From: a phage
Sequence record: PV874203.1
Strand: one strand, 5' to 3'
DNA: 64,000 bases
Part shown: one piece after another, positions 1-64,000 of the stretch
How positions within the stretch are numbered: the stretch's first letter is position 1
How the letters are laid out: the number at the start of each line of letters is the position of its first letter
The notes under the pieces: generated by a model
Database searches by the model: none
Seen by the model: only the letters and a program-made list of their open reading frames with translations
Told to the model about the DNA's origin: nothing
Program-made: the position numbers and the translations under genes

Positions 1-1
1 T

Positions 2-3000
2 GCTAACCCATTAGCTGCCGCCGCTATCATTGCAGGTCGTGAGACAGGTCGTGCATATGCAGACCAAACCCCTGAAGAGGGAGAAGATAAGTCTATTCTA
101 GATGCAGCCTTAGTTGGTGGTGCTAACTATGCGGCTCAGAGAATCCTTCCGGGTGCTGTTGGTACAGCTGAGTCCACACTTGGACGTATTGGTCAGAACG
201 TTGCTACTAACGCAGTGGCTGGTGCTAAAGGTGGTGCTCTTGTAGGTGCTGCTGAAGCTCAGAACAAGCATGGAGATGATACAACCTTTGCTAATGTATT
301 AGAGGGTGCTATCGAAGAAGGTGCTATGGGTGCTGCATTCGGTGGTGCAGTTGGTGGTGTTCATGGTTTGATTAGCCGTCCGGATTCTGCTGTCTTCAAG
401 AACACTCCAGAGTATGCGAAGACTGATATTGCTGCTGATGATGAACTGATTCGTAGTGCTAAGAATATTGATGAATTGAAAGAAGCTTACTCTAAAGCTG
501 AAACTGCTAACGCTGCTTCCGCTCTTAATCTTCTAGATGAGAATGGATTCCGTATCACAGATGCTGTTGCTGTAGATTCTCCTGCTGCCCAGCGTATTCT
601 TAATACAGACCAAGCTCGTGCTGAGAAAGCTGCTTCTGTTCAGAAAGAACATTCTAATATTCCTGGCCTCAATCCTTTGGCTTCTCCTGCTAAAGTTCGT
701 GGTAAAGCATTCGCTGATAACGAGCACAACCAGAAGCAAGCTGTTGCTATGAAAGATGCAATGGCTGATTACACAAAGGATAACACTAAAGCTCTTACAG
801 ATGTTCTGGATAATCTTGATCGTGAGTTAGTTTCTCTCCGAGCTTCTGGTGATTTTACTGGTAGTCCGATTGATATTAAGAATCGCACACAAGCTGATCG
901 TGACTTCATTGATGCTTACAAGACTTTCTATAATGAAGCAAACCGATTCAAAGCTCGTGATGGTGAAGACTTTAATAACTTTGTAGAGAAAGCTACTGAA
1001 CTACAGAAGATGGCTGACAATGTTTCTCCAGAGATGAAACAAGCTATTGGTGGGTTGAAGAAACTGAAAGGTATGCCTGAAGGTTTTAATCCTATCCAAG
1101 ACGCCTACACTCTGAACAACACAGCTAAGTTCATGAGCAACCAAGACCGTGGTTGGACTTCCCTTACTGATGATGGCTTCCGTGAGACTTCTTCTCCTAG
1201 TCTGGTTATGAACACCCTTGGTGCTGCTAAGTATGCTCTGAATCGCTTCTCTTCTCAGCGTGCTCGCTCTCAACGTGTTAAGCAACAAGAATCTAACAGT
1301 GAAGCTATCCGCTCTCTGGCTCGTGGTGATTTGGAAGTTGCTCGTGCTAAATCCACTGCTGATGAAGCTCGTGCTAAAATGGAAGAAGAACCAGTTGTTG
1401 ATGACATTAAATTTAAGACGCAAAATGACGTAGAAACCGAACCGGTTCGGGAGCCTTCTTCTAGTACTGTGACGGAAGAAAATCTTCCTTCTTCTGCTCC
1501 TCAAGAAACTCCTCTTACAGCTCGTGATTTAGTTGCGCAAAGACGTGCTATCCGTCAGGCTGAACAGCGTCGCGCTGAAGAAGAGGCAGCAGCTGCTCAA
1601 GAAGCTCCGGTCGAACAAGCTCCACAGGCTGAACCTCTCCCTGCTCGTAATCCTTTAGAGGAACGTCGTGCGATGGAACAGCAACGTGCTCAAGAAGAGG
1701 CCACACAGGCTCCAGAACCCACCGTAGAGGAACCAACAGTTAAAGCTGAGCCATTACCTGCTCGTGCTCCTAAAGCTCCTAAGGAAGCTGTACAGGACGT
1801 TAAACCGGCAAGTGGTGTAGAACGTTTAGCTGCTATGTCTAGTGCTGCTCGTCAGGCTACTAAAGATCGTGCAGAACGTTTTGCTCGTTCTCTGTATTCC
1901 AAGGCTGCTAAGGCTAAAGCTACTGCTGAAAACTTCTTGGCTTACAAGGGTGATCCTAAGGAACTGATGCGTCGCATTCGTCAGGAAGATAATGCTATCA
2001 ACACTGAACGTCATGAAGAAATGGCTCGTAACCAGTTAGCTTCTCAGCAAGGTATTGCTACTGCTAAGAACAACACTGTACGAACTAATTTTGCTGAATG
2101 GGTTAAGGAACGTGGTCTGCCAGAAGATATTGCTACTAAGGCATTACGTGCTGAAGAGAAAGGTTTAGGTGGGAACGTGACTAACTTGGATAGTTTGAAA
2201 CGTCGTGCTGAAAGGTTGTATCAGAAGCAGCGTGAGGCTGAGTTTGATAGACTGTACCAAGAAGCTCTGGAAGAGAACAAAGCTTTCGATAAGAAGGATG
2301 CTCCTAAACTGGTTGACCAGAAGAAAGAGCTTCAGTCTGAGATTGATACTTTGATTGATTCAGAACCTTTACGTCCTGCTCAGAAAGATGCTATGCGCAG
2401 GCTGATGAATGATTATGTAGATGGGAAGTTTAAATCTTCAGAGAAGGCTGGTAGGGAAGAGGCTTTGGAAGTTGGTCAGATGAAGGATATTTGGGATGGG
2501 TTCATTAACACCTATAACAGAGAAGTGAATGCCTTCAACAAAGCTAACAAGAACTCTCAATACGAAGCTGCTGCTAAACACTTGCAGGCTCGTGAAGAAC
2601 GTCTTGCTACTCTGAGAAATAAAGCTCAGGCTCGTTCAGATGCTAAAGCTGCTGTTGAAAATGAACGTAAAACTCTAGAGGCTATTGCAGCTCAGAAGAG
2701 TGAGATTGAGAAGATGATGGAAGGTTTACCTAAACCTGTTCGTGAGGCTCAGGAATCTCGTACATTGAAACAGTTGGCTGCTCACCATGATAAGAACTCT
2801 CCAGTTCCTCCAGAGAAGTTCCGTAGTTACATTGAACGTATCCATAACGCCGAGTCAGATTACCTTGATCGTCAGCGTCGTTTAACTGATGCAGAGGAAG
2901 ATGCTCGTCAGGCTAAGTGGAATAAGATGTATGAGCAAGCGGAAGAGATGGACCGTAAATTTGATATAGACAAAAGAGTTAAACGCAGTGAAGAGCTTAA

Positions 3001-4006
3001 AGCGGCTCAGAAGCGTGAGAATGATCTCATGGCAGTACAACGTCAACGTGACGACATTCATCGTCGCCTGATGCATACTTTGGAAGATAAAGGCATATCT
3101 AAAGAGGATGCTGAAGCATTTGCTGGTTCCTACATGGATAACCGTTATGCACTTCTTGATAAGCCTATGACTCCTACTGAACATCAGAATGCTCGTTCTC
3201 GTATCGAAGCTGATGTTGAGAAGTTTGCTAAGAAGTACGAATCAATGACTCCTATCGAGAAAGAGATTGTTAAGGTTACTGGAGATACTGAAGGTAAGCT
3301 TGATAACTTGGATGCGGATACTAGGAAGGCTATTGAGGAGGCTCAGAAGGTTGACTCTGATATTAAGAAATTGCAAGAGGAAGAGTTGGAGATGGAGAAG
3401 ATTCGTTCTGCTCTGCCTGATGATGAAAAATCTCAAGCAAATTCTGATATCTTGGAAAGTATCAAACAGCAGGAAGAAGTCTTTGCTGATAAAGTAGAGA
3501 AAGCTTTCTTGAGTGGGAAGAGCTTGGATGAGTTAGCTAGTGTGGCTGAAGTTTTAGACAGGGTTCATGGTGCAGATAAGGCTGGTAACAACCGTCGCTT
3601 TGTACGTGCATTGCAGACTGCTGCTGAAAACAAGAAGAAGTATGGTGATAATCCAGTAGCTTGGTTTAGTGCTGATGATTACTCTGCCATTGCTAAACTT
3701 GGCGCTTCTTCCGCAGGTGGTAACAAATCTAGAGCACTGGAGAAGATCTTTGGTTCTACAGCTGAACAGGCTAAGAGTAAGTTGCTTGGTAGGGATGATG
3801 TAGCGAAGATGAGACGTGTGATTGAAGAGAACCCTGATATTAAGATTCCTTCTTACAAGACAACGAATCGTACTGAGTACTTGCAGTTCTTGGAGAAGTT
3901 TAATGACGAAGGGAAGCCGAAGATTAAACGTGGCTCATTGTCAGAGAAGCTTGAACGCAGTAAGCGTCAATCGAGACTCCGTGTAAGAGTTCGACCTAAG
4001 GAGTGA
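2..4006 (+). CDS. Large virion-associated protein, 5'-partial (frame open from window start); Gly/Ala-rich N-terminal region then long charged helical region; putative internal virion/ejection protein or tape-measure-like protein
   Basis: Frame open from position 2 with no stop before 4006; first start codon in track at 215. N-terminus is GA-rich (GAKGGALVGAAEA, GAMGAAFGGAVGG), remainder is K/E/R/A-rich. Function inferred only from size, composition and position at the end of the late block. Confidence 0.6.
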   Translation, partial: ANPLAAAAIIAGRETGRAYADQTPEEGEDKSILDAALVGGANYAAQRILPGAVGTAESTLGRIGQNVATNAVAGAKGGALVGAAEAQNKHGDDTTFANVLEGAIEEGAMGAAFGGAVGGVHGLISRPDSAVFKNTPEYAKTDIAADDELIRSAKNIDELKEAYSKAETANAASALNLLDENGFRITDAVAVDSPAAQRILNTDQARAEKAASVQKEHSNIPGLNPLASPAKVRGKAFADNEHNQKQAVAMKDAMADYTKDNTKALTDVLDNLDRELVSLRASGDFTGSPIDIKNRTQADRDFIDAYKTFYNEANRFKARDGEDFNNFVEKATELQKMADNVSPEMKQAIGGLKKLKGMPEGFNPIQDAYTLNNTAKFMSNQDRGWTSLTDDGFRETSSPSLVMNTLGAAKYALNRFSSQRARSQRVKQQESNSEAIRSLARGDLEVARAKSTADEARAKMEEEPVVDDIKFKTQNDVETEPVREPSSSTVTEENLPSSAPQETPLTARDLVAQRRAIRQAEQRRAEEEAAAAQEAPVEQAPQAEPLPARNPLEERRAMEQQRAQEEATQAPEPTVEEPTVKAEPLPARAPKAPKEAVQDVKPASGVERLAAMSSAARQATKDRAERFARSLYSKAAKAKATAENFLAYKGDPKELMRRIRQEDNAINTERHEEMARNQLASQQGIATAKNNTVRTNFAEWVKERGLPEDIATKALRAEEKGLGGNVTNLDSLKRRAERLYQKQREAEFDRLYQEALEENKAFDKKDAPKLVDQKKELQSEIDTLIDSEPLRPAQKDAMRRLMNDYVDGKFKSSEKAGREEALEVGQMKDIWDGFINTYNREVNAFNKANKNSQYEAAAKHLQAREERLATLRNKAQARSDAKAAVENERKTLEAIAAQKSEIEKMMEGLPKPVREAQESRTLKQLAAHHDKNSPVPPEKFRSYIERIHNAESDYLDRQRRLTDAEEDARQAKWNKMYEQAEEMDRKFDIDKRVKRSEELKAAQKRENDLMAVQRQRDDIHRRLMHTLEDKGISKEDAEAFAGSYMDNRYALLDKPMTPTEHQNARSRIEADVEKFAKKYESMTPIEKEIVKVTGDTEGKLDNLDADTRKAIEEAQKVDSDIKKLQEEELEMEKIRSALPDDEKSQANSDILESIKQQEEVFADKVEKAFLSGKSLDELASVAEVLDRVHGADKAGNNRRFVRALQTAAENKKKYGDNPVAWFSADDYSAIAKLGASSAGGNKSRALEKIFGSTAEQAKSKLLGRDDVAKMRRVIEENPDIKIPSYKTTNRTEYLQFLEKFNDEGKPKIKRGSLSEKLERSKRQSRLRVRVRPKE

Positions 4007-4010
4007 TAAA

Positions 4011-4048
4011 AGAAAAGCCCTCAACCGAAAGGAAGAGGGCTTTATTAT
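4011..4048. terminator. Bidirectional rho-independent terminator at the convergence of plus and minus gene blocks
   Basis: Hairpin GCCCTC-12 nt loop-GAGGGC followed by TTTATTATTT on plus strand, and preceded by an A-rich run that gives a T-run on the minus strand. Confidence 0.6.
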
Positions 4049-4050
4049 TT

Positions 4051-4308
4051 CTAGATTAAATCGTAATACTGAATAATGTCAGAGAGTTTGAACTCTCGAA
4101 TCTCATCTTTCTCTACATCAATTGCTGTCATAATCCAACAAGGTTTGCCACCGTTATGAAAACGGGAGCTAGCAACGGAGGTTCGGAGTGGAATAACGGA
4201 CCGGTCAGCAACCTCGCCTCTCCAATTGCGATAGCGAAAGCGAAGCACTTGTTGCGTAGATTTTTGATCATCACTCATTTCCTTTTTTGAATTGTTTTCT
4301 TGCATCAT
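4051..4308 (-). CDS. Hypothetical protein
   Basis: 85-aa ORF in the minus-strand block, tightly packed against neighbours. Confidence 0.45.
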   Translation of the reverse strand: MMQENNSKKEMSDDQKSTQQVLRFRYRNWRGEVADRSVIPLRTSVASSRFHNGGKPCWIMTAIDVEKDEIREFKLSDIIQYYDLI

Positions 4309-4817
4309 TGGTATTCCCTAGCCATCAGATCTTCCTTAGCTTTAAGGTAGGCGTTATGTGCTTCTATTGGTGTGTTGAAACTACCTATATGTTTCCTTTT
4401 ACCTCTGAAGGTAATAGCGGCTACATAAGGATTACTCTTACTGGTCTTGTTGATAGTAACACCTTTCAATCCTGTTGAGAGGTTATCAACTCTAGGATTA
4501 CTCTTATTTAAATTCTGAAGAGATCCTTCTGCTATTCTAAGATTTTGAATAGTGTTGTTTGTCTTATTCTCATCGATATGATCCAGGCTATCTGGATATG
4601 TTCCATAAATGAGGAACCACGCCAGCCTATGAGCGAGCCAAGGCTTCCCATCAAATTGTATCCTCACATATCCATCATTACCTAGTGTCCCAGCCAAAGA
4701 ACCTTTTGAGGCTTTTCCTCCTCTTCTCACTTTCCAAAAGAAGTGACCTGTGTCTGCATTATAGTCTAACACTTCATGGAGATTGGCTAGTCTTTTTAAA
4801 CTGTTTTCGATCTTCAT
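4305..4817 (-). CDS. HNH homing endonuclease with AP2-like DNA-binding region
   Basis: Track ORF 4305..4928 trimmed to an internal ATG (MKIENS...) preceded by AAGGAA. Contains HRLAWFLIYG and DHID-N motifs typical of HNH_3 phage endonucleases. Confidence 0.7.
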   Translation of the reverse strand: MKIENSLKRLANLHEVLDYNADTGHFFWKVRRGGKASKGSLAGTLGNDGYVRIQFDGKPWLAHRLAWFLIYGTYPDSLDHIDENKTNNTIQNLRIAEGSLQNLNKSNPRVDNLSTGLKGVTINKTSKSNPYVAAITFRGKRKHIGSFNTPIEAHNAYLKAKEDLMAREYQ

Positions 4818-5181
4818 TTTCCTTCTTTGTTTTAATCTTATGACAAGGGTCTTTACACAGAACCTGAAAACCTTCTTTCTCACACAGAGCACGAGAGATG
4901 ATTTCATCCCAAGTTGCTTCATGGTCAAGAGGAACTATAGGTTCTATGTGGTCAATAGCCATATCCTTTACAGGGTGGTCAGAACCACACATGGCACACT
5001 TAAAGTGCATTGCCAGTCTGCCTGTCTTTGGATTAATCTTCTGCTCTGTCTTGGCGTCTGCTAGTGCATCGAACATGGGCTTCCACTTTCTAGTCAGAGA
5101 ACGAATCCCTGACTTGATAAAAGAGTTGTAACGAGCTTCAGTCCACATTCCAGAGCATCTAGTCTTCTCAGCCTTCGCCAT
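4774..5181 (-). CDS. HNH endonuclease family protein
   Basis: Motif CAMCG...DHIEPI...LCK-PCH matches the Cys/His HNH nuclease core. Confidence 0.6.
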   Translation of the reverse strand: MAKAEKTRCSGMWTEARYNSFIKSGIRSLTRKWKPMFDALADAKTEQKINPKTGRLAMHFKCAMCGSDHPVKDMAIDHIEPIVPLDHEATWDEIISRALCEKEGFQVLCKDPCHKIKTKKENEDRKQFKKTSQSP

Positions 5182-5359
5182 AACCTACACTCATATCATC
5201 TTCTTCCCATACACGTTTATCCACTCGGTGTGATACTTTTTCACGTTTTTCTTTAATATAGCGGTTGCCTAATTCGTGGCTATATTTAATACGCTGCTCT
5301 TTACGAGATTCACGGTTGGAGGAGTTTTCATCATATGAACGATAATCAAATTTACCCAT
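5168..5359 (-). CDS. Hypothetical small basic protein
   Basis: 63-aa ORF between two HNH genes. Confidence 0.3.
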   Translation of the reverse strand: MGKFDYRSYDENSSNRESRKEQRIKYSHELGNRYIKEKREKVSHRVDKRVWEEDDMSVGYGEG

Positions 5360-5382
5360 TATAATATCCTTATTACCAAGAT

Positions 5383-5892
5383 TTATTTGTGACGATGAAA
5401 GCCTAAGTGTAGGTCTTCTCTCTTTATTCTTAGGGCTTCTTCAGCCTCTTCTTTAGTTGCATAATACCCTAGATGGATAGATTTCCCAGACACTCCAATA
5501 ATAGCTCTCCACTTATTAGCTCTTTTATGGAAAGAGACTCCCTTGATTCCGGAAGTACAGTTTATAGAGATCTTTCTGTTCCACTGATTCTGACTTAAAG
5601 TGGCTTCTCTTAGATTACACCACTTGTTATTAGAAGGGTCCCCATCTATGTGATCTACACAATCGGGAATGTAACCTTCCATATAAAGGAATGCAAGTCT
5701 ATGAGATTGGTACAATATTCGATTTACCTTGATGCAGTGGTATTTATGTTTTCCATAAAAACATCCAGCCACATCTCCAACATTCTTCCTACCTTTCTTA
5801 ACTGTCCAAGTAAACTGACCAGTATTCGGGTCATACTTGAGAAGTCTTTTTAACTCTTCTCTATCCAAGATTACCATTCCTTGTTTAACCAT
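5383..5892 (-). CDS. HNH homing endonuclease (HNH_3 plus AP2-like domain)
   Basis: HRLAFLYMEGYIPDCVDHIDGDPSNNKWCNLR motif, then GVSF/KW-A AP2-like segment. Confidence 0.8.
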   Translation of the reverse strand: MVKQGMVILDREELKRLLKYDPNTGQFTWTVKKGRKNVGDVAGCFYGKHKYHCIKVNRILYQSHRLAFLYMEGYIPDCVDHIDGDPSNNKWCNLREATLSQNQWNRKISINCTSGIKGVSFHKRANKWRAIIGVSGKSIHLGYYATKEEAEEALRIKREDLHLGFHRHK

Positions 5893-6675
5893 GTCCAGTC
5901 GAACAGGTCTTCCGGAGTCTGACCAACAAAGAGCAGCCGAGCATTCTCAAGCATTTTCTCTTCATCTTCAGTATCGAACTTCTTATAATATTCCATTCGT
6001 ACTATATGATACATGGTCCACTTATCTGTAACACCAGCCAACAGTTTAGCTGCTGCTTTCTTCCCTACTCCTTGACGTCGAAGCTGGAGCTTACCACCCC
6101 ACATAACTTCTTTACGTTCTCCACATCCGGGGATATTATCTGTACCATCTCCAATCAACATCTGATAGAAGAAGTTTTGCCATGAAACTAAATCAGATAC
6201 GTAGTGAGGAGGAACCTCTTTTTGTCTTTCTCCACAAGCCCAACGGTAATGCCATCCGGGAGTTATTAACAAATCCTTGTCTCTTGTACAGATAATAGTG
6301 TTCTTATCCCTACGTTGCCTTTCAGCTAATGCATCATCAGCCTCTCTCCCAAATACATCAATGTATTCATACTTACTCTTAATGTAATCACCGACATTTT
6401 GCCAATGAAAAGGTCTTTCTCCGGGAGGTCTGTTTGCTTTGTAGTCTTGCTGCTTAGCAACATCAAAACGGAAATTACCACCTTCGCTGAAGTAGAATAC
6501 AACCTTACTACAACCCGAGCGAGCTATGATTGTATCAATCTTGTACTGAAGTCGTTCAATCATGAAATTGTAATCAACTGGAACACGTCCTGTGTCAAGG
6601 AAGGGATGCTCTTGAGTAAGAGCACCTACTTCATATCGAAGAACGTCAGCGTCCACTATAGCAACTTCAGGGAGC

Positions 6676-8212
<1,537 letters not shown>

Positions 8213-8460
8213 AATGCATCTCTTTATAAACAGTTTCCGTGTTCTTCTTCCAGTTAGATAAACTGGTAAGAACTCTCTGAGCAACTTCATCAGCTGCTCT
8301 ATTTCTTTCAATCTCTAACTCTTGTTGATGCTTTTCTTTATCCAGATTGTTACTGTCTGTTCTGTACTCATTAAACTTCATACCACCAAAGAATACAAGA
8401 GCTGAGAAAACGATAAACCCTAAGTTATCACTTAACGTGTTTTGCATGTTGTCTCCAACG

Positions 8461-8484
8461 AAAAAAAAGCCACCCGAAGGTGGC
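8461..8484 (-). terminator. Rho-independent terminator
   Basis: Perfect hairpin GCCACC-CGAA-GGTGGC followed by an 8-T run on the minus strand, downstream of the SSB-like gene. Confidence 0.6.
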
Positions 8485-8506
8485 TAAGCTATAACAAGGA
8501 GAGTTA

Positions 8507-9253
8507 TTAGAATGGGCTATCGTTGTCGTCTTCGTAAGTAGAAGCAGGCTCTTTATCAATCGTAGGGATTGAAGGAGTAGCTTCTTTCTGTTCTGTTTCA
8601 GAAGCACGAGTAATTTCACGACCAGCCAGAGGCATGTTCTTAGCATCATTAGCTTGAGTAAGCAGGTTGCGCTGGAACGGGAACATCAATTGATAGGATG
8701 CTACGTTCTCATCGGTTTCAGCATATGGTTCGAAGAATACCAGAGGACTACGAGCTTCACCAACTGCTGCACGATATTTGGTTGGGATTGGAGAAATGGT
8801 TTTGATGGAGTTTTTAACTTCACCGGCTTTGTTAGTGTAAGAGTTAACCAGAATGTTAACAGGCTGGCCTAACAGAACATCCTTGAACCAAGACAGATCA
8901 CCTTTCAGTGCTTGAATACTTGGGTCAATCATCTTGCAGAGATCAAGAATACCAGAGTTCTTAGCTCGTGGGTTTACATCATAGCTCTTGAACTGGCAAG
9001 CCGGACGTGGTTCTAATGCCTTACCATCGGAATCTTTACCAGTAGCATCAACACCAATCAGCTCGAAAGCCAAATCCATACGGAAAGCTGGATTCTTAGG
9101 AGTTACTGCTTTGGTCTTCGGGTCAATCCAAGGGTCTCGATTGTGAACACCCAAACCTACTACACGAACGATGCGTGCTTCGTACTCACCATCAGGGATG
9201 ATGTCGTAGTTGGATTTACGGGAAGAAGTTGCGATAGTTGGAATCATAGACAT
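8507..9253 (-). CDS. Putative ssDNA-binding protein (T7 gp2.5-like)
   Basis: Acidic C-terminal tail ending in Phe (YEDDNDSPF), as in SSB tails; sits in the replication neighbourhood. Fold not verified. Confidence 0.45.
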   Translation of the reverse strand: MSMIPTIATSSRKSNYDIIPDGEYEARIVRVVGLGVHNRDPWIDPKTKAVTPKNPAFRMDLAFELIGVDATGKDSDGKALEPRPACQFKSYDVNPRAKNSGILDLCKMIDPSIQALKGDLSWFKDVLLGQPVNILVNSYTNKAGEVKNSIKTISPIPTKYRAAVGEARSPLVFFEPYAETDENVASYQLMFPFQRNLLTQANDAKNMPLAGREITRASETEQKEATPSIPTIDKEPASTYEDDNDSPF

Positions 9254-9313
9254 ATTTTAATTTCCTTATTTAATTTTGAAAGATTGTTGCTCTCTTTGAG
9301 CGGTTATGTATAA

Positions 9314-9322
9314 TATACATTA
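9314..9322 (-). promoter_or_regulatory. TAATGTATA motif (putative phage promoter element) upstream of the SSB-like gene
   Basis: Minus-strand TTATAATGTATATTA about 60 nt upstream of the start at 9253; same 9-mer recurs in gene orientation at 16338-16346 and 60218-60226. Confidence 0.35.
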
Positions 9323-9687
9323 TAACTTTTGTAAGATAAGTATCATTTTATTGGTAGTAGATACTCACTAATGGTAATGTATATAAGGTAGAGTTAGAGA
9401 ATAACTCTTGCACGGGACTGACGACGATAAGGCGCAGACGACAATCTCTCATAAGTTTGTAAGAAATTGAGAGACTACCGGAAGGGCAGGAGCCACCTGC
9501 GAGATAAAAATAGAGAATTAAGGAATCCTTGATTTAGGTTGTAGGGACTCCTAGGGACTTTGATTCTCTATTTAAAAGAATATTAATTACTTACTACCTA
9601 AATAATTAACTAGCTTACTTAAACCAAATTCAAGAATAATAGATAAAAAGATTATTCCTAAGAAAGCTAAGAAGTAAAGGATATAAG

Positions 9688-9852
9688 TTACCATTCAAGT
9701 AAACCTTTAAAATTAGATTTTTCTACTATTCTCTGATAATGAAGATTAGAATCAGCTTGTTTCTTTAACATCTCATTATACCTATCTCTGATAGAGTCTT
9801 TATAAACTACAGGTTCTTTAAATAATGAGATCTTGTTCTTTTCTTCTTTCAT
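9688..9852 (-). CDS. Hypothetical small protein
   Basis: Track ORF 9688..9936 trimmed to an internal Met to avoid overlap with the phosphoesterase gene. Confidence 0.3.
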   Translation of the reverse strand: MKEEKNKISLFKEPVVYKDSIRDRYNEMLKKQADSNLHYQRIVEKSNFKGLLEW

Positions 9853-10321
9853 CGAAAACCTTCCTAATCTCTTGCAGAGAAACAGCTTTATAATTAATTT
9901 GCTCCATTGATGTACAGAAATATCTCCAATCATCAATTACATGGTTATGAGTATGAGCATAAATATTAAACTTCCCTCTCATCTCATCAGAGTGAATAGG
10001 AATATGAGTTACCCAAAACTCTTTATATTTAAAGTCACCAGAGATTCTACGGAAGACTTTCATCATATCAGGGAGAAGTTCTAATCTGTCATGATTTCCT
10101 AAGACCAGATGCTTCTCTCCTCTAACTTCAGCGATGATATCAAGGGCATACTTTTCAAACACCCAATCACCTGTAAAGAAAACTTTATCACGTTTGGTTA
10201 CGTGGTCAAAAGCAGCCAGAATTGCTTTGTCATGCTCTTCAATGTTTTTAAATTGCTTACGAAAACTACAGATGTTGCGATGGCCTAAGTGACCATCTCC
10301 TGCAAAATAAACTTCAGCCAT
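9818..10321 (-). CDS. Calcineurin-like metallophosphoesterase (Ser/Thr phosphatase-like)
   Basis: Motifs GDGHLGH, GDWVFE, LGNHD and HTH-H match the metallophosphatase signature. Confidence 0.7.
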   Translation of the reverse strand: MAEVYFAGDGHLGHRNICSFRKQFKNIEEHDKAILAAFDHVTKRDKVFFTGDWVFEKYALDIIAEVRGEKHLVLGNHDRLELLPDMMKVFRRISGDFKYKEFWVTHIPIHSDEMRGKFNIYAHTHNHVIDDWRYFCTSMEQINYKAVSLQEIRKVFDERRKEQDLII

Positions 10322-10330
10322 AAAGACCTC

Positions 10331-10546
10331 TTAAATCAAGCATCCATCACAGGTTAAGTCACCTAATAGGGACAGGGAGAGTAATCTGGATTGTTCATCG
10401 CTGTACAGTTGATCAATCTCTTCTTTGAGTTTTGCCAATTCCATAAAATTAATAAGCTGTCCATGTTCTAGACAGTCTGTTTTCAATATGAATAAAACAT
10501 CAGCGTCTTTTGAATCTTCACTTGAGTATTTATCAATGTATTCCAT
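10331..10546 (-). CDS. Hypothetical protein
   Basis: 71-aa acidic ORF. Confidence 0.4.
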   Translation of the reverse strand: MEYIDKYSSEDSKDADVLFILKTDCLEHGQLINFMELAKLKEEIDQLYSDEQSRLLSLSLLGDLTCDGCLI

Positions 10547-10548
10547 TT

Positions 10549-10770
10549 TTATGCCACATCTCCTTGTTTATTGTTAATAACATCCAGTGCTGTATATGCT
10601 TTACCTGTTCCTAAGTATTCTAGAACTGGAGGACTTTTCTTCTCCTCAGCGACTACATAAGGTGTGATCTTTCCTTTCAGTACAGCCTGAGATGCTTTAG
10701 CGCTGTCTTCAGATGTGTGAACAGTAGTAAACCCTTTCTTTCCAATTCTATAAGTGTGAATCCAAATCAT
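10549..10770 (-). CDS. Hypothetical protein
   Basis: 73-aa ORF. Confidence 0.4.
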   Translation of the reverse strand: MIWIHTYRIGKKGFTTVHTSEDSAKASQAVLKGKITPYVVAEEKKSPPVLEYLGTGKAYTALDVINNKQGDVA

Positions 10771-10782
10771 TTAATTTCCTTA

Positions 10783-11193
10783 TTAACGTATAACCAGAGG
10801 CTCTTCAGAGTACACAGGAGCGGCTATTTCTACAGGAGGTGCTGCCCTAAGGTCATTAAGTCTTACACCCTTCAGCATACCATCTAGGTGGTCCTTTTTG
10901 GGGATTCCAACAGGGAAATCGTCAATCCAGATATCTACAAAGAAACCTAACTGTCGACAAACCTCATCCTTCTGCACACCATTACAAAAGATGATAGGAA
11001 TTTGCAAACACTCTGCATCAATCTTAATGTCGTGATTATCATATCCATTAGGCTCTGCAAAGCGATAAGTTACAAAACGTACATCATAACCTTTAGCTTG
11101 CATTAATGTCACCACAGACCGCCACAGCTCCTTATCTGAGGTGTAAGTATCATCATAATCTAAACCGATATTCATGTCAAGTCCTTTAGACAA
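10783..11193 (-). CDS. Hypothetical protein, possible HAD-like phosphatase/nucleotidase
   Basis: N-terminal IGLDYDDT resembles HAD motif I (DxDxT); other motifs not confirmed. Confidence 0.4.
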   Translation of the reverse strand: MSKGLDMNIGLDYDDTYTSDKELWRSVVTLMQAKGYDVRFVTYRFAEPNGYDNHDIKIDAECLQIPIIFCNGVQKDEVCRQLGFFVDIWIDDFPVGIPKKDHLDGMLKGVRLNDLRAAPPVEIAAPVYSEEPLVIR

Positions 11194-11221
11194 GAAAAGC
11201 CGCCCTAAGGCAGCTTCTTAT

Positions 11222-11398
11222 TTAACTATTCACTTTAGCTTCAAGTGCTTCATTTTCGATACTCAAGTCAATCACTACGCCAGTAAGCTCAACGACTGCT
11301 TGGCGAAGGGCATCTTTACCCATAGAGTGTACTTGAGATAAGAAGAAAGCTTTACCTTCTTCAGTGGATAGGGTTTCTTTTAATTCAGAAGCAGTCAT
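11222..11398 (-). CDS. Hypothetical small protein (58 aa)
   Basis: Sub-threshold ORF (MTASELKETLSTEEGKAFF...) found by hand translation in an otherwise unexplained gap. Confidence 0.3.
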   Translation of the reverse strand: MTASELKETLSTEEGKAFFLSQVHSMGKDALRQAVVELTGVVIDLSIENEALEAKVNS

Positions 11399-11407
11399 TG
11401 ATATTCC

Positions 11408-11602
11408 TTATGTTATGTTATAAATTCGCATGATTGTACCACTATTGGCTTCAATAGCAGCAACCATTTGGTTTCGTTCTTCATCCGTGTAAACTAACAC
11501 ACTTCTAAACTCACCTGTTGCATCAGTATAAAGGATGTTGTATTTCGGAGGTGGCTTACGGTAGATACCTTCCATCATTCTTTCTCCTCTCGTTCTTTCC
11601 AC
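11408..11602 (-). CDS. Hypothetical protein
   Basis: 64-aa ORF. Confidence 0.4.
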   Translation of the reverse strand: MERTRGERMMEGIYRKPPPKYNILYTDATGEFRSVLVYTDEERNQMVAAIEANSGTIMRIYNIT

Positions 11603-11758
11603 AGTTCAGCAAGTTCTAAATAAAACTCAGCTTCATCAGGACGTCCTTGTTCATTACAGATGGCGCTCTGGCGATAACACCAATCCGATGGCATCTCTTC
11701 CACTTCAATCTCCTTGTTAAGAACCAATCAATAAGAATAGTTCATTCGTCTTATTTAT

Positions 11759-11953
11759 TCACTCTACCAATGCAGGTACTTCTATCCTTTTAACTGTGAA
11801 TGTTTTGTTTGGAAACTTTCGAACTAACTCTGCTGCTTTGGTTATTGCTAAGTTCTCTGTCTCAAAGATACACAGTTGACCATTTAATGCTACAAGAGTA
11901 GAGCCACCGCTGAAGACGGCCCAAGATTCATAATAACCACGAACACTCATCAC
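11759..11953 (-). CDS. Hypothetical protein
   Basis: 64-aa ORF. Confidence 0.4.
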   Translation of the reverse strand: MMSVRGYYESWAVFSGGSTLVALNGQLCIFETENLAITKAAELVRKFPNKTFTVKRIEVPALVE

Positions 11954-12315
11954 TCAACCTCAATATTATATAAAGATTTTAATGTATCTTTAACCCAAGA
12001 GATTCGTTTTTGGTTCTTATGATGTGCTCTGTTGTCCCTATCTCTGAAGTATTGATCACATCCAAAAGGATAAGTCTTGTCCAAGAATTTATCCTGAGTG
12101 AACATGTTTTTCATATCATCTATATCTAGATGTTTTGTGAAATAATAATACCTCTTATAACAACGGAAGTTGAAACATAATCCATGATCTTCGTTAAACC
12201 AAGGAGGGCACTCCTCTGTTTGAGTTATATGGTAGTATTGGAGGAGGAAGTCCTCCATCCCCCTCTCCTTGAATAAACACCTAAGTGTTCTGTAAACTAT
12301 ATTAGTTTCTTTCAT
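11950..12315 (-). CDS. Hypothetical Cys/His-rich protein
   Basis: Track ORF trimmed to its first ATG; several Cys/His residues. Confidence 0.45.
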   Translation of the reverse strand: MKETNIVYRTLRCLFKERGMEDFLLQYYHITQTEECPPWFNEDHGLCFNFRCYKRYYYFTKHLDIDDMKNMFTQDKFLDKTYPFGCDQYFRDRDNRAHHKNQKRISWVKDTLKSLYNIEVE

Positions 12316-12323
12316 CACCTACC

Positions 12324-12476
12324 TCAATGGGTATGCATCCAATTCAATCCAATCTGACAATCAGATGCCAGAGGACATTCCATGTTCAAATACTCACCAG
12401 CCTTCTTAACACAAAGCTCGGTGTGCTCTTTGAGTTTCTGTACATCGTTACGATTAGCTGAGAACTGACCCTCATC
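12324..12476 (-). CDS. DNA polymerase (family A, T7 gp5-like), exon 2: motif C (DE of HDE) and C-terminus
   Basis: Hand translation gives DEGQFSANRNDVQKL...MECPLASDCQIGLNWMHTH*, paralleling the T7 DNA polymerase C-terminus (HDE... PNWAICH) as I recall it. An in-frame stop sits immediately upstream. Confidence 0.7.
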   Translation of the reverse strand, partial: DEGQFSANRNDVQKLKEHTELCVKKAGEYLNMECPLASDCQIGLNWMHTH

Positions 12477-13083
12477 CATTTATGTTATTCCCAAATTACT
12501 TCGGGTATCGGACTATATCATAACAGCATAGCTAATTTGCTGTTGTTGGCGCTTCGAGGGTTTCCCTGTTAACCCCCTACTCCCGCAGGATAGTCTCTAC
12601 ACTTTCCACTTTCGAATCCATCTACAAGCGATTCCAAAGCTCACACCAAACCTTTCTGCAAGAGCAACACCAGTACATTCATTATTAAGCCAGAACTCTT
12701 TAGCAGCATCCTGTCTTTCTCTGTTTCTACCAGTATTTGATTCTATGGCATGTGCACTACCTTCTAAGATCTCTAGATGATCAGTGTTACAACATGCCCT
12801 ATTCTTGCATTTGTGGTTAACTTCGTAGCCGTCAGGAATGTTTCCAAACTTCTCTTCCATGACATACCTATGATACATGACCCATTTGCCATTTATCACT
12901 TTTCGAAAGTATCCATCTTTATTTAATTTGTGTGAGATAGGGATGATACATCCTGTGCTAGTTGTTTCTAGCACTAGATCTTTCTTAGCCATATCACCTC
13001 CTAATAGCTTAGCTCGGTATTGCCCTCAACTTAATGGTCGGGTTTCACCGAGTTCACCAACTTTTACATGCACAATGAAGTTT
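12477..13083 (-). mobile_element. Putative group I intron interrupting the DNA polymerase gene at motif C, carrying an HNH homing endonuclease ORF
   Basis: 607-nt insert between exon 1 ending ...VIDMH (codon CAU, so U precedes the 5' splice site) and exon 2 starting DE...; last insert nucleotide is G. Exon 1 frame runs into the insert for 9 codons then stops. Boundaries are plus or minus a few nt. Confidence 0.6.
12597..12992 (-). CDS. HNH homing endonuclease (insert-encoded)
   Basis: GYEVNHKCKNRACCNTDHLE motif (HNH_3); lies wholly inside the insert in the polymerase gene. Confidence 0.8.
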   Translation of the reverse strand: MAKKDLVLETTSTGCIIPISHKLNKDGYFRKVINGKWVMYHRYVMEEKFGNIPDGYEVNHKCKNRACCNTDHLEILEGSAHAIESNTGRNRERQDAAKEFWLNNECTGVALAERFGVSFGIACRWIRKWKV

Positions 13084-14775
13084 ATGCATATCAATTACCT
13101 TAGCACAACGAACCTTATCTCTCTCAATCCACTTGTTAAGGAACATCATAGCATATTTCATAACAACAGCACCAGCACATTGCAGGAGAGTGTTAAGTGC
13201 TTTATGAACCATAACCTTACCAGTGGCATCTCGTCTCATTGTAATCTTACGACCATCAACACCAATCAAGTACCCTTGAGCAGCTTTCTCTGTCATACGA
13301 TCAATGAGGATTGCAATACATGGGTTCTCTGCCAAGAAACGTGCTCGCATCACTGAACCTTCGTCAGCCCCACCACCTACAATTGAACCGAGCTTAGCAT
13401 CACCAGCACCATAGTTGAATGCGTAGATAAATGTCTTAGCGTTGTCACGAGTAGGAAGACCAGCAAGTTTCTGGTTGTGGGAGTGTATATCACCTTCAAG
13501 GAGAATATCACGATACATAATAGCAGAAGCTAAACCACGTTCTGCCAGAGCTTTCTTAGCTGGATTGTTTTCTTCTATTGCTTCAGCAAGCATATCCCTA
13601 CACTCTTTAATGAGGTAGTGTGCAAGCATACGCAACTCTAACCCAGAACCATCATACCCCAAGAATACTTCTTTACCAGCGGGTATGTAATATTTGTAAG
13701 CACCTACAGGTTTGTCTTTCTTCCCCGGCTTACCTTTCTCATAAATTACGTTAGTACCTTTTCGTATATAACAACCATCAGGAACAACGTTAGTAATAAC
13801 GAAAGGACGAGAGTGATCATCATCTGAGTTATAGTCAGATTCAAACAAACTGCGACACTCATGACCAAACAAACCACGGGAGGGAATATTAACCACGATA
13901 CGATGTTTGAATCGAAAAGTCGGCGTAGCGCAGCTGTTAGCTTCTGCCGAAAGTTTACCATCTTCGCGCTCCTTTGCTATAAGTCCACTAATAAGACCTA
14001 GCCTGTGAGCCGCTACAACGCGTCTCTTAAGCAAACTTCCGACACTCCCTAGCTCACCCCCTAACCCTTCTTCAAGAGTCTCCTCGAGGTTTGTAGGGGC
14101 TGTAGGCCACTTGTTTGAGGTAGCTAGTGCTATCTTAATCTCATCAAAAGTAATAGGTCTACGTCGGTTAGGATTTAAACCTAAACCAAACACATAAGCC
14201 TTCATGTAGTTCTTAGTTTTAAACCGAAAATGCTTCTCTAAGAACTTTCTAATATCAGCGTCAACCATCTCGGCTGTCTGCTTCTGTTTAGCATTACCTC
14301 GCATCCAAGCTGAATACCATGCTTGGTATGTTCCATACTTTCGCATATCTTTCTTGATTTCAAAAGTATTCCAAGGTTTCTTTGATACATTAAACTCTGG
14401 AGGAAGAAAACCCTCATCCATAAGGGCTTCTTTAACTCGGGCATCTTTCGATGGGTCAAAGGCTACGTACTCTACACAGGTGAATGCTCCACCAATGTCT
14501 TCTCTCTTAAGTCCAACCCTATCACAATAGGCTTGAGGCCACTTCTGTAAAGCTCCAGACTTCTTAAATGGCTTCATATAAGTAGAGCCATCTAATCTCA
14601 TCTTAGGTAAGAGAGGAATCAGTTCTTTGTCAATATTAACAATAATCTCTTTAAGGAGGTGAACATACCACCGAGCATTTCTTCGGTTGAAACTCACTCC
14701 GTGCTTCGCTTGCTTAGAGATTATATCAGCGACAGTCATCTCTGTCAAAAATGGGAGAGCGTCCGGGTTGCTCAC
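13084..14775 (-). CDS. DNA polymerase (family A, T7 gp5-like), exon 1: polymerase domain through motif B, no 3'-5' exonuclease domain
   Basis: Motif A GYDGSGLELRMLAHY, motif B RDNAKTFIYAFNYGAG, and ALNTLLQCAGA segment parallel T7 gp5. Track ORF ends at 13054 after reading 9 codons into the insert. Confidence 0.85.
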
Positions 14776-14791
14776 TTTATACTCCTTTAAA

Positions 14792-15214
14792 TTATTGGTA
14801 AAGTAAATCTGTAAATGCTTGGTTATCTTCTATCACATCTAACACGGTAGCTTCATAGCTGTAAGCCCTAACCGCCCCGTTAACAACTATCCGAGGAGTA
14901 GGTGGAGGTGGTGCATGGTTAGTCCTAGCTTCACGAGGTTGCTCTCGTACTAAATGAGCCACAACCCTTTGGTTAGCGACTTCTTCTCTTTCTCGGATAG
15001 CTCTCTGAATGTAAGCTAACTTCATACCCCAAGCTTCTTCAAACTCTTGAGGGTGCTTATCACTGATTACTACATACTGACGCTCAGGGATACCAGATCG
15101 AATCTCTGATAATAGCTCATGGAACAAATCCAGTTCATGTTCAGTGAGATTCATTTCAATATCATCCCACTTGAGAACTAAGAAACGGTTTTGATGTCTA
15201 GTCGGTAATGGCAT
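14792..15214 (-). CDS. Hypothetical protein
   Basis: 140-aa ORF upstream of the polymerase gene. Confidence 0.45.
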   Translation of the reverse strand: MPLPTRHQNRFLVLKWDDIEMNLTEHELDLFHELLSEIRSGIPERQYVVISDKHPQEFEEAWGMKLAYIQRAIREREEVANQRVVAHLVREQPREARTNHAPPPPTPRIVVNGAVRAYSYEATVLDVIEDNQAFTDLLYQ

Positions 15215-15371
15215 TCTACTCCACCTCTACTCTAACGTAAGTTCTCTCGCCCACATCATCTTTCCAGACCCATGCCTTGGCATCTTCTTCAGACTTAAAA
15301 ACTTTCACAACGATGTATCCACCTTCCCATTCATCACCGCTCTGTCCTACGTAAACATATTCTTTCATTAT

Positions 15372-15656
15372 TTAACCTTTTGGGAATGGCATTAAAGATT
15401 CCATAGCATTTTTGATATCACTATTGATTCGTGCATCTCGATAAGAGATAAACTTACCTTTGCTATCACGGAACGTCACATGAGTTCTGGCTGTTTCGTA
15501 AGGAAGTAATCTAACACTGGTTGGGATAACATCAATCTCCACATAGAACTTGTCAATAGTCTTACTCTTAGCTAACAGATAAGACCAAGTACGTGGTTTC
15601 TGATCTGGGCGATTTGGGTATGTGTCTCGAATCTGAACCATAGCTAACTTATTCAT
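15372..15656 (-). CDS. Hypothetical protein, paralog of adjacent ORF
   Basis: Shares ...DGKFISY...E(N/S)L(I/M)PFPKG C-terminal motif with 15658..15909. Confidence 0.5.
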   Translation of the reverse strand: MNKLAMVQIRDTYPNRPDQKPRTWSYLLAKSKTIDKFYVEIDVIPTSVRLLPYETARTHVTFRDSKGKFISYRDARINSDIKNAMESLMPFPKG

Positions 15657-15657
15657 A

Positions 15658-15909
15658 TTAAACTCCTTTAGGGAATGGGATGAGGTTTTCTACTGCAACA
15701 CGGAAATCTTTCTCTACATCTTTATTCTTATAAGAAATGAATTTACCATCAGCACCACGTAGGATTACGTTAGTACGAGCTGTTTTTGGGTTATGACTAA
15801 TCTGGTTTGCAATGATATTAGCAATGCCGTGATTATTGGTGAACTTCCATTTAACCATACGATTGTTAGACATTACATCAATGATATTTACAGATTTTAC
15901 AATAGACAT
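15658..15909 (-). CDS. Hypothetical protein, paralog of adjacent ORF
   Basis: Tandem duplicate of 15372..15656 by shared motifs. Confidence 0.5.
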   Translation of the reverse strand: MSIVKSVNIIDVMSNNRMVKWKFTNNHGIANIIANQISHNPKTARTNVILRGADGKFISYKNKDVEKDFRVAVENLIPFPKGV

Positions 15910-15977
15910 ATTTATTACCTAAGAAGTTTAATTTGGTTTATATAAAAGAAAAGGCCACCCATTTGGGTAGCCTTATA

Positions 15978-16301
15978 TTACGATGAGCTTAAAGCTCCTT
16001 TTCGCTTAGCAGCACCAGCTGCTTTTCCAGCTCGATTACCACTTTTGCCGCCGTTTGAACGGTTTGAGCTGACTGATTCAATACGTAAGTTGCTTGACGC
16101 ATTAGAGCCTCCAGACTTGACAGCTCGTTTGTGTCCAACATCTTTACCTCTGACAGCAGCTTTTCCATCGCGCTTTTCAACGATGCGACGTGCACGGTGG
16201 CGCTGAGCATCTCCGCTCTTGCTCCCAACGCCTGTCTCACCACGGGCAATTGCGGTACGTCTTTCTTGTGCATAATCTCTCTTTCCTACATGATCTGCCA
16301 T
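15978..16301 (-). CDS. Hypothetical basic Gly/Ser/Arg/Lys-rich protein (possible nucleic-acid-binding)
   Basis: ATG with AAGGAG 6 nt upstream and the TAATGTATA motif about 40 nt upstream. An alternative overlapping frame (15989..16273) exists. Confidence 0.4.
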   Translation of the reverse strand: MADHVGKRDYAQERRTAIARGETGVGSKSGDAQRHRARRIVEKRDGKAAVRGKDVGHKRAVKSGGSNASSNLRIESVSSNRSNGGKSGNRAGKAAGAAKRKGALSSS

Positions 16302-16337
16302 TTAAAACTCCTTAATATATCAGTGTACACTAAGGAG

Positions 16338-16346
16338 TATACATTA
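16338..16346 (-). promoter_or_regulatory. TAATGTATA motif (putative promoter element)
   Basis: Minus-strand CCATAATGTATACTCC about 40 nt upstream of the ATG at 16301. Confidence 0.35.
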
Positions 16347-16355
16347 TGGATGCTA

Positions 16356-16721
16356 TTAAAACTCTGCTAAGTATTTAATATCAGAGGCATATACCTCATC
16401 AAAGGAAATAACTTCTCCATTGTAAAGAAGTTCTATCTTCAATATACCAGAGCATTTGGTGTCTTTAGAATCAACCCTGATAGAGAGTTTATCAACTATC
16501 TGAGCTTTAATCTCTTCTATTTCTGGCTCTTGAGTATACTCACTCCACCCTCCCGGTGGTACAAAATCATCGGGAACGTCAATGATAGTAGGTTCTCCAT
16601 CATTCATGCAGGTATCTTCATTGAACTCTTCACACTCAAAGCATGCTCGTTCGATATTTTTGTAGAAGTCGATGGTTGCTGAACCATCACCACAATCTCG
16701 GATAACTAAAGCGACTTGCAT
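16356..16721 (-). CDS. Hypothetical protein
   Basis: 121-aa acidic Cys-containing ORF. Confidence 0.45.
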   Translation of the reverse strand: MQVALVIRDCGDGSATIDFYKNIERACFECEEFNEDTCMNDGEPTIIDVPDDFVPPGGWSEYTQEPEIEEIKAQIVDKLSIRVDSKDTKCSGILKIELLYNGEVISFDEVYASDIKYLAEF

Positions 16722-17461
16722 TTATCTTGTTCCTTTTCCATAGCTTTAACAATGGCCTTACAGAAACCAGAACGAACAATGTCATCCGATTCTCCGTCTA
16801 CAATCTCAGCGAACTCATATAGATCATGTTCATCAATAAAGTTAGTAGCCCAAGTAAGACCACTCTCACGACCACGCATATCATGCTGGTTAGTATCACC
16901 CATGCAGAACAGCTGAGAGGTTTCTCCCAATCTAGTCATGATTGAGAAGGCTTCATCTTTAGTGGTGTTCTGGAACTCATCAACGATAACGATAGCATCA
17001 TTGAAAGAACGACCACGGAGATATTCCAGAGGTACAAATTCAATGTTACTGTTACCGAGCTGGCATTCATAGAATCCCTTACCGTATCGCTGAGTAATAA
17101 CATCAATGATAGGCATCAGATAAGGTTCAAACTTCTCGCGCATTCCTCCCGGAAGTAAGCCAAGAGAGTTACCCATGCCGACCGAAGGGCGACTCAGGAT
17201 GATCTTCTGAATCTTACCACTCTTCAGTGCATCAATAACCGTGGAAGTGATTACAAAGGTCTTACCACAGCCCGCAGGAGCGTCTGTGAACACAACTTGC
17301 TTAGTCTTGATAGCATTGAGCAGCTCAGACTGGAACTGGTTCTGAGGGACTACAGGCTTTGCTAAAACCACCTCTTCAAACTCTCGCTTACCCTTACGAG
17401 TGACAAGTGCTTCCCGACGAAGGTCTTTCCGTGATTCTTTCCGTGATTGACGACGACTCAT
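16706..17461 (-). CDS. phoH: PhoH-like ATPase
   Basis: Walker A DAPAGCGKTF plus characteristic PhoH segments (GNS-GLLPG, EF-PLEYLRGRS, IVDEFQN, MGDTNQHD). Confidence 0.8.
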   Translation of the reverse strand: MSRRQSRKESRKDLRREALVTRKGKREFEEVVLAKPVVPQNQFQSELLNAIKTKQVVFTDAPAGCGKTFVITSTVIDALKSGKIQKIILSRPSVGMGNSLGLLPGGMREKFEPYLMPIIDVITQRYGKGFYECQLGNSNIEFVPLEYLRGRSFNDAIVIVDEFQNTTKDEAFSIMTRLGETSQLFCMGDTNQHDMRGRESGLTWATNFIDEHDLYEFAEIVDGESDDIVRSGFCKAIVKAMEKEQDKCKSL

Positions 17462-17655
17462 TTACGCTCTCCAATTTCTTCGTAATGACATTCAGTAGTT
17501 AAACAATCTTTACAGATTGCTGTGTAAACCCTGACGTTAGTAAATCGTTTGTTCTTCCCTTTGGTTGGAGAGCCTTTAGCAAGCTCTCTGATAACCTTGT
17601 TACTTAAATGAAGGTTTGTCCCTTCACATCTAGAGCACTTCACCACAATGTCCAT
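17458..17655 (-). CDS. Hypothetical zinc-ribbon protein
   Basis: CSRC ... CKDC pairs in a 65-aa ORF. Confidence 0.4.
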   Translation of the reverse strand: MDIVVKCSRCEGTNLHLSNKVIRELAKGSPTKGKNKRFTNVRVYTAICKDCLTTECHYEEIGERK

Positions 17656-17840
17656 TCAGTAAGAGACCACAGAGAGTCACCTATGCGGGCATTGTCATTC
17701 CTGATGAGATCTTTAATTTTATCCACATCAGTTAAGTGTGTTACGTTCAAGATATCCTTAACCTCTGGGGCATATTTAAATATGGCAACAATACTTTTAT
17801 GATCTTCAGCATATCTTTCTAGAACATAAACTACGCTCAT
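17640..17840 (-). CDS. Hypothetical protein
   Basis: 66-aa ORF. Confidence 0.4.
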   Translation of the reverse strand: MSVVYVLERYAEDHKSIVAIFKYAPEVKDILNVTHLTDVDKIKDLIRNDNARIGDSLWSLTEWTLW

Positions 17841-18160
17841 GCGACGTTAGCCTCTTTATGAAGTCTGTAAACAGCTGTCGCCATACAAGCAACAGCCTCA
17901 TTGTGTGGGAGATGCATCCCTGTAGAACCATCCCAATCTTTGAACTCATTGTCAAAGACTCCGGTAGGCTCTGGATATAAGGCTTGCAACTCAACCAAAT
18001 CATTAGCAACTTGTTGCCATTTATCATCAGACCAGATAGGGTCATCCAACCAGTAATACAAATAGGAATGGATGATCAATTGCCTTCTGTGCCGATTGAT
18101 TACTTCAGCGGGACTTATCTCACTTCCATTTGAAGTCCTAAATGTATCACTGTCAATCAT
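17837..18160 (-). CDS. Hypothetical protein resembling the N-terminal domain Ia of NAD-dependent DNA ligase
   Basis: LIIHSYLYYWLDDPIWSDDKW...LVELQALYPEP parallels the LigA N-terminal pattern (HH-YLYHV-D-P-I-D-EYD...LE...PE). Only about 107 aa, no adenylation domain. Confidence 0.35.
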   Translation of the reverse strand: MIDSDTFRTSNGSEISPAEVINRHRRQLIIHSYLYYWLDDPIWSDDKWQQVANDLVELQALYPEPTGVFDNEFKDWDGSTGMHLPHNEAVACMATAVYRLHKEANVA

Positions 18161-18162
18161 GA

Positions 18163-18819
18163 TTACTTATTCCAAGTAGTTGATAAGGCTTTCCAAGAGA
18201 TAGGATAAAGTTTCTTCATCTCTTCGTCAATAGTTTGTGCAAACAAACGAACTTCATATTGAGCGTGTTCTGATAGGCGTTGACGACATACTTCTGACCA
18301 GCCGTATAAGGATCCAGTCCAGATCCACTCTGTCGTCATTCCCTGAGGTAGGACAAACCGAGCTTGCTCAGGAGCAATTAGGTCAATCAATTTTTCATAA
18401 TTGCTAACAGCTACTTCATACGCCTCATTAATCAATGTGAGAGCCTCTACACGGGCTTCATCTTGTAAGATGATACCAGAACCCTTATGAAGGTCATCAG
18501 GTCGGGAGAAGATCTCTTGTGGGATAAATACCTCAACACCATCATCCTTGTACCTGCGGCTTTTCTCATTCCAGCTAAACCCTGATTGATGCTTCCCAAG
18601 TTGACGAGCGATGGCAATAGGAGCTACACAGCGGAAGGTTACTTGTGGGTGCCTAAAAGGAGTCACATGTTTTTCACGAGCAAGAAAGTTGATGAGACGC
18701 TCATCACGCTCATTTAAATCACCTTCACGGGTTACACCAAAGGATACACGAGCTGCATTAACAACGGTTTTATCCGAGCCCATTGCTTCTACTAATGTTA
18801 CTTTTAACTGATCAGACAT
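18163..18819 (-). CDS. thyX: Putative flavin-dependent thymidylate synthase (ThyX-like)
   Basis: Size and a KH-x7-S-RRY segment resembling the ThyX RHR-x7-S signature; not a perfect match. Confidence 0.5.
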   Translation of the reverse strand: MSDQLKVTLVEAMGSDKTVVNAARVSFGVTREGDLNERDERLINFLAREKHVTPFRHPQVTFRCVAPIAIARQLGKHQSGFSWNEKSRRYKDDGVEVFIPQEIFSRPDDLHKGSGIILQDEARVEALTLINEAYEVAVSNYEKLIDLIAPEQARFVLPQGMTTEWIWTGSLYGWSEVCRQRLSEHAQYEVRLFAQTIDEEMKKLYPISWKALSTTWNK

Positions 18820-18831
18820 TGATTATCCTTG

Positions 18832-19107
18832 TTATTTATTATTCAGAGCTGTATCTAAAAATGCTTTCAGGTTTGCTTCAGTCTGCATACCAGAGAGGCT
18901 GTAATGTGCACCACTGTTACGGTCAGGTACAACAAAAGCAGGGATGCTTCGTACACCATATTTAACAGCTTGTTCACGACCATCACCTTCAAGGATGTTA
19001 ATCTCTTCCACTTCTACATCAAACTCCTTAACAACCTTCTCAAAGGTAGGAGCCATTGCTTTACATGGAGCACACTGATCACTATAAAACTTAATTACTT
19101 TAGACAT
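18832..19107 (-). CDS. Thioredoxin
   Basis: CAPC active site in a 91-aa protein with thioredoxin-like flanking sequence. Confidence 0.8.
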   Translation of the reverse strand: MSKVIKFYSDQCAPCKAMAPTFEKVVKEFDVEVEEINILEGDGREQAVKYGVRSIPAFVVPDRNSGAHYSLSGMQTEANLKAFLDTALNNK

Positions 19108-19115
19108 GTAAATCC

Positions 19116-19295
19116 TTATGCAGTCAGGAGGTGAAGAATGAATGGGATAACAACAGCTACGACAACCATAATGGTTGATGCTGTTTGAATCTCACCTTTC
19201 TTGTCAGGGGTTTCTTCAATAAGCTTACCAGAAGCCCAATAAATACCACCACCAATAAAGATAGCCCAAATACCCCATACGATTGCTGATAACAT
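19116..19295 (-). CDS. Hypothetical small membrane protein (59 aa, two predicted TM helices)
   Basis: Sub-threshold ORF found by hand (MLSAIVWGIWAIFIGGGIYWASG...VVVAVVIPFILHLL). Confidence 0.35.
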   Translation of the reverse strand: MLSAIVWGIWAIFIGGGIYWASGKLIEETPDKKGEIQTASTIMVVVAVVIPFILHLLTA

Positions 19296-19352
19296 ATATC
19301 TATATCCTTATAAAGAGAAAACCCCGTCTATTCCTAGACAGGGCTTGAGTTT

Positions 19353-19916
19353 TTAGTAAGACACATCACCACTTGAGTGGGACATGTTGCTCTTGACGAA
19401 GTAGCAATACTTGCCGAGACCTTCATTGATTTCTTGAAGCATACTCTGATCAACTGGATAGGTGGCTAAATCACCATCAAACTCATCCATCTTCTCAATA
19501 ATACACATCAAGGTCATGCACATATCAGAGAGCATACCGTCCATATCTAGGTCAGCATTACCTTCTGAGAACCAAGCATGAGAAAGATAATTGGCTGCTG
19601 TAGCGTCCACTTTAACACAGTGGTAACGCATACGTTCAGCAATACGATCTCCTACTTGTCGTGCGTAATCTTCCAGCTCATCAAACATACCATGAACACC
19701 CTGAAATCCTGCACCAGAGACGTTCCAGTGGTAGTTTTTAGCTTTGATATGCAAGAGTTCCATGTTAGCTTGTAAGCAGCTCAGGATGTGTTCTAGGCTG
19801 TTTCCACTAATCATACCCTGCATAGTTTCAAGGCGAGAGATTGAAAGCTCAGATCGGTCTAACATGTTATATTCTGCACGACCGATTTCAGGTAAATCAA
19901 AGACATTCTTATGCAT
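19353..19916 (-). CDS. Dps/ferritin-like protein
   Basis: KAKNYHWNVSGAGFQGVHGMFDELEDYARQVGDRIAERM matches the Dps helix A/B ferroxidase-region pattern; length about 187 aa. Confidence 0.55.
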   Translation of the reverse strand: MHKNVFDLPEIGRAEYNMLDRSELSISRLETMQGMISGNSLEHILSCLQANMELLHIKAKNYHWNVSGAGFQGVHGMFDELEDYARQVGDRIAERMRYHCVKVDATAANYLSHAWFSEGNADLDMDGMLSDMCMTLMCIIEKMDEFDGDLATYPVDQSMLQEINEGLGKYCYFVKSNMSHSSGDVSY

Positions 19917-20403
19917 TATATTCCCTCCAAGTTTGATTAAGTAGAGCTTTTGACATCACTTGCTGAGAGACACCAAAACGTCTTGCAAGGGCAGAGCCTC
20001 CAAACTCTTTATCTCGAGGGATATAGACTCTCCTACAGTACTCTACATCTTCTAGAGTAAGTTTAGACTGTGGATTGTCTTCTCCAAACCTCTGTACCAT
20101 CAGACCTAATGATGATGCATGTTGAGAGTTTTCTCGGTGGGTACACCATTCAAGATTATCTTTATGATTGTTAAGTTTATTGCCATCCTTATGGTTGACA
20201 CATGGAAGATTATCAGGGTTCGGTATGTACTTACTAGCAACCAGCCTGTGGACATAGAAATTCTTTAATCCTTCAGGAAAGTAAATAGTAACTCTGTAAT
20301 AGGCACCATTAGTGTGGAGGGTTAAAAACCTTCCACTCTTTATAGTAAATACTCTACCATCTTCTGTTACATCAATCTTCCCTTCCAATTCTTTTGGAAT
20401 CAC
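19909..20403 (-). CDS. HNH homing endonuclease
   Basis: YVHRLVASKYI...VNHKDGNKLNNHKDNLEWCTHRENSQH (HNH_3). Confidence 0.8.
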   Translation of the reverse strand: MIPKELEGKIDVTEDGRVFTIKSGRFLTLHTNGAYYRVTIYFPEGLKNFYVHRLVASKYIPNPDNLPCVNHKDGNKLNNHKDNLEWCTHRENSQHASSLGLMVQRFGEDNPQSKLTLEDVEYCRRVYIPRDKEFGGSALARRFGVSQQVMSKALLNQTWREYNA

Positions 20404-20726
20404 TTAGGGTCTTCTCCTTCTAACTCAGTAGAGTTTGCTACATTTCTTTCTAGATTGCTTAGAATTTGCTGGGTAATTACGATGCAGTTCTGTGGGTCTA
20501 CTGACTTAGAACGCCCCATTTCAGGGTCATACACCTTAACACGCTTAGCAGTTGAACCTGTGACCTGAAGAACCTTCAACAGATATCCCTGATTACCGAT
20601 AGACCAAGCAACAACATCACGATTCTTGATAAAGCGACCAAGCATATCACGATGATAAAACTGTTGCATCACCTTGGATTTTGTAATCTCTTCAGTGGGC
20701 GGGGCCACTTTACTCAAATCTAACAT
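20400..20726 (-). CDS. Hypothetical protein
   Basis: 108-aa ORF. Confidence 0.45.
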   Translation of the reverse strand: MLDLSKVAPPTEEITKSKVMQQFYHRDMLGRFIKNRDVVAWSIGNQGYLLKVLQVTGSTAKRVKVYDPEMGRSKSVDPQNCIVITQQILSNLERNVANSTELEGEDPK

Positions 20727-20798
20727 AACTCTCTCCTGTAAAATACAAATTCTTATTGTACTCTATATACATTTGAGAGTTATCATATCTACTACCAA

Positions 20799-30532: not shown

Positions 30533-31636
30533 TTACAGCGCTTGCTCTAACTGATTTTCCAGATGATCTGGAATGTACCCTGTGATATTGCTATCACTGT
30601 GTCCTGACTCACGTAGCAAGTCAAAAATAGCACGGATACGTTGCTCTGGTGCAGATCGTACAGTAGATAAATCAGTTGTACGAAGCATAACCAGAATCTC
30701 TTGGTACAAGTTGTTAGCGTTCCCTCGGACATATCCAAGGAATCCGTAGAAGTCTGACATATAACGTAAGTCAACAAGAACATCTCCGTTGGAGTTGGTT
30801 CGACGTAAACGAATACGACCAGACTGCTCTACTCCATGAGAACGGCAATACAAAACATCACGGGCCATACAATAGCCTGAATGCAAATCCGACTCGTCCA
30901 GATTGTAATCCAGAGGAAGGTAAGGAAGCATCGGGGCAAATCGTACAGTATTTAAATGCTCAATAAACTGATCATTGCTCATCTCTGCGTTATCTAATGC
31001 CAGCTTCTTCAACATCAAGAAGCGGTTAACCAGATTGAGAAGTTGACCACGTTTCCACTTAGGCTCACTGATACGGAACTCAATCGAACCGTATTGGGCA
31101 AGTGGCAGAAGGTTCAGAGATGTATATTTATCCCATGAACGAACCAGACGGTTGAAGAACTCTTCATCGTCGTAGTTAAATGCGTCAGAGGCATTCATTA
31201 CCTGTGCTTGTACCACTGCGAAAGCAGGGCAGAAGTTGCTACGGTAACGATGGTAGCCTGAACACTTGAACAACATCTTTTCATAGAAGGTCCAAGCGAG
31301 AACGGTTTTCTTGAGGATATTACTATCAGCATCCCTCATATCCATATGAACGTGAGTAGAGCAACGCCAAGTCCCCTCGGCGTGCGATTCAGCTACTGCT
31401 TCACTCAGGTTGTTGATAGCGTCTAACAACTCCTGTCCGTTGTAAGGTCGTGAACATACCATTTCACAACCATTACGCAGGGAACCATCCTCTGTACAAT
31501 CCCACATATCTGCTTCGATATGATCGGAACCTTCGAGTTCAAGTTCAATACCGACACCGCACTGAAGTGCAATTGAACTATGCGCCTCAGTTAAACGACC
31601 TTCTCGATATCCAAAAGTTTGCGCTACAGTTGTCAT
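30533..31636 (-). CDS. Amidoligase (glutamine-synthetase-like fold, Amidoligase_2-type)
   Basis: GIELELEG and CSTHVHMD motifs consistent with carboxylate-amine ligases of the GS fold; assignment from memory of the family. Confidence 0.55.
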   Translation of the reverse strand: MTTVAQTFGYREGRLTEAHSSIALQCGVGIELELEGSDHIEADMWDCTEDGSLRNGCEMVCSRPYNGQELLDAINNLSEAVAESHAEGTWRCSTHVHMDMRDADSNILKKTVLAWTFYEKMLFKCSGYHRYRSNFCPAFAVVQAQVMNASDAFNYDDEEFFNRLVRSWDKYTSLNLLPLAQYGSIEFRISEPKWKRGQLLNLVNRFLMLKKLALDNAEMSNDQFIEHLNTVRFAPMLPYLPLDYNLDESDLHSGYCMARDVLYCRSHGVEQSGRIRLRRTNSNGDVLVDLRYMSDFYGFLGYVRGNANNLYQEILVMLRTTDLSTVRSAPEQRIRAIFDLLRESGHSDSNITGYIPDHLENQLEQAL

Positions 31637-32250
31637 AACGAATCCACCAACGTAATATTGTAATTGCTAAGGTTTTCAGAAATGTGATGAAAGTGTTCCA
31701 GAAGTCGCATCGGTTGCTGACCGTAAGAGTCACGAGGCGCTTCCAGATCTACTTGTCCTACCAGTGCACCTTTATAATGCACCTTACCATCAGTAGGGTT
31801 GATGTAAATATAACGAGTGACCAATCCTTCGAATTCAGGATTGAACAGACTGTAAACCATCTCCCCGGAGATAGCACGACCAACACCCGGAGCATTTCGA
31901 ATCTTGTTACCCATCAAACCCTTTGCTCTCTGACGAACAGGGTTAATATGAGTCCAGCTTACAGTGTTACCGTTATGGAACAGATAACCAACATCAGGTG
32001 ATTCAAGAATCAAGGTTGGGTCGAACACTGGAATACTTATCGTAGTGTTTCGAAGGTGCCCTTGCTCATTCTTGTACCACTGCTCTACAACAAAGTACAG
32101 AGCCTGTTCTGCTTCGTGAGAGAAGTCATCGCTGCGGAAGTTACCGCTCTGCTCGACACCGATCACAAAACACGGAAGGTTGATATTACCTGCTCGTTTA
32201 GCAATCCATGTACCATTATAGTAATGAGAAAAATCAGCTACTAAGCTCAC
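31633..32250 (-). CDS. Hypothetical protein
   Basis: 205-aa ORF, translationally coupled to neighbours. Confidence 0.5.
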   Translation of the reverse strand: MSLVADFSHYYNGTWIAKRAGNINLPCFVIGVEQSGNFRSDDFSHEAEQALYFVVEQWYKNEQGHLRNTTISIPVFDPTLILESPDVGYLFHNGNTVSWTHINPVRQRAKGLMGNKIRNAPGVGRAISGEMVYSLFNPEFEGLVTRYIYINPTDGKVHYKGALVGQVDLEAPRDSYGQQPMRLLEHFHHISENLSNYNITLVDSL

Positions 32251-32259
32251 GATAACCTC

Positions 32260-33066
32260 TTATGCTACCTGAAGGAGTTTGATCTGCTGGTCCGCTTCTT
32301 TAACGTTGTTGCCGTTAATGATTTCATGAAGCTTCTCAATCGGAAGGCGAGAGTGCAATGCCATCAGAGTGGACATATCACACTGCTGAACAACTTTGTC
32401 AACCTGATCATAAACAAACTTACGATTTTCACGATCACTAATCCAGAAGTTAGACAGTGAACGATATTCAATACCATAATCTTTATAACGGATTGCAGAC
32501 GCTTTACCGTAGAGTTCTTTACGGCGAGTATCTTTATCCATAATAACTGCTGGAAGGGACAGGAAGTAGTCACACAGCACACCCAACATCATCTGAGTTT
32601 GCAGGGTGATATCCAAAGCACCAACTACGCCAAGATGTACGTGACCGCCGGCAGTACGAAGTCCCTTATTCTGAGAAGTCGGGGATGGATTCTTCTGACC
32701 AGTGAAAGCGTTGAAATCAGGAGTACACCCGAAGATGAACGCTGATTCATTGAAAGTCTTCATCTCTTCTTCAGTGAAGATGTGAGAGCTAACACCCGGA
32801 GCTGCTTCCATGTCCAGTTTGTTCAGGACATTGTTGGTGAGATCGATACCACGTTGCATGTTATCGTTAAACGCTTCAAAACCGCTCTGTGGGTCGATAT
32901 CAAACTCAGCCAGTACGTTGTCCTCTTGAAGACGAACATCCTTAGCCAGAGTGATCTTATCGTCCTTAGAACAGCCTAACAGACCAGCCACAGAGGTGAT
33001 AATACCATTGCTGGTACGAACGAACATTTCAGGGTCAGAGCCAATAAGGAAAGCGCGCTTAGTCAT
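32260..33066 (-). CDS. Hypothetical protein, possibly a second GS-fold amidoligase-like enzyme (weak)
   Basis: LIGSDPEMF, SSHIF and GGHVHLGV are reminiscent of the E-x-E / H-x-H metal-site pattern. Confidence 0.45.
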   Translation of the reverse strand: MTKRAFLIGSDPEMFVRTSNGIITSVAGLLGCSKDDKITLAKDVRLQEDNVLAEFDIDPQSGFEAFNDNMQRGIDLTNNVLNKLDMEAAPGVSSHIFTEEEMKTFNESAFIFGCTPDFNAFTGQKNPSPTSQNKGLRTAGGHVHLGVVGALDITLQTQMMLGVLCDYFLSLPAVIMDKDTRRKELYGKASAIRYKDYGIEYRSLSNFWISDRENRKFVYDQVDKVVQQCDMSTLMALHSRLPIEKLHEIINGNNVKEADQQIKLLQVA

Positions 33067-34030
33067 TGTAATACTCCACTAATTCAGAAAAGAGAGATGA
33101 GATTGTGTTACCAACTTCTTCAGTAGTAAGGCCAGAGCTTGGGCCAGTACGCTGAATTAGTCGGGCTGTAAAGTTTTGTACTGTAATGTTTTCCAACTTA
33201 TTGTCTATTGCTTCACGTTTGTGACCATGACAGTTGGACCAGAGTTGTAACCACTCTGACATTGTTTGGTACTCGTCCGGGTCTTGATCTTTAGCTTGAG
33301 CAAAAGCAGTCAGAGCCTCTAGGTCGTGGTTTCGAACATAACCATTTTGGTTTCTACCTTCACCAAACATACCTTGCACCCACACCTGATCTGTATACTC
33401 ATCAGAGTCTACAACCAAAGGTAAGAATGCTGCTGCTGACATGTCACCATTAATGGCAACAGATGTACTTTCACTTGAGCTGTTAGCCCTTCCTCGTTGA
33501 GACCACCCACCGAAGAAGTCACGACCTAACCCAGCTAACACTAGAGCGATGCCGATGCGTTTACGCTTCAGCCACTCTTCCCTGTCTTCAATTCCTTCTG
33601 CTAGGAAATCCATTCCACGATACTGCCCTTCCAGAATACTACGGAAAAGCATAAGTCCTGTGAAGATCTGATCTGCTGGATGCTCACGGAGGTTGACAGC
33701 AACACTATTCGCTGAAGTGATTGTAAATACGTCACGATAGCAAGACATGGAGTTCATAATGTCTGCTGTTTCAACCAAGTTCTTTTCAATATCAGATGCA
33801 ACATGACCATGAAAAGAGTGAGTCCAGTAATTCAACATCTCCAATTGCAAGTTGATGTCACGGTTGAAGCGTCTATAACGTCCTTCTTCCGTGATAACTT
33901 CACCATTAATGTCACTTACGCATTGGCCTTGCATGTAGTTGTGGATACCGAAGCATCCACGACCTAAGAACTTCTGTTCCCCTAAATCTTGTTGAAGATT
34001 CAGAGGTACGATCGTTGTGGAGATTGACAT
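33059..34030 (-). CDS. Hypothetical protein
   Basis: 323-aa ORF. Confidence 0.5.
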   Translation of the reverse strand: MSISTTIVPLNLQQDLGEQKFLGRGCFGIHNYMQGQCVSDINGEVITEEGRYRRFNRDINLQLEMLNYWTHSFHGHVASDIEKNLVETADIMNSMSCYRDVFTITSANSVAVNLREHPADQIFTGLMLFRSILEGQYRGMDFLAEGIEDREEWLKRKRIGIALVLAGLGRDFFGGWSQRGRANSSSESTSVAINGDMSAAAFLPLVVDSDEYTDQVWVQGMFGEGRNQNGYVRNHDLEALTAFAQAKDQDPDEYQTMSEWLQLWSNCHGHKREAIDNKLENITVQNFTARLIQRTGPSSGLTTEEVGNTISSLFSELVEYYND

Positions 34031-34040
34031 AACTAACCTT

Positions 34041-35237
34041 TTATTTTCCTAAAAATAATCCGCTCATAACACCATCCCATTCAGAGGATGGAATCACTGA
34101 ATACACCGAACTTTGGTCCAGAGTTCCACTACTAAATCGCTGAACAATGTTATAAATGTTGAACAGATCTTTAGTCTCAGCACGAATGCCGTAGATTAGG
34201 CTGTTAGCTGTTCTTTCATCTTTAGACACTCGACGGGCAAAGTTAATCAGAAGGTTATCACATTTCAGGATTTCTGATTCACTCTCTACTAGATCAGGGT
34301 GCATCACCGGCAAGAACATCGAGTTATTAACTCGTAATTCTGCTGTTTCATCATTCTCATAATGAATCCACTTAAAGTCTTCATCACGGAAATGACCACA
34401 CCCCTCTCTGTACGACTGCTGACGCCAAGGAACTTGAAATGCTTCAGCATACTTATCAGCCATACCAACTGTAAATAACGACGCCGGGAAGATACAAGCA
34501 TCCCAATCATTACCAACCAGAGTTGCTTTCGTTTCCCCTAAGAGGTTAGTGTAAGTGCTAACCATTCGTGAGTAAACATAAGCCTGAAGGATTGTCCAGC
34601 CCTCAACCAACCATTTATGGAGGAAGGTTTCAACTTGACTCTCTTCATCTTCACAATAGAAGGTTCGGTCTAGCATTAAATAGAACAGACAACGATCAGC
34701 AGGAACGTTCTCAGTTGCTACGCCCATAAAACCTTTCTCGTGCCAGCGTAAACAGGAGGGACGATCTTTGTCCACAAATGCTTCCATAGCTTCCAGTACA
34801 GCACGAGGTGTGGTTCGATGCTCAGGGTTTTTACTATTCCAACGATCAATGTTATTCTTGGGAGGTGTGTCTTCATCTTCATATGAACACCAACCTAAAG
34901 CTGCGGATACAGGTTTTTCATCACGCCAACGTATAAAACCTAACATCTTCATGTGAGTTCCGGAGTTCCAGATATGCTTGATTTTACACATATCCATCTC
35001 TCGGCTTAACAGGAACTCTTCCCCATCAGCACTACGAACGTTAGCTTCTTCATGCCACACTCGAACGTGCATATTCCACCCATGAGTCGCCTCATACATG
35101 TTAGGGTCAAAGTATTCGTCTTCGTAATCATCTTCATCAACGCCACCGTTATAGTTGCGAAGCTGAAGGAACCCATAACAAGGAGGGTGGACCGTTAAAA
35201 CATTACCTTCAGTATCTTCTAATGTTACTGGAAACAT
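34041..35237 (-). CDS. Hypothetical protein
   Basis: 398-aa ORF rich in Trp/His/acidic residues. Confidence 0.5.
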   Translation of the reverse strand: MFPVTLEDTEGNVLTVHPPCYGFLQLRNYNGGVDEDDYEDEYFDPNMYEATHGWNMHVRVWHEEANVRSADGEEFLLSREMDMCKIKHIWNSGTHMKMLGFIRWRDEKPVSAALGWCSYEDEDTPPKNNIDRWNSKNPEHRTTPRAVLEAMEAFVDKDRPSCLRWHEKGFMGVATENVPADRCLFYLMLDRTFYCEDEESQVETFLHKWLVEGWTILQAYVYSRMVSTYTNLLGETKATLVGNDWDACIFPASLFTVGMADKYAEAFQVPWRQQSYREGCGHFRDEDFKWIHYENDETAELRVNNSMFLPVMHPDLVESESEILKCDNLLINFARRVSKDERTANSLIYGIRAETKDLFNIYNIVQRFSSGTLDQSSVYSVIPSSEWDGVMSGLFLGK

Positions 35238-35248
35238 TATACCAACCT

Positions 35249-35611
35249 CTATTGGTTTTTAATCAACTCAATCGACTTACGGATATAAAGAATATCTCGG
35301 AAGTTTCTGTAGTTGTTCATAAATTGGTGCTTCTGGAAAGTAGCTTCTTCCAGAGCTTTCTTTGCTTCTGCGTAGTTTTTACGGGCAAGATGTACAACCC
35401 GCTCTGGTAACGTGTTTGCACGACGGATGAGATACTTGTGAGCTTTCATGTTGCTTTGCTCACGAGAAATCTTACCTTTAGCAACTTTGATACCATTTGC
35501 AATCCAAGCAAGTTCTTGCTCAAGCTCACCGTTGGACATTCCACCGAGATTTGATGCAACCTTGTTCAGAGTTTCAATATTAACGTTGCCCTTGATGGGA
35601 CGTGTATTCAT
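35249..35611 (-). CDS. Hypothetical protein
   Basis: 120-aa ORF. Confidence 0.45.
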   Translation of the reverse strand: MNTRPIKGNVNIETLNKVASNLGGMSNGELEQELAWIANGIKVAKGKISREQSNMKAHKYLIRRANTLPERVVHLARKNYAEAKKALEEATFQKHQFMNNYRNFRDILYIRKSIELIKNQ

Positions 35612-35992
35612 ACTTACTCCTGTTGTTTACACTCGTCAATAACCCACTGATAAGTGGATTGCCCAGAAAAGAAACACTGAATAAATCCAGATGTTCTCTG
35701 CGTTACCAGTGCTAGTGCACAAATCACTACCGCTGCTGCTAGCAGTTTTAAATCTAATTTAGACATATTTCCTCTCATTGAATTTAAAAAAGGACTCTCC
35801 GAAAAGAGCCAAGCTTTAAATCCAAAAAAAGATATTACCCAATATCTGTGGATAACCTGCTCTTAAAATATCTATCCGACGGATGTTTGAGGAATACTCC
35901 TCGCCCTAGCATCGGCCCCATACGGGAAATATATTAAGATTAGGTTAGTTGAGTCAGAATAACTCACATAGCCCTCCGGAGGGCTATAGGCG

Positions 35993-36457
35993 TTACTCTA
36001 TCCTAACTGAAGGGCAGTATTTCTCTTTCTTGCTGCGATACATCACAACAATCCAGTTTGAATCACGACGCTCTTTCTTACGTCGTTTCTTTTCAGCACG
36101 AGTTTCATATGTGCTAGTTCTGTGGTCACGGTATATTCCACGAAGTTCATAAAATGCCCAACCACCACCAAACACTACACCAGCCAAAGCAGCCAAAGAC
36201 AAGGCACCAAGAGCAGGGGCAGTGAACCATGTCCACCAATTGAATGACAAAAAATTCTCATGCCCAAGTAAAGAGCCACCAATCATGGACAGTGCAGCGT
36301 ATACAACCCCTAACAGCAGCGTCAGTGCAATGAAGTGCATCACTGTACGCCAGAAGTATTCACAGAAGTTGGTCATGTTGTCCCAATGATAATTGGGTAG
36401 GCTTGACATGGCTTTGTTGAACTTGTGCAACCAGCCGTTCTTGTTAACCTTGATCAT
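35993..36457 (-). CDS. Hypothetical membrane protein (two predicted TM helices, basic C-terminus)
   Basis: Hydrophobic segments HFIALTLLLGVVYAALSMIGGSLLG and FTAPALGALSLAALAGVVFGGGWAF. Confidence 0.5.
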   Translation of the reverse strand: MIKVNKNGWLHKFNKAMSSLPNYHWDNMTNFCEYFWRTVMHFIALTLLLGVVYAALSMIGGSLLGHENFLSFNWWTWFTAPALGALSLAALAGVVFGGGWAFYELRGIYRDHRTSTYETRAEKKRRKKERRDSNWIVVMYRSKKEKYCPSVRIE

Positions 36458-36690
36458 TACTCACCTTTCTTGGCACGATCTTTGGCAGTTTTGCCAGTGC
36501 GGATACGATGGGAAACGTTAACCAGAGTGCCACCATCAACTACGGTAACACTCTTGTTTTTAGCCAGATCGAACACAGTTTTCTCCGTGCCACCCAAGCG
36601 AATTTGCTTAGGCTCACTGAAGGTTTGGGTTGATTTGGATTGGAACTGGAACGGTTGACGAATTGCATCGATTGCGCTTACTTTAGACAT
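36457..36690 (-). CDS. Hypothetical protein
   Basis: 77-aa ORF. Confidence 0.45.
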   Translation of the reverse strand: MSKVSAIDAIRQPFQFQSKSTQTFSEPKQIRLGGTEKTVFDLAKNKSVTVVDGGTLVNVSHRIRTGKTAKDRAKKGE

Positions 36691-36921
36691 AGGGGAAATT
36701 CCTTAAAAAGTTATGGCTGCGTAGAGGGAATTCCCTACGCAAATTGGGCCGCCCACAGAGAGGCGTCATAGTACTAAAAGGAGGAGAGAAGAGGGCTTAT
36801 TTAGCTACCTTTTTCTGTCCGTTTACGAACCAGATAATTGAACCGTCAGGCTGTCGTTGCCCGAAGCCTTTCTGGTTAATCATATCGTCATAAGAATATG
36901 CTTTGATTCTCATTTGTTTTC

Positions 36922-37164
36922 CTATGGAGTTAAGATAATTTCAGCCTTACTAAACTTCTCACCAACTTCAAGAGTATCAGCAACAGGACGGGGCACACCT
37001 GTACCCAAACAAACAGCCCTTCGATACCCTCCAGTCACAGGCATCATCAAATAGATGACCTGATTATCATCTTCTTTTAAAGTAAAGATATCAGCGATCG
37101 ATAGATCTTTAACAAAGAGTTTCTTTTCTTCTTCATGATGAACTTTGATATGTATTGTGCTCAT
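36922..37164 (-). CDS. Small protein, member of a paralogous family
   Basis: Shares the D(L/V)xxG(D/S)(V/I)F ... NL(x)TG pattern with at least 7 other small ORFs. Confidence 0.5.
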   Translation of the reverse strand: MSTIHIKVHHEEEKKLFVKDLSIADIFTLKEDDNQVIYLMMPVTGGYRRAVCLGTGVPRPVADTLEVGEKFSKAEIILTP

Positions 37165-37166
37165 AC

Positions 37167-37412
37167 CTACTCCTGAACAACTGACATACGAATCACTTCA
37201 ACAGGTGCATCACTTTTCATAACACCCAGTACGCCAGTAAGAAGATTAACGGTCGTAATCCAACCTTCTTCGACAGAGATTTTGTTGGATACATTATTAA
37301 CACGGATGTAATACTGAGGGGATGCTGTTCCTCTCTGAACTACGAAAGGGTTTCCGGGAATAATTGTAGCCAGTGAAACAGTGTTATCTTTAATCTTTGG
37401 GATAATCTTCAT
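37167..37412 (-). CDS. Small protein, probable member of the same paralogous family
   Basis: Similar size and LATIIPGNPF...LLTGV pattern. Confidence 0.45.
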   Translation of the reverse strand: MKIIPKIKDNTVSLATIIPGNPFVVQRGTASPQYYIRVNNVSNKISVEEGWITTVNLLTGVLGVMKSDAPVEVIRMSVVQE

Positions 37413-37420
37413 ATTGATTC

Positions 37421-37744
37421 CTATTTAAGTTTTAGGCTAATATTAAGGTGCATACATGCCCTGTTCTGTACAGCAGCATAACTTCTACCGAGCATGTCAG
37501 CCATTCTCTGAATAGACATGAACCCAGCATTACGGATAAGGAACTGGTCTTCTTCTTTAGACCACTTGACTCGGATTACAGCTCTAGAAATACCGAACTT
37601 AGTGCAAGCTGTATTAACTGCATTCTCCGTTACATTCATAATCTGAGCAACTTCTTGAACCGAGTACTCTTTGATTAGTCTCCGAAGATTTTCAATCTGC
37701 ATCGGAGTCCATATAGTTCTTCGAGCTTTCATTTTACCACCCAT
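37421..37744 (-). CDS. Putative DNA-binding protein with two tandem HTH-like repeats
   Basis: Two approx 50-aa repeats each with W...E...L...S..E.A..M........R. Confidence 0.45.
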   Translation of the reverse strand: MGGKMKARRTIWTPMQIENLRRLIKEYSVQEVAQIMNVTENAVNTACTKFGISRAVIRVKWSKEEDQFLIRNAGFMSIQRMADMLGRSYAAVQNRACMHLNISLKLK

Positions 37745-37955
37745 GTCGACTTTTAACTAACACACCATCAATTATCAGATAATGTAAATGTCTTATCATA
37801 TCTGAAGACAGATCTCCATGAGCGCTATTCCACTGAAGGAAGTTCATATCCTTCCAATCTGTGTAGTGCTTTTTGGCTTCTTCCTCTATCTGACTAAGAG
37901 TTACCCTTCTGAAAGGATATGGACTATACTTAATAAGTGTTTCACATTTTGTCAT
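37734..37955 (-). CDS. Hypothetical protein
   Basis: 73-aa ORF. Confidence 0.4.
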   Translation of the reverse strand: MTKCETLIKYSPYPFRRVTLSQIEEEAKKHYTDWKDMNFLQWNSAHGDLSSDMIRHLHYLIIDGVLVKSRHGW

Positions 37956-38245
37956 ATATCCTCCAATTAAATGTTTATGTAAGACTTGCTTAGATAAAGA
38001 TTCAATAAAATAGGGGGAGGGGACGAATCCTCCCTTATCCTATTAATTAATATTGCATGTAAGATCTAACAATCGGTTGCCTTTGTAGGAATAAGCGTTA
38101 TGCCAATCCAGCACTAAACTCCCGCCCCCTTAGTGGGCTGGGTTTATAAAGGGTAACGCCCTTATGGGCTAGTTACATGAATGTTAGTTTGATAGGGGAT
38201 CTGAAGTCCTATCTCAAAGGACTCTCGTAAGAATCCTTCACGATA

Positions 38246-38503
38246 TTACTTAAAGATGAAATGTATAACTGCATCATATGCTTTAGACAGAAGCCAACCT
38301 ATCGGATAACAGACTCCTGCCAGTATTGAGATGGGCCATAACATAATTAAGATCACAACCATCATCTCATCAGGTTCAGAGCTGGTAGACCCTGTTGTAA
38401 TGACCCCTTTTAGTAGACCTTTCTTGTATAGCAGTTTCAGCACTAAAACAGAAAGGAATACTCCAATAAAGTAAACTGAGATAAAAATATCAAGTAAACC
38501 CAT
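38246..38503 (-). CDS. Hypothetical small membrane protein (holin-like topology, unproven)
   Basis: 85 aa with 2-3 hydrophobic helices. Confidence 0.4.
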   Translation of the reverse strand: MGLLDIFISVYFIGVFLSVLVLKLLYKKGLLKGVITTGSTSSEPDEMMVVILIMLWPISILAGVCYPIGWLLSKAYDAVIHFIFK

Positions 38504-38654
38504 TTAATCACCTATTACTTATTCAACTTTCGTCTGCTATCTCGCCAAGCCAACCAAGTGTAGGTTTTCAGCTCTTCAAAGTCTTCTGGAGAGAATAGAT
38601 ATTCTTTGAAGGTATTTCCAAACCACTTTAAAAATTCTTCAGTCATAAAACCTC

Positions 38655-38828
38655 TTAACAAGACTGGTCACATGGCTGATCACCACATGTTTTACAAATC
38701 ACTGGTGAATAACTACAGGAAGGATATACTGACACACCGTCAAACGTCTCACACCCACAGTCAGGGCATGTACCATTGGATTCCATGTCATAATCATCAT
38801 CCACTTCACCACCACCATAACAGCTCAT
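38655..38828 (-). CDS. Hypothetical small Cys-rich protein (57 aa)
   Basis: Hand-translated ORF MSCYGGGEVDDDY...CPDCGCETF...CKTCGDQPCDQSC with AAGGAG upstream. Confidence 0.35.
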   Translation of the reverse strand: MSCYGGGEVDDDYDMESNGTCPDCGCETFDGVSVYPSCSYSPVICKTCGDQPCDQSC

Positions 38829-38837
38829 ATGAACTCC

Positions 38838-39059
38838 TTAGTAAACTAAACCTATAGCCTTTGCATCAGGCTGAGGGACTACTTTTGCATTAGGGCGATA
38901 ACCATCCACTGAACCATTCCAAAGGTTGACACAGGTGATATACCCATCGTTCAAGTAGTCTGTTTTAATCCAGAAGTGTTTATCGTGACCAAAGATACTT
39001 CCTTTTGGCAGTGTGGACAATTCAACAGTTTTAAGGGATTGTTTAGAATCTAATTTCAT
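38838..39059 (-). CDS. Small protein, member of paralogous family
   Basis: LSTLPKGSIFGHDKHFWIKTDYLNDGYITCVNLWNGSV fits the family pattern. Confidence 0.5.
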   Translation of the reverse strand: MKLDSKQSLKTVELSTLPKGSIFGHDKHFWIKTDYLNDGYITCVNLWNGSVDGYRPNAKVVPQPDAKAIGLVY

Positions 39060-39068
39060 ATAAGTTCC

Positions 39069-39266
39069 TTAATACACCAAGCCATGTAAGAGAAACACTC
39101 TCTTAGTTAACTCTGCTTTAGCTCTGTAATAAGCCTTAGAACCTAACAGGCGGCGTTTAACAAAGAACTTAATGTCATTGCTAACATCTTGTATTAAACG
39201 CTCCTGTACAGCTTCTGAGGAGCTATTAATTGAATCAATTAACACCTTTGTAGATGTATAATTCAT
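39069..39266 (-). CDS. Hypothetical protein
   Basis: 65-aa ORF. Confidence 0.35.
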   Translation of the reverse strand: MNYTSTKVLIDSINSSSEAVQERLIQDVSNDIKFFVKRRLLGSKAYYRAKAELTKRVFLLHGLVY

Positions 39267-39267
39267 A

Positions 39268-39567
39268 TCACCACTCCTTACCGGTTGTTGTTACAGAGCC
39301 ACCACACCACAACGCTGTATCAATCACAACATTATCTGGCGTAGACTTCTCTTCGTTGATAGAAGGGTTAGCATTGGAGCAGGTTGCTCCGTTCCAGCGC
39401 ATATCGATTTCACCAGAAGGAACCTTCTCACCTTTATGCCAGCGAGAAACACAAACACCTTCCACTGCTACTGCACACCATCCATCAGGACGGCTCTGTA
39501 CGCAGCCTGTAAGGGCCACACAGACAAGGAAGATACAGATTAAGGATATTACACCACCCCAACTCAT
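39268..39567 (-). CDS. Predicted lipoprotein (possible superinfection-exclusion / receptor-masking protein)
   Basis: Signal peptide with lipobox LTGC, then Cys-rich mature domain. Function inferred by analogy to phage lipoproteins such as T5 Llp. Confidence 0.5.
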   Translation of the reverse strand: MSWGGVISLICIFLVCVALTGCVQSRPDGWCAVAVEGVCVSRWHKGEKVPSGEIDMRWNGATCSNANPSINEEKSTPDNVVIDTALWCGGSVTTTGKEW

Positions 39568-39586
39568 AACTATCTCCTACGTTGAT

Positions 39587-39662
39587 TGGTGCACCCTACA
39601 GGACTCGAACCTGTAACCAACGACTTAGAAGGTCGCTGCTCTGTCCATTGAGCTAAGGGTGC
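39587..39662 (-). tRNA. tRNA-Arg (anticodon UCU), 76 nt with encoded CCA
   Basis: Hand-folded cloverleaf: acceptor GCACCCT/AGGGTGC, D-arm GCTC/GAGC, anticodon stem GCGAC/GTCGT with loop CTTCTAA, T-arm ACAGG/CCTGT with loop TTCGAGT, 3' ACCA. Confidence 0.8.
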
Positions 39663-39671
39663 TATATTTAT

Positions 39672-39980
39672 TTATAAGGAGAAAGACTTCTTACAATCCT
39701 TCTCTTCAAAAGTGTAGTAGCCTGTTGTATCAGGGAAGTAGGCATACTTTGTTTCTTTGCCATCAATAGCCATGACACGATTACCAGAAGTTGTTTCTAC
39801 AAACAGAAGCCCATCTCTTACCATACCATGAGATTCTTTGATACCAGTTAAGCTATGCTCTTTAAGAGTGCATTGCTGAACACTCTGATACTTAACTCCA
39901 ATCTCTGCACTATTAACAGAGATGATACCAATGGTTGTCATTAGTAGTAAGGTTGAGATGATAAAATGCTTTTGTTTCAC
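39672..39980 (-). CDS. Hypothetical secreted protein
   Basis: N-terminal signal-peptide-like segment (MKQKHFIISTLLLMTTIGIISVNSA). Confidence 0.45.
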   Translation of the reverse strand: MKQKHFIISTLLLMTTIGIISVNSAEIGVKYQSVQQCTLKEHSLTGIKESHGMVRDGLLFVETTSGNRVMAIDGKETKYAYFPDTTGYYTFEEKDCKKSFSL

Positions 39981-39998
39981 ATTAACCTCTGGATTTAT

Positions 39999-40208
39999 TT
40001 AACTGAAGATACGCAAGGCCACATCGTGATAGATATGACCGGGGACTTTGTGCTGTTCTATTTTCAAACAGCGTTTACAGACACGAGATACACGAGATTC
40101 TTTTCTCTCGACCGGAGTGTCTTTAGCGTGAGTAATATGTAAGTTTTCAGTGATCACCCACTCATGTTTACATCCAGAATCTTCGGGCTTTTTCTTACGA
40201 AAGAACAT
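39999..40208 (-). CDS. Hypothetical Cys-containing protein
   Basis: 69-aa ORF with CKHEW ... CKRC pattern. Confidence 0.4.
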   Translation of the reverse strand: MFFRKKKPEDSGCKHEWVITENLHITHAKDTPVERKESRVSRVCKRCLKIEQHKVPGHIYHDVALRIFS

Positions 40209-40217
40209 AACACCCCC

Positions 40218-40379
40218 TTAGATTACATCACGATGACTAACATCACCACACACCTTACACTGAATAACGTAACGTGTGCCCTTGTCATTATTCCCATCTG
40301 AATCTGTATAGACCAGAGGGCGAGTATTAATAATCTTCCAATCATGACAATGAAAGACACGCTTTAGCCACTTGAACAT
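40218..40379 (-). CDS. Hypothetical zinc-ribbon protein
   Basis: Track ORF trimmed to internal Met (MFKWLKRVFHCHDW...CKVCGD) to avoid overlap. Confidence 0.35.
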   Translation of the reverse strand: MFKWLKRVFHCHDWKIINTRPLVYTDSDGNNDKGTRYVIQCKVCGDVSHRDVI

Positions 40380-40386
40380 ATTAACC

Positions 40387-40638
40387 TCAAGCACAAGCAG
40401 GGAGAGTGATGATTTTATGCTTACCATCAAACTCTCCAAATAAACCTAAGAATGTAGGACTGTAAGTGCCAGTACAAACAAACTCATCAAACAGTGCGTT
40501 ATAGCTAGGCTTAATCTTCCAAGCCCATACATAACCCATCTTGTCAATTGCAATGTAACGAGTGTTCAGAGGAACAGTCATCATCACACCATCAACTTCA
40601 ATCACTTTAGTTATTGGTGCAGCTTGGAAGTTTTTCAT
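40387..40638 (-). CDS. Hypothetical protein
   Basis: 83-aa ORF. Confidence 0.4.
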   Translation of the reverse strand: MKNFQAAPITKVIEVDGVMMTVPLNTRYIAIDKMGYVWAWKIKPSYNALFDEFVCTGTYSPTFLGLFGEFDGKHKIITLPACA

Positions 40639-40865
40639 TACATTTCCTCTAACTTAAGAGTTGCTTTATATTCTTTAACCGGAGCGTCTTCAGGGAAAGA
40701 AAGTCTTTGAGAGGGTTGGGGTAATCGTACAGAAAACCCGCCACCAATCTTCATGTAGAAAGATTCTTGACTGGCAAGTTCTGTGTTGAATGTGAAAATA
40801 GAACCAATGCTCAAGTCTCGGAAAGTCTTTTGCTTTGGTTTAGTCGAGTCTAAAACGATATTCAT
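40638..40865 (-). CDS. Small protein, probable member of paralogous family
   Basis: FRDLSIGSIFTF pattern. Confidence 0.45.
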   Translation of the reverse strand: MNIVLDSTKPKQKTFRDLSIGSIFTFNTELASQESFYMKIGGGFSVRLPQPSQRLSFPEDAPVKEYKATLKLEEM

Positions 40866-41038
40866 ACTTTACCTTTGATAAAAATGTCATTACCACAGAC
40901 ACAGCATGAACGAACAACAGTAGCGCCACGCTGAACGATACGAACCTCTTCTTTAACCAGATTAACACGAGCACCACAGCAAGGAGAGTTAACATAAGAG
41001 TAACCAGCTTGCGTATTCTTGATTGTTTGCTTAGACAT
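40862..41038 (-). CDS. Hypothetical zinc-ribbon protein (58 aa)
   Basis: Hand-translated ORF with CC...CCVCG; start overlaps the upstream stop (ATGTCTAA). Confidence 0.35.
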   Translation of the reverse strand: MSKQTIKNTQAGYSYVNSPCCGARVNLVKEEVRIVQRGATVVRSCCVCGNDIFIKGKV

Positions 41039-41489
41039 TTGATTCGAGATCTCTTAGTTGTTCAGCCAATTGTTCGCACTCATTGATGCAGAACTCTTCT
41101 GTTCTTGGAACCCCATTAGGGTTGAACCGTGTCTTATCACACGCATGGGCACAATCAAACCCGATTGTATTTAAACCACCCATCTCTTCAAGAGTGTCTT
41201 GCCATGTTACACCACCGTGAACTCCAACATACCAAACAACCGCTTCCTCTCCGTTATATCCGGTGAAGTTTTTATGCTTTAAGCTGTCTGGTAGCTCTAC
41301 ATATCCACAAAGATGGGAGTCGTTCATGTGAATAATCACAGCACGAAGCCCTGATTTAGTTACCCAACCTTTAACCATGCGTCTCATATAAGCACCTCTT
41401 GTTAGTTTAAGTAAGAGTTGTCCCTTAATTAAAACAACAAAGGCCACCCGATTGGGCAGCCTTTTATCTATTAACTGTTGTATGTCCAA
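41031..41489 (-). CDS. Hypothetical protein
   Basis: 152-aa ORF; true start may be an internal Met. Confidence 0.45.
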   Translation of the reverse strand: MDIQQLIDKRLPNRVAFVVLIKGQLLLKLTRGAYMRRMVKGWVTKSGLRAVIIHMNDSHLCGYVELPDSLKHKNFTGYNGEEAVVWYVGVHGGVTWQDTLEEMGGLNTIGFDCAHACDKTRFNPNGVPRTEEFCINECEQLAEQLRDLESNV

Positions 41490-41969
41490 TTACCTTGCTT
41501 GTTACGGATAGCTGACATTGCATGAAGCCAGAAGCCTTCCAGTTTCAGAGCACCGTTAGCTACTGCATCCATACGTTCAGGGCGGTTCATAAGTTTGGTT
41601 GACACTTTCATACCTATATCTCTTTGTTAGTGGAGGCATTATTGCCAGTTGATATAAGGGATAGCCCTAGTCAGGAGACTAATTCTGACCGCGTACTCAT
41701 TGCCGACCTTCTCTGCCTAAGAGTTCAGGTTCTAGAGCTATCTCTTATTCCAACTGGTGAAGACTCCCTACCCCTAGGAAGTCTCCTGAATCCCAAACCG
41801 ATACGTACCCCTACATATCAGAAAGTCTTTCGAAAATTAACAGGTTTTAGTCTAACACCGGATGTTCGAGCAAGCTCTCCCTAGCGGTGTGGCATATGCC
41901 TGAGTTAATAAGTTAATGAGGAACACCCTCACATAGCCCTCTGATAGACACAAGGGCTATAAGTCGGTG

Positions 41970-42188
41970 TTACTTTTGAGTCAAACACAGATCAGGACGG
42001 GGCATAACAGTGGTTGATAGACCAAAGACTTCAACATAACCAGTGCCCAGATTGGCAGCCTTACGTAAACCGTCAGGGGTTTTATCTTCTAGCATCAGCC
42101 AGAAACGTTTATCGTAAGAGAAAACATCACCACCCTTAACGTCTTCTGCATTTGCATATTTAGGATAATCAACTACTTTAATTTCCAT
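41970..42188 (-). CDS. Small protein, member of paralogous family
   Basis: AEDVKGGDVFSYDKRFW...NLGTGYV. Confidence 0.5.
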   Translation of the reverse strand: MEIKVVDYPKYANAEDVKGGDVFSYDKRFWLMLEDKTPDGLRKAANLGTGYVEVFGLSTTVMPRPDLCLTQK

Positions 42189-42198
42189 TTACTTACCT

Positions 42199-42417
42199 TT
42201 ACTGATAGATGGAGAGGTGGATAAGTTTATTCACATGAGCGAAGTTAGGTAGGATTTGCATCTCATTGTTGAAGATATTAAAACAACGAACCCCACCCTC
42301 TACAGCATAAGCAGATTTCTGAAACAGACTACCTCCCCACACAAATACATCATGTGTTTCAAGAGATCGTAACTGAACAGCCTCGTCAACAACCTTCTTT
42401 TCAATGTTCATACTCAC
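42199..42417 (-). CDS. Small hypothetical protein in the paralog array
   Basis: 72-aa ORF inside the array; family membership weak. Confidence 0.4.
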   Translation of the reverse strand: MSMNIEKKVVDEAVQLRSLETHDVFVWGGSLFQKSAYAVEGGVRCFNIFNNEMQILPNFAHVNKLIHLSIYQ

Positions 42418-42668
42418 CCTTGATTAGTAATCACTACATCGTGAAACATGATAACACGGGTTGTAGAGTGTATCTTAATAACTTGCTTACTTCTCAGATT
42501 AAGAACAACGCAACCTCCATCAGAAGGCTTAGTCTCTTCTATCTGAGAAGTAAATAACTGAACAACCATGTAGAAATCTGCACGGGTATCCCTGATTTGG
42601 AATACATCTCCAAGTTTAAGATCACTGACATAAAGAGTTGGTTCATTTACCTTCAAATTAATCTTCAT
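42414..42668 (-). CDS. Small protein, member of paralogous family
   Basis: VSDLKLGDVFQIRD...VLNLRSKQV. Confidence 0.5.
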   Translation of the reverse strand: MKINLKVNEPTLYVSDLKLGDVFQIRDTRADFYMVVQLFTSQIEETKPSDGGCVVLNLRSKQVIKIHSTTRVIMFHDVVITNQG

Positions 42669-42894
42669 CCTTAGCCCCTATGTTAGTTATGTGGAGATCA
42701 CTACGTACTTGGCAGACTTCATCCCGTTTAAAAGGCATGAGCTTTCCAGTTACCACATCAACACAGTTTACATAGTTATCTGCGTATAGTGTGTCGGTTC
42801 TAATATAAAGAGAGTCTTTACGCTCAAATAGAACCCCCGGCTTCATATTATTTAATCGAAGCATTGTACGATCGGATTTAATATTAACTTTCAC
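42658..42894 (-). CDS. Small protein, member of paralogous family
   Basis: LNNMKPGVLFERKD...VDVVTGKL. Confidence 0.5.
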   Translation of the reverse strand: MKVNIKSDRTMLRLNNMKPGVLFERKDSLYIRTDTLYADNYVNCVDVVTGKLMPFKRDEVCQVRSDLHITNIGAKDED

Positions 42895-42896
42895 TG

Positions 42897-43154
42897 TTAA
42901 TCCGCCTTATTCGTGAGTCGAGCGTTAACTTTCTTAACAACTTCATGAGTGAAACCATCAGAAATCACACCAGTTGAAAGGTTAATATATTTTCTCTGAT
43001 CTCCTGATCTGTTATAAGCACTTGAGGACATATAATAATCACTCAGGTTCAGAGGGAACTGGAACACATCACCTGATTCTAAATCCCCAAGAGTCAAAAC
43101 CTTTGGGGCGTTGTTCATATCAATTATCACTGTTAATCTCCTGCTGCTTAGCAA
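42897..43154 (-). CDS. Small protein, member of paralogous family
   Basis: LGDLESGDVFQF...INLSTGVI. Confidence 0.5.
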   Translation of the reverse strand: MLSSRRLTVIIDMNNAPKVLTLGDLESGDVFQFPLNLSDYYMSSSAYNRSGDQRKYINLSTGVISDGFTHEVVKKVNARLTNKAD

Positions 43155-43416
43155 TAGCTACTCGCAAGTCTTCATTAGCACGAGCAAGGCGTAACACTTC
43201 ATGGTTGAGGTTCTGAAGACGCTTGTTTCTGTCTTCAACTTGCATAATAAGATCGTTAAGAGTTTCTTTAACTTTCTCATTGTACATCTCATCCACTCGG
43301 ACTAGAGATTTATACATTCTCTCCCAGCTTGCTGCTTTGTTTCTTAGAATAATAAATCCTATAACGCTGATAGTTAAACAGCTTACAAAAAGGAATTTAT
43401 ATACTTCTAAAGTCAT
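43120..43416 (-). CDS. Hypothetical membrane-anchored coiled-coil protein
   Basis: N-terminal hydrophobic helix then charged helical region. Confidence 0.4.
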   Translation of the reverse strand: MTLEVYKFLFVSCLTISVIGFIILRNKAASWERMYKSLVRVDEMYNEKVKETLNDLIMQVEDRNKRLQNLNHEVLRLARANEDLRVAIAKQQEINSDN

Positions 43417-43615
43417 ATTATTTACCCTTTATCAGAGATTAAAAGTAATATTATTTAAGTAAGTTATATTTAGTAAACTTATTTTCTAAGAAATTTTCAA
43501 AGGGTCTATATACAGAGCATTACCCATAGTCCCAGAATACTACCATCTTTTTCAATAAATTTACTAAGTGGTTGGTTTATAAAGGAATTTAGTTTGTCAA
43601 ATCTGGCACTAGTGA

Positions 43616-44005
43616 TTATTCCCTAGAGCTATTATCGAACACTAAATCACCACAATACATAGGATTGGCATACCATTTTGGCACCCCTTCGCTCTTACTC
43701 TGAAAGTAAGTCCCACTATACAGCGGAACATAATTCTTCTTAAGGGCACGTTTAGCCAGCCGCTCGCTTTCTCTAATGGCTTGCTTAGTCATCGGATTTT
43801 TATCACGAATCAGCTTTACATAACGTTTATAAGGTTTCTCCTGTTTTAATAGTACCGGAATCCACTCAAACTGGTTCTTTTGTCTTATCACCTGTTCAGC
43901 GGTCAGTTTTCGTTGAGCCATTCTATTTATCACGGTATCCGCAACCATAGCTTTACATGCGGTTGGCTGATTCCCTGCCTCATAATAAATAGTCAATGTC
44001 AACAT
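43616..44005 (-). CDS. Putative cell wall hydrolase (SleB/Hydrolase_2-like); candidate endolysin
   Basis: YYEAGNQ...AMVADTVINRM...NQFEW pattern resembles the Hydrolase_2 family. Confidence 0.5.
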   Translation of the reverse strand: MLTLTIYYEAGNQPTACKAMVADTVINRMAQRKLTAEQVIRQKNQFEWIPVLLKQEKPYKRYVKLIRDKNPMTKQAIRESERLAKRALKKNYVPLYSGTYFQSKSEGVPKWYANPMYCGDLVFDNSSRE

Positions 44006-44052
44006 TAGCTGGGCCGTTGTTATCAGAACTTGCTACCTCCTGTTTTACGGGC

Positions 44053-44080
44053 ATAAAAAAGCCCCAGCCGTAGCCGGGGC
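44053..44080 (-). terminator. Rho-independent terminator
   Basis: GC-rich hairpin (GCCCCAGCCGTAGCCGGGGC) followed by a 6-T run on the minus strand. Confidence 0.5.
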
Positions 44081-44140
44081 AAACCTGAAAGCAACATATG
44101 ACCGTTGCTATAAATACACTCGCAAATGCACTTACAGCAA

Positions 44141-44163
44141 CGCAAAAAGCCGCTCAAAGGCGG
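44141..44163 (-). terminator. Rho-independent terminator (tandem with previous)
   Basis: Hairpin GCCGC-CTTTGA-GCGGC followed by a 5-T run on the minus strand. Confidence 0.5.
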
Positions 44164-44245
44164 CTATGCGGAAGCTTCAAATGGGGAGAGGGCACGACGC
44201 GACAGAAAGAGCGTCATAGTACTAAAAGAGGGGGATATATTCCTA

Positions 44246-44689
44246 CTATTTAACCCTTGCCTCTTTGATGGGGTCAATGTATTTCTCAACGCCCCACTTG
44301 TGTTTACTATCTGCATAGAAAACATCAGGAGCACACTGGCTTGTCTTAGGAAAAGCCTGCGGGTCTTTCGTGCTACCCTTAAACTTCTGTTTACCACGGG
44401 TGCGACCATTACAGAAGATTTCTAACTTCTTCTCCTCTTCTGTTTTAGCTCCCCCGCTCTTTAACAAAGAACGTTTATGATCAGCTAACAACAACGCATC
44501 AGCACGATGGACACGATGGCCTACACGTTTTGCCACACTAGAAGGGATATGAGATTCAGCCTCAGCTTTTGCAGCACGGCGTTTTAAACTGCGCTTACTA
44601 ATGTAATTGGTTGCCTTCGGCTTCCCTTTCTCCAGTTCAGAGATAGAAAAACAACGCCCGCCCTTCATGCTGATTTTAGATTTAGTCAC
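44246..44689 (-). CDS. Hypothetical basic protein
   Basis: 147-aa Lys/Arg-rich ORF. Confidence 0.45.
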   Translation of the reverse strand: MTKSKISMKGGRCFSISELEKGKPKATNYISKRSLKRRAAKAEAESHIPSSVAKRVGHRVHRADALLLADHKRSLLKSGGAKTEEEKKLEIFCNGRTRGKQKFKGSTKDPQAFPKTSQCAPDVFYADSKHKWGVEKYIDPIKEARVK

Positions 44690-44758
44690 AATCTTATTCC
44701 TTTTAGTGATAAATTATATCGGGCAAGCCCATCAAGGCGACGGGCTTGAACAAATAGC

Positions 44759-44968
44759 TTAATCAAGTAAACCGAATGACTTCCAACTACGTAGCAGGAT
44801 TGTACCATCATCCATAGTTACACATAATTTTAGTAGTGTTTTGTTGGTACTACTCACCGTTGTAATTTGTCCGGTTGTACATTTACCTTTATTGCTATAA
44901 AGATACATAACACGACGGCCTAACAAACGAGATGGCGCTTTCTTAAATTCTGAAATGTTAGTGATCAT
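44759..44968 (-). CDS. Hypothetical protein
   Basis: 69-aa ORF. Confidence 0.4.
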   Translation of the reverse strand: MITNISEFKKAPSRLLGRRVMYLYSNKGKCTTGQITTVSSTNKTLLKLCVTMDDGTILLRSWKSFGLLD

Positions 44969-45189
44969 AATGCTTGATACCTTTGGATATGTTCAATACG
45001 GGTGGATTGAGCAAATGACGCTTTAACCGCCATCTTTCTAGCTTCTTCCTTACGTTGGTTAGTGTGTACAGTATCCCAATGATTGTTATCACGTTGGCGC
45101 TGTAATATCTTACTACATTTGCGATGGTTTCCCGTGCTGCGATGTTTCTCACAAATAGGGCACTTGCCAAAATTATTACTGAATATCAT
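44965..45189 (-). CDS. Hypothetical Cys/His small protein
   Basis: CPICEKH...H pattern; an overlapping alternative frame (44958..45170) exists. Confidence 0.4.
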   Translation of the reverse strand: MIFSNNFGKCPICEKHRSTGNHRKCSKILQRQRDNNHWDTVHTNQRKEEARKMAVKASFAQSTRIEHIQRYQAL

Positions 45190-45413
45190 TTTCTCAATCC
45201 CAGCTTTCTTAAGATACGGCCTAACGTTGTTTCTTGCGTGATAATATAGCTGATCGCCTCACGTTCCAACGTTTCAATTTTCATTGGCGACGGATACCAT
45301 TCACCAGTAATCACGCATTTACATTCAACGCCATACTTTTTAGATAGGCGGTAATGTTGACCGTTGACAAGATTCCTATAGATCGTGGTGTGTGTAATTA
45401 ACATGATCGTCAC
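45186..45413 (-). CDS. Hypothetical protein
   Basis: 75-aa ORF. Confidence 0.4.
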   Translation of the reverse strand: MTIMLITHTTIYRNLVNGQHYRLSKKYGVECKCVITGEWYPSPMKIETLEREAISYIITQETTLGRILRKLGLRK

Positions 45414-45516
45414 CTTTGATTATATTCTTTGATTAATGCACTGAATCAATGCACTGATAAAAGAAAAAGGCGATACCCGTTAAGATAGCGCCTCATGTTT
45501 ATTAGAATTATCTTAC

Positions 45517-46425
45517 TTATGCTGCCTGACGTGCCGCCATAATCTCAGCCGCTTTACGCAATACTTCCTCTTCTTCTTCTTTCGCAGCTTGTTCGGTACG
45601 GGTAGCAACCGTTGAAGAGATACGACCGCGCAGTCCTTCTAACTTCTCCTGCATAGCTGCGATAGTCTTTTCCATTTCATCAGCGTATGAATCGAGTGAT
45701 TCCAGTTCCTTGCTTGATGCGTTCATCAGATAATCGTCAGAGATCGCTACCGTTGAAGCCGTGACTTTCTTGATGAGTGAATCAAAGGACTTTTTAACCT
45801 TGCCCACTTCTTCACTCAGTGCGATCGTGTTATCGCTGGTAGCGCCGTTGCGCTCATCAGCCAGTAATTTGGCTTCAATACGGATTGCATTCAAGCGTTC
45901 AACCAAAGCGTAAATATCTTGGTTAAAGTCTTCTTTATTCTTTGCCGGAATTTGCAGGTGTGCCGCTACGTTGTCATTGCAACCTTTGAAGAAGTTAGGG
46001 TTATCGACTTCAATTTCACGACCTAAGGCAAAGTTTTCGAAAGCATTTGACCAGCGAGCGCGGTTTTGTTCCATTTTGGCCTTAATTTGCGCCTCTTTCG
46101 CATCTTCTTTCGCTTTCGCTTCACCTTCCAGATTAATCCACTTCTTACGGCCATTCGCCGCATCAGTGTTAAACTTGATAGGAGTTAAGAAAGTGATTGC
46201 AGTGGCGATCACGTCCATATCGCGGAAGCGTTCAGTTAACAGAAAGTCAACCGCCGTCTGCAATACTTCTAACTTTTTACCGTTACTGCGGAAGTGCTGC
46301 AAGTGCCCTAACAGAAAATTAGAAACATCTTGCTTGATCGCCGCGTTATTGCTACGAATGTTGTTAGCCAGTGCGTTAAAACCAGATTCTTTTACCAGAT
46401 TAAAAACTTTAGCCATGATATTCAC
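45517..46425 (-). CDS. Hypothetical protein (helical, Ala/Lys/Glu-rich C-terminus)
   Basis: 302-aa ORF; first gene downstream of the 1.7-kb ORF-poor region. Confidence 0.5.
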   Translation of the reverse strand: MNIMAKVFNLVKESGFNALANNIRSNNAAIKQDVSNFLLGHLQHFRSNGKKLEVLQTAVDFLLTERFRDMDVIATAITFLTPIKFNTDAANGRKKWINLEGEAKAKEDAKEAQIKAKMEQNRARWSNAFENFALGREIEVDNPNFFKGCNDNVAAHLQIPAKNKEDFNQDIYALVERLNAIRIEAKLLADERNGATSDNTIALSEEVGKVKKSFDSLIKKVTASTVAISDDYLMNASSKELESLDSYADEMEKTIAAMQEKLEGLRGRISSTVATRTEQAAKEEEEEVLRKAAEIMAARQAA

Positions 46426-47242
46426 CTTTCAATTGTAAGGGCACTATGCCCCGCTCTCTATGAGCTTGTTTAAGTCACTATTAACTTAACTATAACCACT
46501 CGTTGTTAAGTAGTTATAGGTAAGCGGGGCGGTCTTATCAGGAGTTAACCTTGCCGCCCCCTTATCCGTGATGTTTCATCTGGTACGCTTTAATTTTCCG
46601 CTATAAATAAAGCCGGATTGCGTAGCGATGATCAATCATCACAATAAGGCTATGCGTCCAACTCAATTTAATTACATTGCTGTAACCGTTGGCAATATCG
46701 TCTACTTTGCTTTCGCTCCCGCCTATCCTTTGTGCCAACTCCTAACCGCTAACCATCGCCCACTACGGGAGGTTATTGCGGAAAGAGATCATTGACCGCC
46801 TAATATTCCGGCGTTTTATATCTTTCGGCGGGTTTACTACATAACCCGACTATGTACTTCCGTCATAAGACGAATCTCAAGCCGTTCACATCGTAAACGT
46901 TCGCATTAAACCTTATTGTTAAATAGCAATTTGCCACTTTTTAACCACTCCCCGCCGCCCTCAATTGGGCGTTAATTCGTCGGACTTGTCTGCCCTGATT
47001 AGTTTCTTTCACTGTAGCACCGTGTTAGCGATGGCCGCCGCTACCCTTAACCGTGGGCGATTAGCTTAAACCTTTGCGTGTACTCAATGAATCCGCTTAT
47101 CAGTGGCGACTTTTCCAGTTAAGGGATTGTAAAACTGTTTACCCTGATGTTTTAGGGAGTTTTACGCCGTTTTATCTGGTATGCTGTCCGATGGTTATTA
47201 TCTTCCAGCATATTTAACCGATATATGGGAATGTTTAAATTG

Positions 47243-47868
47243 TTAAAGAGCGGTAAATCTGTCAGCGTGCTTTCTCACGCTACGCAACTGTTAGCCGTTG
47301 TTACGCTTTTCACTTAAGCGGTGATTTGCTTCAGTGATGCTCATTATGGACCATGATGTTTTTGCTGTCAACCGCTTTTTTAATCTTTTTCGTCGTTCCC
47401 GCTATTGGGAGGATATATCAACCCGCTTTATTGGGTTGAAGATTAAGCGATGAGGCTTAACCCATGATTCATATTGTTAAAGAGCGTTTAGCCTTTTATA
47501 GTGTCTGCTAATCACTGCATCATTAAAGGCTTACTTATTCATTAACGGGGCGCCTAATCCCGAACTACCCGCTGCACTATGTGCCACCTTTCCCGCGATA
47601 CGTTGATTTAGGAACTAGTTAACGTTGTTTTGTTAACTTGTGGTTAGTATGAACTACCTTAACCACGTTTGCAACCCTTTTTTATCATCTTCTTTTATTC
47701 TTTTCCCTTATCTCGCTTGAATCTATGCGAAAGGGCAAGATGATAAGTTTTTAAAGAGCGGGATGCTTTAAGTCATCGCTGACTATGCTCACTATATATC
47801 AGGCTATTTTCGGTGTCAATACTCTTTTTAAGAATATTTTCACTTTCTAGCCTGATTTTTAAAGAGCG
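47243..47868 (+). repeat. Four dispersed copies of TTAAAGAGCG(G) in an ORF-poor 1.7-kb region
   Basis: Copies at 47243, 47477, 47751 and 47859, in two subtypes (ATTGTTAAAGAGCG x2, TTTTTAAAGAGCGGG x2). Confidence 0.5.
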
Positions 47869-48204
47869 GGGCAATTTCTTGCCTTGTATGTTTTTCATCG
47901 TACCCGATGAATTGAAGTATACATTAATCAGTGAGGGATGCAATAGGGTAAAGCAAACTATTTTAAACTTTTTCACTATAGGGAAGATAAAGGAACGGGT
48001 GCGCGTGATACATCATAGAAAACGGCTTGTAAAGCGATATTTAGCGGCCTAAAACGCACTATAGCGAGCTAAAAGGGAGTAAGGTATACAATCACCTTAG
48101 AAACGATAAGAGCCTCACTAGGAGGCTTATAGGAAGGATTTAGAGCATTAGATAGATTATGACCATAGGCATGACTACGGCACAATATAGGAGAAAGATT
48201 AAGC

Positions 48205-48579
48205 CTATGGATTTACACACTGACCATTACCTGATGCCATTTCATTCATGGACTCATCAAAGAGCGTCAACGATGAGCGCATTAAGTGATCAACCGTAAC
48301 TTGTTTACCAGTGGTTTCATTCACTAATTGAATAGTTTTAGCGTATGATTGTACATGCTCGAAATCATTTACATGCAAAATAATAACCTTAGGTGACTTT
48401 TTACCAGTCTCATAATTCTCCACAAGATAGGTGCACTGTAAACCGTCAACCGTAGCAGGGGAAAACGTTGCAGCTTTAACGCTACCCATAGCAGATAGTA
48501 AGACACCCAACAGAAGAATGACCAGAAAGAAGCCTACAAATACTTTCACTACGAATTTAATAATACCCATGATAATCAA
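48205..48579 (-). CDS. Hypothetical membrane protein
   Basis: N-terminal hydrophobic helix (IIKFVVKVFVGFFLVILLLGVLLSAMG). Confidence 0.5.
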   Translation of the reverse strand: MIIMGIIKFVVKVFVGFFLVILLLGVLLSAMGSVKAATFSPATVDGLQCTYLVENYETGKKSPKVIILHVNDFEHVQSYAKTIQLVNETTGKQVTVDHLMRSSLTLFDESMNEMASGNGQCVNP

Positions 48580-48672
48580 CCTTTAGTTAGAGAATGTAAG
48601 AATACAGCATATCAGCGACGAATAACGCCACTGTAACAACGAACAAGCAACGCCAAAAATAATCACAGATCA

Positions 48673-48927
48673 TTAGTTGCACTTACCCTCAAAATATGCT
48701 ACGCTAAGTAGTTCGATCTCTTCCAGAGAAAGGAGAATCTCACGTTGCGCCAGATAACGACCAATTTCAGCGTCATCCATAGCTAGAGCGACAGCAGGAA
48801 ACTCAACCGCATCAGCCTTATCGCCACTAGTAAACAAGATTAGACACATGTCAGAACTGTCAGTGTATGAGAAATCAATATCCCCATAGTTGTGCGTAGA
48901 GATAGTGAAGCTATATTCTTTAGCCAT
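48673..48927 (-). CDS. Hypothetical protein
   Basis: 84-aa acidic ORF. Confidence 0.45.
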   Translation of the reverse strand: MAKEYSFTISTHNYGDIDFSYTDSSDMCLILFTSGDKADAVEFPAVALAMDDAEIGRYLAQREILLSLEEIELLSVAYFEGKCN

Positions 48928-49171
48928 GTATCAATCCCTCACTAAGCAGGTTAGCCAGAGTTAAATCACCGTCAATATAAATTGACTTGAAATCTTCACG
49001 GGTAATTTCAAAATTAGCAAAGGCTAACCAATCCTTAAGAGGTTGAAATTCCATCCTACAAAAAGTAATAACAGGTAACGTTATCTGACCATCAAGCGTG
49101 TTAAACATGATTTCAGAACGACCAACGAAACAGGAAAAACCATTAGCCAGCTTAATTTCTTTGATAGCCAT
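48920..49171 (-). CDS. Hypothetical protein
   Basis: 83-aa ORF. Confidence 0.45.
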   Translation of the reverse strand: MAIKEIKLANGFSCFVGRSEIMFNTLDGQITLPVITFCRMEFQPLKDWLAFANFEITREDFKSIYIDGDLTLANLLSEGLIHG

Positions 49172-49275
49172 AACCTACACTCCCAAAACAATAAGAACAT
49201 AATAAGCAATTGCAGTTGCAATCACCGTGAAAATCAAAGATAGCAAAAATGAACTAGTACTGCAAATTAATCTTC

Positions 49276-49767
49276 TCATTTGTTAGCCTTAATGCAGTTG
49301 GCTAGATTGATGTGAACAGTATAAACAGCGTTATCCGCATTATTGTAAACCGTAGTGGCGATCATCGACTCTTTAACCGGTCCATAACTCACTAGGTTGG
49401 TTACAGCTTTAACGTCTTCGTAACGTTGTACAGTGCCATACGTCACCATATCCGCATCGTTATCGGTACGCTTGAGAACTAGATCATTGTTAGGCTGATT
49501 GTCCAGTGTCTTAGACTGAAAGAGAACGCCTTCACTAGTTACGTTACTAAATTTCACTTTTAACACGATGTTATTGCTGTCACTATCCGCACCATTGCAA
49601 ATCATCCAACCCTTATTGATGGAACTAGCGAAAACATCAGCGGCATTAGTTGCAGGAGCTGGACTAGCGATAGCCTTATCAGAAAGAGATGTGACCAGTG
49701 CACTAACACCGATAGCTGCAACCAGTGCATAGCTTGCCAGATTTACTACCTGCATTGCCTTAGCCAT
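49276..49767 (-). CDS. Hypothetical secreted/periplasmic protein
   Basis: Signal-peptide-like N-terminus; first gene of the minus-strand block. Confidence 0.5.
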   Translation of the reverse strand: MAKAMQVVNLASYALVAAIGVSALVTSLSDKAIASPAPATNAADVFASSINKGWMICNGADSDSNNIVLKVKFSNVTSEGVLFQSKTLDNQPNNDLVLKRTDNDADMVTYGTVQRYEDVKAVTNLVSYGPVKESMIATTVYNNADNAVYTVHINLANCIKANK

Positions 49768-50435
49768 TTTTGTTACTCCTTATATAAATTCAATCAACTG
49801 TTACCAACTATATATTAAAGGAAAAGACCGTCAACCAATTATTTTCTAACTTTCTTGCATCCTACTGAAAACTAAAGGAATTTAATTTACCTAACTTTCT
49901 ACATTCAGGGGATTATCTTACTTCTTATTGTTACTTTATAACACTACGGATGTAACGCTATCGCTACGGGTAGCAGACCAACATACCAGGACACGGAGAG
50001 CACACAACCGCAGAACAGACCACGGGGAAACATAGCCAGATAGTGCGGTAATAATATACCACTTAAATAATTAGTTAACTCAAACATCAAAGACGTTCGC
50101 TACGCTCACAAAGGCACGCTGAAAAAGGAAAGAATAAACATCAATAAAAACAATCATTCTTAAAAGAATTATTAAAAGAAACATAATCATCCACTTAATT
50201 AATACATACATACGACGCTACTTCGTAGCTGTGCATTCCATGCACCCATCATATATTGCACTCATAATCATTACTATTGAAACTATTTACACTCAAACTA
50301 TGGGGAGTGGTGACCATCATTAATGGCTTTATTAGCAGACTAATCAGTTGGCCTGTACAGTGTTAGCCTTTCTCTCACTCTTTAAAGGGGTACTAAATAA
50401 ACGGGTAGGTAATGTAATGAGTAGTATACACGGGG

Positions 50436-50474
50436 AAAGAATAACGGGGAGTAGGCACGGGGAAAAGCTGGAAC
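50436..50474 (+). repeat. Three closely spaced ACGGGGA(A/G) direct repeats in the divergent intergenic region
   Basis: TATACACGGGGAAAGAATAACGGGGAGTAGGCACGGGGAAAAGC; a further CACGGGGAAA copy near 50021. Confidence 0.45.
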
Positions 50475-50617
50475 GTTGATAGGGATGTAAAGGCGTTGCC
50501 AATAACCCTTTTTTATTTGAGGACTCCCCCTTTTTTAACAATTCGCCGCGGAGGGCCTAGCCCCACTCGGTCAAATCAGAATTTTAAACACTTATATATA
50601 AGGTTGAAAGAGAACTT

Positions 50618-50782
50618 ATGTGGAAAATTAAGTTAATCATTAAGCAATTCAAATGTGATCATGAGTACTATCGGATACGCAAAGCTTACGGGGATGAAAG
50701 AGTTCACACCCTTTATAAGTCCACTTGGAGATGTAGTAAATGTGGTAAGCTTAAGCACAGCACATGGATGGATAGGCCTTAA
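50618..50782 (+). CDS. Hypothetical small zinc-ribbon protein (54 aa)
   Basis: Hand-translated ORF with CDHEYYR ... CSKCG; first ORF of the plus-strand block. Confidence 0.3.
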   Translation: MWKIKLIIKQFKCDHEYYRIRKAYGDERVHTLYKSTWRCSKCGKLKHSTWMDRP

Positions 50783-50910
50783 CATGACATAGCCTTTATG
50801 AAGGTGCCTTAACATGAAGACTCCTTTAAACCTCTTCCCTTTATCAGCGCACACGGGTTGTTGGTATGAAGGTGCCTTTACGGGTTGGTCTTATGATGTG
50901 CCCTTTATAC
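50775..50910 (+). repeat. Cluster of short direct repeats (GCCTTAACATGA x2, TATGAAGGTGCCTT x2, related TATGATGTGCCCTTTA)
   Basis: Read directly between two tiny ORFs at the start of the late block. Confidence 0.4.
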
Positions 50911-51064
50911 TTTTATTCAGAGGATAGAATATGAAGTTTTTAAAAGAACTACACTCCTTGATTTATAAGGACATAGTGTACTCAGTATCCCGCAATGCAT
51001 GGTTCTACCAAAAAGGTGGCAACGGTGAATGGGTAGATTGAATCTTATTCAGAGGAGATGAATT

Positions 51065-51319
51065 ATGAATTTAGTATTAGATTTTTTATCAGAGTTGGTG
51101 CCTCGGTTTAGAACGGAGACATATGCTTTCGTAGTCAACAGTGACTCTGAAGAAGGGATGGAAGCTACGTGCTTAGGTCGTCTTGTTGACCTAGATGATG
51201 ATACAGATTTCGATATTACAATTGATGTGAGTAGTTTAGGTTGGCTCTTCTTCAGAGCATTCCTCACTTACAAAGTAGAAACGTATAAAGATTACAGCAA
51301 GGGAGATACAGATGAATAA
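51065..51319 (+). CDS. Hypothetical acidic protein
   Basis: 84-aa ORF. Confidence 0.45.
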   Translation: MNLVLDFLSELVPRFRTETYAFVVNSDSEEGMEATCLGRLVDLDDDTDFDITIDVSSLGWLFFRAFLTYKVETYKDYSKGDTDE

Positions 51320-51881
51320 TTTAATCAAAGCGATGGATCTTAATGAGTATAATTCACAGCTATGTCGCTCTGGTTGTAGCTTACAACATTTAGAAACTAT
51401 GGGAAATGTTTCAGGGTTAGCTGTACAAGATTTATATAGTGGAAGTATTCTTAAACCAAATATTACGGAGAACAAAAACATGTTAGATTTGATTCATACT
51501 ACTCGCCCTGATTCTAAAACTAAAAAACAACCATCTACTCTGGAAGTAGTTGAATACGAATCTACTAAACATGATCACCTCCCTGACTATGCTCGTGCAA
51601 TGATTGAGATGATTGAAGAAGCTGAATATGAAATGCTCCATGATTACATTACCTCCAAAGATGAGTGGCATCGTGATGTTCGAATCGAAGAAGACGGTAC
51701 AGAAACAATTACGTGGATTCACAAGAGTGAGTTAGTAGACGACGCACTGCGAGACTACGAAAAATTTTTGGTCGACGGCTCTATTGTTTTAGAGGGAGAG
51801 AAGGGTGTAGAACTTCCGTGGGAGGGTGAGACGATTGCTTTAGGTAAGATGTTCAACCTGTCCGTTGGTGATTGTAAGTAA
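51312..51881 (+). CDS. Hypothetical protein
   Basis: 189-aa ORF. Confidence 0.5.
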   Translation: MNNLIKAMDLNEYNSQLCRSGCSLQHLETMGNVSGLAVQDLYSGSILKPNITENKNMLDLIHTTRPDSKTKKQPSTLEVVEYESTKHDHLPDYARAMIEMIEEAEYEMLHDYITSKDEWHRDVRIEEDGTETITWIHKSELVDDALRDYEKFLVDGSIVLEGEKGVELPWEGETIALGKMFNLSVGDCK

Positions 51882-51887
51882 TGTTTA

Positions 51888-51909
51888 CCTCCCTTGGGAG
51901 GCTTTTTGT
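51888..51909 (+). terminator. Putative rho-independent terminator / attenuator
   Basis: Hairpin CCTCCC-TT-GGGAGG followed by CTTTTTGTG. Confidence 0.4.
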
Positions 51910-51937
51910 GTTGTTGATAATGTAGAAGGAGTATAAA

Positions 51938-52411
51938 ATGTTTGGAGAAAACGGAGAACTCACGCCTGCACAGGTAGCTGAGATTACAGGAAGATTGCCC
52001 GGAGTAACGGAAGAACTTGAAAGCCGTGGTATGAACCCAAGCAATGGGAAGTTTCAAAAGGGAAATAAATTCGGACGACCCAGAGGTAGTAGAGGTAAAC
52101 TGACACAATTAATGTTGGACCGTGTTGCTGCAAGTCATTTGTCTCCTGATGAAGTGTTAATTCAAATTTACGAAGATCCTAATATTCCACCTGATCTTAG
52201 ATTCAAGGCTGCATCAAAAGTTGCAGATCTGGTATATCCTAAGGCGGCCTCTGTTGAAGTTAAGATTGAGGAAGAGAATGTAATCAACGAAGAATCATTG
52301 AATGCACAAATCAAGGACTTCTTGACTGGAGCACTTGGTATCGACGTTATGCCTCCAGAAGAAGACAACTCTGAGGACGCTGAAAAGGGGGAGGAAGCGG
52401 ACGAGAGTTAA
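51938..52411 (+). CDS. Putative terminase small subunit
   Basis: Immediately upstream of the large terminase; HTH-like LTPAQVAEITG, basic Gly-rich segment, acidic C-terminus. Assignment by position and composition. Confidence 0.4.
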   Translation: MFGENGELTPAQVAEITGRLPGVTEELESRGMNPSNGKFQKGNKFGRPRGSRGKLTQLMLDRVAASHLSPDEVLIQIYEDPNIPPDLRFKAASKVADLVYPKAASVEVKIEEENVINEESLNAQIKDFLTGALGIDVMPPEEDNSEDAEKGEEADES

Positions 52412-52529
52412 TTAAAGGAAGCTGTATGGATGCTGGATTCCTAAGTTAACCAGATATGCAGCGAATAAGAGAGGGGGAGGTTCTTTGACGAAGGGACTTT
52501 CCCTTTTCTATTTTTAAACTGGAGGAAGT

Positions 52530-52736
52530 ATGTCATTAGATAAACAAATTTATGAAGCTCTAACTGGTAACAATCTTAGTGTAGAGGAAAAGAAAGCACT
52601 ATTGAATATGTTGAAAGAGCGTGACCAATGGAGGAAGTATAATAGGATTTTGTCTTTCAAGGCGTATGACTTCCAAAAGAAATTTTATGCAGCAGGATTG
52701 AAGCATCGCTTTAGGTTCTTGTGTGCGGCTAACCGT
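52530..52736 (+). CDS. Terminase large subunit (T7 gp19-like), exon 1, ending inside the Walker A motif
   Basis: GGAGG RBS, ATG; translation ends ...YDFQKKFYAAGLKHRFRFLCAANR then an in-frame TAA. Confidence 0.65.
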
Positions 52737-53558
52737 TAACTGTTATTCACCAAGATAACCAACACGAATCTGTCGCAGTATACAAAAGAGATTATCACCT
52801 AAGGCTTAGCTATGGTGGAGCGGTTTAAAAAGTGTGCTAATTGCTGGAAGGCTGTTACGAAAGTTATGCTAATCAGCAGCGAAGCTTAATGTGGGAAACC
52901 TATTAAGAACGTTCAACGACCAGAGATTATTCTCGTAGGGTAAAGTTACCCGAAACGCACACCCCAGAGTGGGATGATATGGTCTATTCTTTTCGGAAAC
53001 GTAAAGCAGGAGAAATTAAAAATATGTTTTTATATCACATCCGTCGTCCGGGTATGTCTTTAGAAGAGGGCTACATCGGAATCACGACAAACACTACAAA
53101 ACGTTTTGCTCAGCATCACAGAGACACTCGAAATAACAACCGACATAATAGGAACTGGCATCTCTATAACGCTCTTCGTAAATATGATGATATAGAGTTC
53201 GTTATCATAGAAGAAGGGGAAGATGAAGTAATTCGACAGAGAGAGTTTGAATTACGCTCGAAACCTAATATGGGTTGGAATCAAGCAGTAGGAGGTTCTC
53301 ATAATGGTGGCAACACTTGGAAAGGCAAACAACGACCTGAACACTCAGAGCTGATGAAGAAGATAGGTTTCCAGAAAGGTAATACCACTGGATCACATCA
53401 TCCAATCATGGCTGAAGGTCAAATATTTGAGAATAAACGTTTAGCGTCAGAAGCTCTTGGAATAAACCCTAAGACAATCTATAATAGATGCAAGAGAGGT
53501 GTTGATGGTTATAAATTTCTCCGGGATGACACTGTTACGGGTGCATCTGAATAAAGAG
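52737..53558 (+). mobile_element. Putative group I intron in the terminase large subunit gene, carrying a GIY-YIG homing endonuclease ORF
   Basis: About 822-nt insert splitting the P-loop: exon 1 ...AANR (last nt U) and exon 2 VGKSYSEA... give AANRVGKS (AxxxxGKS); insert ends in G. An alternative junction (52731/53550) is also rule-compatible. P1-P9 structure not verified. Confidence 0.55.
52979..53554 (+). CDS. GIY-YIG homing endonuclease (insert-encoded)
   Basis: N-terminal YHIRRPGMSLEEGYIGITTNTTKRFAQH matches the GIY-YIG core; basic C-terminal DNA-binding region. Confidence 0.75.
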   Translation: MVYSFRKRKAGEIKNMFLYHIRRPGMSLEEGYIGITTNTTKRFAQHHRDTRNNNRHNRNWHLYNALRKYDDIEFVIIEEGEDEVIRQREFELRSKPNMGWNQAVGGSHNGGNTWKGKQRPEHSELMKKIGFQKGNTTGSHHPIMAEGQIFENKRLASEALGINPKTIYNRCKRGVDGYKFLRDDTVTGASE

Positions 53559-54893
53559 GTTGGTAAATCTTACAGCGAGGCATACGAGTTTGCTTGTCAT
53601 GTCACAGGTCGCTACCCAACTTGGTGGACAGGATATAAATTTAAAAGACCTATCTTAGCATGGGCAGTTGGTATTACAGGGGATTCCACAAGGAAAGTAT
53701 TGCAAAAGGAATTGTTTGGTACACCTATCGGAAAGGATACAAATTTATTAGGGACAGGTGTCATTCCTCGTGATGCTATCGTCATTGATACGATAGAACG
53801 AGATGGTAACAAACTTCAAATCGTACAAATCAAACATCAAAATGAGAGAGGAGAATTTGACGGTTTAAGTACATTAGAATTCCGTTCAACCCAACAGGGT
53901 GAACACACATTGATGGGTGCAACAGTTGACTACATTTGGTTAGACGAAGAAGATCCATATGAGTCTATGGCTATATTCGCACAGTGCGTCACACGTACAC
54001 TCACAACTAAAGGTCTAGTTACAATTACAGCTACACCAGAGAACGGTTTAACTGAACTGGTAGATAAATTTATGAAAGGTGAAGGGGATGAGAACACAGG
54101 TTCTCTATATTTCCAGAATGCTTCTTGGTGGGATGCTCATGCAGACCTAGGTGGACACATCACTGACCAAGATATAAAAGATATGACTGAGGGTATTCCA
54201 GCGTGGCAATTAGAGATGCGTTCAAAAGGTATGCCATTGTTAGGAAGTGGTTTGATATATGATGTATCGGATGACACAATTAAATGTGAACCATTCGAAA
54301 TTCCTGATACGTGGAAACGTGTCTGTGCAATTGATATTGGTATTGATCACCCAACTGCTGCTGTTTGGACAGCTTACGATGCAAACACGGATACTATCTA
54401 TGTTTACGACTCATATAAAGAAGGTGGCTTTACTCCAGTGTATCATGCTCCAGCTATTAATGGTCGTGGTCAGTGGATTCCTGTCATCCTACCGCATGAT
54501 GCGGACAATACTGAGAAAGGTAGTGGTTCATCTGTTGCTCAATTCTATAAGAATGCAGGAGTTAACGTACAGAGTGAGACCTTCTACAACAAAATTGGAA
54601 TGGATGGTAAAAAGAACTTCTTTGTAGAACCGGGAATCACAGATATCCGAGAAAGAATGATGAGTGGACGCTTTAAAGTCTTTAACACAGCCGCTAACGC
54701 TAAGCTATTCGAAGAGAAAGCTAGATATCACCGTAAGGTTGGTAAGATTATTAAAGAACATGATGACTTAATGGATGCAATGCGTTATTCAGCGTGCTCT
54801 GTTACACATCGTGGTCGCTCTAAGCATGATGTTAGCTACGGAAGCGCTTCTTTGTATGAGGCAAACGTAAGCAGATGGAATCAGAGCTACTAA
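53559..54893 (+). CDS. Terminase large subunit (T7 gp19-like), exon 2: rest of ATPase domain and nuclease domain
   Basis: Begins VGKSYSEAYEF (completing Walker A), Walker B VDYIWLDEED. Track ORF starts at a GTG at 53499 inside the insert. Confidence 0.7.
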   Translation, partial: VGKSYSEAYEFACHVTGRYPTWWTGYKFKRPILAWAVGITGDSTRKVLQKELFGTPIGKDTNLLGTGVIPRDAIVIDTIERDGNKLQIVQIKHQNERGEFDGLSTLEFRSTQQGEHTLMGATVDYIWLDEEDPYESMAIFAQCVTRTLTTKGLVTITATPENGLTELVDKFMKGEGDENTGSLYFQNASWWDAHADLGGHITDQDIKDMTEGIPAWQLEMRSKGMPLLGSGLIYDVSDDTIKCEPFEIPDTWKRVCAIDIGIDHPTAAVWTAYDANTDTIYVYDSYKEGGFTPVYHAPAINGRGQWIPVILPHDADNTEKGSGSSVAQFYKNAGVNVQSETFYNKIGMDGKKNFFVEPGITDIRERMMSGRFKVFNTAANAKLFEEKARYHRKVGKIIKEHDDLMDAMRYSACSVTHRGRSKHDVSYGSASLYEANVSRWNQSY

Positions 54894-54954
54894 AGTAAGG
54901 GGGAGGTTTGTCCTCCCTTCTTTTATTTAAGCTATCAACCGAGGGAGAGAATAG

Positions 54955-57198
54955 ATGGCTAAGCAAAAATATAGTGAAGAGGTGTTGGACGAGTTACGTG
55001 TTGACCTTCAACGTCGTTTTAATTACGCTCAAGGTTACGTTGACATGGCTGTTAAGGGCTATGCTCGTGAAGCTTGGGAATATTTCTATGGTAACTTACC
55101 TGCACCAGTAACTGCTGGCAGCTCTAGTTGGGTAGATCGTACTGTTTGGGAATCTGTTAACGGTACACTGCAAGATATTATTAACGTATTCTGTTCTGGT
55201 GATGAAGCGGTTACTTTCGTAGCTGACAACCAACAGGATTCTGATGCTGCTGATGTAGCAACTAAATTAGTTAACCAAATTCTTCTGCGTGACAATCCGG
55301 GATACAACATTATCTCTTCTGCTGCACAAGAATGTCTGGTTACTCGTAACTCTTTTATCAAGTATTATTGGGATGAACAAACTTCTACTCAAACTGAAGA
55401 AGCTGAAGGTGTACCACCGGAAGCGTTGGCTGCATATGTTCAGGGATTAGAAGCTGGTGGACTCAAGAATCTGGAAATCTTCACTGAAGAAAATGAAGAC
55501 GGTACAGTAGATGTTAAAGTTACTTACGAACAAACTGTTAAACGTGTGAAAGTTGAATATGTTCCTTCAGAGCAAATCTTTGTTGATGAACATGCTACCT
55601 CTTTTGCAGATGCACAATATTTCTGCCATCGTGTACGTCGTTCTAAAGAAGATCTGGTTGCTATGGGCTTCCCTAAAGATGAGATTGAAGCATTCAACGA
55701 CTGGACAGACACGATGGATACCACTCAATCTACAGTTGCTTGGTCTCGTACTGACTGGCGTCAGGACATTGATGCTGATATTGGTGTCGACACTGAAGAC
55801 ATCTCTTCTATGGTTTGGGTTTATGAGCACTACATCCGTACTGGTGTTCTAGATAAGAATAAAGAGTCTAAACTCTATCAGGTTATTCAAGCTGGTGAGC
55901 ATATACTTCACACTGAAGAAGTAACTCACATTCCGTTTGTAACCTTCTGTCCATATCCGATTCCGGGTTCCTTCTATGGTCAATCTGTTTATGACATTAC
56001 GAAAGATATTCAGGATTTACGCACCGCGCTAGTTCGTGGTTACATTGATAACGTCAACAATGCTAACTATGGTCGATACAAAGCTCTTGTTGGTGCATAC
56101 GATCGTCGCTCTCTGCTTGATAACCGTCCCGGTGGAGTGGTTGAAATGGAACGTCAGGACGCTATTGACCTGTTCCCATACCATAACCTACCTCAAGGTA
56201 TTGACGGCCTCCTAGGCATGTCTGAGGAGCTTAAAGAGACACGTACTGGTGTAACTAAACTTGGCATGGGTATCAACCCTGATGTGTTTAAGAATGATAA
56301 CGCTTATGCAACCGTAGGCTTGATGATGAATGCTGCACAGAACCGTCTCCGTATGGTATGTCGTAACATTGCTCACAACGGTATGGTTGAATTGATGCGT
56401 GGTATTTACAACCTTATCAGAGAAAATGGTGAAGTTCCTATTGAGGTACAAACCCCTCGTGGTATGATTCAGGTTAATCCGAAACAATTACCAGCTCGTC
56501 ATAATCTTCAAGTTGTTGTAGCTATCTCTCCTAATGAGAAAGCAGAACGTGCACAGAAACTGATTAGCTTGAAACAGCTGATTGCAGCAGATGCACAGTT
56601 AGCACCTCTCTTCGGTTTGGAGCAAGACCGTTACATGACTGCACAGATCTTTGAGTTGATGGGTATTAAGGACACTCATAAATACCTTCTGCCTCTGGAA
56701 CAGTATCAGCCTCCGCAGCCTTCTCCGATGGAAATCCTTCAGCTTGAGATGACTAAAGCACAGGTTGAGAACGTACAGGCTTCTTCTCAGAAGATGATTG
56801 CTGATGCATTCGACCAGCGTGAACGTACTACATTCGAACAGCAGAAAGCTGCGGATGAGTTAAGTCTGCGTCAGGAAGAGTTGCAGTTTAAGCAAGAAAA
56901 TGCAGCAGATGCTATGACTCTGGAAAACCGTAAAGAAGATAACAATGCTACTCTGGAACAAGCTAAGCACAAGTTAGCTCTTATGCAACAGCAGGTCCGT
57001 CAGTATGAATCTGTACTGAAAGAATTGCAGATGGTTATGGAACATCAGGTTGACCAAGAGAAGATTGTTCATCAATCTCGTGTTCAGGATAAAACTTTGG
57101 AACTCCAAAAGAAAGAAGCTAATGTAACTAAGAAAGAGCAACAAGCTTCTCTCAAAGATTCACGGATTCCAGGCAAACGTCTTGGAAGTAAAAAGTAA
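54955..57198 (+). CDS. Portal protein (putative)
   Basis: 747-aa protein directly after the terminase and before scaffold and capsid; assignment by synteny and size. Confidence 0.6.
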   Translation: MAKQKYSEEVLDELRVDLQRRFNYAQGYVDMAVKGYAREAWEYFYGNLPAPVTAGSSSWVDRTVWESVNGTLQDIINVFCSGDEAVTFVADNQQDSDAADVATKLVNQILLRDNPGYNIISSAAQECLVTRNSFIKYYWDEQTSTQTEEAEGVPPEALAAYVQGLEAGGLKNLEIFTEENEDGTVDVKVTYEQTVKRVKVEYVPSEQIFVDEHATSFADAQYFCHRVRRSKEDLVAMGFPKDEIEAFNDWTDTMDTTQSTVAWSRTDWRQDIDADIGVDTEDISSMVWVYEHYIRTGVLDKNKESKLYQVIQAGEHILHTEEVTHIPFVTFCPYPIPGSFYGQSVYDITKDIQDLRTALVRGYIDNVNNANYGRYKALVGAYDRRSLLDNRPGGVVEMERQDAIDLFPYHNLPQGIDGLLGMSEELKETRTGVTKLGMGINPDVFKNDNAYATVGLMMNAAQNRLRMVCRNIAHNGMVELMRGIYNLIRENGEVPIEVQTPRGMIQVNPKQLPARHNLQVVVAISPNEKAERAQKLISLKQLIAADAQLAPLFGLEQDRYMTAQIFELMGIKDTHKYLLPLEQYQPPQPSPMEILQLEMTKAQVENVQASSQKMIADAFDQRERTTFEQQKAADELSLRQEELQFKQENAADAMTLENRKEDNNATLEQAKHKLALMQQQVRQYESVLKELQMVMEHQVDQEKIVHQSRVQDKTLELQKKEANVTKKEQQASLKDSRIPGKRLGSKK

Positions 57199-57207
57199 GG
57201 ACGTCGA

Positions 57208-57444
57208 ATGAACATTAGGCATCAATTCAATAAAGAGCACGCCGCCGCTTTGGCGGCTCTCAATCTTAACGGCAGTCTTGACGCAGCATTAGAGGCATTG
57301 AAAGAAAGACTCATGACAGAGATAGTTCAAACTGAACCTCATGAGAATAAGAAACGCGAAGATTGTTATCAAAAGTATAAAATGGTGGGTAGCTTAAAAG
57401 AGGTCATAAAAGCTGCTATCAATAGTGCAGGAGATGTTTCATAA
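57208..57444 (+). CDS. Hypothetical protein
   Basis: 78-aa ORF between portal and scaffold. Confidence 0.45.
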   Translation: MNIRHQFNKEHAAALAALNLNGSLDAALEALKERLMTEIVQTEPHENKKREDCYQKYKMVGSLKEVIKAAINSAGDVS

Positions 57445-58529
57445 TGCCACAAGATAATTATATTGACCCGAACGATTTTAAATCTTTCCTCCAACTGGAT
57501 GACCTGAAAGGTTCTTTTAAAGAAGAGCTTGGTCGATTAGAATCTGAACAAGAACCAGAAGTGGACATTGACGATGAGTTCCCGGAACAAACCGGTGACG
57601 AATTCGACTTTGATACCGACCTTCTCGGTGAAAGCGATGTGCTTAAGTTCGAAGATGAAGATGGTTGGGAAGATCATGATGAGGAAGGCGAAGTCGAAGA
57701 AGATGAGGACGACTCTGATGAAGGTGCTGAAGACACTGAAGTAGAAGAGGAAGACTCAAGCGATGCAGGGTATGAAGATGATTCTGCTGACGGTGATGGT
57801 GAAGTCTTTGATGTAGACTACGAAACCGTTATCACCCTTCCTGATGGACGTGAGATGACTATTGAAGAACTCTCCAATGGCTATCTTACTGGTGCTGATA
57901 TGACAGAACGAGAAACAACTCTTCAGCGTCATATGGAAGCATTTGAGGAACGTGTAGTAGGTTTGAAGGATGTATTAGAATTAGCGTCTTTAGAAGCAGA
58001 CCGAGTAATTGAAGATTACAACGGATTTGATTGGGACAAGCTTGCAGTAGAAGATCCTCAAGCATATGTTGAAAACAAACGTTTCCTAGAGAAGTACACA
58101 GCTCGTCGTAACCAGCTTGAACAGGCTCAGGTCCGTATTAAGCAGGAAGCAGCAGCTAAAGAGCAGGAAGCTTTCCAAGCCAAGAGCATTGAATGTGTTA
58201 ATATTCTGAAACGTGAGATTCCAAATTGGGATGAAAACTTATATCAAAACTTAATGCAATACGCAATTGACTTAGGTGCTACTGAAGAAGAAGTATTGAA
58301 GGAAAACCGTCCGTCTATTTTCCTAGCTCTCCACAAAGCATACCAATTTGATAAAGGTAAGCAACAGGTGATGGCTAAGATTAAACGTCCCGGTGCTCCA
58401 CGCAAGGTTGTGAAGTCTGATGCTGCAAAGTCTCGTACTTCCAATAAGCCAGACAACGCTAAGGTTGCCAAGGCATTCGCAGAGGGTCGCGTTAGTCACG
58501 AAGACGCATTCAAATTCCTCGTAGATTAA
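57444..58529 (+). CDS. Scaffolding protein (putative)
   Basis: Highly acidic N-terminal half, helical C-terminal half, immediately upstream of the capsid gene. Confidence 0.55.
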   Translation: MPQDNYIDPNDFKSFLQLDDLKGSFKEELGRLESEQEPEVDIDDEFPEQTGDEFDFDTDLLGESDVLKFEDEDGWEDHDEEGEVEEDEDDSDEGAEDTEVEEEDSSDAGYEDDSADGDGEVFDVDYETVITLPDGREMTIEELSNGYLTGADMTERETTLQRHMEAFEERVVGLKDVLELASLEADRVIEDYNGFDWDKLAVEDPQAYVENKRFLEKYTARRNQLEQAQVRIKQEAAAKEQEAFQAKSIECVNILKREIPNWDENLYQNLMQYAIDLGATEEEVLKENRPSIFLALHKAYQFDKGKQQVMAKIKRPGAPRKVVKSDAAKSRTSNKPDNAKVAKAFAEGRVSHEDAFKFLVD

Positions 58530-58570
58530 TCGACAAATTAATTATTTAATAGTATAGGAGCTAACATAAC

Positions 58571-59629
58571 ATGGCTAATCCAACTTTATTTGTATCGTAT
58601 GACCAGAATGGTAAAAAACTTTCTTTTGCTAACTGGATTTCTGTTCTGTCCCCTCAGGATACCCCGTTCGTATCCATGACCGGTAAAGAGTCTATCAACC
58701 AGACTATCTTTAGCTGGCAGACCGATGCACTGGCAAGCGTTGACGCTAATAACGCACACATTGAAGGTTCTCGTGCGGTTGATGGTGAAATGCAACCTAC
58801 CGTAATCAAATCCAACGTTACTCAGATTCTGCGTAAGGTTGTTAAAGTTTCTGATACCGCTAACACCACCGCTAACTACGGTCGTGGTCGTGAACTGATG
58901 TACCAGCTGGAGAAGAAAGGTAAAGAGATCAAACGCGACCTCGAGAAAATTCTTCTGTCTGGTCAGGCTCGTACCGACGTTCTGGCTGACCAGTACCTGA
59001 CTAACTCTGCCGCTGATCCGACTCAGATTGGTAAGAACGACACCCATGCAGCTCGTAAGACTGGTGCATTCCAGTTCCTGTGTGCTCACGGCGGTCTGGC
59101 TGGTGGTGTTGTTGACAAAACCAAGAATGGTCCTGCTGATCCGGATACCGGTGCAGTAACTGTTAAGGTTGCACAGAACGCATCTAACCCGGCTACTAAC
59201 ATCGGCTTTGATGAAGCAGATATCTTTGATATGACTCTGCAACTGTATACCGCTGGTTCTGAAGCAGATATCATCATGATTAACCCGGCTCATGCTAAGA
59301 TCTTCGCTGGTCTGCAAGAAAATACTCAGGGTTCACGTAAGCGTATCTTTGAGAACACCAAGCAGTTCATCTACGAAGTTAACAGCATCACTGACCCGCT
59401 GGGCCAGAGCTACAAAATCATCGTTAACCGTTGGATGCCTACCGATGCAGTTTACTTCTTCCGTAGCGCTGACTGGACCCAGATGGTTCTGCGTGCTCCG
59501 AAACGTACTGAACTGGCGAAAGATGGTTCTTACGAGAAGTGGATGATTGAGATGGAAGTTGGTCTGCGTCACCGCAACCCGTATGCTTCCGGCGTTCTGT
59601 TCACTGCTGCGGGAAAGGCGGCGGCGTAA
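58571..59629 (+). CDS. Major capsid protein (putative), zero-frame product
   Basis: 352-aa protein after scaffold, followed by a terminator; assignment by synteny. Confidence 0.6.
   Translation: MANPTLFVSYDQNGKKLSFANWISVLSPQDTPFVSMTGKESINQTIFSWQTDALASVDANNAHIEGSRAVDGEMQPTVIKSNVTQILRKVVKVSDTANTTANYGRGRELMYQLEKKGKEIKRDLEKILLSGQARTDVLADQYLTNSAADPTQIGKNDTHAARKTGAFQFLCAHGGLAGGVVDKTKNGPADPDTGAVTVKVAQNASNPATNIGFDEADIFDMTLQLYTAGSEADIIMINPAHAKIFAGLQENTQGSRKRIFENTKQFIYEVNSITDPLGQSYKIIVNRWMPTDAVYFFRSADWTQMVLRAPKRTELAKDGSYEKWMIEMEVGLRHRNPYASGVLFTAAGKAAA
59611..59617 (+). other. Candidate -1 programmed ribosomal frameshift slippery heptamer G_GGA_AAG
   Basis: GGGAAAG lies 10 nt before the capsid stop; the -1 frame is open from here to 60156. 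Confidence 0.5.
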
Positions 59630-60156
59630 CAGTAGACAGTGTAACTGTTAGCCCTGCGTCTTTATCAAGTCTAGAGACAGGGGCTACTCGGCAGTTCACT
59701 GCAAGCGCGGAGAAAAGTGATGGTTCTACCGAAACAACTGGCTTTACTTGGTCAGTGACAGGAGGTGGTACTATCACTCAGTCGGGTTTGTATACTGCTC
59801 CGAGTGCGTCTCAATCCACTGATGTATCCATTACTGCAACTTTAGAAGGTGTTTCTGGTACAGCAACCATTTCTGAAATTGTTGATCCTACTCCTACTAT
59901 TGTAGCTAAAGGTCCAATTACTGGTAAGGTAGGCGGTTCTACTACAGCTTTCACTACAATGTTTACCGTTACCAATTCAGCTGCTTCTAACTATACTTTC
60001 GTAGTAACTCCTCCGGAAGCTGGTTCTGTAAGTGCTGCCGGTCTGCTGACCTTGGCTGATGCTGCTTCTGGTGCTGTAAGTGTTAAAGCCACCCACTCTA
60101 CGGTTTCGAGTGTTACGGCTACTTGTGAATTTACAGGTGTAACTCCAAAAGAGTAA
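59617..60156 (+). CDS. Capsid C-terminal extension in the -1 frame: Ig-like (BIG2-type) domains, probable decoration
   Basis: -1 frame reads GKGGGVTVDSVTVSPASLSSLETGATRQFTASAEKSDGS...TWSVTGGGTITQSG...; pattern resembles bacterial Ig-like domain 2. Track lists only 59755..60156. Confidence 0.5.
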   Translation, partial: GGGVTVDSVTVSPASLSSLETGATRQFTASAEKSDGSTETTGFTWSVTGGGTITQSGLYTAPSASQSTDVSITATLEGVSGTATISEIVDPTPTIVAKGPITGKVGGSTTAFTTMFTVTNSAASNYTFVVTPPEAGSVSAAGLLTLADAASGAVSVKATHSTVSSVTATCEFTGVTPKE

Positions 60157-60165
60157 AACTATAAA

Positions 60166-60190
60166 GGCTGCCTTCGGGTGGCCTTTTCTT
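60166..60190 (+). terminator. Rho-independent terminator after the capsid region
   Basis: Hairpin GGCTGCC-TTCG-GGTGGCC followed by TTTTCTT. Confidence 0.55.
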
Positions 60191-60217
60191 GTTTTAAGAC
60201 CTATACAAGCTAGTGTG

Positions 60218-60226
60218 TAATGTATA
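60218..60226 (+). promoter_or_regulatory. TAATGTATA motif (putative promoter element)
   Basis: GTGTAATGTATATTC 34-42 nt upstream of the ATG at 60260, followed by AAGGAGG. Confidence 0.35.
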
Positions 60227-60259
60227 TTCTTTGTCTACATATAACAAGGAGGACAACCT

Positions 60260-61012
60260 ATGGCAATGCCAGATGTTCAATACCCCATCAATACCTATGG
60301 GTGGCTAAAGAAGGCCGTGGCCCTCTGGGCAGATAGGGACGATGATGAATTTGTTAATCAGATTCCAAACTTTATTAACTTTGCAGAGAAAGAGATTTAT
60401 CGTAACTTACGTATCCCTCCTCTGGAAAAAGAAGTGTATTTAGATATTAAAGATGGAGTAGCTTATATTCCTCCTGATTACTTAGAAGCTCAATGGATGA
60501 TGAGAGCCAAAGATGGCACAATCTTCCAAGTAACATCTCCTGAAGAGATTAGCTATCGTAGACAGCATGGAACAATTAGCCCATCTCATTGGAATAACCA
60601 ACCTGTTAACTTTGCTCGTTTCGGTAGTCGTTTCATTTTCTATCCTAGCATCGAAGCAGACACTCCGTATTATCCGGATGATGGAAGTCCTTTGATTCCA
60701 GCAGAAAACTCAGTAATTCTTAGTTATTATGCAGACCCACCGGAATTCCATGAAGATACAGATACTAGTGCTATTCTTACTATTGCACCAGAACTTCTTC
60801 TGTATTTCACTCTACGTCATGCTTGCTTGTTTGTTCAAGATGATAATGGAGTTCAGAAATGGTCTGCATTAGGAAAATCTATCCTTGATGAAATGGTAGA
60901 GCAGAATAAGAAACAAGAGTACTCAGGTTCACCTATCGCAATTCCGAATAACATGACTCGACTTCAGAGCAGCTTGCCTGATATTTATGGTATTCGTACT
61001 TCTCGTGTATAA
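60260..61012 (+). CDS. Putative virion structural protein
   Basis: 250-aa ORF between capsid and tail fibre genes with own promoter-like motif and strong RBS. Confidence 0.5.
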   Translation: MAMPDVQYPINTYGWLKKAVALWADRDDDEFVNQIPNFINFAEKEIYRNLRIPPLEKEVYLDIKDGVAYIPPDYLEAQWMMRAKDGTIFQVTSPEEISYRRQHGTISPSHWNNQPVNFARFGSRFIFYPSIEADTPYYPDDGSPLIPAENSVILSYYADPPEFHEDTDTSAILTIAPELLLYFTLRHACLFVQDDNGVQKWSALGKSILDEMVEQNKKQEYSGSPIAIPNNMTRLQSSLPDIYGIRTSRV

Positions 61013-61021
61013 GGAGATAAT

Positions 61022-63865
61022 ATGATCGTTTATAATAACCAAGCACCTGATGCAGTGAATAACGTTGGGCAGTTTGGTGCTACGGAAGGCTCTATCGGAG
61101 CTTATAAGCAAGCAGCAGAATACGCAGCTGACTCCAAATATTGGGCACTGCTAGCAGAGTCTAAGTTTGGTACAATTGATGACTTGATCGCTGAAGTAGA
61201 ACGTCTGTATCAACAAGGTGTTCTGATGAAGCAGGATATTGAAGATCTTAAGCAGGATTTTAAAGATCAAGATGCTCGTTTGATGACCCTGATTGCTCAA
61301 ACTAACGCAGCGGTCTCTGATGCTAATAACGCTGTTGCTCTTATTAACCAGAAACTTATTGAAGTCCAGAAACAGCTTGATGTTCTGTTGGGAATGTCTG
61401 TTGATGTAACTACCCTTCCTCCGGGAACTCCAGCTACTGGCTCTTTTAATCCGAGCACTGGTGTAATCTCTTTAGGTATTCCAGAAGGGGATCCCGGAAA
61501 GGATGGCTCTGTTAAGGATTTGGATACAGCACCTACTGGTGTTCCAGAGTTGGGCGACTTAGGTTTCTATGTTGACAAAGATGATAACACTGTTCACAAA
61601 ACCACTCTAGAGAGTATTGCTAACTTAATCCCGTCTGTTCGTTCTGTTTCTGTTAACGGCGGCCCGGCTCTTGATGGAGAGGTTGCTCTAACAATCAACA
61701 AAGAGACAGTAGGTTTAGGAAATGTTCTGAACGTCGCTCAGTACAGTCGTCAAGAGATTAATGACAAATTTGACAAGACTACCAAGACATACCAATCAAA
61801 AGCAGAAGCTGATGCTGATGCTCAGTATCGTCAAGTAGGTGAGAAAGTTTTAGTTTGGGAAGCTACTAAGTATGAATTTTATACTGTTGCTGCTAACAAA
61901 ACATTAACTCCTGTTAAGACTGAAGGTAGAATCCTTACTGTTAACTCTCGCTCTCCAGACTCAAGTGGTAACATTGATATTACCATTCCAACAGGAAACC
62001 CATCTCTGTATCTTGGTGAGATGGTGATGTTCCCTTACGACCCAACTAAGAATATCTCATATCCGGGAGTTCTCCCTGCTGATGGTCGTCTGGTATCAAA
62101 AGAGTCTGCTCTAGATTTAGGCCCATCACTTGTTAGTGGTCAGCTTCCTGTGGTCTCTGAAACAGAATGGCAGGCTGGTGCTCGTCAGTATTTCTCTTGG
62201 GGTAAGTTAGCAGATGGGGTTACTGATGCAGATTCTACTAATTTTATTAGCATTCGACTTCCCGACTGGACTGGTGGTGAGGCTATCCGCTCTCCTGACT
62301 CAGGTAAGGATTCCAATTACAAAGGGCGTGTTCAATCTCAGATTCCTTACATTGTAACAGTAAATGGAAAAGCTCCTGATGACGCTAATGGTAACGTAGT
62401 CCTCACAGCTGATACTGTTGGGGCTTTTAGTGTATCTAATAACTTGTCTGAGATTACGAACACAAGTCAAGCTATTAAGAACATAGGACTTGCTGATTAT
62501 GGTATTGGTAGCCCTTCATTAACTGTTAAAAGAAACTTTGATTGGCAAACTTATGAGTTCAAGAATACAGAGAAAATGTTAGTGGATGCGGAAACATGGC
62601 TAAACCCTCCAGTAATGATTAATGAGGGGTGGGTATGGGTTGAGGTTATTGGGGTAACTGTCAATACGTCTACTCAGAACCTTTCTGCTGAGGTTCGGCT
62701 GGTTAAATCAACAGGGAGTGATACTACATATAAAACCTACTCGGTTCGTATTCTTGGTCCGGTAGGCAGTCGCACATTTCTAGCACGGGAAGAGTTATCT
62801 TCTGCTATCCCGGTAACTCTTGCACAGGGTGGTACAGGCGCAAAAACTGCTGATGGTGCTCGACTGGCACTAATTGCAGCTAAAAGTGGGGATAATTATG
62901 ATATCACATCCCTCCACAATCTCACTACAGCGTTATCAATAGGACAGGGTGGGACAGGAGCTACTACAGATGCGGCAGCACGTGTTAACCTAAAAGTTGA
63001 TAAACTTGTCCAAAGTTCAACTGACACTAAACTTTTAGATGGTTCAGGAGACCACACATTCTTTATTACAGATACTGATTGGGGGTATTTCAATAATTCT
63101 GATTCTTCTAGAATTGCCCTACCAGTAATCAGTGGTGGTACAGGAGGGAAAACCCCAGCAGAAGGTTCTGAGAAACTAGGGGCAATGCATTGTTGGTATG
63201 GTCAATCAACATTCTATGGTAGTGAGGATTTGCCAACCGGCATTGGATTCTATAGCCAAGACACTTCTCCATTCCCAGGAGGTAACGGAGCACCTTATTC
63301 TTATGCAGAAATAATGACCATATCGGAAGGTGGGCGTGGAGGTAACTGGTCTCAAATAGGGTTCTCTACTATCACGAACCAAGCCCCTCGTTATAGACAA
63401 AGAACTAACGACCCTGCTTTGATCACAAACTGGAGAGATTTCTTAGTAAGAGATTTAAATACGACTGTAGATGTTAATGGTTTTGTTAAGATTGCATCAC
63501 CTATAGTCAAACTAAAATCTGATGGCTCTTCTGAAGTTAATGACCAAGCCCAAGGAGTAACAACCGAAAGACTAGATGTTGGTGTTTACAAGATATCCGG
63601 AACTTTAGGGTTTAACTCGGATGCATCTTGGGGCGGTATTGAAGGTGGTTTTTCTATTCCACAAAACTCCAACGGACTACCTCTTCTTTGGGTTGATTAT
63701 GAAGTTGATGAAAAAGGTGACATTACTTTGAAGACTTATCATCGAACCCATGAGGGAGTTCCTTCTTTTGCTAGTAATGTAATAGAGGGTGTAGTAGATG
63801 GAGAGCCTATTGATATCCCTGTTGGAAGATGGATTGACCTTCGTGTTGAAATGCCTTCTAAATGA
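61022..63865 (+). CDS. Tail fibre protein
   Basis: 947 aa with three copies of the fibre repeat (LAQGGTGAKTADGARLALIAA, IGQGGTGATTDAAARVNLKV, ISGGTGGKTPAEGSEKLGA) and a Gly-rich beta-type C-terminal region. Confidence 0.7.
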   Translation: MIVYNNQAPDAVNNVGQFGATEGSIGAYKQAAEYAADSKYWALLAESKFGTIDDLIAEVERLYQQGVLMKQDIEDLKQDFKDQDARLMTLIAQTNAAVSDANNAVALINQKLIEVQKQLDVLLGMSVDVTTLPPGTPATGSFNPSTGVISLGIPEGDPGKDGSVKDLDTAPTGVPELGDLGFYVDKDDNTVHKTTLESIANLIPSVRSVSVNGGPALDGEVALTINKETVGLGNVLNVAQYSRQEINDKFDKTTKTYQSKAEADADAQYRQVGEKVLVWEATKYEFYTVAANKTLTPVKTEGRILTVNSRSPDSSGNIDITIPTGNPSLYLGEMVMFPYDPTKNISYPGVLPADGRLVSKESALDLGPSLVSGQLPVVSETEWQAGARQYFSWGKLADGVTDADSTNFISIRLPDWTGGEAIRSPDSGKDSNYKGRVQSQIPYIVTVNGKAPDDANGNVVLTADTVGAFSVSNNLSEITNTSQAIKNIGLADYGIGSPSLTVKRNFDWQTYEFKNTEKMLVDAETWLNPPVMINEGWVWVEVIGVTVNTSTQNLSAEVRLVKSTGSDTTYKTYSVRILGPVGSRTFLAREELSSAIPVTLAQGGTGAKTADGARLALIAAKSGDNYDITSLHNLTTALSIGQGGTGATTDAAARVNLKVDKLVQSSTDTKLLDGSGDHTFFITDTDWGYFNNSDSSRIALPVISGGTGGKTPAEGSEKLGAMHCWYGQSTFYGSEDLPTGIGFYSQDTSPFPGGNGAPYSYAEIMTISEGGRGGNWSQIGFSTITNQAPRYRQRTNDPALITNWRDFLVRDLNTTVDVNGFVKIASPIVKLKSDGSSEVNDQAQGVTTERLDVGVYKISGTLGFNSDASWGGIEGGFSIPQNSNGLPLLWVDYEVDEKGDITLKTYHRTHEGVPSFASNVIEGVVDGEPIDIPVGRWIDLRVEMPSK

Positions 63866-63872
63866 AACAAGA

Positions 63873-63895
63873 ATGCTCCCTTCGGGGAGCTTTAA
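63873..63895 (+). terminator. Putative terminator / attenuator
   Basis: Hairpin GCTCCC-TTCG-GGGAGC followed by TTT. Confidence 0.45.
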
Positions 63896-63906
63896 GGAGA
63901 AATAAA

Positions 63907-64000
63907 TGTCTAGAGAATTAATGCCCAAATCTGGCATAATGATGCCTCACGTAGTTGTGACCAGAGATGCGGCTGTTGTTGGTGTTTCTACAGTAGATGG
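63907..64000 (+). CDS. Hypothetical protein, 3'-partial (runs off the window)
   Basis: AAGGAGA RBS then ATG at 63907; frame open to window end (MSRELMPKSGIMMPHVVVTRDAAVVGVSTVDG...). Confidence 0.45.

Follow-up and report, generated by a model that had tools for sequence, protein, structure and literature searches.

The window, i.e. the whole stretch of 64,000 nt analysed here, derives from a phiEco32-like (Kuravirus) coliphage absent from the phage collection searched, and contains five mobile selfish nuclease genes, three intergenic and two intronic, together with one conserved, non-mobile nuclease gene. We consider it likely that it represents a phiEco32-like phage colonised by five homing elements of two kinds, alongside one resident HNH nuclease. 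The initial annotation listed six nuclease ORFs, all of which were confirmed by family matches well beyond chance; its observation therefore stands, and its interpretation was right in part. The six ORFs sort into three classes: free-standing HNH_3 genes (PF13392; gathering cut-off 24.8 bits), a core HNH gene and intron-encoded genes. Their catalytic motifs are intact, with a reservation for HEG1 given below, which leaves the nuclease assignments standing.

Polymorphism was assessed in a panel of ca. 99 sequenced kuravirus records, with insertion boundaries read by alignment against the relative MN05 and junction sequences compared across genomes by a Hamming scan. The proposed comparison with related phages showed that five of the six genes are polymorphic for presence or absence at fixed sites. 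The predicted mosaicism was also found, the identity of individual segments of the genome to MN05 ranging from 72 % to 99 %. A PHROGs search among the other ORFs specific to the window with respect to MN05 identified no extra nuclease gene: segments 16356–16721, 35993–36457, 39672–39980 and 11950–12318, among others, matched only PHROGs of unknown function, membrane proteins or dNMP kinases. In the literature on phiEco32 and Kuravirus, we found no dedicated description of homing endonucleases or introns.

Free-standing HNH_3 genes

The region 4305–5892 had been described as three free-standing HNH homing genes situated back to back. The three HNH ORFs are there, and the first two (4305–4817 and 4774–5181) share an overlap of 44 nt, but the second and third are separated by a conserved ORF of 63 aa (5168–5359, minus strand; phrog_10643, 2e-39), also found in MN05, ES17, phiEco32 and PAS59. 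Only the two outer genes, designated HEG1 and HEG3, are free-standing homing genes, whereas the middle one is a core gene present in all of the ca. 99 relatives.

HEG1 (4305–4817, minus strand) codes for a protein of 170 aa with an AP2-like C-terminus (HNH_3, E = 1.2e-9, 38 bits against the cut-off of 24.8; phrog_99, 7e-54). The mechanical ORF spans 4305–4928 on the minus strand, with translation likely to begin at the ATG at 4817. The cassette (~4310–4792) is an insertion of 483 bp with respect to MN05, situated between the core HNH gene and an 85-aa ORF with a weak WYL-like match (4051–4308, minus strand) directly downstream of HEG1. The 26 bp around the start of this 85-aa ORF are matched by the diverged beginning of HEG1 (~4793–4818). 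None of the ca. 99 kuravirus records carries HEG1, and no phage record contains a protein with at least 60 % amino acid identity, the best among the matches listed reaching ca. 44 %. The same site is also occupied in metagenomic kuravirus contigs, by genes with products 90 % (L013 and L014) and 58 % (L015) identical in amino acids. The catalytic Asn of HEG1 lies at +22 from the catalytic His, instead of +21, and beyond the stretch aligned by Pfam; because of this shift in register, and because the Pfam alignment ends before the Asn, the activity of HEG1 is less certain. Comparison of HEG1 in the window and in L013 gave a dS of 0.35, against 0.12–0.31 for the flanks; the value is not below that of the flanks and there is, therefore, no sign of a recent transfer of HEG1.

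HEG3 (5383–5892, minus strand) codes for a protein of at most 169 aa, probably starting at the TTG at 5868, with both HNH_3 (E = 3.4e-12, 46.2 bits against the cut-off of 24.8) and AP2 (E = 4.3e-7) domains (phrog_99, 1.7e-68). It aligns to I-HmuI (1U3E), including the D-H pair and the Asn at +21. The cassette (~5387–5869) is again an insertion of 483 bp with respect to MN05, at the 3′ end of a 5′-3′ exonuclease gene (5871–6695, minus strand). Among the phage records, HEG3 was found solely in PAS59, where it is 90–98 % identical to that of the window; the flanking DNA is only 61–85 % identical. Correspondingly, the dS was 0.19 for HEG3 and 1.7–1.9 for the flanks. These data directly support, at the level of sequence, that the HEG3 cassette clearly moved horizontally between diverged phage backbones, in agreement with the homing-type mobility suggested in the initial annotation. 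In the HEG3-bearing genomes, the last codons of the exonuclease gene are changed from LDKSW* to LNKEW*. The remnant following HEG3 in PAS59 matches a different endonuclease-free allele (L013 type), suggesting that separate backbones received the insertion at one and the same site.

HEG1 and HEG3 showed dN/dS values of 0.11–0.14, a pattern of substitution indicative of purifying selection. Their origin by a recent tandem duplication was rejected, because their products share an amino acid identity of only 36 %.

The third gene of this class (19909–20403, minus strand; 164 aa) was found in only three of the ca. 99 kuravirus records. Its product shows HNH_3 (E = 7.1e-9, 35.6 bits against the cut-off of 24.8) and phrog_59 (6.5e-45) matches, with a catalytic motif NH...N at +21. 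The gene forms a clean insertion of 486 bp with respect to MN05 between two overlapping conserved genes, the upstream one having its last ca. 25 codons recoded. All three free-standing genes are thus placed exactly at a gene junction, and at each of them the upstream gene has recoded terminal codons; their flanking ORFs are full length, and there is no match to the group I intron model RF00028 at these loci. In the cases of HEG1 and HEG3, the original codons of the upstream gene persist as a remnant past the stop codon of the endonuclease gene. Instead of serving as an immunity device, the recoded flanks could derive from the donor by co-conversion.

The conserved HNH gene and its neighbours

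The middle gene (4774–5181, minus strand) codes for a protein of 135 aa that matches phrog_3106 (HNH endonuclease, 8.6e-39) and whose zinc-finger His-Me motif reads CxxC...DH...CxxxCH. The protein itself did not match any Pfam family, and some of its homologs score with PF01844 (classical HNH). Residues C62, C65, H78, C109 and H114 are invariant across 28 homologs. Its AF2 model has a pLDDT of 93, and a Foldseek search with it retrieved HNH proteins as top matches, with weak E-values; the best fold match in the PDB was the nickase Gme HNH (4H9D), also weak (probability 0.92, E = 0.28). A sequence search of the PDB returned a spurious match only. No similarity to the mobile HNH proteins was detected by BLASTP, the protein belonging to a different HNH family.

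The DNA of this gene was matched in 99 of 99 kuravirus records, and the gene is syntenic even in distant relatives of 88 kb; additionally, its dN/dS (0.03–0.30) is similar to that of the adjoining exonuclease gene. Since no relative lacks it, its position is syntenic and these substitution rates indicate purifying selection, we regard it as a vertically inherited core gene rather than a homing element of variable occurrence. Several public records label it as a terminase small subunit. We rejected a role as a packaging-associated HNH protein or small terminase because the gene lies ca. 27 kb from terL and at the end of a replication/recombination operon, beside the exonuclease gene, and because its homolog in a distant relative adjoins the DnaB helicase gene.

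Group I introns in polA and terL

The HNH gene at 12597 and the GIY-YIG gene at 52979 do not hold as free-standing genes, because each is contained in a group I intron, in the genes for a family A DNA polymerase (polA) and the large terminase subunit (terL), respectively.

The polA intron (12477–13083, minus strand; 607 nt) is situated between the H and DE codons of motif C: exon 1 ends in ...VIDMH, its last nucleotide being a U at 13084, a G at 12477 closes the intron, and exon 2 starts with DEGQFS.... Its match to RF00028 covers the 3′ half only (27.2 bits, E = 1e-4), below the gathering score of 50 bits, and the HNH ORF splits the core of the intron. The element is, over 639 nt, 66 % identical to the annotated intron in gene 5 of phage 13a, which occupies the identical H|DE site. 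We identify it as a group I intron on account of this homology over its full length, of its insertion at the very same site and of its U/G boundaries. Its excision in silico yields exactly the uninterrupted protein. Eleven of the ca. 99 kuravirus records carry this intron. The intron-encoded HNH endonuclease (12597–12992, minus strand; 131 aa) matches HNH_3 (7.6e-12, 45.1 bits against the cut-off of 24.8) and phrog_6254 (3e-41), and contains a motif NH...H at +21.

The terL intron (52737–53558, plus strand; 822 nt) matches the full RF00028 model with 74.6 bits. It corresponds to an insertion of 822 bp with respect to MN05 and interrupts terL at the codons of Walker A (CAANR|VGKSY). The last nucleotides of exon 1 and of the intron are U and G, respectively, and splicing in silico produces a protein matching the MN05 TerL in length, with the same junction. 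This intron occurs in none of the ca. 99 kuravirus records, although it was present at the same site in six metagenomic contigs. Comparison of six homologs revealed compensatory changes at 11 of the 66 predicted base pairs. No close DNA relative was identified among 50,697 phage records, which yielded only matches to a core of ca. 60 nt, and a 28-nt piece of the intron, scanned as an exact pattern against IMG/VR, gave no match.

The terL intron encodes a GIY-YIG endonuclease (52979–53554, plus strand; 191 aa), which matches PF01541 with E = 1.1e-5 and 26.1 bits, above the gathering cut-off of 22.6 bits, and whose probable start is M16, at 53024. In an alignment of 14 homologs, residues G31-Y32-I33-G34, R42, H46, E89 and N101 do not vary, and Y19 is nearly invariant. 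The protein has only three matches among phage proteins, all from Vibrio phages and with 32–43 % identity, and 28 metagenomic homologs.

Homing model and relation to known systems

These observations are consistent with the following model. In a mixed infection, a free-standing enzyme would nick or cut, close to the gene junction, the allele of a related phage that lacks the endonuclease, and recombinational repair would then copy the nuclease gene and some flanking sequence into the cut genome, i.e. intronless homing, the process by which the free-standing Seg and Mob genes of T4 spread. The site of the carrier would escape cleavage through the recoded last codons of the upstream gene that come with the cassette. 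The group I introns, in turn, split codons of catalytic motifs (motif C of the DNA polymerase and Walker A of the terminase); RNA splicing would restore the interrupted gene, and the nuclease would spread the intron into intron-free alleles. In this model, the middle HNH nuclease (4774–5181) belongs to the replication/recombination block and is inherited vertically, and the conserved genes around it form a hotspot for endonuclease insertion.

An alternative to this model, which we consider improbable, is that the three ORFs in 4305–5892 are equivalent free-standing homing genes, the middle one being merely fixed in the genus. It has an intact His-Me motif, is flanked by two mobile HNH genes, and other kuraviruses contain additional HNH genes beside it (phi32_31 in phiEco32). 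However, its presence at the same syntenic position in every record and in the distant 88-kb relatives argues against such an origin, as do its membership of another HNH family, lacking BLASTP similarity to the mobile genes, and its exonuclease-like dN/dS, since a functionless fixed homing gene would be expected to decay. The outer two genes are also open to another reading: their HNH_3-AP2 products could be domesticated DNA-binding regulators or weapons for phage exclusion, and not self-propagating. The AP2-type DNA-binding domain, the purifying selection on both genes and the lack of a recent-transfer signal for HEG1 would fit this role. Nevertheless, both genes are missing from most close relatives, and hence dispensable; their catalytic D-H...N residues are kept, even if the Asn of HEG1 is at +22 and outside the Pfam alignment, and the HEG3 cassette was transferred between diverged backbones. 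Exclusion of the markers of a co-infecting phage operates, in any case, by the same mechanism as intronless homing, and we regard this explanation as highly improbable.

The intronic location of the other two genes can be questioned in a similar way, if polA and terL were fractured into separately translated pieces, without RNA splicing, and the HNH and GIY-YIG genes were free-standing. There is an ATG directly 5′ of polA exon 2, relatives are annotated with a DNA polymerase and a DNA polymerase-like protein as separate CDSs, and the Rfam score of the polA element is under the threshold. This element is, however, homologous to the gene 5 intron of 13a along its whole length, and that of terL combines a full-length RF00028 match with covariation. 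The exon end (U) and the intron end (G) are canonical in the two elements, excision in silico gives exactly the uninterrupted proteins, and a TerL fragment of 69 aa ending within Walker A is unlikely to function as a separate subunit. Fractured genes are therefore very improbable, and we favor two group I introns that are probably removed by self-splicing.

A broader reading, to which we give even chances, is that the terL intron, together with the GIY-YIG gene that it carries, constitutes a previously undescribed lineage of mobile group I introns that targets the Walker A codons of terL in phiEco32-like coliphages and circulates at present among uncultured relatives, and that the block formed by the exonuclease gene, the 63-aa ORF and the core HNH gene is a multi-site landing pad. 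Some of these uncultured relatives contain a second terL intron, and every sequenced isolate lacks the lineage. At least four distinct junctions of the landing pad would have received HNH-AP2 genes, with a recoded gene end in each case that destroys the gene's own target. If true, this phage would offer a tractable E. coli system, other than the T-even phages, in which to study marker exclusion and homing both with and without introns.

Colonisation of phages by homing endonucleases is a familiar phenomenon, and no new kind of element is revealed here. Nonetheless, the window adds an E. coli podophage with two different group I introns, and the HEG3 locus is a clean natural example both of cassettes crossing diverged phage backbones, the cassette being 90–98 % identical as opposed to ca. 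75 % for the flanks, and of cassettes carrying recoded ends of the target gene. As to annotation, terL and polA should be described as spliced interrupted genes, here and in similar genomes; several public records currently split polA into CDSs for a DNA polymerase and a DNA polymerase-like protein.

The free-standing enzymes resemble I-HmuI-type HNH_3 (PF13392) enzymes in the His-Me finger D/N-H...N spacing (D74-H75...N96 in I-HmuI, with the His as general base and the Asn as metal ligand), the Asn of HEG1 being one residue out of register, and HEG1 and HEG3 resemble the HNH-AP2 fusions among phage homing endonucleases in their C-terminal AP2-like DNA-binding domain. Like I-HmuI-type and T4 Seg/Mob genes, they are inserted between conserved genes, polymorphic, and have flanks that differ with the presence of the endonuclease. 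Their sequences are far diverged from any characterised enzyme, and their targets, as predicted from the insertion points, would be new, namely the exonuclease, core HNH and gp061-like genes of kuraviruses at their 3′ ends. The core HNH protein shares with nicking endonucleases such as Gme HNH (4H9D; PF01844) the arrangement CxxC...DH...CxxxCH and, as predicted, the beta-beta-alpha-metal fold, but Gly-Phe takes the place of the central Asn, the protein carries an extra N-terminal helical domain of ca. 55 aa and its gene, in contrast to those of small phage and bacterial HNH nickases, is not adjacent to terminase genes.

The polA intron is comparable to the group IA2 introns with I-TslI-type HNH genes in gene 5 of the T7-like phages PhiI, W31 and 13a: it occupies the same His881/Asp882 site (E. 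coli Pol I numbering), those of PhiI and W31 having been placed at Pol I site 881 (PMC3428280), and its identity to the 13a intron spans the whole element, including the ORF. It differs in its host, a podophage of the phiEco32 type whose family A polymerase is a different one, and in its distribution, limited to the 11 kuravirus-type records. Group I introns are also known in the large-terminase genes of Bastillevirinae phages (PMC11878797) and, as in these, a self-splicing-type intron with a homing endonuclease ORF interrupts the core ATPase gene terL; unlike them, the terL intron described here resides in an E. coli podophage, is inserted at the Walker A codons and encodes a GIY-YIG enzyme.

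Nuclease genes and phage relatives

A megablast search of 50,697 phage records with positions 3500-7500 and 8001-33000 matched ca. 99-109 records, nearly all from Escherichia and Shigella phages of the genus Kuravirus, including phiEco32, SU10, ES17, MN05 and NJ01. The closest matches had 93-96% identity, with coverage no higher than 92% for the 25-kb query and 75% for the 4-kb one, indicating that the phage itself is absent from this collection. MN05 (NC_070987) was chosen as a reference poor in endonucleases, given the single HNH gene of its RefSeq annotation, and a blastn map of the window against it supplied the list of all window-specific segments.

The six nuclease-type ORFs of the initial annotation are all real and lie where it had placed them, according to ORF, Pfam and PHROGs matches: HEG1 (ORF 4305-4928, minus strand; HNH_3, 1.2e-9; phrog_99 HNH endonuclease, 7e-54), the core HNH (4774-5181, minus strand; no Pfam match; phrog_3106 HNH endonuclease, 8.6e-39), HEG3 (5383-5892, minus strand; HNH_3, 3.4e-12; AP2, 4.3e-7; phrog_99, 1.7e-68), an HNH ORF in the polymerase gene polA (12597-12992; HNH_3, 7.6e-12; phrog_6254, 3e-41), another HNH ORF (19909-20403; HNH_3, 7.1e-9; phrog_59, 6.5e-45) and a GIY-YIG ORF (52979-53554; GIY-YIG, 26.1 bits, cut-off 22.6; phrog_314 homing endonuclease, 6.3e-13). 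No nucleases were found among the remaining ORFs of segments unmatched in the MN05 map. The picture of mobile endonucleases in a mosaic genome holds in its broad lines, but the initial reading is wrong for three of the six genes, one being a core gene and two intron-borne. Three HNH ORFs are present at 4305-5892, and a 63-aa ORF (5168-5359, minus strand) separates the last two. The proposed comparison with relatives placed HEG1 in no phage record, HEG3 in PAS59 only, the polA intron in 11 records and the terminase (terL) intron in none.

Two mobile genes around a core HNH gene

The trio consists of two mobile genes on either side of a core gene, and not of three free-standing homing genes as first proposed, the middle ORF being matched and syntenic in 99 of 99 kuraviruses. 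Within the trio region, DNA matches in all 99 records were confined to 4793-5386 (core HNH and 63-aa ORF), a block with 97% identity to ES17/DE5-type alleles and ca. 86% to those of the phiEco32/SU10/MN05 type. The HEG1 cassette (4310-4792) and the HEG3 cassette (5387-5869) are each 483-bp insertions relative to MN05. No phage record encodes a product at least 60% identical to that of HEG1 (170 aa from the ATG at 4817); a large protein database holds homologues of 95% and 90% identity. The latter (P0030) occupies the identical junction on L013 and L014, two kuravirus-like metagenomic contigs without HEG3, and a 58% homologue lies on contig L015, where the order exonuclease, HNH_3/AP2, 51-aa ORF, core HNH, HNH_3 repeats the triple arrangement of the window. 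HEG1 and HEG3 are paralogues with 36% amino acid identity, which rules out a recent duplication as their origin.

The HEG3 site, where the exonuclease gene (5871-6695, minus strand) meets the 63-aa ORF, reads ...TGG TTA GAT AAA TCT TGG TAA TAAGGATATTATA ATG when endonuclease-free, comprising the exonuclease end LDKSW-stop and then the beginning of the 63-aa ORF. Where an endonuclease gene occupies it (window, PAS59 and L015), the exonuclease ends in LNKEW-stop, in the window as TTA AAC AAG GAA TGG TAA and then the endonuclease gene. Both the window and PAS59 keep the original ATCTTGGTAATAAGG as a remnant past the stop codon of the endonuclease. In PAS59 this remnant, AACTTGGGAATAAGG, agrees with another endonuclease-free allele, the one of L013, so that one and the same cassette occupies an identical nucleotide position in different backbones. 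Endonuclease-free genomes have a 35-nt overlap between the core HNH and an 85-aa ORF (4051-4308, minus strand) at the HEG1 site. The cassette of the window, L013 and L014 opens with a diverged copy of this overlap, which preserves the HNH tail (ENDARKQFKKGNE-stop to ENEDRKQFKKTSQSP-stop) and provides the HEG1 start codon, and the original copy is kept downstream, where it forms the beginning of the 85-aa ORF. Upstream of the HNH gene at 19909-20403, which overlaps both neighbours by a few bases, the ca. 25 last codons of the adjacent gene are heavily recoded. Recoded gene ends at endonuclease sites likely represent either the enzyme's own destroyed target or co-converted donor sequence.

Comparison with PAS59 in 100-nt bins gave 90-98% identity across 5311-5910; for the exonuclease, the core HNH and the sequence further out the range was 61-85%. 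Stronger protein constraint is excluded as the cause by the low synonymous divergence (dS, Nei-Gojobori) of HEG3, 0.19 versus 1.68 (exonuclease) and 1.87 (core HNH), indicating an exchange of the cassette at a time when the backbones had long diverged. There was no such signal for HEG1 between the window and L013 (dS 0.35 versus 0.12-0.31). Values of dN/dS of 0.11-0.14 for HEG1 and HEG3 are consistent with functional proteins.

Loss of catalytic residues, which was to refute the initial reading, was not found. HEG3 aligns with I-HmuI (PDB 1U3E, E=1.9e-4), its D-H dyad and the Asn at +21 corresponding to D74-H75...N96, residues whose roles are known from the structure of I-HmuI. In the 19909 protein the residues are N-H...N and in the 12597 protein N-H...H, both at +21, the latter with extra cysteines typical of its subgroup; HEG1 keeps D-H, its Asn however being at +22, beyond the Pfam-aligned stretch.

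Insertions were also found between the core HNH and the 63-aa ORF in phiEco32 (phi32_31) and downstream of the large convergent gene in PAS59 (WMX18932). Since several sites of the exonuclease/core HNH block are occupied across kuraviruses, the block is an insertion hotspot, and the HEG3 site appears to be a general one. Contig L019 (3313-3840) carries a Dam-type methyltransferase gene at the HEG3 site in place of the HNH gene, and DE5 an N6-adenine methyltransferase gene within the block. The adjoining dNMP-kinase region (6691-7307; ORF 6676-7311, phrog_139) is a replaced module, with no nucleotide match to the nucleotide kinase and gp027 region of MN05.

The core HNH has 40 homologues (31-95% identity), several scoring PF01844; the contigs that carry them are mostly as long as phage genomes (about 40-96 kb). 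Alignment of 28 homologues showed C62, C65, H78, C109 and H114 to be invariant, with D77, P81, W91 and Q106-V107-L108 nearly so, giving the classical HNH layout CxxC...DH...(N/G)xQVLC...CH. An AlphaFold model built on this alignment (mean pLDDT 93) had as top PDB fold matches the Gme HNH nicking endonuclease 4H9D (probability 0.92), CBASS Cap5 and a Cas9, with weak E-values (at least 0.28). An 88-kb relative keeps the gene's position (exonuclease, insert, small ORF, HNH, small ORF, convergent large gene), and in a distant phage the homologue follows a DnaB helicase. A polymorphic homing element is ruled out by presence in 99 of 99 records, synteny and a dN/dS of 0.03-0.30. With its position kept and a dN/dS similar to that of the exonuclease, the gene is thus a core nuclease of the replication/recombination module; the label 'terminase small subunit' of many public kuravirus records looks wrong, given a position not beside the packaging genes and contrary motifs.

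Nuclease genes predicted to lie in introns

The ORFs at 12597 and 52979 are predicted to be intron-encoded, not free-standing. The MN05 DNA polymerase (615 aa) ends uninterrupted in ...VIDMHDEGQFSVNRN...NTH-stop, whereas the window ORF (13054-14775) runs to ...VIDMH and a stop, and DEGQFSANRN...HTH-stop picks up at 12476. The intervening 607 nt (13083-12477, minus strand) follow an exon-terminal U, end in G and contain the HNH ORF at 12597. Its 3' half, which includes the P7 elements GACUA/AUAUAGUC, scored 27.2 bits (E=1e-4) against Rfam RF00028, below the gathering score, as expected because the ORF splits the core. Records with this intron include PE006 (97.7%), FH3, PAS59 and ECBP2; it is absent from phiEco32, SU10, SGF2 and most others. 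It aligns over its whole length with the homologous gene 5 intron of T7-like phage 13a (66% over 639 nt), located at the same ...VH|DE... position in a gp5 annotated as a joined CDS, and the P9 hairpins show compensatory changes (CCCGA...TTTGGG versus CTCCT...AGGAG).

The GIY-YIG ORF at 52979 lies inside an 822-nt element of terL (52737-53558, plus strand) with an RF00028 match at 52734-53006 (74.6 bits, gathering score 50, full model covered). Upstream, a 69-aa ORF (52530-52739) ends in ...FLCAANR-stop, and the downstream terminase ORF (Terminase_6N/6C) holds ...VGKSYSEAYE; MN05 TerL is uninterrupted (...FLCAANRVGKSYSEAYE). Deletion of the element in silico (exon-end U, intron-end G) restores an MN05-type junction and a full-length TerL, the insertion point being in the Walker A codons. 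The ORF begins in P9 and stops 4 nt short of the 3' splice site. In kuravirus records the two exon flanks alone were matched (54% query coverage), elsewhere in phage records only core stretches of ~60 nt, and the protein had three weak Vibrio phage matches among phage records. The large protein database contains 28 homologues (51-97% identity). Six contigs examined are kuravirus-like (SU10-type portal), and in all of them the element interrupts the same CAANR|(V/I)GKS(Y/F) site, where the four scanned with Rfam scored 70-75 bits. Aligning six terL introns revealed compensatory changes in 11 of 66 predicted pairs; in the enzyme, the YIG motif, R42, H46, E89 and N101 are invariant and Y19 nearly so.

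The metagenomic contigs L007 (3979-4241) and L008 (4503-5207) have a second interruption further inside terL, besides the Walker A intron; it holds another RF00028 group I intron (60-78 bits) together with an ORF 146-174 aa long. L009 has a similar split (179-aa ORF, 4460-4999), for which Rfam gave no second match; the window lacks this interruption. Identity to MN05 is 99.2% downstream of the window intron (53559-54982) and 93.8% upstream (51324-52736), an asymmetry that could mark the intron as a boundary of recombination or co-conversion.

Other variable segments and known systems

The thymidylate synthase gene (18193-18834) has 72% identity to MN05, its neighbours 96-97%, and MN05 39915-40486 (anti-restriction nuclease region) has no counterpart in the window; this looks like an allele or cassette replacement. 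A 382-bp insertion relative to MN05 (16348-16729) contains a 121-aa ORF whose halves match PHROGs 13236 and 6906 (unknown function) and which may have arisen by fusion of two small genes. A tRNA-Arg(TCT) gene (39587-39662, minus strand), also kept in MN05, is flanked by variable small ORFs; the segment beside it, 39672-39980, is missing in MN05.

Every element found is of a known kind. The PhiI and W31 introns occupy Pol I site 881, with an HNH ORF in P6a, and belong to subgroup IA2 (PMC3428280), and group I introns in phage terL genes are already known from Bastillevirinae (PMC11878797). New are the individual sites of insertion, the lineage of terL introns, which is present in no sequenced isolate, and the clear evidence of cassette exchange.

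Follow-up and report, generated by a model that had tools for sequence, protein, structure and literature searches.

A predicted non-coding RNA gene behind a conserved gp36-type promoter in phiEco32-like phages

The window analyzed here, a stretch of 64,000 nucleotides (PV874203.1), comes from a Kuravirus, a phiEco32-like E. coli podophage, and is 98.5% identical to phage MN05. Around the gap next to its SSB-like gene all genes lie on the minus strand, and a plus-strand copy of the motif TAATGTATA points away from them. What could a promoter-like motif serve that faces no gene? The initial annotation of the locus had suggested a possible small RNA transcribed from this copy, a suggestion that comparison with related phages supports through the promoter, a 5′-terminal hairpin (P1), the distribution of G·U pairs and a terminal hairpin. 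In this study, we propose with moderate confidence, on the strength of such sequence comparison, that the gap contains a free-standing and hitherto unannotated plus-strand non-coding RNA gene, divergent from the SSB-like gene. The features are listed in Table 1.

Table 1. Features in and around the gap, with predicted elements marked as such (coordinates in the window).
Feature	Position	Strand	Remarks
Conserved hairpin GCTC-TCTTT-GAGC in the 5′ leader of the SSB-like gene mRNA	9289..9301	-	Read from sequence and alignment
P40, known gp36-dependent middle promoter of the SSB-like gene	9307..9346	-	Listed as P40 (phiEco32) and P37 (SU10); core TAATGTATA 9322..9314, -37G = 9344, -34A = 9341, predicted start ~9307
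-35-region element TTGGTAGTAGATA	9351..9363	+	G9353 = -37, A9356 = -34
-10-like element TAATGTATA	9375..9383	+	A9376 = -14, A9377 = -13, T9378 = -12, G9379 = -11
Predicted non-coding RNA, ~185 nt	9390..9576	+	5′ end from promoter geometry; 3′ end inferred
P1, 5′-terminal hairpin AGAGUUA-5 nt-UAACUCU	9390..9408	+	Begins at the predicted +1
Exchangeable central module, type A	9409..9484	+	Contains P2a and P2b
P2a	9418-9425 with 9432-9437	+	Helix in the type-A module
P2b	9445-9451 with 9468-9474	+	Helix in the type-A module; inverted repeat of the initial annotation
P3 hairpin GCAGG-AGCCA-CCUGC	9486..9500	+	Stem invariant; sole variable position (C or A) in the loop
P4 terminal hairpin	9509..9572	+	15 pairs when read as plus-strand RNA, two of them invariant G·U; UAUUU follows
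Hydrophobic 35-aa ORF, phi32_41 homologue	9587..9694	-	Bounds the RNA element, lies outside it

Coding content of the gap and its neighbours

The gap had been described as free of open reading frames, which is correct in part only: the 35-aa minus-strand ORF at its far end reduces the truly non-coding gap to 9254-9586 (333 bp). This ORF is annotated in MN05, phiEco32, SU10, SU7 and EP335, is assigned to PHROG 24970 and is intact in 10 distinct sequences. The phi32_41 homologue is missing from Paul, Bas86, XT32, EK010 and ECBP2, where the RNA element adjoins the phosphatase gene. A further minus-strand ORF of 34 aa (9348-9452) belongs to no family and occurs in the variant with a type-A central module only. 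In the region of the predicted RNA the ORF list contains no plus-strand ORF of at least 30 aa, and the indels among aligned relatives keep no reading frame within the element. A hidden coding region in the invariant domain, be it on the plus or the minus strand, was rejected on account of stop codons and frame-breaking indels; the minus-strand frame that stays open across this domain has no in-frame start codon. The gap likewise contains no tRNA or tmRNA.

The label of the neighbouring gene as SSB-like derives from the annotation of one record and is backed by no family library: the protein has no match in Pfam and its PHROG family is of unknown function. The 5′ leader of its mRNA carries a conserved hairpin of which most columns are invariant, one loop position varying in EP335. 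This leader hairpin belongs to the context and is not part of the RNA gene. Across the element the GC skew is locally positive, as it is on the sense strand of the genes of this phage.

The predicted plus-strand promoter

For the phage sigma factor gp36 the published promoter element reads tAATGTAtA, from which transcription starts 6-8 nt downstream, and TAATGTATA is this element. In the cryo-EM structure of the P68 promoter, gp36 reads -14A, -13A, -12T, -11G, -37G and the T opposite -34A, the contacts at -37G and -34A being made by its C-terminal domain, and mutation of the contact bases strongly lowers or abolishes promoter activity. The window contains five exact copies of TAATGTATA against 0.75 expected, a number reached in none of 100 shuffles. 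One of them stands in plus orientation at exactly 9375-9383, where the initial annotation had placed it, and a check of the sequence also upholds its direction away from the nearby genes. The minus-strand copy (9314-9322), which the initial annotation overlooked, is the core of P40, and P40 and the plus-strand promoter stand back to back.

The plus-strand copy is accompanied by a -35-region element that had likewise escaped attention. Together, both elements present all six bases contacted by gp36 at P68. The composite TTGGTAGTAGATA-N12-AATGTATA has two sites in the window, at 9351-9383 (plus strand) and at the homologue of P68 (20766-20798, minus strand), against a chance expectation of 0.03. 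The promoter and its upstream element are invariant in 16 of 16 aligned genomes (Kuravirus, Suseptimavirus and Nieuwekanaalvirus), while the 10 nt separating the two elements vary freely among the same genomes. In ES17-type phages, which have another upstream context with an insertion, the promoter is retained with -37G and -34A. P68 itself, a gp36-dependent middle promoter of phiEco32, has the same TTGGTAGTAGATA at the same distance from AATGTATA and the same six contact bases; it precedes a protein-coding operon on the gene strand, whereas the predicted plus-strand promoter faces the opposite way and has no ORF downstream.

The two published promoter tables compared here, of phiEco32 and SU10, contain six gp36 promoters each and do not include the plus-strand copy. 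Such lists name promoters by the following gene and so offer no entry for one that precedes no gene. Sequence and alignment point to a fully conserved gp36-type promoter, unlisted in these two tables and predicted to oppose the neighbouring genes. As to the primary phiEco32 papers, those of Savalia in 2008 and Pavlova in 2012, promoters were reportedly mapped experimentally in them.

Structure, conservation and strand of the predicted RNA

With the six P68 contact bases in place, promoter geometry puts the predicted +1 at A9390, 14 nt beyond the first A in AATGTATA. The putative 3′ end falls at ~9573-9577, as suggested by the terminal hairpin, its UAUUU tail and the end of sequence conservation. 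In type-B phages the predicted RNA would be shorter, at ~160 nt. The initial annotation had named folding of the candidate transcript as a check, and the transcript does fold better than shuffles (z -3.4 in the window, -2.3 in phiEco32). P1 folds with -6.0 kcal/mol (z -3.45); this 5′ hairpin was overlooked before, as was the long terminal hairpin P4. The hairpin that had been noticed, formed by the inverted repeat TCTCTCA/TGAGAGA, corresponds to P2b. It exists, with a 7-bp stem and a 16-nt loop, and its position, given as about 9447-9476, was slightly off. The repeat alone is not beyond chance, as the 447 bp examined contain 13 inverted repeats of at least 7 bp, and folding of the surrounding type-A module does not stand out from that of shuffles (z -1.3). 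The hairpin is thus real but no conserved hallmark of the locus, being confined to an exchangeable module found in 12 of 99 records.

The apical part of P4 comprises 34 nt, among them the palindrome AAGGAAUCCUU and a direct repeat of TAGGGACT, whose two copies stand 10 nt apart. As plus-strand RNA the hairpin folds with -23.5 kcal/mol, compared to -18.2 kcal/mol for the minus strand. P4 is unlike a canonical intrinsic terminator in its AU-rich stem, its long apical part and its short U-tract, and a terminator scan made no call; the minus-strand tail (UAUUUUUAU) is better than the plus-strand one. In SU10, the listed terminators consist of a GC-rich hairpin with a run of T behind it. Minimum-energy folds also contained a long-range helix (UUGCAGG/CCUGCGA) together with a mini-hairpin (GGC/GCC). 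This alternative was rejected in favour of P3 because the C/A polymorphism would break the mini-hairpin in 9 of 16 sequences, yet falls in the loop of P3. An A-to-T change in one metagenomic copy also disrupts the long-range helix.

The strongest conservation is found in the 3′ domain. The 97 nt that hold P3 and P4 (9484-9580) are at least 90% identical in 99 of 99 records and at least 99% identical in 61 of them, and carry no annotation in every record sampled among the 99. Mean pairwise identity is 0.93-0.995 at 9494-9553 compared to 0.77-0.96 in adjacent coding sequence; since the 3′ domain is at least as conserved as neighbouring coding sequence, a function under strong selection is implied. 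Conservation ends with P4 at ~9573, beyond which the sequence is not conserved between clades. The central module, by contrast with this domain, exists in two unrelated versions: type A, carried by this phage, and type B, which takes the same site in the remaining aligned genomes. Their distribution is mosaic. Scans of viral and metagenome collections returned near-identical copies only, and in more distant relatives, i.e., three contigs with an SSB-like protein 67-69% identical, a short and different intergenic region contains neither TAATGTATA nor the RNA element.

Support for RNA structure, and for the plus strand in particular, comes from P1. Two of its pairs have changed on both sides (UA/GC and CG/UA/AU) and one has shifted from GC to GU in 7 of 16 sequences. 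Over the tested helices the covariation score is 0.076 compared to 0.034 in shuffles and is attained by none of 500 shuffles, in a shallow sample of 16 distinct sequences to which a metagenome scan added two near-identical ones only. Paired cells amount to 99.1%, against 37-49% when the partners are slid. Read as plus-strand RNA, 124 of 128 cells pair in P1 and 240 of 240 in P4; read as minus-strand RNA, the numbers drop to 101 of 128 and 207 of 240. In the type-A module, P2a shows a compensatory change from U-A to C-G in ECBP2 and P2b a change from U-A to U·G in UViG 017452. Two substitutions prefer the minus strand, both from U to C: one in ECBP2, at the basal end of P2b, and one in the type-B module of Paul. 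P3 and P4 never vary and consequently provide no covariation support. Overall, both the G·U pairs and the substitutions involving wobble fit the plus strand better.

Similarity searches brought up no known family. Against Rfam the element remained unmatched, with E-values admitted up to 10 for the window and up to 5 for four relatives covering both module types. Matches elsewhere stayed at chance level, be it in E. coli genomes (21 nt at E = 8), in plasmids (a single match, E = 0.6) or in Vibrio ICP1 phages (28-nt matches, E = 0.6), and an origin of the element from host or plasmid, or mimicry of either, was therefore dismissed. Within the window the element has no paralogue besides the promoter element in common with P68. 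The longest complementarity to a possible antisense target in the window is 12 nt and near chance, with three such stretches compared to ~1.4 expected by our own estimate. A CsrA sponge of the CsrB/RsmZ type was also discarded: the six GGA motifs compare with 4.1 expected (p = 0.19), and several lie within stems. In the literature we found no RNA-seq study of phiEco32-like phages.

Alternative readings and possible function

The unit runs opposite to every neighbouring gene and in the direction of the late genes, and this orientation would suit a cis-acting antisense or insulator unit in which the plus-strand promoter opposes read-through from the upstream middle genes and P4 works as a two-way terminator. 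In another form of the same idea, the structured 190 nt would be the leader of a long antisense transcript that crosses the middle genes in late-gene direction. Colliding polymerases, or cleavage of the RNA duplex, would then limit the upstream transcription that reaches the SSB-like gene, or would shut down middle genes late. For SU10 no terminator is listed in the gap, so that upstream transcripts probably cross it, and ES17-type phages carry a 47-aa minus-strand ORF between the RNA gene and P40 that would need transcription through the element. P4 folds on both strands, the minus-strand version having the better U-tract, and its weakness as a plus-strand terminator makes read-through plausible. 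We nevertheless regard this explanation as unlikely: neither for collision nor for simple pairing would a 97-nt domain have to stay 90-100% identical across 99 genomes, or a 5′ hairpin have to covary and contain G·U pairs specific to the plus strand. In addition, the conserved part ends before the upstream ORF with no coding overlap, and the downstream sequence is unconserved between clades. A cis-antisense RNA of the type of lambda OOP was rejected on the same geometry, as ~9573-9577, the end of the conserved unit, falls short of 9587, where the upstream ORF ends; in relatives devoid of the 35-aa ORF, the element likewise stops short of the phosphatase gene.

Near-invariance would also fit protein-binding sites in DNA, and with it a replication origin that is activated or primed by transcription, in a way resembling T4 oriF/oriG, the T7 primary origin or ColE1 RNA II. 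Here, a middle-class promoter would fire into a purine-rich region beside AT-rich DNA, and either the transcript or the negative supercoiling between the divergent promoters would open the duplex and prime the leading strand. The middle-type promoter adjoins the SSB-like gene, the site corresponds to ~36.8 kb of the 77.5-kb phiEco32 genome and thus roughly to its centre, the RNA is 59% purine with positive GC skew, and AT-rich DNA is found between the promoters (9310-9369, 22% GC) and after P4 (9580-9639, 20% GC). The skew was rejected as an origin signal because it simply tracks gene orientation, and the cumulative skew does not turn at this locus, the local feature aside. In many relatives the AT-rich stretch that follows P4 is coding, in others it is replaced, and the short direct repeats, TAGGGACT twice at 10-nt spacing, are two copies only and so no iteron array. 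As the covariation and wobble pattern of P1 indicates that selection acts on the RNA and not on the DNA, and the literature examined contains no mapped origin for this phage group, we judge such an origin very unlikely. Highly improbable, in our view, is that no functional plus-strand RNA exists at all, the motif being a silent or incidental mirror copy of P40 and the block acting within the minus-strand polycistronic mRNA or the DNA, e.g., to terminate transcription, to direct processing or to bind a protein upstream of P40. In favour of this reading, minus-strand folding is no poorer than plus-strand folding (z -4.5 compared to -3.4), the invariant P3 and P4 allow no discrimination of strands by covariation, and the published promoter lists omit the copy. 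However, an incidental copy would not keep six contacts and a 13-nt P68-type element in 16 genomes, nor would it outlast the upstream rearrangement of the ES17 type, and the wobble pairs speak for the plus strand.

Returning to the plus-strand RNA gene as the preferred reading, the following course of events can be proposed. E. coli RNA polymerase together with gp36 would recognize the P68-type promoter, possibly stimulated by gp79 by analogy with P68, and would initiate at about A9390. P1 would emerge directly at +1, followed by the exchangeable central module and then by P3, an A-rich linker and P4, at which termination or processing would yield an RNA of ~185 nt with structured ends. Its production would coincide with that of the middle genes, when replication genes are expressed. 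The RNA would presumably act in trans, with its invariant 3′ domain most probably as the place where a protein of phage or host is bound, and the central module would have an accessory role or confer specificity. The sequence itself shows the conserved promoter determinants, the covariation of P1, the strand preference of the wobble pairs, the constancy of the 3′ domain, the lack of coding potential and the mosaic central module, whereas production of the RNA, the points at which it starts and stops, how stable it is and how it works are what we infer.

Several known systems resemble parts of this model. Lambda OOP is a 77-nt phage RNA directed against the surrounding operon, which overlaps the 3′ end of cII and regulates cII via RNase III. 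Both are small units with their own promoter, opposite to the flanking genes, near replication-related genes and with a hairpin at the end. Unlike OOP, the predicted RNA is ~185 nt long and multi-domain, with a 3′ domain that hardly varies; it ends ahead of the upstream ORF and lacks an evident antisense target. T4 oriF/oriG and the T7 primary origin are origins primed by transcripts from phage-specific promoters and share with the present locus a phage-specific middle-type promoter, a non-coding transcript near replication genes and AT-rich DNA close by, yet they need a promoter and an unwinding element and no conserved folded RNA, whereas here RNA structure and sequence are what is most conserved. 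The put RNA of HK022 and further leaders of processive antitermination likewise place a conserved stem-loop RNA just after a promoter and before a terminator-like hairpin; the predicted RNA shows no sequence or Rfam similarity to put RNA and has no downstream genes for antitermination. In size it is similar to phi29 pRNA and bacterial 6S RNA, structured RNAs of ~175-185 nt that act with proteins, the former in a prolate-head podophage and the latter with RNA polymerase. Rfam reports no match to either up to E 10, the predicted fold is a string of hairpins in contrast to the 6S rod with its central bubble, and, unlike phi29, phiEco32-like phages package with a terminase and defined terminal repeats.

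A more far-reaching proposal, which we hold to be quite unlikely, is that the RNA is a modular ribonucleoprotein component of phiEco32-like phages or, as a variant, a structured primer RNA that defines the replication origin of this phage group. As a ribonucleoprotein component, it would dock with its 3′ domain on a phage or host protein, e.g., of the middle-stage transcription or replication machinery, while the horizontally exchanged type-A or type-B module would set specificity, e.g., for the host factor or defence system that is bound or neutralized.

Phage phiEco32 is a model for the reprogramming of E. coli RNA polymerase by a phage's own sigma factor, and its gp36 promoter set has so far been taken as six, all preceding protein genes. 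A seventh, fully conserved promoter driving a non-coding RNA would, if true, add a new output to the gp36 programme. As a P68-type promoter with a natural short transcript it would also make a ready test substrate. The exchangeability of the central module amounts to a natural experiment from which the function of the RNA could be learned, in a group of phages that is under development for therapy.

Setting of the gap, its known promoter P40 and a predicted second gp36 promoter

In the gap between the SSB-like gene and the phosphoesterase gene we predict a free-standing gene, beginning in the 9390 region, whose RNA product would be about 185 nt long, and we regard the existence of this gene as quite probable. 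The 2 kb surrounding the gap share 98.5% identity with Escherichia phage MN05 and match 99 records of phiEco32-like podophages (Gordonclarkvirinae; Kuravirus, Suseptimavirus, Nieuwekanaalvirus). The only family assignment of the SSB-like gene product is a PHROG of unknown function, and the label "ssDNA-binding protein" for the phi32_40 homologue stems from the annotation of one record. To the right, a 35-aa ORF is followed by a 54-aa ORF and the metallophosphoesterase gene. The initial annotation described the whole gap as ORF-free, which is not entirely right in view of the 35-aa ORF; several relatives have this ORF annotated, ten distinct sequences carry it intact, and the non-coding stretch is therefore 9254-9586.

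Some variation concerns the neighbouring genes. Changes in the 35-aa ORF are mostly hydrophobic-for-hydrophobic, with 12, 6 and 11 variable sites by codon position among the 10 distinct intact sequences, and this ORF and the next small one are absent in Paul, Bas86, XT32, EK010 and ECBP2. In SU10 (L002:1607-2020, minus strand) and some relatives an HNH endonuclease gene, absent from the window, is inserted just 3' of the SSB-like gene and separates it from the spanin genes. At a distance, around 50-51 kb (about 50000-51900), minus gives way to plus in both gene orientation and GC skew, and TAATGTAGA is present at 51918-51926(+) together with -37G and -34A, in agreement with late promoter P6 as published; on this basis the window seems to span the genome-end position of phiEco32, in which case the source record seems permuted relative to phiEco32.

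Coordinates of the features in and around the gap
Feature	Position	Strand	Description
gp36 (phage sigma factor) gene	7308-7952		
SSB-like gene, phi32_40 homologue	8507-9253	-	left of gap
P40 motif	9314-9322	-	known promoter; -37 base at 9344
Plus-strand promoter motif	9375-9383	+	predicted promoter
P1 hairpin	9390-9408	+	starts exactly at predicted first nucleotide in all variants
Type A central module	9409-9484	+	hairpins P2a and P2b; window, MN05, ES17 group, ECBP2 (12/99 records)
Type B central module			one hairpin, variable loop of 12-13 nt; phiEco32, SU10, remaining aligned genomes
P3	9486-9500	+	GCAGG-AGCCA-CCUGC
A-rich linker	between P3 and P4		
P4	9509-9523 with 9558-9572	+	15-bp helix, 34-nt apical part, then UAUUU
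35-aa hydrophobic ORF, phi32_41 homologue	9587-9694	-	right of gap; PHROG 24970

The RNA polymerase (RNAP) carrying gp36 uses six published promoters with tAATGTAtA as their single consensus element, and transcription starts 6-8 nt 3' of this element. The published tables list P6, P13, P26, P40, P58 and P68, all of which take their names from the genes that follow them. Five exact copies of TAATGTATA occur in the window, against 0.75 expected, and two copies of the gp36 promoter element lie in the gap. One belongs to P40, whose sequence the SU10 table places "between CDS37 and CDS38". The other, the plus-strand copy to which the initial annotation had drawn attention, is indeed present and is absent from the published phiEco32 and SU10 promoter tables. 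According to a 2025 cryo-EM structure of the open complex at P68, gp36 reads -14A, -13A, -12T and -11G, and its C-terminal domain recognises -37G as well as the T opposite -34A; mutation of these contacts strongly reduced or abolished transcription. Numbered as P68, the plus-strand copy presents A9376, A9377, T9378 and G9379 as contacts, G9353 at -37 and A9356 at -34, with a predicted +1 at A9390. Its 13-nt upstream element TTGGTAGTAGATA is identical in P68 and at equal distance, and the composite pattern occurs twice in 64 kb (0.03 expected), namely in the plus-strand promoter and in the P68 homologue at 20766-20798(-). TGGTAGTAGATA and GTAATGTATATA do not vary across 16 aligned genomes, which represent three named genera, whereas the intervening 10 nt do. 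The plus-strand element shows every sequence feature of gp36 promoters that could be examined, and it is a predicted promoter arranged back to back with P40 (-37 bases at 9353 and 9344, respectively).

In ES17-type phages an extra minus-strand ORF of 47 aa is inserted between both promoters, and the upstream sequence differs for this reason; TAATGTATA, -37G and -34A of the plus-strand promoter are retained. In phage ES17 this ORF (L005:682-825, minus strand) encodes a basic product, MKFNHKYAATEKARAYVTARQSRVYKRQSPTNNSKETFVWTKPTTFR, without a PHROG family match, and the same arrangement is found in UViG 3300045988_017452. Its start codon overlaps the -35-region element of the plus-strand promoter, and its expression would require minus-strand transcription across the RNA gene. 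P40 itself sits in a near-palindrome, with the plus-strand TTATGTATA (9304-9312) abutting the minus-strand TAATGTATA. This TTATGTATA is one base off consensus, at the -14 contact; it shares positions with the start of the SSB-like mRNA and probably does not serve as a promoter. Another exact match to TAATGTATA, at 47918-47926(-) in a region of large minus-strand ORFs, has neither -37G nor -34A and may therefore not function as a promoter; AATGTATA cores lie at 38260(+) and 43311(-).

Modules, selection and distribution of the predicted RNA

From +1 onward, the predicted folds form a string of helices. The central module, bordered by conserved UUGCA(G/C)G on one side and ACCG(G)AAGGG on the other, exists in two mutually unalignable versions. 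P2b of type A is the inverted repeat TCTCTCA/TGAGAGA singled out by the initial annotation, which is found at 9445-9451 and 9468-9474 and is by itself unremarkable. Type A modules are found in Kuravirus as well as in Suseptimavirus, and the P1 of the window is combined with both module types (window; ev_rybdy3), hence the parts have been reshuffled by recombination. Between-clade conservation stops a few bases past P4, and we infer an RNA 3' end at about 9573-9577. Within the apical part of P4, ATTTAGGTTGTA (12 nt, 9532-9543) is complementary at 11 of 12 positions to TACTACCTAAAT (9592-9603), located in the 3'-terminal part of the 35-aa ORF, with one G-C pair replaced by G·T in phiEco32 and SU10; the two could pair as an alternative structure within the minus-strand mRNA or a read-through transcript, or the match could be due to chance.

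A signal of selection lies at the level of pairing. In P1, two pairs are altered on both sides (UA/GC; CG/UA/AU) and one is GU rather than GC in seven sequences, and in P2a of ECBP2 CUG/CAG has become CCG/CGG. Over the whole structure 99.1% of cells are paired, against 37-49% with slid partners, and in an alignment of shallow sequence diversity the covariation score is 0.076 versus 0.034 in shuffles (attained in 0/500). P3 and P4 are invariant and so uninformative by covariation; the sole variable position near P3 lies in its loop. Read as plus-strand RNA, 124/128 P1 cells and 240/240 P4 cells are paired, compared to 101/128 and 207/240 for the minus strand, where G·U pairs turn into A·C. Single A-to-G changes, which preserve pairing on no strand but the plus strand, are seen in P4 (XT32), in P2b (UViG 017452) and, in three phages, in the apical UAGG/CCUA hairpin; two substitutions favour the opposite strand. 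The plus-strand GC skew is positive over 9340-9550, the same sign as on the sense strand of the phage's genes. No plus-strand ORF of at least 30 aa was found, and combinations of the indels (+1, -2, -1 nt) break the reading frame.

The 97 nt at 9484-9580 are present in 99/99 records (61 at ≥ 99%, none below 90%), with no annotated feature under the match in any sampled record carrying annotation. Mean pairwise identity is 0.93-0.995 at 9494-9553 versus 0.77-0.96 in adjacent coding sequence. Neither 5,426 E. coli genomes nor the plasmid collection contained a similar sequence, viral and metagenome scans yielded near-identical copies only, and no Rfam family matched either module type. In these searches the element is confined to the phiEco32-like group. 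Three contigs with an SSB-like protein of 67-69% identity have a short and different intergenic region. The three more distant relatives L028-L030 share another conserved block, GGAAGCATCTAGCAAAGCTAGCATATCAAAGCTAAGCTAAGCTATATGCTTTATCC, located some 60-130 nt upstream of their SSB-like gene; it replaces the P40/RNA region and may be a promoter or regulatory element of their own.

Competing explanations and proposed role

The absence of any RNA is hard to reconcile with a promoter that is intact at all contact bases despite upstream rearrangement. A reading in which the unit acts in cis, as an antisense element or insulator, or forms the leader of a long antisense transcript, fits in part: its orientation is suitable, and the P4 hairpin folds on both strands and would be weak as a plus-strand terminator, yet the sequence invariance and the plus-strand-specific pairs are left unexplained. 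A replication origin primed by the transcript also fits in part. It agrees with the middle-type promoter, with a position close to the middle of the genome and next to the SSB-like gene, with the purine richness of the transcript and with AT-rich flanks, whereas selection shows its signal in RNA pairing and the AT-rich DNA lacks conservation.

The near-invariant 3' domain points to a specific sequence and shape that is recognised, most simply by a protein, and so does the lack of any long complementarity elsewhere in the window; a trans-acting RNA is therefore favoured. In the proposed mechanism, RNAP-gp36 would transcribe the RNA of about 185 nt from the P68-type middle promoter, the 3' domain would be its working part and the central module an accessory. 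Stable RNAs in E. coli are expected to have a hairpin at the very 5' end and a long 3' hairpin, in view of RNA decay, and the two terminal hairpins of the predicted RNA would match this expectation. As the best overall explanation, a trans-acting RNA transcribed by RNAP-gp36 is slightly favoured; our confidence in a protein-binding mode of trans action is considerably lower than in the RNA gene itself.

Among known systems, lambda OOP is alike in layout, the T4 and T7 origin transcripts come close in promoter class, and pRNA and 6S RNA are of similar size, but where this can be examined the predicted RNA lacks the defining features of each. Judged from sequence, it lies outside every described family and is best described as a predicted new family among phage-encoded small RNA genes.

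Follow-up and report, generated by a model that had tools for sequence, protein, structure and literature searches.

Results

The window encodes homologues of gp36 and gp79

The window, by which we mean the whole 64,000-nucleotide stretch of phage DNA analyzed here (record PV874203.1), belongs to a Kuravirus, a phiEco32-like coliphage, and encodes homologues of both gp36 and gp79 in the same stretch as the promoter sites described below. The gp36 homologue (7308-7952, -), a phage sigma factor and the predicted reader of the motif, agrees with phiEco32 gp36 at 210/214 residues (98% identity); its product matches chain F of PDB entry 9m7y (E = 2e-143) and gives a sub-threshold match to the Pfam Sigma70_r2 domain. 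The gp79 homologue at 26526-26774 (-) shares 100% identity (82/82) with the phiEco32 protein and matches chain G of the same entry (E = 1e-51). The function of gp79 is twofold: it is an inhibitor of the sigma-70 holoenzyme and an activator of the one containing gp36 (PMC12276001).

According to the account given in PMC8948821, which cites the primary work, the gp36 promoter element tAATGTAtA, with AATGTA centered at -11.5, was mapped experimentally in 2012, and six such promoters were mapped in phiEco32, in front of genes 6, 13, 26, 40, 58, and 68. In the same paper, phiEco32 transcripts begin 6-8 bp past the element, and its supplement gives the P6 element as TAATGTAgA and the P68 element as aAATGTATA. 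Recognition of a gp36 promoter was visualized by cryo-EM in 2025, revealing contacts of gp36 with -14A, -13A, -12T, -11G, -37G, and -34A, the last two made by its C-terminal domain and required for transcription (PMC12276001, PDB 9m7y). At phiEco32 P68, the gp36 holoenzyme transcribes in vitro, and gp79 stimulates this activity 3-fold (PMC12276001).

A 9-mer is enriched in the window and oriented toward genes

The initial annotation, made from the sequence alone, had drawn attention to a 9-mer, TAATGTATA, at 9314-9322 (-), 9375-9383 (+), 16338-16346 (-), and 60218-60226 (+). All four of these exact copies are correct, and a fifth, at 47918-47926 (-), had been overlooked. Measured against 100 dinucleotide-preserving shuffles of the window, the five copies compare with an expectation of 0.75 ± 0.80, and none of the 100 shuffles contained at least five. 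Matches with one mismatch are not enriched as a class in the window (26 versus 20.7 expected), but the published degenerate form [TA]AATGTA[TG]A occurs eight times, with six of the eight matches in intergenic DNA (binomial P = 2.9e-5, for an intergenic share of ≈10% of the window). Every gene-proximal copy is oriented toward its gene. The earlier observation of a recurrent, gene-oriented motif is thus borne out by enumeration.

Five published gp36 promoters lie at their expected places

P40 carries the exact TAATGTATA at 9314-9322 (-), a gp36-type -10-like element (-15 to -7) separated by 60 nt from the gene-40 homologue downstream (8507-9253, -) and with a predicted start site near 9307. It is the positional homologue of phiEco32 P40 at 36632 (-), and its 9-mer is exact in 20 of the 20 genomes examined. 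The copy in the window also overlaps a perfect TATAAT accompanied by a weak -35 (ATGATA, 16-nt spacer). The exact motif of P58, at 16338-16346 (-), is situated 36 nt upstream of the gene-58 homologue (15978-16301, -), in flanks near-identical to those of phiEco32 P58 at 42937 (-), a promoter that is included in the supplement of PMC8948821. P13, a late promoter homologous to phiEco32 P13 at 9101 (+), has the exact motif at 60218-60226 (+), 33 nt upstream of an adaptor-protein gene (60260-61012) whose product matches Pfam SU10_adaptor (E = 3.7e-29). These are the three gene-associated copies that the initial annotation had named, and all three are real; the distance of 35-60 nt it gave holds for the gaps of 60 and 36 nt from motif end to start codon, whereas the third, 33 nt, falls just below that range.

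Two further gene-proximal sites had escaped notice. At P68 (20766-20798, -), a -35-type element, TTGGTAGTAGATA (20786-20798), accompanies the element AAATGTATA (20766-20774), and the gene-68 homologue (20400-20726) begins 39 nt further on. At P6, TAATGTAGA occupies 51918-51926 (+) and is separated by 11 nt from the gene-6 homologue that follows (51938-52411); the flanks of this element are those of phiEco32 1677 (+) except for one base well upstream. The variants at individual promoters equal those in the published table (P6, ...AgA; P68, aAA...). In all, five of the six published promoters are where homology predicts them, with 11-60 nt between element and start codon; the sixth, P26, lies just beyond the left edge of the window, which starts at residue 140 of gp26.

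The initial annotation had further proposed that the motif marks a promoter class distinct from sigma-70 and read by the sigma factor at 7308-7952, a proposal supported by the identity of that protein to gp36, by the published gp36 element, and by the homologous sites. The layout of these promoters calls for a refinement, as gp36 also contacts the -35 region through -37G and -34A (PMC12276001), so gp36 promoters are not strictly single-element. An A at -34 is present at P40, P58, P68, P6, P13, and the copy at 9375 (+); a G at -37 is present at P40, P68, P6, and the 9375 copy, whereas P58 and P13 have an A there, suggesting that the -35 requirement may differ among promoters. Because the signal had already been published for the phiEco32-type sigma factor, the motif is a correct rediscovery of the gp36 promoter element and not a new one.

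The copy at 47918 probably overlaps a sigma-70 early promoter by chance

The fifth copy of TAATGTATA belongs to a different setting (47916-47926, -). Its last six bases, together with the CT that follows, take in TATACT (47921-47916), the -10 hexamer in a conserved early promoter of the sigma-70 type (TTGCAT-N17-TATACT) with an A/T-rich upstream tract. In an alignment of seven phages, GTATACT is invariant and the TAAT half varies (GGC, AGC, AGT), and the complete 9-mer is present in the window and IME267 alone. phiEco32 has no motif copy at the equivalent position, and the bases at -37 and -34 are C and T, not G and A. We conclude that this copy is probably a chance overlap with the early promoter. 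The earlier statement that the motif does not follow a sigma-70 layout agrees with a scan of 9100-10000, in which the count of sigma-70 hexamer pairs (TTGACA/TATAAT) spaced 16-18 bp apart was not above that in shuffles; the copy at 47918 is an exception.

An orphan site at 9375 has the sequence of a complete gp36 promoter

The copy at 9375-9383 (+) is an exact TAATGTATA that faces away from P40. The initial annotation had seen no obvious ORF downstream of it, and we likewise found none; we therefore call it the orphan. At 9351-9363 (+), corresponding to -39 to -27, it is preceded by TTGGTAGTAGATA, a -35-type element with the same sequence and spacing as the upstream region of the validated P68, supplying both the -37G and the -34A that the gp36 C-terminal domain contacts. 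The 12-mer TGGTAGTAGATA has only two exact occurrences in the window. That GGTAGT at -37 to -32 is common to the orphan and P68 strengthens the case for a bipartite gp36 promoter. By its sequence, the site at 9375 (+) is a seventh complete gp36 promoter of the P68 type; that it fires in vivo we infer. It is absent from the published list of six promoters, as that list is given in later papers citing the primary mapping. Promoter features annotated in SU7 and 4E8 are predicted sigma-70-type promoters on the minus strand and leave the orphan unmarked.

The orphan has an equivalent in phiEco32 at 36704 (+), and across 20 of 20 genomes in two genera, both its 9-mer and the GGTAGTA of its -35 element are kept exactly. 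The spacer separating it from P40, by comparison, has a mean identity of 62% and a length of 52, 62-63, or 181-183 nt. Because the spacing of the inverted pair varies in this way, from 52 to 183 nt, we rejected the idea that P40 and the orphan form an operator. Among 2.9 million viral contigs, the combined -35/-10 pattern was found in Kuravirus-type contigs only, at two places in each complete genome matched, apart from one genome with a single match. A metagenome scan with the orphan pattern returned 21 matches, five of them in Kuravirus-type contigs that carry the orphan and 16 unrelated and due to chance; the five contigs show new mosaic combinations and add little covariation.

A conserved, ORF-free stretch lies downstream of the orphan

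Taking the start as the motif end plus 7, the orphan would give rise to a predicted non-coding transcript of ≈187 nt (9390-9576, +). This stretch consists of a 5' hairpin (9390-9408), an exchangeable middle module that exists in two versions, the sequence GCAGG-N5-CCTGC, and a long hairpin. Among 16 phages, mean pairwise identity is 94% for this ORF-free DNA, some 175-190 nt in length, compared with 87% for gene-40 coding DNA and ≈50% beyond the hairpin. Small ORFs in the intergenic region, on either strand, reach only 20-37 amino acids, and none has a convincing start or is conserved between the window and phiEco32. A CDS annotated across both promoters in 4E8 was set aside; none of the other records that we checked annotates it, and it runs across the spacer whose length varies between 52 and 183 nt. 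Rfam 15, searched at a permissive E ≤ 1, gave no match for window positions 9250-9700 or for phiEco32 36570-36900, which together represent both module versions.

In the first hairpin, two pairs show compensatory changes, and an alternation of G-C and G-U is compatible with pairing only on the plus strand. Folding z-scores for the orphan region are -3.4 and -2.1. The region is mostly invariant, so its invariant part offers no covariation support, and thermodynamic folding gives the plus strand no advantage, the minus strand folding equally well or better in the window. The stem of the long conserved hairpin (9506-9576) is invariant in the 16 phages, and because TTTTTATCT follows it when read on the minus strand, the hairpin is likely the minus-strand terminator of the upstream operon. 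It likely also provides a weak 3' end for a plus-strand orphan transcript. The long hairpin was not among the calls of a simple terminator scan, which also detected no clear plus-strand terminator downstream. Within the window, complementarity of the orphan RNA in trans amounted to three 12-mer matches versus about 1.3 expected, which is not notable. Literature on phiEco32 in combination with antisense RNA, replication origin, or boxA yielded nothing relevant, and a search for Kuravirus RNA-seq found no phage transcriptome.

Discussion

We consider it highly probable that gp36 reads the middle and late promoters of this phiEco32-type phage through TAATGTATA as their -10-like element (-15 to -7), a function carried over from phiEco32. 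The biochemistry and structures behind this assignment come from phiEco32; what the present genome contributes is sequence identity of gp36 and gp79, one-to-one correspondence of sites, conservation, and the common -35 element. On this model, host sigma-70 RNA polymerase would transcribe the early genes after infection. The gp36 homologue would then bind the host core polymerase and direct it to the motif sites, its N-terminal domain reading A-14, A-13, T-12, and G-11, with the DNA opened at the T-12/G-11 junction, and its sigma4-like C-terminal domain contacting G-37 and A-34; transcription would start about 7 bp past the motif. gp79 would displace region 4 of sigma-70 and stabilize the gp36 open complex, so that transcription shifts away from host and early genes and toward the middle and late ones. 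The functional set in the window would comprise P40 (9314, -), P58 (16338, -), P68 (20766, -), P6 (51918, +), and P13 (60218, +), and the orphan would add transcription of its conserved ORF-free ≈187 nt, which would run antisense to the upstream operon across its terminator and 3' end.

The system shares with that of phiEco32 the 9-bp element, the per-promoter variants, the downstream genes, the sigma factor (98%), an identical gp79, and identical or near-identical flanks at P58, P68, P6, and P13. For the five gene-proximal sites there is no difference of substance; the copy at 47918 (-), by contrast, occurs in the window and not in phiEco32. In T4, gp55 acts with gp33 and the sliding clamp to read the late promoters, which have TATAAATA at -10. 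The likeness lies in a minimal phage sigma that reads an extended -10-type element, with a small cofactor replacing sigma region 4 on the beta flap; gp36 differs in retaining a sigma4-like C-terminal domain that contacts -37 and -34. gp79, moreover, enters the RNA exit channel and involves no clamp coupling (PMC12276001). The late promoters of Salmonella phage 7-11, GTAAtg-N16-aCTA, are read by the sigma factor gp47, a phage-encoded protein that likewise steers the core polymerase of the host to promoters whose genome positions are equivalent (PMC8948821). However, the 7-11 sigma factor is unrelated (≈15% identity), its consensus is different and openly bipartite, and 7-11 has neither a gp79 homologue nor a middle class (PMC8948821).

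What the orphan does is a more speculative matter. The proposal as a whole is that Kuraviruses and Suseptimaviruses possess a seventh, apparently undescribed gp36 promoter that faces away from P40, has a P68-type -35, and transcribes a conserved ORF-free element of ≈165-190 nt that comes in two exchangeable module versions, the product being either a phage RNA, small or antisense, that targets the upstream operon at its 3' end or else a primer or activator of replication; from the sequence evidence, we regard this as falling slightly short of probable.

Of the specific roles, we tentatively suggest that the orphan makes a discrete non-coding or antisense RNA of ≈165-190 nt that ends at the long hairpin, similar to lambda OOP. 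Over its whole length, such an RNA would be complementary to the mRNA of the upstream minus-strand operon at its terminator and 3' end, and from middle times onward, it could destabilize the upstream mRNAs or block read-through into gene 40. This possibility is consistent with a promoter that is complete and conserved, with a region that lacks an ORF and is nonetheless better conserved than the adjoining coding DNA, with the folding z-scores, with the overlap of the transcript and the minus-strand terminator hairpin, and with a 5' hairpin that starts at about +1 and has compensatory changes and G-U pairs valid only on the plus strand. On the other hand, the plus-strand tail after the long hairpin is U-poor (UAUUUAAAAG), so termination may be poor; the RNA has no Rfam family and no significant trans-complementarity elsewhere in the window, and the minus strand folds as well or better there. 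The parallel with lambda OOP extends to a transcript that runs toward a neighboring operon and overlaps it at the 3' end.

We think it unlikely that the orphan instead binds the gp36 holoenzyme without a product-related role, whether as the relic of an inverted duplication, as a recruiting or decoy site by P40, or as a source of convergent transcription that does no more than shield P40 from read-through. It does form an inverted pair with P40, only 52-63 nt apart in most genomes, and long antisense transcription from the plus strand would collide head-on with the minus-strand operon. Yet in some genomes the two are 181-183 nt apart with both elements intact, which argues that no fixed geometry is required, and the -35 of the orphan matches that of P68 and not that of P40, indicating that it is not a simple inverted duplicate of P40. 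This explanation also leaves the strong conservation of the downstream 174 nt unaccounted for.

In T7, the gene-less promoters phiOL and phiOR have a proposed role in replication, as do the middle-promoter origins of T4. By analogy, the orphan could be a replication promoter whose transcript, or whose transcription, opens or primes an origin, an idea we hold to be quite improbable. Like phiOL, phiOR, and lambda OOP, the orphan is a phage-specific promoter with no downstream ORF, a likeness that serves as analogy only and involves no sequence relationship; it would belong to the middle class, like P68, judging from its -35 element, it is located among replication genes (DNA polymerase, exonuclease, primase/helicase), the DNA beyond the hairpin is AT-rich, and we found no published origin for this phage group. 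However, no iterons or repeats were noticed by eye in the sequence, the GC-skew profile merely tracks the direction of transcription, and the DNA past the hairpin is poorly conserved, at about 50%.

That the motif arises by chance in intergenic DNA rich in A and T, or that its copies mark operators or ordinary sigma-70 promoters, is scarcely credible: the overlaps of the P40 copy with TATAAT and of the 47918 copy with a sigma-70 -10 hexamer, and the inverted repeat formed by the P40 and orphan copies, are outweighed by the excess of copies (5 versus 0.75), by complete conservation of the P40 and orphan 9-mers inside a variable spacer, whose changing length argues against a dimeric operator, by the lack of a TATAAT overlap at phiEco32 P40, and by published biochemistry showing gp36 dependence, in which in vitro transcription with the gp36 holoenzyme already contradicts such a reading.

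The motif class itself brings nothing new to biology. The result has two uses: it shows that a reader working from sequence alone recovered an experimentally validated class of phage promoters and named the right sigma factor, and it leaves five gp36 promoters of this genome cleanly annotated. phiEco32-type phages are a model for sigma replacement and are under development for therapy. If the orphan fires, these phages would make a conserved non-coding transcript controlled by the phage sigma factor, which, if true, would give this phage group its first regulatory RNA or else a candidate origin element.

The 9-mer is the promoter element of a gp36-type sigma factor

At the DNA level the window is ~92% identical to many Kuravirus phages of Escherichia, with genomes of ~77 kb, and it shares its gene order with the type member, phiEco32. 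The ORF at 7308–7952 (minus strand), which the initial annotation had taken to encode a phage sigma factor, specifies a protein identical at 210 of 214 positions to phiEco32 gp36 and matches PDB 9m7y chain F with E = 2e-143. Pfam returns only a sub-threshold Sigma70_r2 match for this protein, consistent with gp36 having been described as a remote homologue of sigma factors. A homologue of gp79, the sigma-70 inhibitor and co-activator of the gp36 holoenzyme, is encoded at 26526–26774 (minus strand); it is identical to phiEco32 gp79 at 82 of 82 positions and matches 9m7y chain G. Elsewhere, a tRNA-Arg (anticodon TCT; 39587–39662, minus strand) occupies the same relative position as the annotated tRNA-Arg of phiEco32. 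The terminase large subunit homologue (52530–54893, plus strand) is interrupted by a full-length group I intron (52734–53006, plus strand; Rfam RF00028, 74.6 bits) and, after it, a GIY-YIG ORF (52979–53554, plus strand; Pfam E = 1.1e-5), whereas its phiEco32 equivalent, gene 7 (2240–3781), is uninterrupted.

Enumeration of the 9-mer TAATGTATA with its orientation relative to genes revealed five exact copies in the 64-kb window, at 9314 (−), 9375 (+), 16338 (−), 47918 (−), and 60218 (+), against an expectation of 0.75 ± 0.80; none of 100 dinucleotide-preserving shuffles reached five. Four of these had been located before, with exact coordinates, but the copy at 47918 had been overlooked. The gene-proximal copies are all oriented toward a start codon at a distance of 11 to 60 nt. 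Taken together, one-mismatch matches show no enrichment (26 in the window versus 20.7 expected). The published degenerate form, [TA]AATGTA[TG]A, has eight matches in the window, six of them intergenic (P = 2.9e-5, based on an intergenic share of ~10%). A AAATGTATA match at 38259–38267 (+) lies within coding DNA, on the strand opposite to the local genes and with T at −37, and is probably due to chance.

As described in PMC8948821, Pavlova et al. 2012 experimentally mapped six promoters of the gp36 holoenzyme, upstream of phiEco32 genes 6, 13, 26, 40, 58, and 68 (here P6 to P68, after the downstream gene). By that account, tAATGTAtA is their single conserved element, and transcription starts 6 to 8 bp downstream. 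The supplement of PMC8948821 gives the elements as TAATGTAgA for P6, TAATGTATA for P13, P26, P40, and P58, and aAATGTATA for P68, and the promoter list in PMC4331800 is identical. A 2025 cryo-EM study places AATGTA at −14 to −9, where A-14, A-13, T-12, and G-11 are read by the N-terminal domain of gp36; its sigma4-like C-terminal domain contacts G-37 and A-34 (PMC12276001). The motif class is thus already known in detail, and the proposal that it is read by the phage sigma factor, although right, had been anticipated in print.

In phiEco32, the motif occurs at 1677 (+; P6), 9101 (+; P13), 26014 (+; P26), 36632 (−; P40), 42937 (−; P58), and 46862 (−; P68). The window counterparts are TAATGTATA at 9314 (−; P40), 16338 (−; P58), and 60218 (+; P13), AAATGTATA at 20766 (−; P68), and TAATGTAGA at 51918 (+; P6), with flanks at P58, P68, P6, and P13 identical or nearly so to those of phiEco32. 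P26 is absent because the gp26 homologue is itself cut by the edge of the window, which starts at its residue 140. At P6 (51918–51940, +), as in phiEco32, a Shine-Dalgarno-like AGGAG follows the promoter element but precedes the predicted start site (TAATGTAGAaggagtAtaaaATG), so that the predicted transcript would have just ~4 nt of leader and would lack a ribosome-binding site for gene 6. At P40 (9319–9346, −), the element contributes its first four bases to a perfect sigma-70 −10 hexamer (tTATAATg) with ATGATA 16 bp upstream, an overlap that phiEco32 P40 lacks; in the window phage, either holoenzyme may be able to use P40.

The fifth copy lies within an early-promoter region

In a seven-phage alignment at 47918 (−), GTATACT is invariant and includes TATACT, the −10 hexamer of a conserved early promoter of the sigma-70 type; this promoter also has the −35 hexamer TTGCAT 17 bp upstream and an A/T-rich upstream tract. 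The "TAAT" half of the copy falls in the variable spacer, where other phages carry GGC, AGC, or AGT, and only the window and IME267 have the complete 9-mer. At the equivalent place, phiEco32 has no motif copy, even with one mismatch allowed. The copy has C at −37 and T at −34 rather than the G and A contacts, and we regard it as a lineage-specific coincidence.

The surrounding region (46440–48200, −; unannotated 72786–74731 in phiEco32) comprises ~1.4 to 1.8 kb without a convincing ORF and several strong sigma-70-type promoters, including TTGACA-N17-TATAGT near 47818–47790 (−) and TTGACA-N17-TAATGA near 47370–47340 (−), so that long untranslated early transcripts are predicted. Here CGCTCTTTAA(A/C)AA occurs four times versus 0.38 expected (47240–47252, 47474–47486, 47748–47760, and 47856–47868, all −), each time downstream of a sigma-70-type promoter. 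An additional copy lies at 44455–44467 (+), and phiEco32 has four between genes 124 and 125, in a gap that carries no annotation. This sequence agrees with boxA of the E. coli rrn leader (TGCTCTTTAACAA) at all but one of 13 positions; we checked that an E. coli genome has ~7 copies of TGCTCTTTAACAA, located ~95 nt upstream of 16S rRNA. The resemblance suggests that early transcripts may recruit Nus-factor antitermination; no publication connecting phiEco32 with boxA came up in a literature search.

A conserved copy diverges from P40

The copy at 9375–9383 (+), an orphan facing away from P40, is conserved and apparently unlisted; nothing else in the analysis extends past the published accounts consulted. 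Its phiEco32 counterpart is an outward-facing copy at 36704 (+). P40 and the orphan are both exact TAATGTATA in 20 of 20 Kuravirus and Suseptimavirus genomes, while the spacer between them measures 52, 62 to 63, or 181 to 183 nt and has a mean identity of 62%. From −39 to −27 the orphan carries TTGGTAGTAGATA, with the sequence and spacing found in the validated promoter P68, supplying the G-37 and A-34 contact positions. The exact 12-mer of this −35 element occurs in the window only at the orphan and P68, and GGTAGTA is retained at the orphan in all 20 genomes. Among 2.9 million viral contigs, the combined −35/−10 pattern is confined to Kuravirus-type contigs, with two sites in each of four complete genomes and a single match in one further genome and one 14-kb contig.

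Three more distant contigs, with a gene-40 protein 67 to 69% identical, lack both TAATGTATA and the divergent orphan. Upstream of gene 40, they have GGTACT at −37 to −32 and then [T/A]AATGGATA at −15 to −7; in L010–L012 (82–90 kb), the latter is found at locus positions ~1076–1090, ~110 nt upstream of the gene-40 homologue. This arrangement supports a bipartite GGTA(C/G)T-N16-WAATGKATA layout in the gp36-type sigma family and suggests that L010–L012 may use a related sigma with specificity changed at one base.

The orphan precedes a conserved, structured element

The initial annotation had noted no obvious ORF downstream of the orphan, and we likewise found no credible ORF there and no match in Rfam. 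Mean pairwise identity across this region is 94% (16 phages); the initial 240 nt of the gene-40 coding DNA reach 87%, and the DNA past a long hairpin ~50%. A short hairpin starts at the predicted +1; two of its base pairs show compensatory double changes, and its G-C/G-U alternation would be a C-A mismatch on the opposite strand. The middle of the element (9409–9490, +, and equivalents) has two unrelated forms, both conserved among the phages that carry them: type A (GCAGGCTTGTATATTGGGCAAT...) in phiEco32 and 15 others, and type B (GCACGGGACTGACGACGATAAGG...) in the window, ECBP2, SDYTW1, and one uncultivated genome. In mosaics, such as ev_rybdy3 and metagenome contig L043, the hairpin-1 type of one group is joined to the middle module of the other.

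A long invariant hairpin makes up the 3′ part. Its plus-strand U-tail is weak; read on the minus strand, the hairpin precedes TTTTTATCT and therefore most likely serves as terminator for the upstream operon. Its loop (9535–9560) contains the tandem repeat AGGGACT-CCT-AGGGACT (minus strand AGTCCCTA-GG-AGTCCCTA), and TH34, Paul, NC-B, and EK010 lack one G from both units (AGGACT-CCT-AGGACT), a coordinated loss that hints at a possible paired or protein-binding constraint.

We rank first the reading that the orphan yields a short antisense or non-coding RNA, ahead of roles without a product, as a decoy, relic, or insulator; replication priming comes third. Folding energies do not distinguish the strands, covariation is limited to the first hairpin because most of the element is invariant, no trans-targets of the RNA stand out, and literature searches turned up no Kuravirus transcriptome, so it is from its sequence that we consider the orphan quite likely to be an active promoter. 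Beyond the known motif class, these phages would thus have one conserved, apparently unlisted promoter with a putative non-coding product.

Follow-up and report, generated by a model that had tools for sequence, protein, structure and literature searches.

The closest described counterparts of the locus reported here are the introns in the family A DNA polymerase genes of phages PhiI and W31, which are self-splicing group IA2 introns without a P2 helix, with P7.1 and P7.2 joined by G-U-A and an HNH open reading frame (ORF) in P6a (PMC3428280, citing Bonocora & Shub 2004). In the numbering of E. coli Pol I they are inserted at site 881, and their HNH endonuclease is I-TslI; the endonucleases of the polymerase introns of Bacillus phages SPO1, SP82 and Bastille and of cyanophage Pf-WMP3 are nicking HNH enzymes (PMC3428280). 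The intron family itself has been described before, in T7-like phages; here it occurs unannotated in a different phage group, in the 64,000-nucleotide stretch of record PV874203.1 (hereafter, the window). With a probability of about 0.92, we read a 607-nt insert in this window as a mobile group IA2 intron of the PhiI/W31/13a/K1F family, located between the motif C His and Asp codons of the polymerase gene of a phiEco32-like (Kuravirus-type) coliphage. The anatomy of the locus, its exact junction, its homology, its conserved and covarying RNA structure and its sporadic distribution are all directly observed.

On the minus strand, a 573-aa ORF (14775..13054) carries polymerase motifs A (DGSGLELR) and B (RDNAKTFIYAFNYGAG), reads through ...AKVIDMH and ends nine codons later (KLHCACKSW*) at a TGA (13056..13054). 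The downstream ORF (12479..12324) reads M-DEGQFS...GLNWMHTH*. Joining the two exons (Table 1) yields a 614-aa protein that regains motif C at the join (VIDMH|DEGQFS; compare VH|DEIQV in T7) and is gap-free and colinear with the polymerase of SGF2, a related Kuravirus whose gene is uninterrupted. The conceptual splice junction reads ...ATATGCAT|GATGAGGG... and would be spanned by the peptide VIDMHDEGQFSANR. By comparison with the intronless SGF2 allele, the edges of the insert (13083..12477) are free of positional ambiguity; in the minus-strand reading, exon 1 ends in T (U) at 13084 and the insert ends in G at 12477. A phmmer comparison with T7 DNA polymerase (E 5e-33; residues 421-614 to 490-698 of chain 1skr_A) aligns motif B, places motif A in a separate short stretch, and matches the HDE spanning the junction to T7 motif C and the C-terminal His to that of T7. 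Together with a Pfam DNA_pol_A match (E 1.3e-22), the presence of motifs A, B and C and of the C-terminal His identifies the predicted product as a T7 gp5-like family A DNA polymerase. A preliminary description of this DNA had claimed that the polymerase ORF holds motifs A and B and stops nine codons past VIDMH, that the DE of motif C and a T7-like C-terminus are encoded downstream, that an HNH ORF lies between the two pieces, and that the insert is preceded by U and ends in G. All four statements proved accurate, and the alignment to an intronless homologue that it proposed returned exact colinearity over the 614 residues.

Table 1. Features of the interrupted polymerase gene; coordinates are window positions.
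Feature	Coordinates	Strand	Description	Evidence
DNA polymerase exon 1	13084..14775	-	564 codons, GTG start, ends ...VIDMH, motifs A and B	ORF list, SGF2 colinearity, Pfam DNA_pol_A, T7 alignment
DNA polymerase exon 2	12324..12476	-	50 codons and stop, DEGQFS...GLNWMHTH*, motif C Asp/Glu and C-terminal His	ORF list, SGF2, T7 alignment
Proposed group I (IA2-type) intron	12477..13083	-	607 nt, starts AAACUUCAUU..., ends ...AUAAAUG (terminal G)	SGF2 allele, RF00028, family covariation
P1	13066..13091	-	Exon AUAUGCAU (13091..13084) with internal guide GUGCAUGU (13073..13066); U.G pair at 5' splice site	
P10, 5' strand CUUCAUU	13074..13080	-	Pairs with first 7 nt of exon 2, GAUGAGG (12476..12470); 94% of cells in helix paired	
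P3, 5' strand GUUGGUG	13055..13061	-	Partner CGCCAAC, 12551..12545; 100% of cells paired, compensatory changes in 4/7 pairs	
P4-P5 domain	13013..13052	-	P4 CUCGGU/ACCGAG, J4/5 GAAA, P5 CCC/GGG and small P5a extension	Compensatory changes in P4 and P5; recovered in MFE fold
Shine-Dalgarno AGGAGG of intron ORF	12997..13002	-	4 nt upstream of ATG	Sequence reading
P6	13012..13011 / 12603..12602	-	CU with AG; pair U-A/C-G covaries 10:8	
Putative HNH homing endonuclease ORF	12597..12992	-	131 aa, P6 region; stop UAG 1 nt before P7	Pfam HNH_3
Catalytic core, 3' half	12511..12595	-	P7 GACUA/UAGUC, P7.1 UCC-UGCG-GGA, GUA linker, P7.2, P3', P8, J8/7 UAUGAUA	Rfam alignment
P9 hairpin CCCGAA-GUAA-UUUGGG	12490..12505	-	100% of cells paired, 4/6 pairs compensatory; recovered in MFE fold	

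The same description had read this arrangement as a polymerase gene divided at motif C by a group I intron that encodes an HNH homing endonuclease, an interpretation supported by the junction, the Rfam match, the covariation of the fold and the presence of homologues at the same site. Where it had allowed for the case that no group I core could be folded, we found a P3-P9 fold, P3/P7 pseudoknot included, backed by covariation across 18 homologues. In the 18-sequence alignment, 93.1% of the cells in P1, P10 and P3-P9 are paired, versus 33-47% with slid partners, and both-sided changes occur in 22 pairs (104 cells). Covariation scores 0.286, compared with 0.04-0.10 for slid partners, and none of 500 shuffles reached that value. 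Compensatory changes map to P3, P4, P5, P6, P8 and P9, with five covarying pairs in P8, and P7 and P7.1 are invariant. Compensation in P8 can also be followed within the lineage, from C-G in PV874203.1 to U-A in a Kuravirus-like contig (L035). The minimum free energy (MFE) fold of the ORF-deleted RNA gives P1, P3, P4, P5, P7.2, P8 and P9 (z = -3.55).

The two ends of the insert also conform to the group I pattern. A U.G wobble closes P1 at the 5' splice site and is present as U-G in 17 of the 18 aligned sequences, the sole exception being a MAFFT misalignment of contig L026; the terminal G is accompanied by a P10 that comprises 7 bp here. As for the subgroup, we took from PMC3428280 the features of PhiI/W31-type IA2 introns (P7.1/P7.2 joined by G-U-A, no P2, ORF in P6a). 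AAAA separates P1 from P3, leaving no P2, and P7.1 (UCC-UGCG-GGA), GUA and P7.2 (GGGGG...CCCUC) succeed each other at 12590..12556, with P5a and the inner part of P7.2 weakly supported (helix 11: 39% paired). Inspection by eye for a P6a stem closing the ORF loop gave no convincing candidate among several short alternatives.

The covariance-model search suggested in the preliminary description was borne out in part. Rfam Intron_gpI (RF00028) matches the 3' half of the insert, including the 3' core (12489..12676; 27.2 bits, E 1.3e-4), but the score falls below the 50-bit gathering threshold. Among the homologues, one ORF-less copy passes at 61.2 bits (L032), another lies just under the threshold at 47.9 (L029), and the 13a intron scores 37.9 over its exact 601 nt. 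We attribute the low score of the PV874203.1 copy to the 396-nt ORF in P6, which disrupts the alignment, given that the ORF-less relative passes. The Rfam placement of P3-P6 within the 3' end of the HNH ORF was rejected; with the homologues and the ORF-less copies as guides, these helices were assigned to the 91 nt that precede the ORF.

A sub-threshold score might also indicate a decayed intron, with a ribozyme that splices poorly or depends on a factor from the host or the phage, and a polymerase gene reduced to a pseudogene or to very low-level expression; some phage introns have indeed been reported to be spliced in vivo but not in vitro (PMC11878797). We consider such decay very unlikely. 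The ORF accounts for the score, the core helices are all intact, compensation has taken place within the Kuravirus lineage and the guide fits the local exon. Furthermore, the 11 phage genome records bearing the insert represent 8 phages of different names, for each of which a host is listed, and in all of them the insert sits in the only family A polymerase gene.

The ORF within the insert begins 18 nt past P6 and contains an HNH motif (Pfam HNH_3, E 7.6e-12; 45.1 bits against a cut-off of 24.8; residues 40-76), and it is uninterrupted in every Kuravirus-type copy. Its product is most likely a homing endonuclease that would cut or nick the polymerase genes of co-infecting relatives that lack the intron. 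Conserved polymerase motifs are targets of inteins as well, and the insert could be imagined as an intein or other protein-level element removed after translation. We give this explanation no credence, because stop codons lie in frame within the insert, the first of them reached by the exon-1 frame after nine codons. The HNH ORF, moreover, has its own start codon and Shine-Dalgarno, and HNH_3 and zf-His_Me_endon are the only Pfam families detected in the insert.

The start codon at 12479 calls for closer consideration, as it would allow an HNH cassette to have cut the gene into 573-aa and 51-aa products that are translated apart and assemble as a split polymerase without splicing. An ATG abuts the exon-2 GAT GAG in 4/4 Kuravirus-type copies, and GenBank records list three CDSs, with exon 2 separate and, in SU7, with a ribosome-binding site before the small CDS. 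This AUG, however, is made up of the last three bases of the intron (A, U and the terminal G), and most T7-like homologues end in AAG, without an ATG. Upstream of ATG 12479 lies the P9 hairpin, with no good Shine-Dalgarno, and the roughly 210 nt of non-coding flanks are kept as a covarying group I fold for which a protein-only cassette would have no need. In addition, ORF-less copies of 225 nt occupy the same H|DE site, and the insert there is therefore not explicable as an endonuclease cassette. Taken together, these observations make a split polymerase very unlikely and favor the group I intron.

The same architecture at the same H|DE codon boundary recurs at 29 loci in several phage lineages, as well as in Vp_R1, and a chance arrangement is excluded because these loci repeat it at an identical boundary. 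Carriers at H|DE comprise phages 13a, K1F, VSG32, Aeromonas PT2, Edwardsiella WAG25P1 and Vibrio Vp_R1, together with IMG/VR contigs. The insert is present in 11 of 102 related phage records and, when these are ordered by exon identity, its carriers are interleaved with intronless relatives of up to 96-97% exon identity, a sporadic presence among close relatives that is consistent with mobility. The H|DE insertion and the homology of core and ORF place the intron in the same lineage as those of 13a and K1F, with which it was compared directly, and of PhiI and W31, with which it was compared by description (PMC3428280). Gene 5 is a joined CDS in the deposited 13a and K1F records, and the proposed tie to the experimentally tested PhiI/W31 introns is supported by that annotation and by PMC3428280. 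Intron annotation is absent from the Kuravirus-like records examined, a limited literature search returned nothing relevant on phiEco32/Kuravirus introns, and the word "intron" does not appear in the SU7 genome paper or in the 2023 Kuravirus-group paper.

The alignment further indicates that the guide tracks the exon, since the column pair linking the exon base 6 nt upstream of the splice site to the guide (5/29) is A-U in the four Kuravirus-type copies and G-C (13) or G-U (1) in the others. The internal guide sequence has thus been altered to fit the Kuravirus exon. The base at -1 is T in 5/5 intron-containing and C in 4/4 intronless Kuravirus-like alleles, the SGF2-type intronless sequence around the site being ...ATGCAC GATGAG....

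Splicing, endonuclease activity and homing in the PV874203.1 phage are predicted from sequence, and the mechanism that they would follow is an ordinary one. Transcription of the polymerase gene would run through the intron and the RNA would fold into P1-P10. In this fold, the guide would pair with the 8 terminal nucleotides of exon 1, with U.G at the splice site, and next to them with the 7 initial nucleotides of exon 2 to form P10. A free guanosine would attack after U13084, and the released 3'-OH of exon 1 would then attack after the terminal G at 12477. The ligated mRNA would encode the 614-aa polymerase with an intact motif C (...VIDMH-DEGQFS...), and unspliced RNA would yield a polymerase ending nine codons into the intron, without the catalytic Asp. 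The HNH ORF, translated from its own Shine-Dalgarno, would supply the enzyme that cuts or nicks the intronless allele, into which repair would copy the intron.

The window also contains another group I intron, which harbors a GIY-YIG ORF, is located at the Walker A codons of the terminase large-subunit gene (52737..53558) and is unrelated to the polymerase intron. The terminase intron was found in none of 98 related phage records and had no DNA match among 50,697 phage records. If confirmed, the PV874203.1 phage would offer a natural two-intron system for intron invasion in coliphages.

On balance, we find it moderately probable that a single intron lineage has spread over unrelated phage families (Autographiviridae, the phiEco32-like Gordonclarkvirinae and the Vibrio phage Vp_R1 group) by homing to the polymerase His-Asp-Glu codons, with its guide matched to the local exon in Kuravirus-like hosts, and that the PV874203.1 phage carries the unrelated terminase intron besides. 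The polymerase intron is a further documented case of a single lineage lodged at identical catalytic-site codons in polymerases from distinct phage families, with a guide co-adapted with the exon, and lends support to the idea that homing elements survive by aiming at sequences that are the most conserved. It also bears on annotation: phages PE006, pEC-N1203-2Af.1, FH3, 1-6af/bf, PAS59, SU7, ECBP2 and Vp_R1 are listed with a truncated "DNA polymerase" and an HNH gene, which should be one spliced gene, and some of these records (Kuravirus-like genomes and Vp_R1) also list a 51-aa "DNA polymerase-like" fragment. Several of the annotated phages are candidate therapeutic coliphages, and it is therefore worth knowing that their polymerase would be intact.

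Compared with the introns of PhiI, W31, 13a and K1F, the PV874203.1 intron shares a family A polymerase gene as its location, insertion between the motif C His and Asp codons, the lack of P2, a GUA-joined P7.1/P7.2 and a P6-region ORF ending just before P7. Its DNA is about 65-67% identical to that of the T7-like introns over 83-99% of the intron (blastn), and its 131-aa HNH protein is 59% identical, without gaps, to that encoded in the 13a intron. It differs in residing in a phiEco32-like Kuravirus-type phage (Gordonclarkvirinae) instead of a member of the Autographiviridae, in its guide (GUGCAU here versus GUGCAC in the T7-like introns), in P3, P8 and P9 helices wholly re-paired with other sequences, in a P5 with an extra extension and in a shorter P7.2; the WAG25P1 homologue departs from it by an extra 20-nt insert after P1. 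The polymerase itself aligns confidently with that of T7 only over its C-terminal ~200 aa, and the exonuclease domains of the Kuravirus-type polymerase are encoded separately (PMC9965538). In T3/phiYeO3-12-type phages, the free-standing gene 5.3 encodes a homologous HNH protein, about 38-46% identical in the N-terminal ~100 aa; this gene likewise adjoins the polymerase gene but lies outside any intron. The gene 5.3 product reportedly shares its polymerase cleavage site with I-TslI (Bonocora and Shub in 2009). More distantly, the introns of Bacillus phages SPO1, SP82 and Bastille (I-HmuI, I-HmuII and I-BasI) and of cyanophage Pf-WMP3 (I-PfoP3I) resemble the PV874203.1 intron in combining an IA2 ribozyme with an HNH endonuclease at a conserved functional motif of family A polymerase genes in lytic phages, but they occupy site 674 in E. 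coli numbering, in the finger subdomain, as opposed to site 881 in motif C, and encode endonucleases of other lineages (PMC3428280).

The family A DNA polymerase gene is interrupted at motif C by a 607-nt insert, all relevant genes lying on the minus strand. As the preliminary description had it, the polymerase ORF reads nine codons past VIDMH (KLHCACKSW, then a stop), DEGQFS...GLNWMHTH is encoded downstream, and an ORF recognised by Pfam as HNH_3 lies between the two. Joining 14775..13084 to 12476..12324 yields a 614-aa protein that matches Pfam DNA_pol_A (E 1.3e-22) and aligns gaplessly over its entire length with the Shigella phage SGF2 polymerase, which is uninterrupted and likewise 614 aa long. 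At the junction, the intronless SGF2 DNA reads ...GATATGCAC/GATGAGGGC... and the window ...GATATGCAT/AAACTT...(607 nt)...ATAAATG/GATGAGGGT...; because the flanking bases differ between the two, the insert boundaries cannot be shifted, and the comparison upholds the proposed U at exon position -1 and G as the last base of the insert. In a phmmer search of solved structures the joined protein matched T7 DNA polymerase (E 5e-33), aligning kvidmHDEgqfs over ymawvHDEiqvg at motif C and the C-terminal ...wmhtH over ...waicH, and the insert therefore parts the motif C histidine from the catalytic Asp/Glu. The Pfam match to the polymerase (14775..12324, minus strand) is confined to residues 361-611, with no recognisable 3'-5' exonuclease domain; exon 1 lacks one because the exonuclease subunits of these polymerases are separately encoded in this phage group, as described in 2023 (PMC9965538).

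Table. Coordinates of polymerase, terminase and related intron features, and intron helices as read from the window sequence.
Feature	Coordinates	Strand	Detail
Polymerase 5' ORF, 573 aa	14775..13054	-	ORF list; ends AKVIDMH-KLHCACKSW-stop
Middle ORF, 131 aa	12992..12597	-	ORF list; Pfam HNH_3, E 7.6e-12
51-aa ORF	12479..12324	-	ORF list; M-DEGQFSANRN...GLNWMHTH-stop
P1			exon AUAUGCAU / guide GUGCAUGU
P10			CUUCAUU / exon 2 GAUGAGG
P3			GUUGGUG / CGCCAAC
P4			CUCGGU / ACCGAG
P5			CCC / GGG
P6			CU / AG
P7			GACUA / UAGUC; pseudoknot with P3
P7.1			UCC-UGCG-GGA, then GUA linker
P7.2			GGGGG...CCCUC
P8			ACAGCA / UGCUGU
P9			CCCGAA-GUAA-UUUGGG
L029, ORF-less intron, 225 nt	2563..2820		T7-like metagenomic contig; H/DE site
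L032, ORF-less intron, 225 nt	9330..9587		T7-like metagenomic contig; H/DE site
L021, decayed-ORF intron, 419 nt	10998..11416		T7-like metagenomic contig; H/DE site
Second group I intron, Rfam hit	52734..53006	+	Rfam 74.6 bits, above threshold
Terminase insert, 822 nt	52737..53558	+	versus intronless PE006 terminase large-subunit gene
Terminase flanking exons	52530..52736, 53559..54893	+	versus PE006
GIY-YIG ORF	53024..53554	+	3' of P9 in terminase intron

The Rfam covariance search suggested for the insert, run in E-value mode, returned Intron_gpI as the sole match in the region (12489..12676, minus strand; E 1.3e-4), but its 27.2 bits fall below the 50-bit threshold of that model. P7, P3', P8, J8/7 (GAUAUAGUC) and P9 are convincingly aligned in the match. 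Scores for homologues attribute the low value of the window copy to its 396-nt ORF: the ORF-less L032 copy reaches 61.2 bits, above threshold, the ORF-less L029 copy 47.9 bits, and phage 13a 37.9 bits over exactly its 601-nt intron.

For covariation analysis, 18 distinct intron copies were aligned with the ORF removed from each and 10 nt of each exon retained, and a hand-built structure of the window copy was projected onto the alignment. Standard pairs occupy 93.1% of cells, against 33-47% with the 3' partners slid by 1-3 columns; both-side changes affect 22 pairs (104 cells) versus 3-10 pairs in the slid controls, and the covariation score is 0.286 versus 0.04-0.10, with none of 500 shuffles reaching the observed values. 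Pairing in P3 is complete (100%), and four of its seven pairs show compensatory changes, as do 5/6 pairs in P8 and 4/6 in P9; a P6 pair is U-A in 10 of the 18 sequences and C-G in eight. Exon position -6 pairs with the guide as A-U in all four Kuravirus-type copies and as G-C (13/14) or G-U (1/14) in the others, so that the guide matches the local exon. Relative to the window, both members of a P8 pair are altered in the Kuravirus-like contig L035 (C-G to U-A), which reads as recent compensation within the phage lineage. An unconstrained minimum-free-energy fold of the ORF-deleted RNA recovered P1, P3, P4, P5, P7.2, P8 and P9 (-69 kcal/mol, z = -3.55). Inner P7.2 (39% paired) and P5a are poorly supported, and no P6a stem, expected to close the ORF loop, could be defined in the window structure.

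Homologues occupy the same site in other phages. In tblastn searches, relatives of the HNH protein (54-59% identical) lie inside gene 5 (DNA polymerase) of the T7-like phages 13a, K1F, VSG32, Bas102, Kayfunavirus, Aeromonas PT2 and Edwardsiella WAG25P1, gene 5 being recorded in 13a and K1F as a two-piece joined CDS flanking the HNH ORF. These T7-like loci share an identical boundary, ...MAWVH/intron/DEIQV..., and their intron ends are clearly homologous. An IMG/VR scan found the P7-P7.1-P7.2 signature GAGACTATCCNNNNGGAGTAGGG at 34 loci; across IMG/VR loci, phage-record loci and the window, 29 carry the intron at H/DE. Whole-intron blastn in distant mode matched 60 phage records: 11 Kuravirus-like, about 45 T7-like, and Vibrio Vp_R1/SJSY21. 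The ORF-less and decayed copies (Table) may represent stages before invasion by the endonuclease gene or after its loss. The 112-kb Vibrio phage Vp_R1 (L049, NC_070978.1; Grimontviridae) carries the family at ...IMMH/DEFQF... (1575..2240), annotation in its record being limited to the HNH gene plus a truncated polymerase, with exon 2 (DEFQF...NWYHTH-stop) missing from it altogether. L032 holds a further group I intron (8689..8917, Rfam 69.1 bits), which precedes the motif C intron by approximately 400 nt and apparently lies in the same polymerase gene. The signature also matches related IA2-type cores outside the polymerase H/DE site, with other flanking sequences, on contigs of 5-114 kb (L010, L012-L014, L020, L023-L025, L027, L030, L033, L036, L039, L042); L033 shares an extended P5 sequence with Kuravirus-type introns.

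The covarying IA2-type core in 18 sequences, together with the family at H/DE, bears out the group I assignment, and a self-splicing, mobile IA2 intron, its splicing predicted from sequence, is the best-supported reading of the insert. Splicing of the polymerase message would restore the HDE codons; a message left unspliced would encode a polymerase truncated nine codons into the intron. That the two pieces are instead translated separately and assemble in trans without splicing is very improbable: the ATG directly ahead of exon 2 and the database annotation are suggestive of it, but this AUG is merely the last three intron bases, is absent from most T7-like homologues and has the P9 hairpin as its upstream sequence, and a protein-only cassette accounts neither for a ribozyme fold that is conserved and covaries nor for the presence of ORF-less copies at H/DE. 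An intein is ruled out by the in-frame stops.

Among 50,697 phage records, a megablast search with 12200..14900 as query identified 102 related ones, all phiEco32-like coliphages of the Gordonclarkvirinae (Kuravirus, Suseptimavirus). The insert occurs in just 11 of them: PE006 (2), pEC-N1203-2Af.1, FH3, 1-6af, 1-6bf, PAS59, SU7 (2) and ECBP2 (2). The rest, among the matches listed, give a two-piece match at ~77% coverage, indicating its absence. Intronless phages are as close to the window in their exons (SGF2 96.6%, O18-011 97.2%) as intron-containing ones (PE006 97.7%, FH3 94.9%), and presence and absence are therefore interleaved. None of the Kuravirus-like or Vp_R1 records examined annotates a spliced polymerase. 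A dead intron or pseudogene is unlikely, since in these 11 records the insert sits in the only family A polymerase gene and its core shows ongoing compensatory evolution. As for mobility of the intron, the HNH ORF is intact in every Kuravirus-type copy, with a strong Shine-Dalgarno sequence (AGGAGG) 4 nt ahead of its ATG, and family membership and the sporadic distribution of the intron point to a homing endonuclease as its product. The histidine codon just ahead of the insertion site (window position 13084) is CAC in all four intronless alleles examined (L002, L045, L046, L048) and CAT in all five intron-containing Kuravirus-like alleles; CAT fits the U.G pair needed at a group I 5' splice site, and the split is also consistent with co-conversion during homing.

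A whole-window Rfam scan at the gathering threshold revealed a second group I intron, in the terminase gene, between ...AANR and VGKS... within the Walker A codons; here too the exon base at -1 is U and the insert ends in G. This insert was found in none of 98 related phage records, and blastn against the 50,697-record collection gave no match to it; relatives of its GIY-YIG protein, just 33-44% identical, occur in three Vibrio phages. Terminase-gene group I introns are known in Bacillus phages (PMC11878797). The window also contains a tRNA-Arg gene (anticodon TCT; 39587..39662, minus strand), identified by Rfam (71.9 bits) and ARAGORN.

No mention of an intron in phiEco32-like phages was found in the searchable literature. 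The closest known systems are the introns of the T7-like phages PhiI and W31 (Bonocora & Shub 2004), which, according to a later account (PMC3428280), belong to subgroup IA2, lack P2, connect P7.1 and P7.2 by G-U-A, carry an HNH gene in P6a and are inserted at site 881 (E. coli Pol I numbering). The window intron has subgroup, absence of P2, G-U-A connection, HNH gene placement and insertion site in common with them, and its HNH ORF shares, from end to end, 59% identity with that of the 13a intron. By these sequence features we assign it to the PhiI/W31 (I-TslI) family in a new host lineage, a case useful for annotation and mechanistically ordinary.

Follow-up and report, generated by a model that had tools for sequence, protein, structure and literature searches.

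A phage-encoded short thioredoxin and a split T7-type DNA polymerase in one replication module: redox accessory or processivity subunit?

The gene at positions 18832..19107 (minus strand) of the phage sequence PV874203.1 encodes a short thioredoxin of 91 amino acids. The most economical reading of this protein is a redox-active accessory to nucleotide metabolism and replication, while a dedicated processivity subunit of the T7-type DNA polymerase encoded by the same phage ranks second. The window, by which is meant the whole analysed stretch of 64,000 nucleotides, establishes together with its relatives the fold of the protein, an intact CxPC/cis-Pro/Gly site, an operon context, conservation, and expression in a close relative. 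The initial annotation was right that a phage-encoded thioredoxin with the motif CAPC and a T7-like polymerase are found together. Its further idea, that this thioredoxin is the polymerase's own subunit, is unsupported by the comparative data: the corresponding polymerase insertion is found without a phage thioredoxin in phiIBB-PAA2 and Vp_R1, the interface of the thioredoxin is altered, and both of its cysteines are invariant.

The thioredoxin and its genomic setting

Judged by nucleotide sequence, the window comes from a phiEco32-like E. coli phage of the genus Kuravirus; a 14-kb stretch around the thioredoxin gene is 91-95% identical to phiEco32, IMEP8, PE006, and some 100 further E. coli phages of this genus. 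Kuravirus belongs to the Gordonclarkvirinae and has the C3 morphotype, with very elongated heads. Gene order was taken from the annotated phiEco32 and IMEP8 records, and the genes around the thioredoxin gene are the following.

18163..18819, minus strand: ThyX, flavin-dependent thymidylate synthase (Pfam Thy1, E 1.5e-44; annotated in relatives)
18832..19107, minus strand: short phage thioredoxin, 91 aa, homologue of phiEco32 gp65 (ORF, Pfam, phrog_22, AlphaFold2, Foldseek)
19116..19295, minus strand: small hydrophobic protein, 59 aa, phiEco32 gp66 family, no assigned function (phrog_9296, E 7e-34)
19353..19916, minus strand: Dps/ferritin-like protein, phiEco32 gp67 family (Pfam Ferritin, E 2.5e-7; phrog_3636)
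20400..20726, minus strand: conserved 108-aa protein, phiEco32 gp68 family, no assigned function (phrog_10984, E 7e-62)
21406..21939, minus strand: dCTP deaminase (Pfam DCD, E 3.6e-34; TIGR02274, 107.6 bits, above cut-off)

The thioredoxin ORF has an ATG start with the ribosome binding site AAGGA 7 nt upstream. It begins 8 nt past the stop of the gp66-family gene, which lies directly upstream, and it stops 12 nt before the start of ThyX, which follows directly downstream in the same direction; these gaps place the thioredoxin gene in an operon. In the relatives compared the gene is always found in a nucleotide-metabolism block, between the genes for the primase-helicase and the exonuclease and that for the polymerase. 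Its neighbours in the block encode dCTP deaminase, PhoH, ThyX, the Dps/ferritin-like protein, and the gp68-family protein, and the same block gains NrdDG in GAP52 and NrdAB in Privateer-like phages. The dCTP deaminase gene adjoins the thioredoxin gene in GAP52 and in a Proteus phage, while a PhoH gene intervenes in 7-11 and in the metagenomic locus L013. Synteny links the Dps-like gene to the thioredoxin gene in Kuravirus, GAP52, 7-11, Privateer-like phages, and L013, and the gp68-family gene accompanies these two in phages of the C3 morphotype (GAP52 and 7-11 records; SU10 paper).

Several methods agree on the identity of the protein. Pfam Thioredoxin (PF00085) matches with an E-value of 2.1e-13 and 50.6 bits (cut-off 23.5), covering profile positions 22-102 of 103, and the PHROG family phrog_22 ('thioredoxin domain') matches with an E-value of 8.8e-13. 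The AlphaFold2 model, made from an alignment of 64 family members, has a pLDDT of 92 and displays the minimal beta-alpha-beta-alpha-beta-beta-alpha fold, with strands at residues 3-8, 32-37, 57-61, and 68-72 and helices at 13-26, 43-49, and 77-89. The active site C12-A-P-C15 is situated at the start of helix 1 and is accompanied by cis-Pro56 and Gly73; I55-P56 are aligned to I75-P76 of TrxA. In Foldseek the model matches best to classical thioredoxins of the PDB, among them E. coli TrxA and the thioredoxin chain (B) of the T7 polymerase complex 1T7P, with TM-scores of about 0.8 and rmsd values of 1.8-1.9 Å.

The homologues in Kuravirus (LAMP, phiEco32, SU10, IMEP8, and others) are 97-100% identical at the amino-acid level and occupy the same slot between the Dps-like gene and ThyX. 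In the records of phiEco32 and IMEP8 they are annotated as thioredoxin, and the phiEco32 gp65/Kuravirus 'thiol-disulfide isomerase and thioredoxin' is the same gene, with no material difference. A tblastn search found the thioredoxin in 129 phage records, 98 of them at an identity of at least 60%, against 99 records with a Kuravirus-level polymerase; about 98 of 99 Kuravirus records have thus retained the gene. In SU10 the homologue is a middle gene whose product was seen by mass spectrometry with 52.8% peptide coverage (SU10 paper).

The protein is clearly distinguishable from E. coli TrxA. The N-terminal beta1-alpha1 is absent, so that the first 20 or so TrxA residues have no counterpart. 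In the alignment QCAPC replaces WCGPC, Lys6 takes the position of the buried Asp26, and Gln11 that of Trp31. The interface known from TrxA carries the changes W31Q, G33A, G74S, K90L, and A93M, while R73, I75, cis-P76, G92, N59, and I60 are kept. The equivalog cut-offs for classical TrxA are missed (TIGR01068, 49.2 versus 96.8 bits; TrxA NF006898, 37.7 versus 138). phrog_22 is a large family found across many phage types, and dozens of its members of 80-92 aa align from residue 1-3, beginning right at the strand that precedes CxPC. The protein of the window belongs to these short phage thioredoxins, which have the thioredoxin fold minus the bacterial N-terminal strand and helix. N-terminal shortening has been described for most phage thioredoxins and is widespread (bioRxiv 10.1101/2025.10.05.680603). 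Among 64 short thioredoxins with 27-97% identity only C12, P14, C15, cis-P56, and G73 are invariant, a set that is the redox machinery and includes no polymerase-specific surface.

The split polymerase and its thumb insertion

When the polymerase was compared with all PDB sequences using phmmer, T7 gp5 was the sole match (E 8.5e-30). The AlphaFold2 model of the polymerase has a pLDDT of 92, and in Foldseek T7 gp5 again comes first (E 5e-26), with Bst and KlenTaq behind (about 1e-16). At the position of T7 Y526 a tyrosine is found within 'KTFIYAFNYGAG'. The enzyme is a member of the T7-like PolA cluster, but its pol subunit has no exonuclease domain, this activity being assigned to a separate protein. 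The parts of the replication machinery are listed below.

12324..12476, minus strand: DNA polymerase exon 2, the last 50 residues, DEGQFSANRN...WMHTH, which contain the catalytic Asp and Glu of motif C (in another frame, 607 nt later)
12477..13083, minus strand: group I intron, 607 nt (weak match to Rfam Intron_gpI with E 2e-4 and 27.2 bits against a gathering score of 50; boundaries)
13084..14775, minus strand: DNA polymerase exon 1, residues 1-564, comprising thumb, palm, and fingers as far as motif C '...VIDMH' (identity of 97-98% to the polymerases of phiEco32 and IMEP8, whose genes are uninterrupted)
14446..14604, minus strand: thumb-tip insertion, residues 58-110, KMRLDGSTYMKPFKKSGALQKWPQAYCDRVGLKREDIGGAFTCVEYVAFDPSK (phmmer, BLAST, MAFFT, hhalign, AlphaFold2)
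23297..23851, minus strand: separate 3'-5' exonuclease subunit, 184 aa, homologue of phiEco32 gp74 (Pfam DNA_pol_A_exo1, E 1.1e-8; phrog_38876 and phrog_403, 'DNA polymerase exonuclease subunit'; annotation)
23845..25635, minus strand: T7 gp4-type primase-helicase (Pfam DnaB_C and Toprim_2)

The thioredoxin gene lies between the genes for the two polymerase subunits. The distance to the pol gene downstream, which had been put at about 5 kb, is 4.1 kb, and the exo gene is found 4.2 kb away on the other side. The exo and pol genes are 8.5 kb apart, with about 20 genes in between.

The intron interrupts the polymerase in motif C, between His564 and Asp565. Its 5' splice site is preceded by a U and its last base is a G, and it contains an ORF for an HNH homing endonuclease (12597..12992; Pfam HNH_3, E 7.6e-12). 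It is absent from phiEco32 and IMEP8, while homologous inserts are found in the polymerase genes of other Kuravirus and of T7-like phages. An ORF of 573 aa (13054..14775) consists of exon 1 and nine intron-encoded residues only; it could be ruled out that this is a truncated pseudogene, since the C-terminus that it lacks is encoded behind an intron whose boundaries are correct for group I. Besides the intron, the window has in comparison with phiEco32 an extra gene for an HNH endonuclease, separated from the thioredoxin gene on its upstream side by the gp66-like and Dps-like genes.

A thumb insertion of the T7 type, on which the initial annotation had made its idea depend, is present in part. 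The spliced polymerase of 614 aa was aligned by MAFFT with T7 gp5, five other T7-like polymerases, and Klenow, the T7-like polymerases having been gathered individually from phage records. An insertion of about 53 aa separates thumb helices H and H1 of the polymerase, at the site where T7 has the 76 aa of its thioredoxin-binding domain (TBD) and Klenow about six residues. Both phmmer and BLAST align residues 63-134 of the Kuravirus enzyme (Ku) to T7 293-362. When the insertion alone was used in hhalign, Ku 71-106 matched T7 292-334 with an E-value of 3.9e-5 and a probability of 70%, and when helix H1 was included these values became 5e-9 and 96%. The C-terminal 36 or so residues of the insertion are thus homologous to the C-terminal half of the 76-aa TBD. 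The N-terminal half is absent; about 25 residues are missing there, and with them the contact Y265 and the basic 'backward loop' are lost.

In T7, the residues E319, P325, T327, V329, E330, and Y265 have been described as thioredoxin contacts, a description that stems from a molecular-dynamics simulation of the T7 complex (PMC5984650). Four of these six positions are identical in Ku (E319=E92, T327=T99, V329=V101, and E330=E102). P325 is replaced by A97, although most of the family has a proline here, and Y265 falls within the deleted part. The insertion is conserved to the same degree as the remaining enzyme among 85 homologues, and AlphaFold2 models it without a partner as an ordered strand-helix-strand element with a pLDDT of about 90. 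It could dock a thioredoxin, or it could serve mainly as a contact for DNA or for the helicase tail. The C-terminal tail of the primase-helicase is acidic with Trp as its last residue, and in this it is like T7 gp4, whose tail is also acidic and has a terminal aromatic residue. Docking of the detached exo subunit was rejected as the main explanation of the insertion, as the same element is found in unsplit T7-like polymerases.

Polymerases of this family with 38-50% identity are found in Grimontviridae (GAP52, 7-11, Privateer-like phages, and Vp_R1), in many metagenomic contigs, and in the LUZ24-like Bruynogheviruses of Pseudomonas. All of these carry the insertion with the core motif G-[GS]-P-F-T-A-x-x-Y-x-P-F-D. 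All stop-to-stop ORFs of at least 40 aa were searched with thioredoxin HMMs, E. coli TrxA being part of one of these. Clear matches were obtained in the window and in the fetched loci of phiEco32, IMEP8, GAP52, 7-11, the Proteus phage, and L013, and within 10 kb on either side of the polymerase in one contig (L014) a 70-aa mini-thioredoxin with the motif CGPC was found in the same slot after a dUTPase/dCTP-deaminase gene. Neither the complete 45-kb genome of the Bruynoghevirus phiIBB-PAA2 nor the complete 112-kb genome of the Vibrio phage Vp_R1 gave any thioredoxin match at an HMM E-value of up to 10, and a further contig (L012) had none within 10 kb on either side of the polymerase. Vp_R1 encodes NrdAB and ThyX. 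About 243 phage records have a full-length polymerase of this type, and a thioredoxin of the type found here is detectable in only 129. The contact motif of the insertion is indistinguishable between the lineages that have the thioredoxin and those that do not.

Since the insertion-bearing polymerase is found in phages without a thioredoxin, the thumb element must in these phages work with host thioredoxin or with none. This phyletic pattern suggests that host TrxA would suffice for the thumb element, and comparison of the phages speaks against the polymerase being obligatorily paired with a phage thioredoxin.

Possible roles of the thioredoxin

The role ranked first is that of a redox-active accessory thioredoxin predicted to support DNA precursor supply and replication, and we judge its chances to be about even. 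The protein would act as a thiol-disulfide reductase, presumably kept reduced by the thioredoxin reductase of the host, and when reduced it would in turn reduce disulfides of enzymes that are limiting for the synthesis of phage DNA. As a client, ribonucleotide reductase (RNR) would suggest itself first, namely host NrdAB for Kuravirus and phage RNRs in some of the relatives. A higher dNTP supply would then raise replication indirectly, and the thioredoxin would not be an obligatory polymerase subunit. The redox reading is favoured by the thioredoxin fold with its intact active site, by the limitation of the invariant residues to the redox machinery, and by the spread of phrog_22 among phage types. 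It is further favoured by the fixed position of the gene within the nucleotide-metabolism block, by the expression in SU10, by the occurrence of the same polymerase thumb motif without a phage thioredoxin, and by the precedent of Syn5. T7 polymerase reportedly needs neither the redox activity of thioredoxin nor both of its cysteines. As both cysteines are strictly kept in the phage proteins and a structural role would not need them, selection seems to have acted on the chemistry.

The Syn5 phage thioredoxin is redox-active, increases genome replication, and is toxic to the host when active, and the authors prefer a role as reductant of RNR (bioRxiv 10.1101/2025.10.05.680603). AlphaFold3 was found to dock the host thioredoxin, and not that of the phage, on the TBD of the Syn5 polymerase (bioRxiv 10.1101/2025.10.05.680603). 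Syn5 and Kuravirus are alike in having a short thioredoxin in the replication module and a T7-type polymerase, and the same two candidate mechanisms were considered for both. Unlike Kuravirus, Syn5 encodes an RNR and its thioredoxin has the motif CGPC, and both the redox activity and the benefit to replication were determined by experiment.

The T4 NrdC-type pairing, where a phage thioredoxin or glutaredoxin reduces an RNR encoded in the same genome, does not apply to Kuravirus. The annotation of the complete IMEP8 genome lists no RNR, and a Pfam scan of four long minus-strand ORFs of the window, those for the polymerase, the primase-helicase, a glutamine amidotransferase, and a nucleotidyltransferase, gave nothing RNR-like. 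As Kuravirus has no RNR of its own, the client must be a host enzyme, and since E. coli is already rich in TrxA and Grx1 the benefit of a phage copy is not obvious. A reductase without a phage client is harder to rationalise, and this one point keeps the processivity idea alive. The retention of the gene in about 98 of 99 Kuravirus records and in relatives without RNR would be predicted equally well by a structural role linked to replication. In addition, the absence of Asp26 and Trp31 and the equivalog scores below cut-off speak against taking catalytic efficiency and recognition by TrxB for granted. ThyX, a candidate client by adjacency, could be ruled out, since it is reduced by NAD(P)H via FAD.

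The second reading takes the thioredoxin to be a dedicated processivity subunit that binds the half-size TBD on the thumb of the polymerase, which appears possible but rather unlikely. It has been proposed earlier in the genome paper of the Proteus phage Privateer, according to which the T7-like polymerase may gain processivity by coupling with the thioredoxin that all C3 phages conserve, a link that would account for the conservation of both (PeerJ 2021, PMC7881722). That proposal concerns the same C3 phage group, and the thumb insertion and the thioredoxin-less relatives are outside the scope of the paper; the Privateer-like phages moreover encode NrdAB, unlike Kuravirus. The resemblance to the T7 gp5-TrxA complex (1T7P) is considerable. 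Both systems have a T7-type polymerase with an insertion exactly at the H/H1 site of the TBD, a homologous C-terminal half of this domain with contact positions matched by E92, T99, V101, and E102, and a thioredoxin fold that superimposes at 1.9 Å. On the thioredoxin side R73, I75, P76, G92, I60, and N59 are retained. The location of the thioredoxin gene between both pol-subunit genes, in the same module of middle genes, is also in favour of this reading, as is the joint retention of thioredoxin and polymerase by Kuravirus, GAP52, 7-11, and Privateer-like phages, whether an RNR is present or not. Since T7 resistance is known to arise through loss of trxA, a phage would profit from carrying the factor itself.

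The systems differ in that the Kuravirus thioredoxin is phage-encoded, shortened at the N-terminus, and has CAPC instead of WCGPC, while the TBD homologue has about 53 and not 76 aa and lacks the N-terminal half, pol and exo are split, and binding is putative. Several of these differences weigh against the protein being a dedicated processivity subunit. The missing part of the TBD includes Y265 and the backward loop, the latter being what thioredoxin binding exposes to the DNA. The insertion is modelled as ordered without any partner, the thioredoxin has the five substitutions relative to TrxA mentioned above, and both its cysteines are invariant. The motif G-G/S-P-F-T-A-x-x-Y is found in the thioredoxin-less Bruynoghevirus and Vp_R1 as well, so that a phage partner is not required. 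The Syn5 phage thioredoxin failed to dock, and a parallel among other split enzymes points in the same direction. A survey of family A polymerases describes split T7-like PolAs, similar to that of S-SBP1, where the TBD has about half the usual length, and AlphaFold2 found no complex between such polymerases and host thioredoxins (Czernecki et al., 2023, PMC10201439). Like these, the Kuravirus enzyme has exo and pol in separate genes, a TBD reduced to about half, and a putative binding of thioredoxin. The S-SBP1 fission is a frameshift between adjacent genes, whereas the exo and pol genes of Kuravirus lie far apart, and the lineage (Kuravirus, Grimontviridae, and Bruynoghevirus) is a different one.

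An extension of the processivity idea, which we hold with similar reservation, is that Kuravirus and their C3 relatives might possess a fully phage-encoded replicase of three polypeptides, pol, exo, and a truncated thioredoxin, that would be independent of host trxA. A search of the literature found no experiment on Kuravirus and trxA hosts.

It is improbable that the thioredoxin forms an oxidative-stress or iron-handling module together with the Dps/ferritin-like and gp68-family proteins, which would shield phage DNA during its replication or maintain phage and host proteins in the reduced state in the course of infection. The three genes are indeed neighbours in Kuravirus, GAP52, 7-11, Privateer-like phages, and locus L013, but this linkage may merely reflect a conserved order within the module. 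The matches of the Dps-like protein are below curated cut-offs, including that of the NCBIfam Dps model, and Vp_R1, which has no thioredoxin, has an annotated 'starvation-inducible transcriptional regulator' that is possibly Dps-like. To our knowledge no direct chemistry between thioredoxin and Dps has been established. On the other side, the three genes are among the few common to all five C3 phages examined in the SU10 paper, and the authors describing Privateer class the thioredoxin under stress response (PMC7881722). An equally improbable role is that of a host-takeover factor which would perturb redox-regulated host metabolism by reducing specific host proteins, with a secondary effect on replication, for although the altered substrate-binding face (W31Q, K90L, and A93M) could retarget specificity, the gene sits among replication and nucleotide genes and not among early host-takeover genes.

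Significance

Both the gene and the processivity idea are already published, and the thioredoxin is well annotated and comes from a protein family that is among the commonest in phages. What the present analysis adds is the residue-level map of the half-size TBD in the Kuravirus/Bruynoghevirus polymerase family and the phyletic argument that this element needs no phage-encoded partner. If the thioredoxin should nevertheless turn out to be a clamp, this would be the first documented phage with its own T7-type processivity factor, and it would explain why phages without RNR retain a thioredoxin. The minimal TBD would then be about 36-50 aa, which is possibly useful for the engineering of processive PolA enzymes. 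A replicase of three phage-encoded parts would in turn free the phage from host trxA and thereby close the route to resistance through trxA loss that T7 faces.

Intron and endonuclease genes

12477..13083, minus strand: predicted group I intron of 607 nt, within the DNA polymerase gene
12597..12992, minus strand: HNH_3 homing endonuclease ORF inside the polymerase intron
19909..20403, minus strand: free-standing gene for an HNH_3 endonuclease of 164 aa (Pfam E 7e-9)
5383..5892, minus strand: third endonuclease ORF, HNH_3+AP2

The DNA polymerase gene is interrupted within the sequence encoding catalytic motif C (between VIDMH and DEGQ). The insert scores 27 bits as an Rfam group I intron, which is below the gathering threshold of 50 bits. 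PE006 and pEC-N1203-2Af.1 carry it at 99% identity, SU7 and ECBP2 at about 85%, and it is missing in phiEco32 and IMEP8. Synonymous changes flank the insertion site (CAT/GAG/CAG in the window versus CAC/GAA/CAA in phiEco32). The polymerase genes of the T7-like phages LNA7, Sekstaphage-1, VSG32, and JeanTinguely carry inserts with 65-67% identity to the window intron, so that a single intron family appears to move between Kuravirus and Autographiviridae.

The free-standing HNH_3 gene lies two genes upstream of the thioredoxin gene, with the gp68-like gene on one side and the Dps-like gene on the other, and shares a few bases with each of these neighbors. In phiEco32 and IMEP8 neither an HNH_3 gene nor any other gene is found between these two.

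Thioredoxin neighborhood and related loci

17837..18160, minus strand: 107-aa Nlig-Ia protein (Pfam Nlig-Ia E 2.5e-35)
Locus L014 7523..7735, plus strand: mini-thioredoxin, 70 aa (MKTLYTSPTCGPCK...AIPT...; family HMM E 1.8e-5)

When the window genes for thioredoxin (18832..19107), the gp68-family protein (20400..20726), and the Dps/ferritin-like protein (19353..19916), all on the minus strand, were compared with the related loci L009, L010, L011, and L013, the three were found clustered in Kuravirus, Crifsvirus, Moazamivirus, Privateervirus, and one metagenomic relative. Several relatives (L012, L013) encode a small ATP-cone-only protein after the ferritin-like gene.

The mini-thioredoxin of contig L014, a relative whose polymerase is 40% identical, is encoded after a dUTPase/dCTP-deaminase gene. 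It was detected solely by the family HMM built in this analysis, and the precomputed Pfam annotation of L014 leaves it unmarked.

The counterparts of the 107-aa protein are labeled 'DNA ligase' in the relatives' records. Of the NAD-dependent DNA ligase domains it has the N-terminal Ia (NAD+-binding) one alone. An adenylation domain is absent, and the protein cannot by itself be a ligase.

Primase-helicase tail and amidoligase block

23845..25635, minus strand: primase-helicase
26781..35237, minus strand: gene block encoding ATP-grasp, glutamine amidotransferase, COOH-NH2 ligase (amidoligase), and gamma-glutamyl cyclotransferase proteins

At its C-terminus the primase-helicase has an acidic tail whose last residue is aromatic, and this Kuravirus tail resembles that of T7 gp4. 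The T7 gp4 tail docks on basic patches of the thioredoxin-binding domain. A basic KPFKK is kept in the Kuravirus thumb insertion, and the alignment places it near FKKPKNK of T7.

The amidoligase block is common to the window, Bruynoghevirus, and Vp_R1. Should it act on gamma-glutamyl compounds, for instance glutathione, this could, as pure speculation, bear on the usefulness of the thioredoxin.
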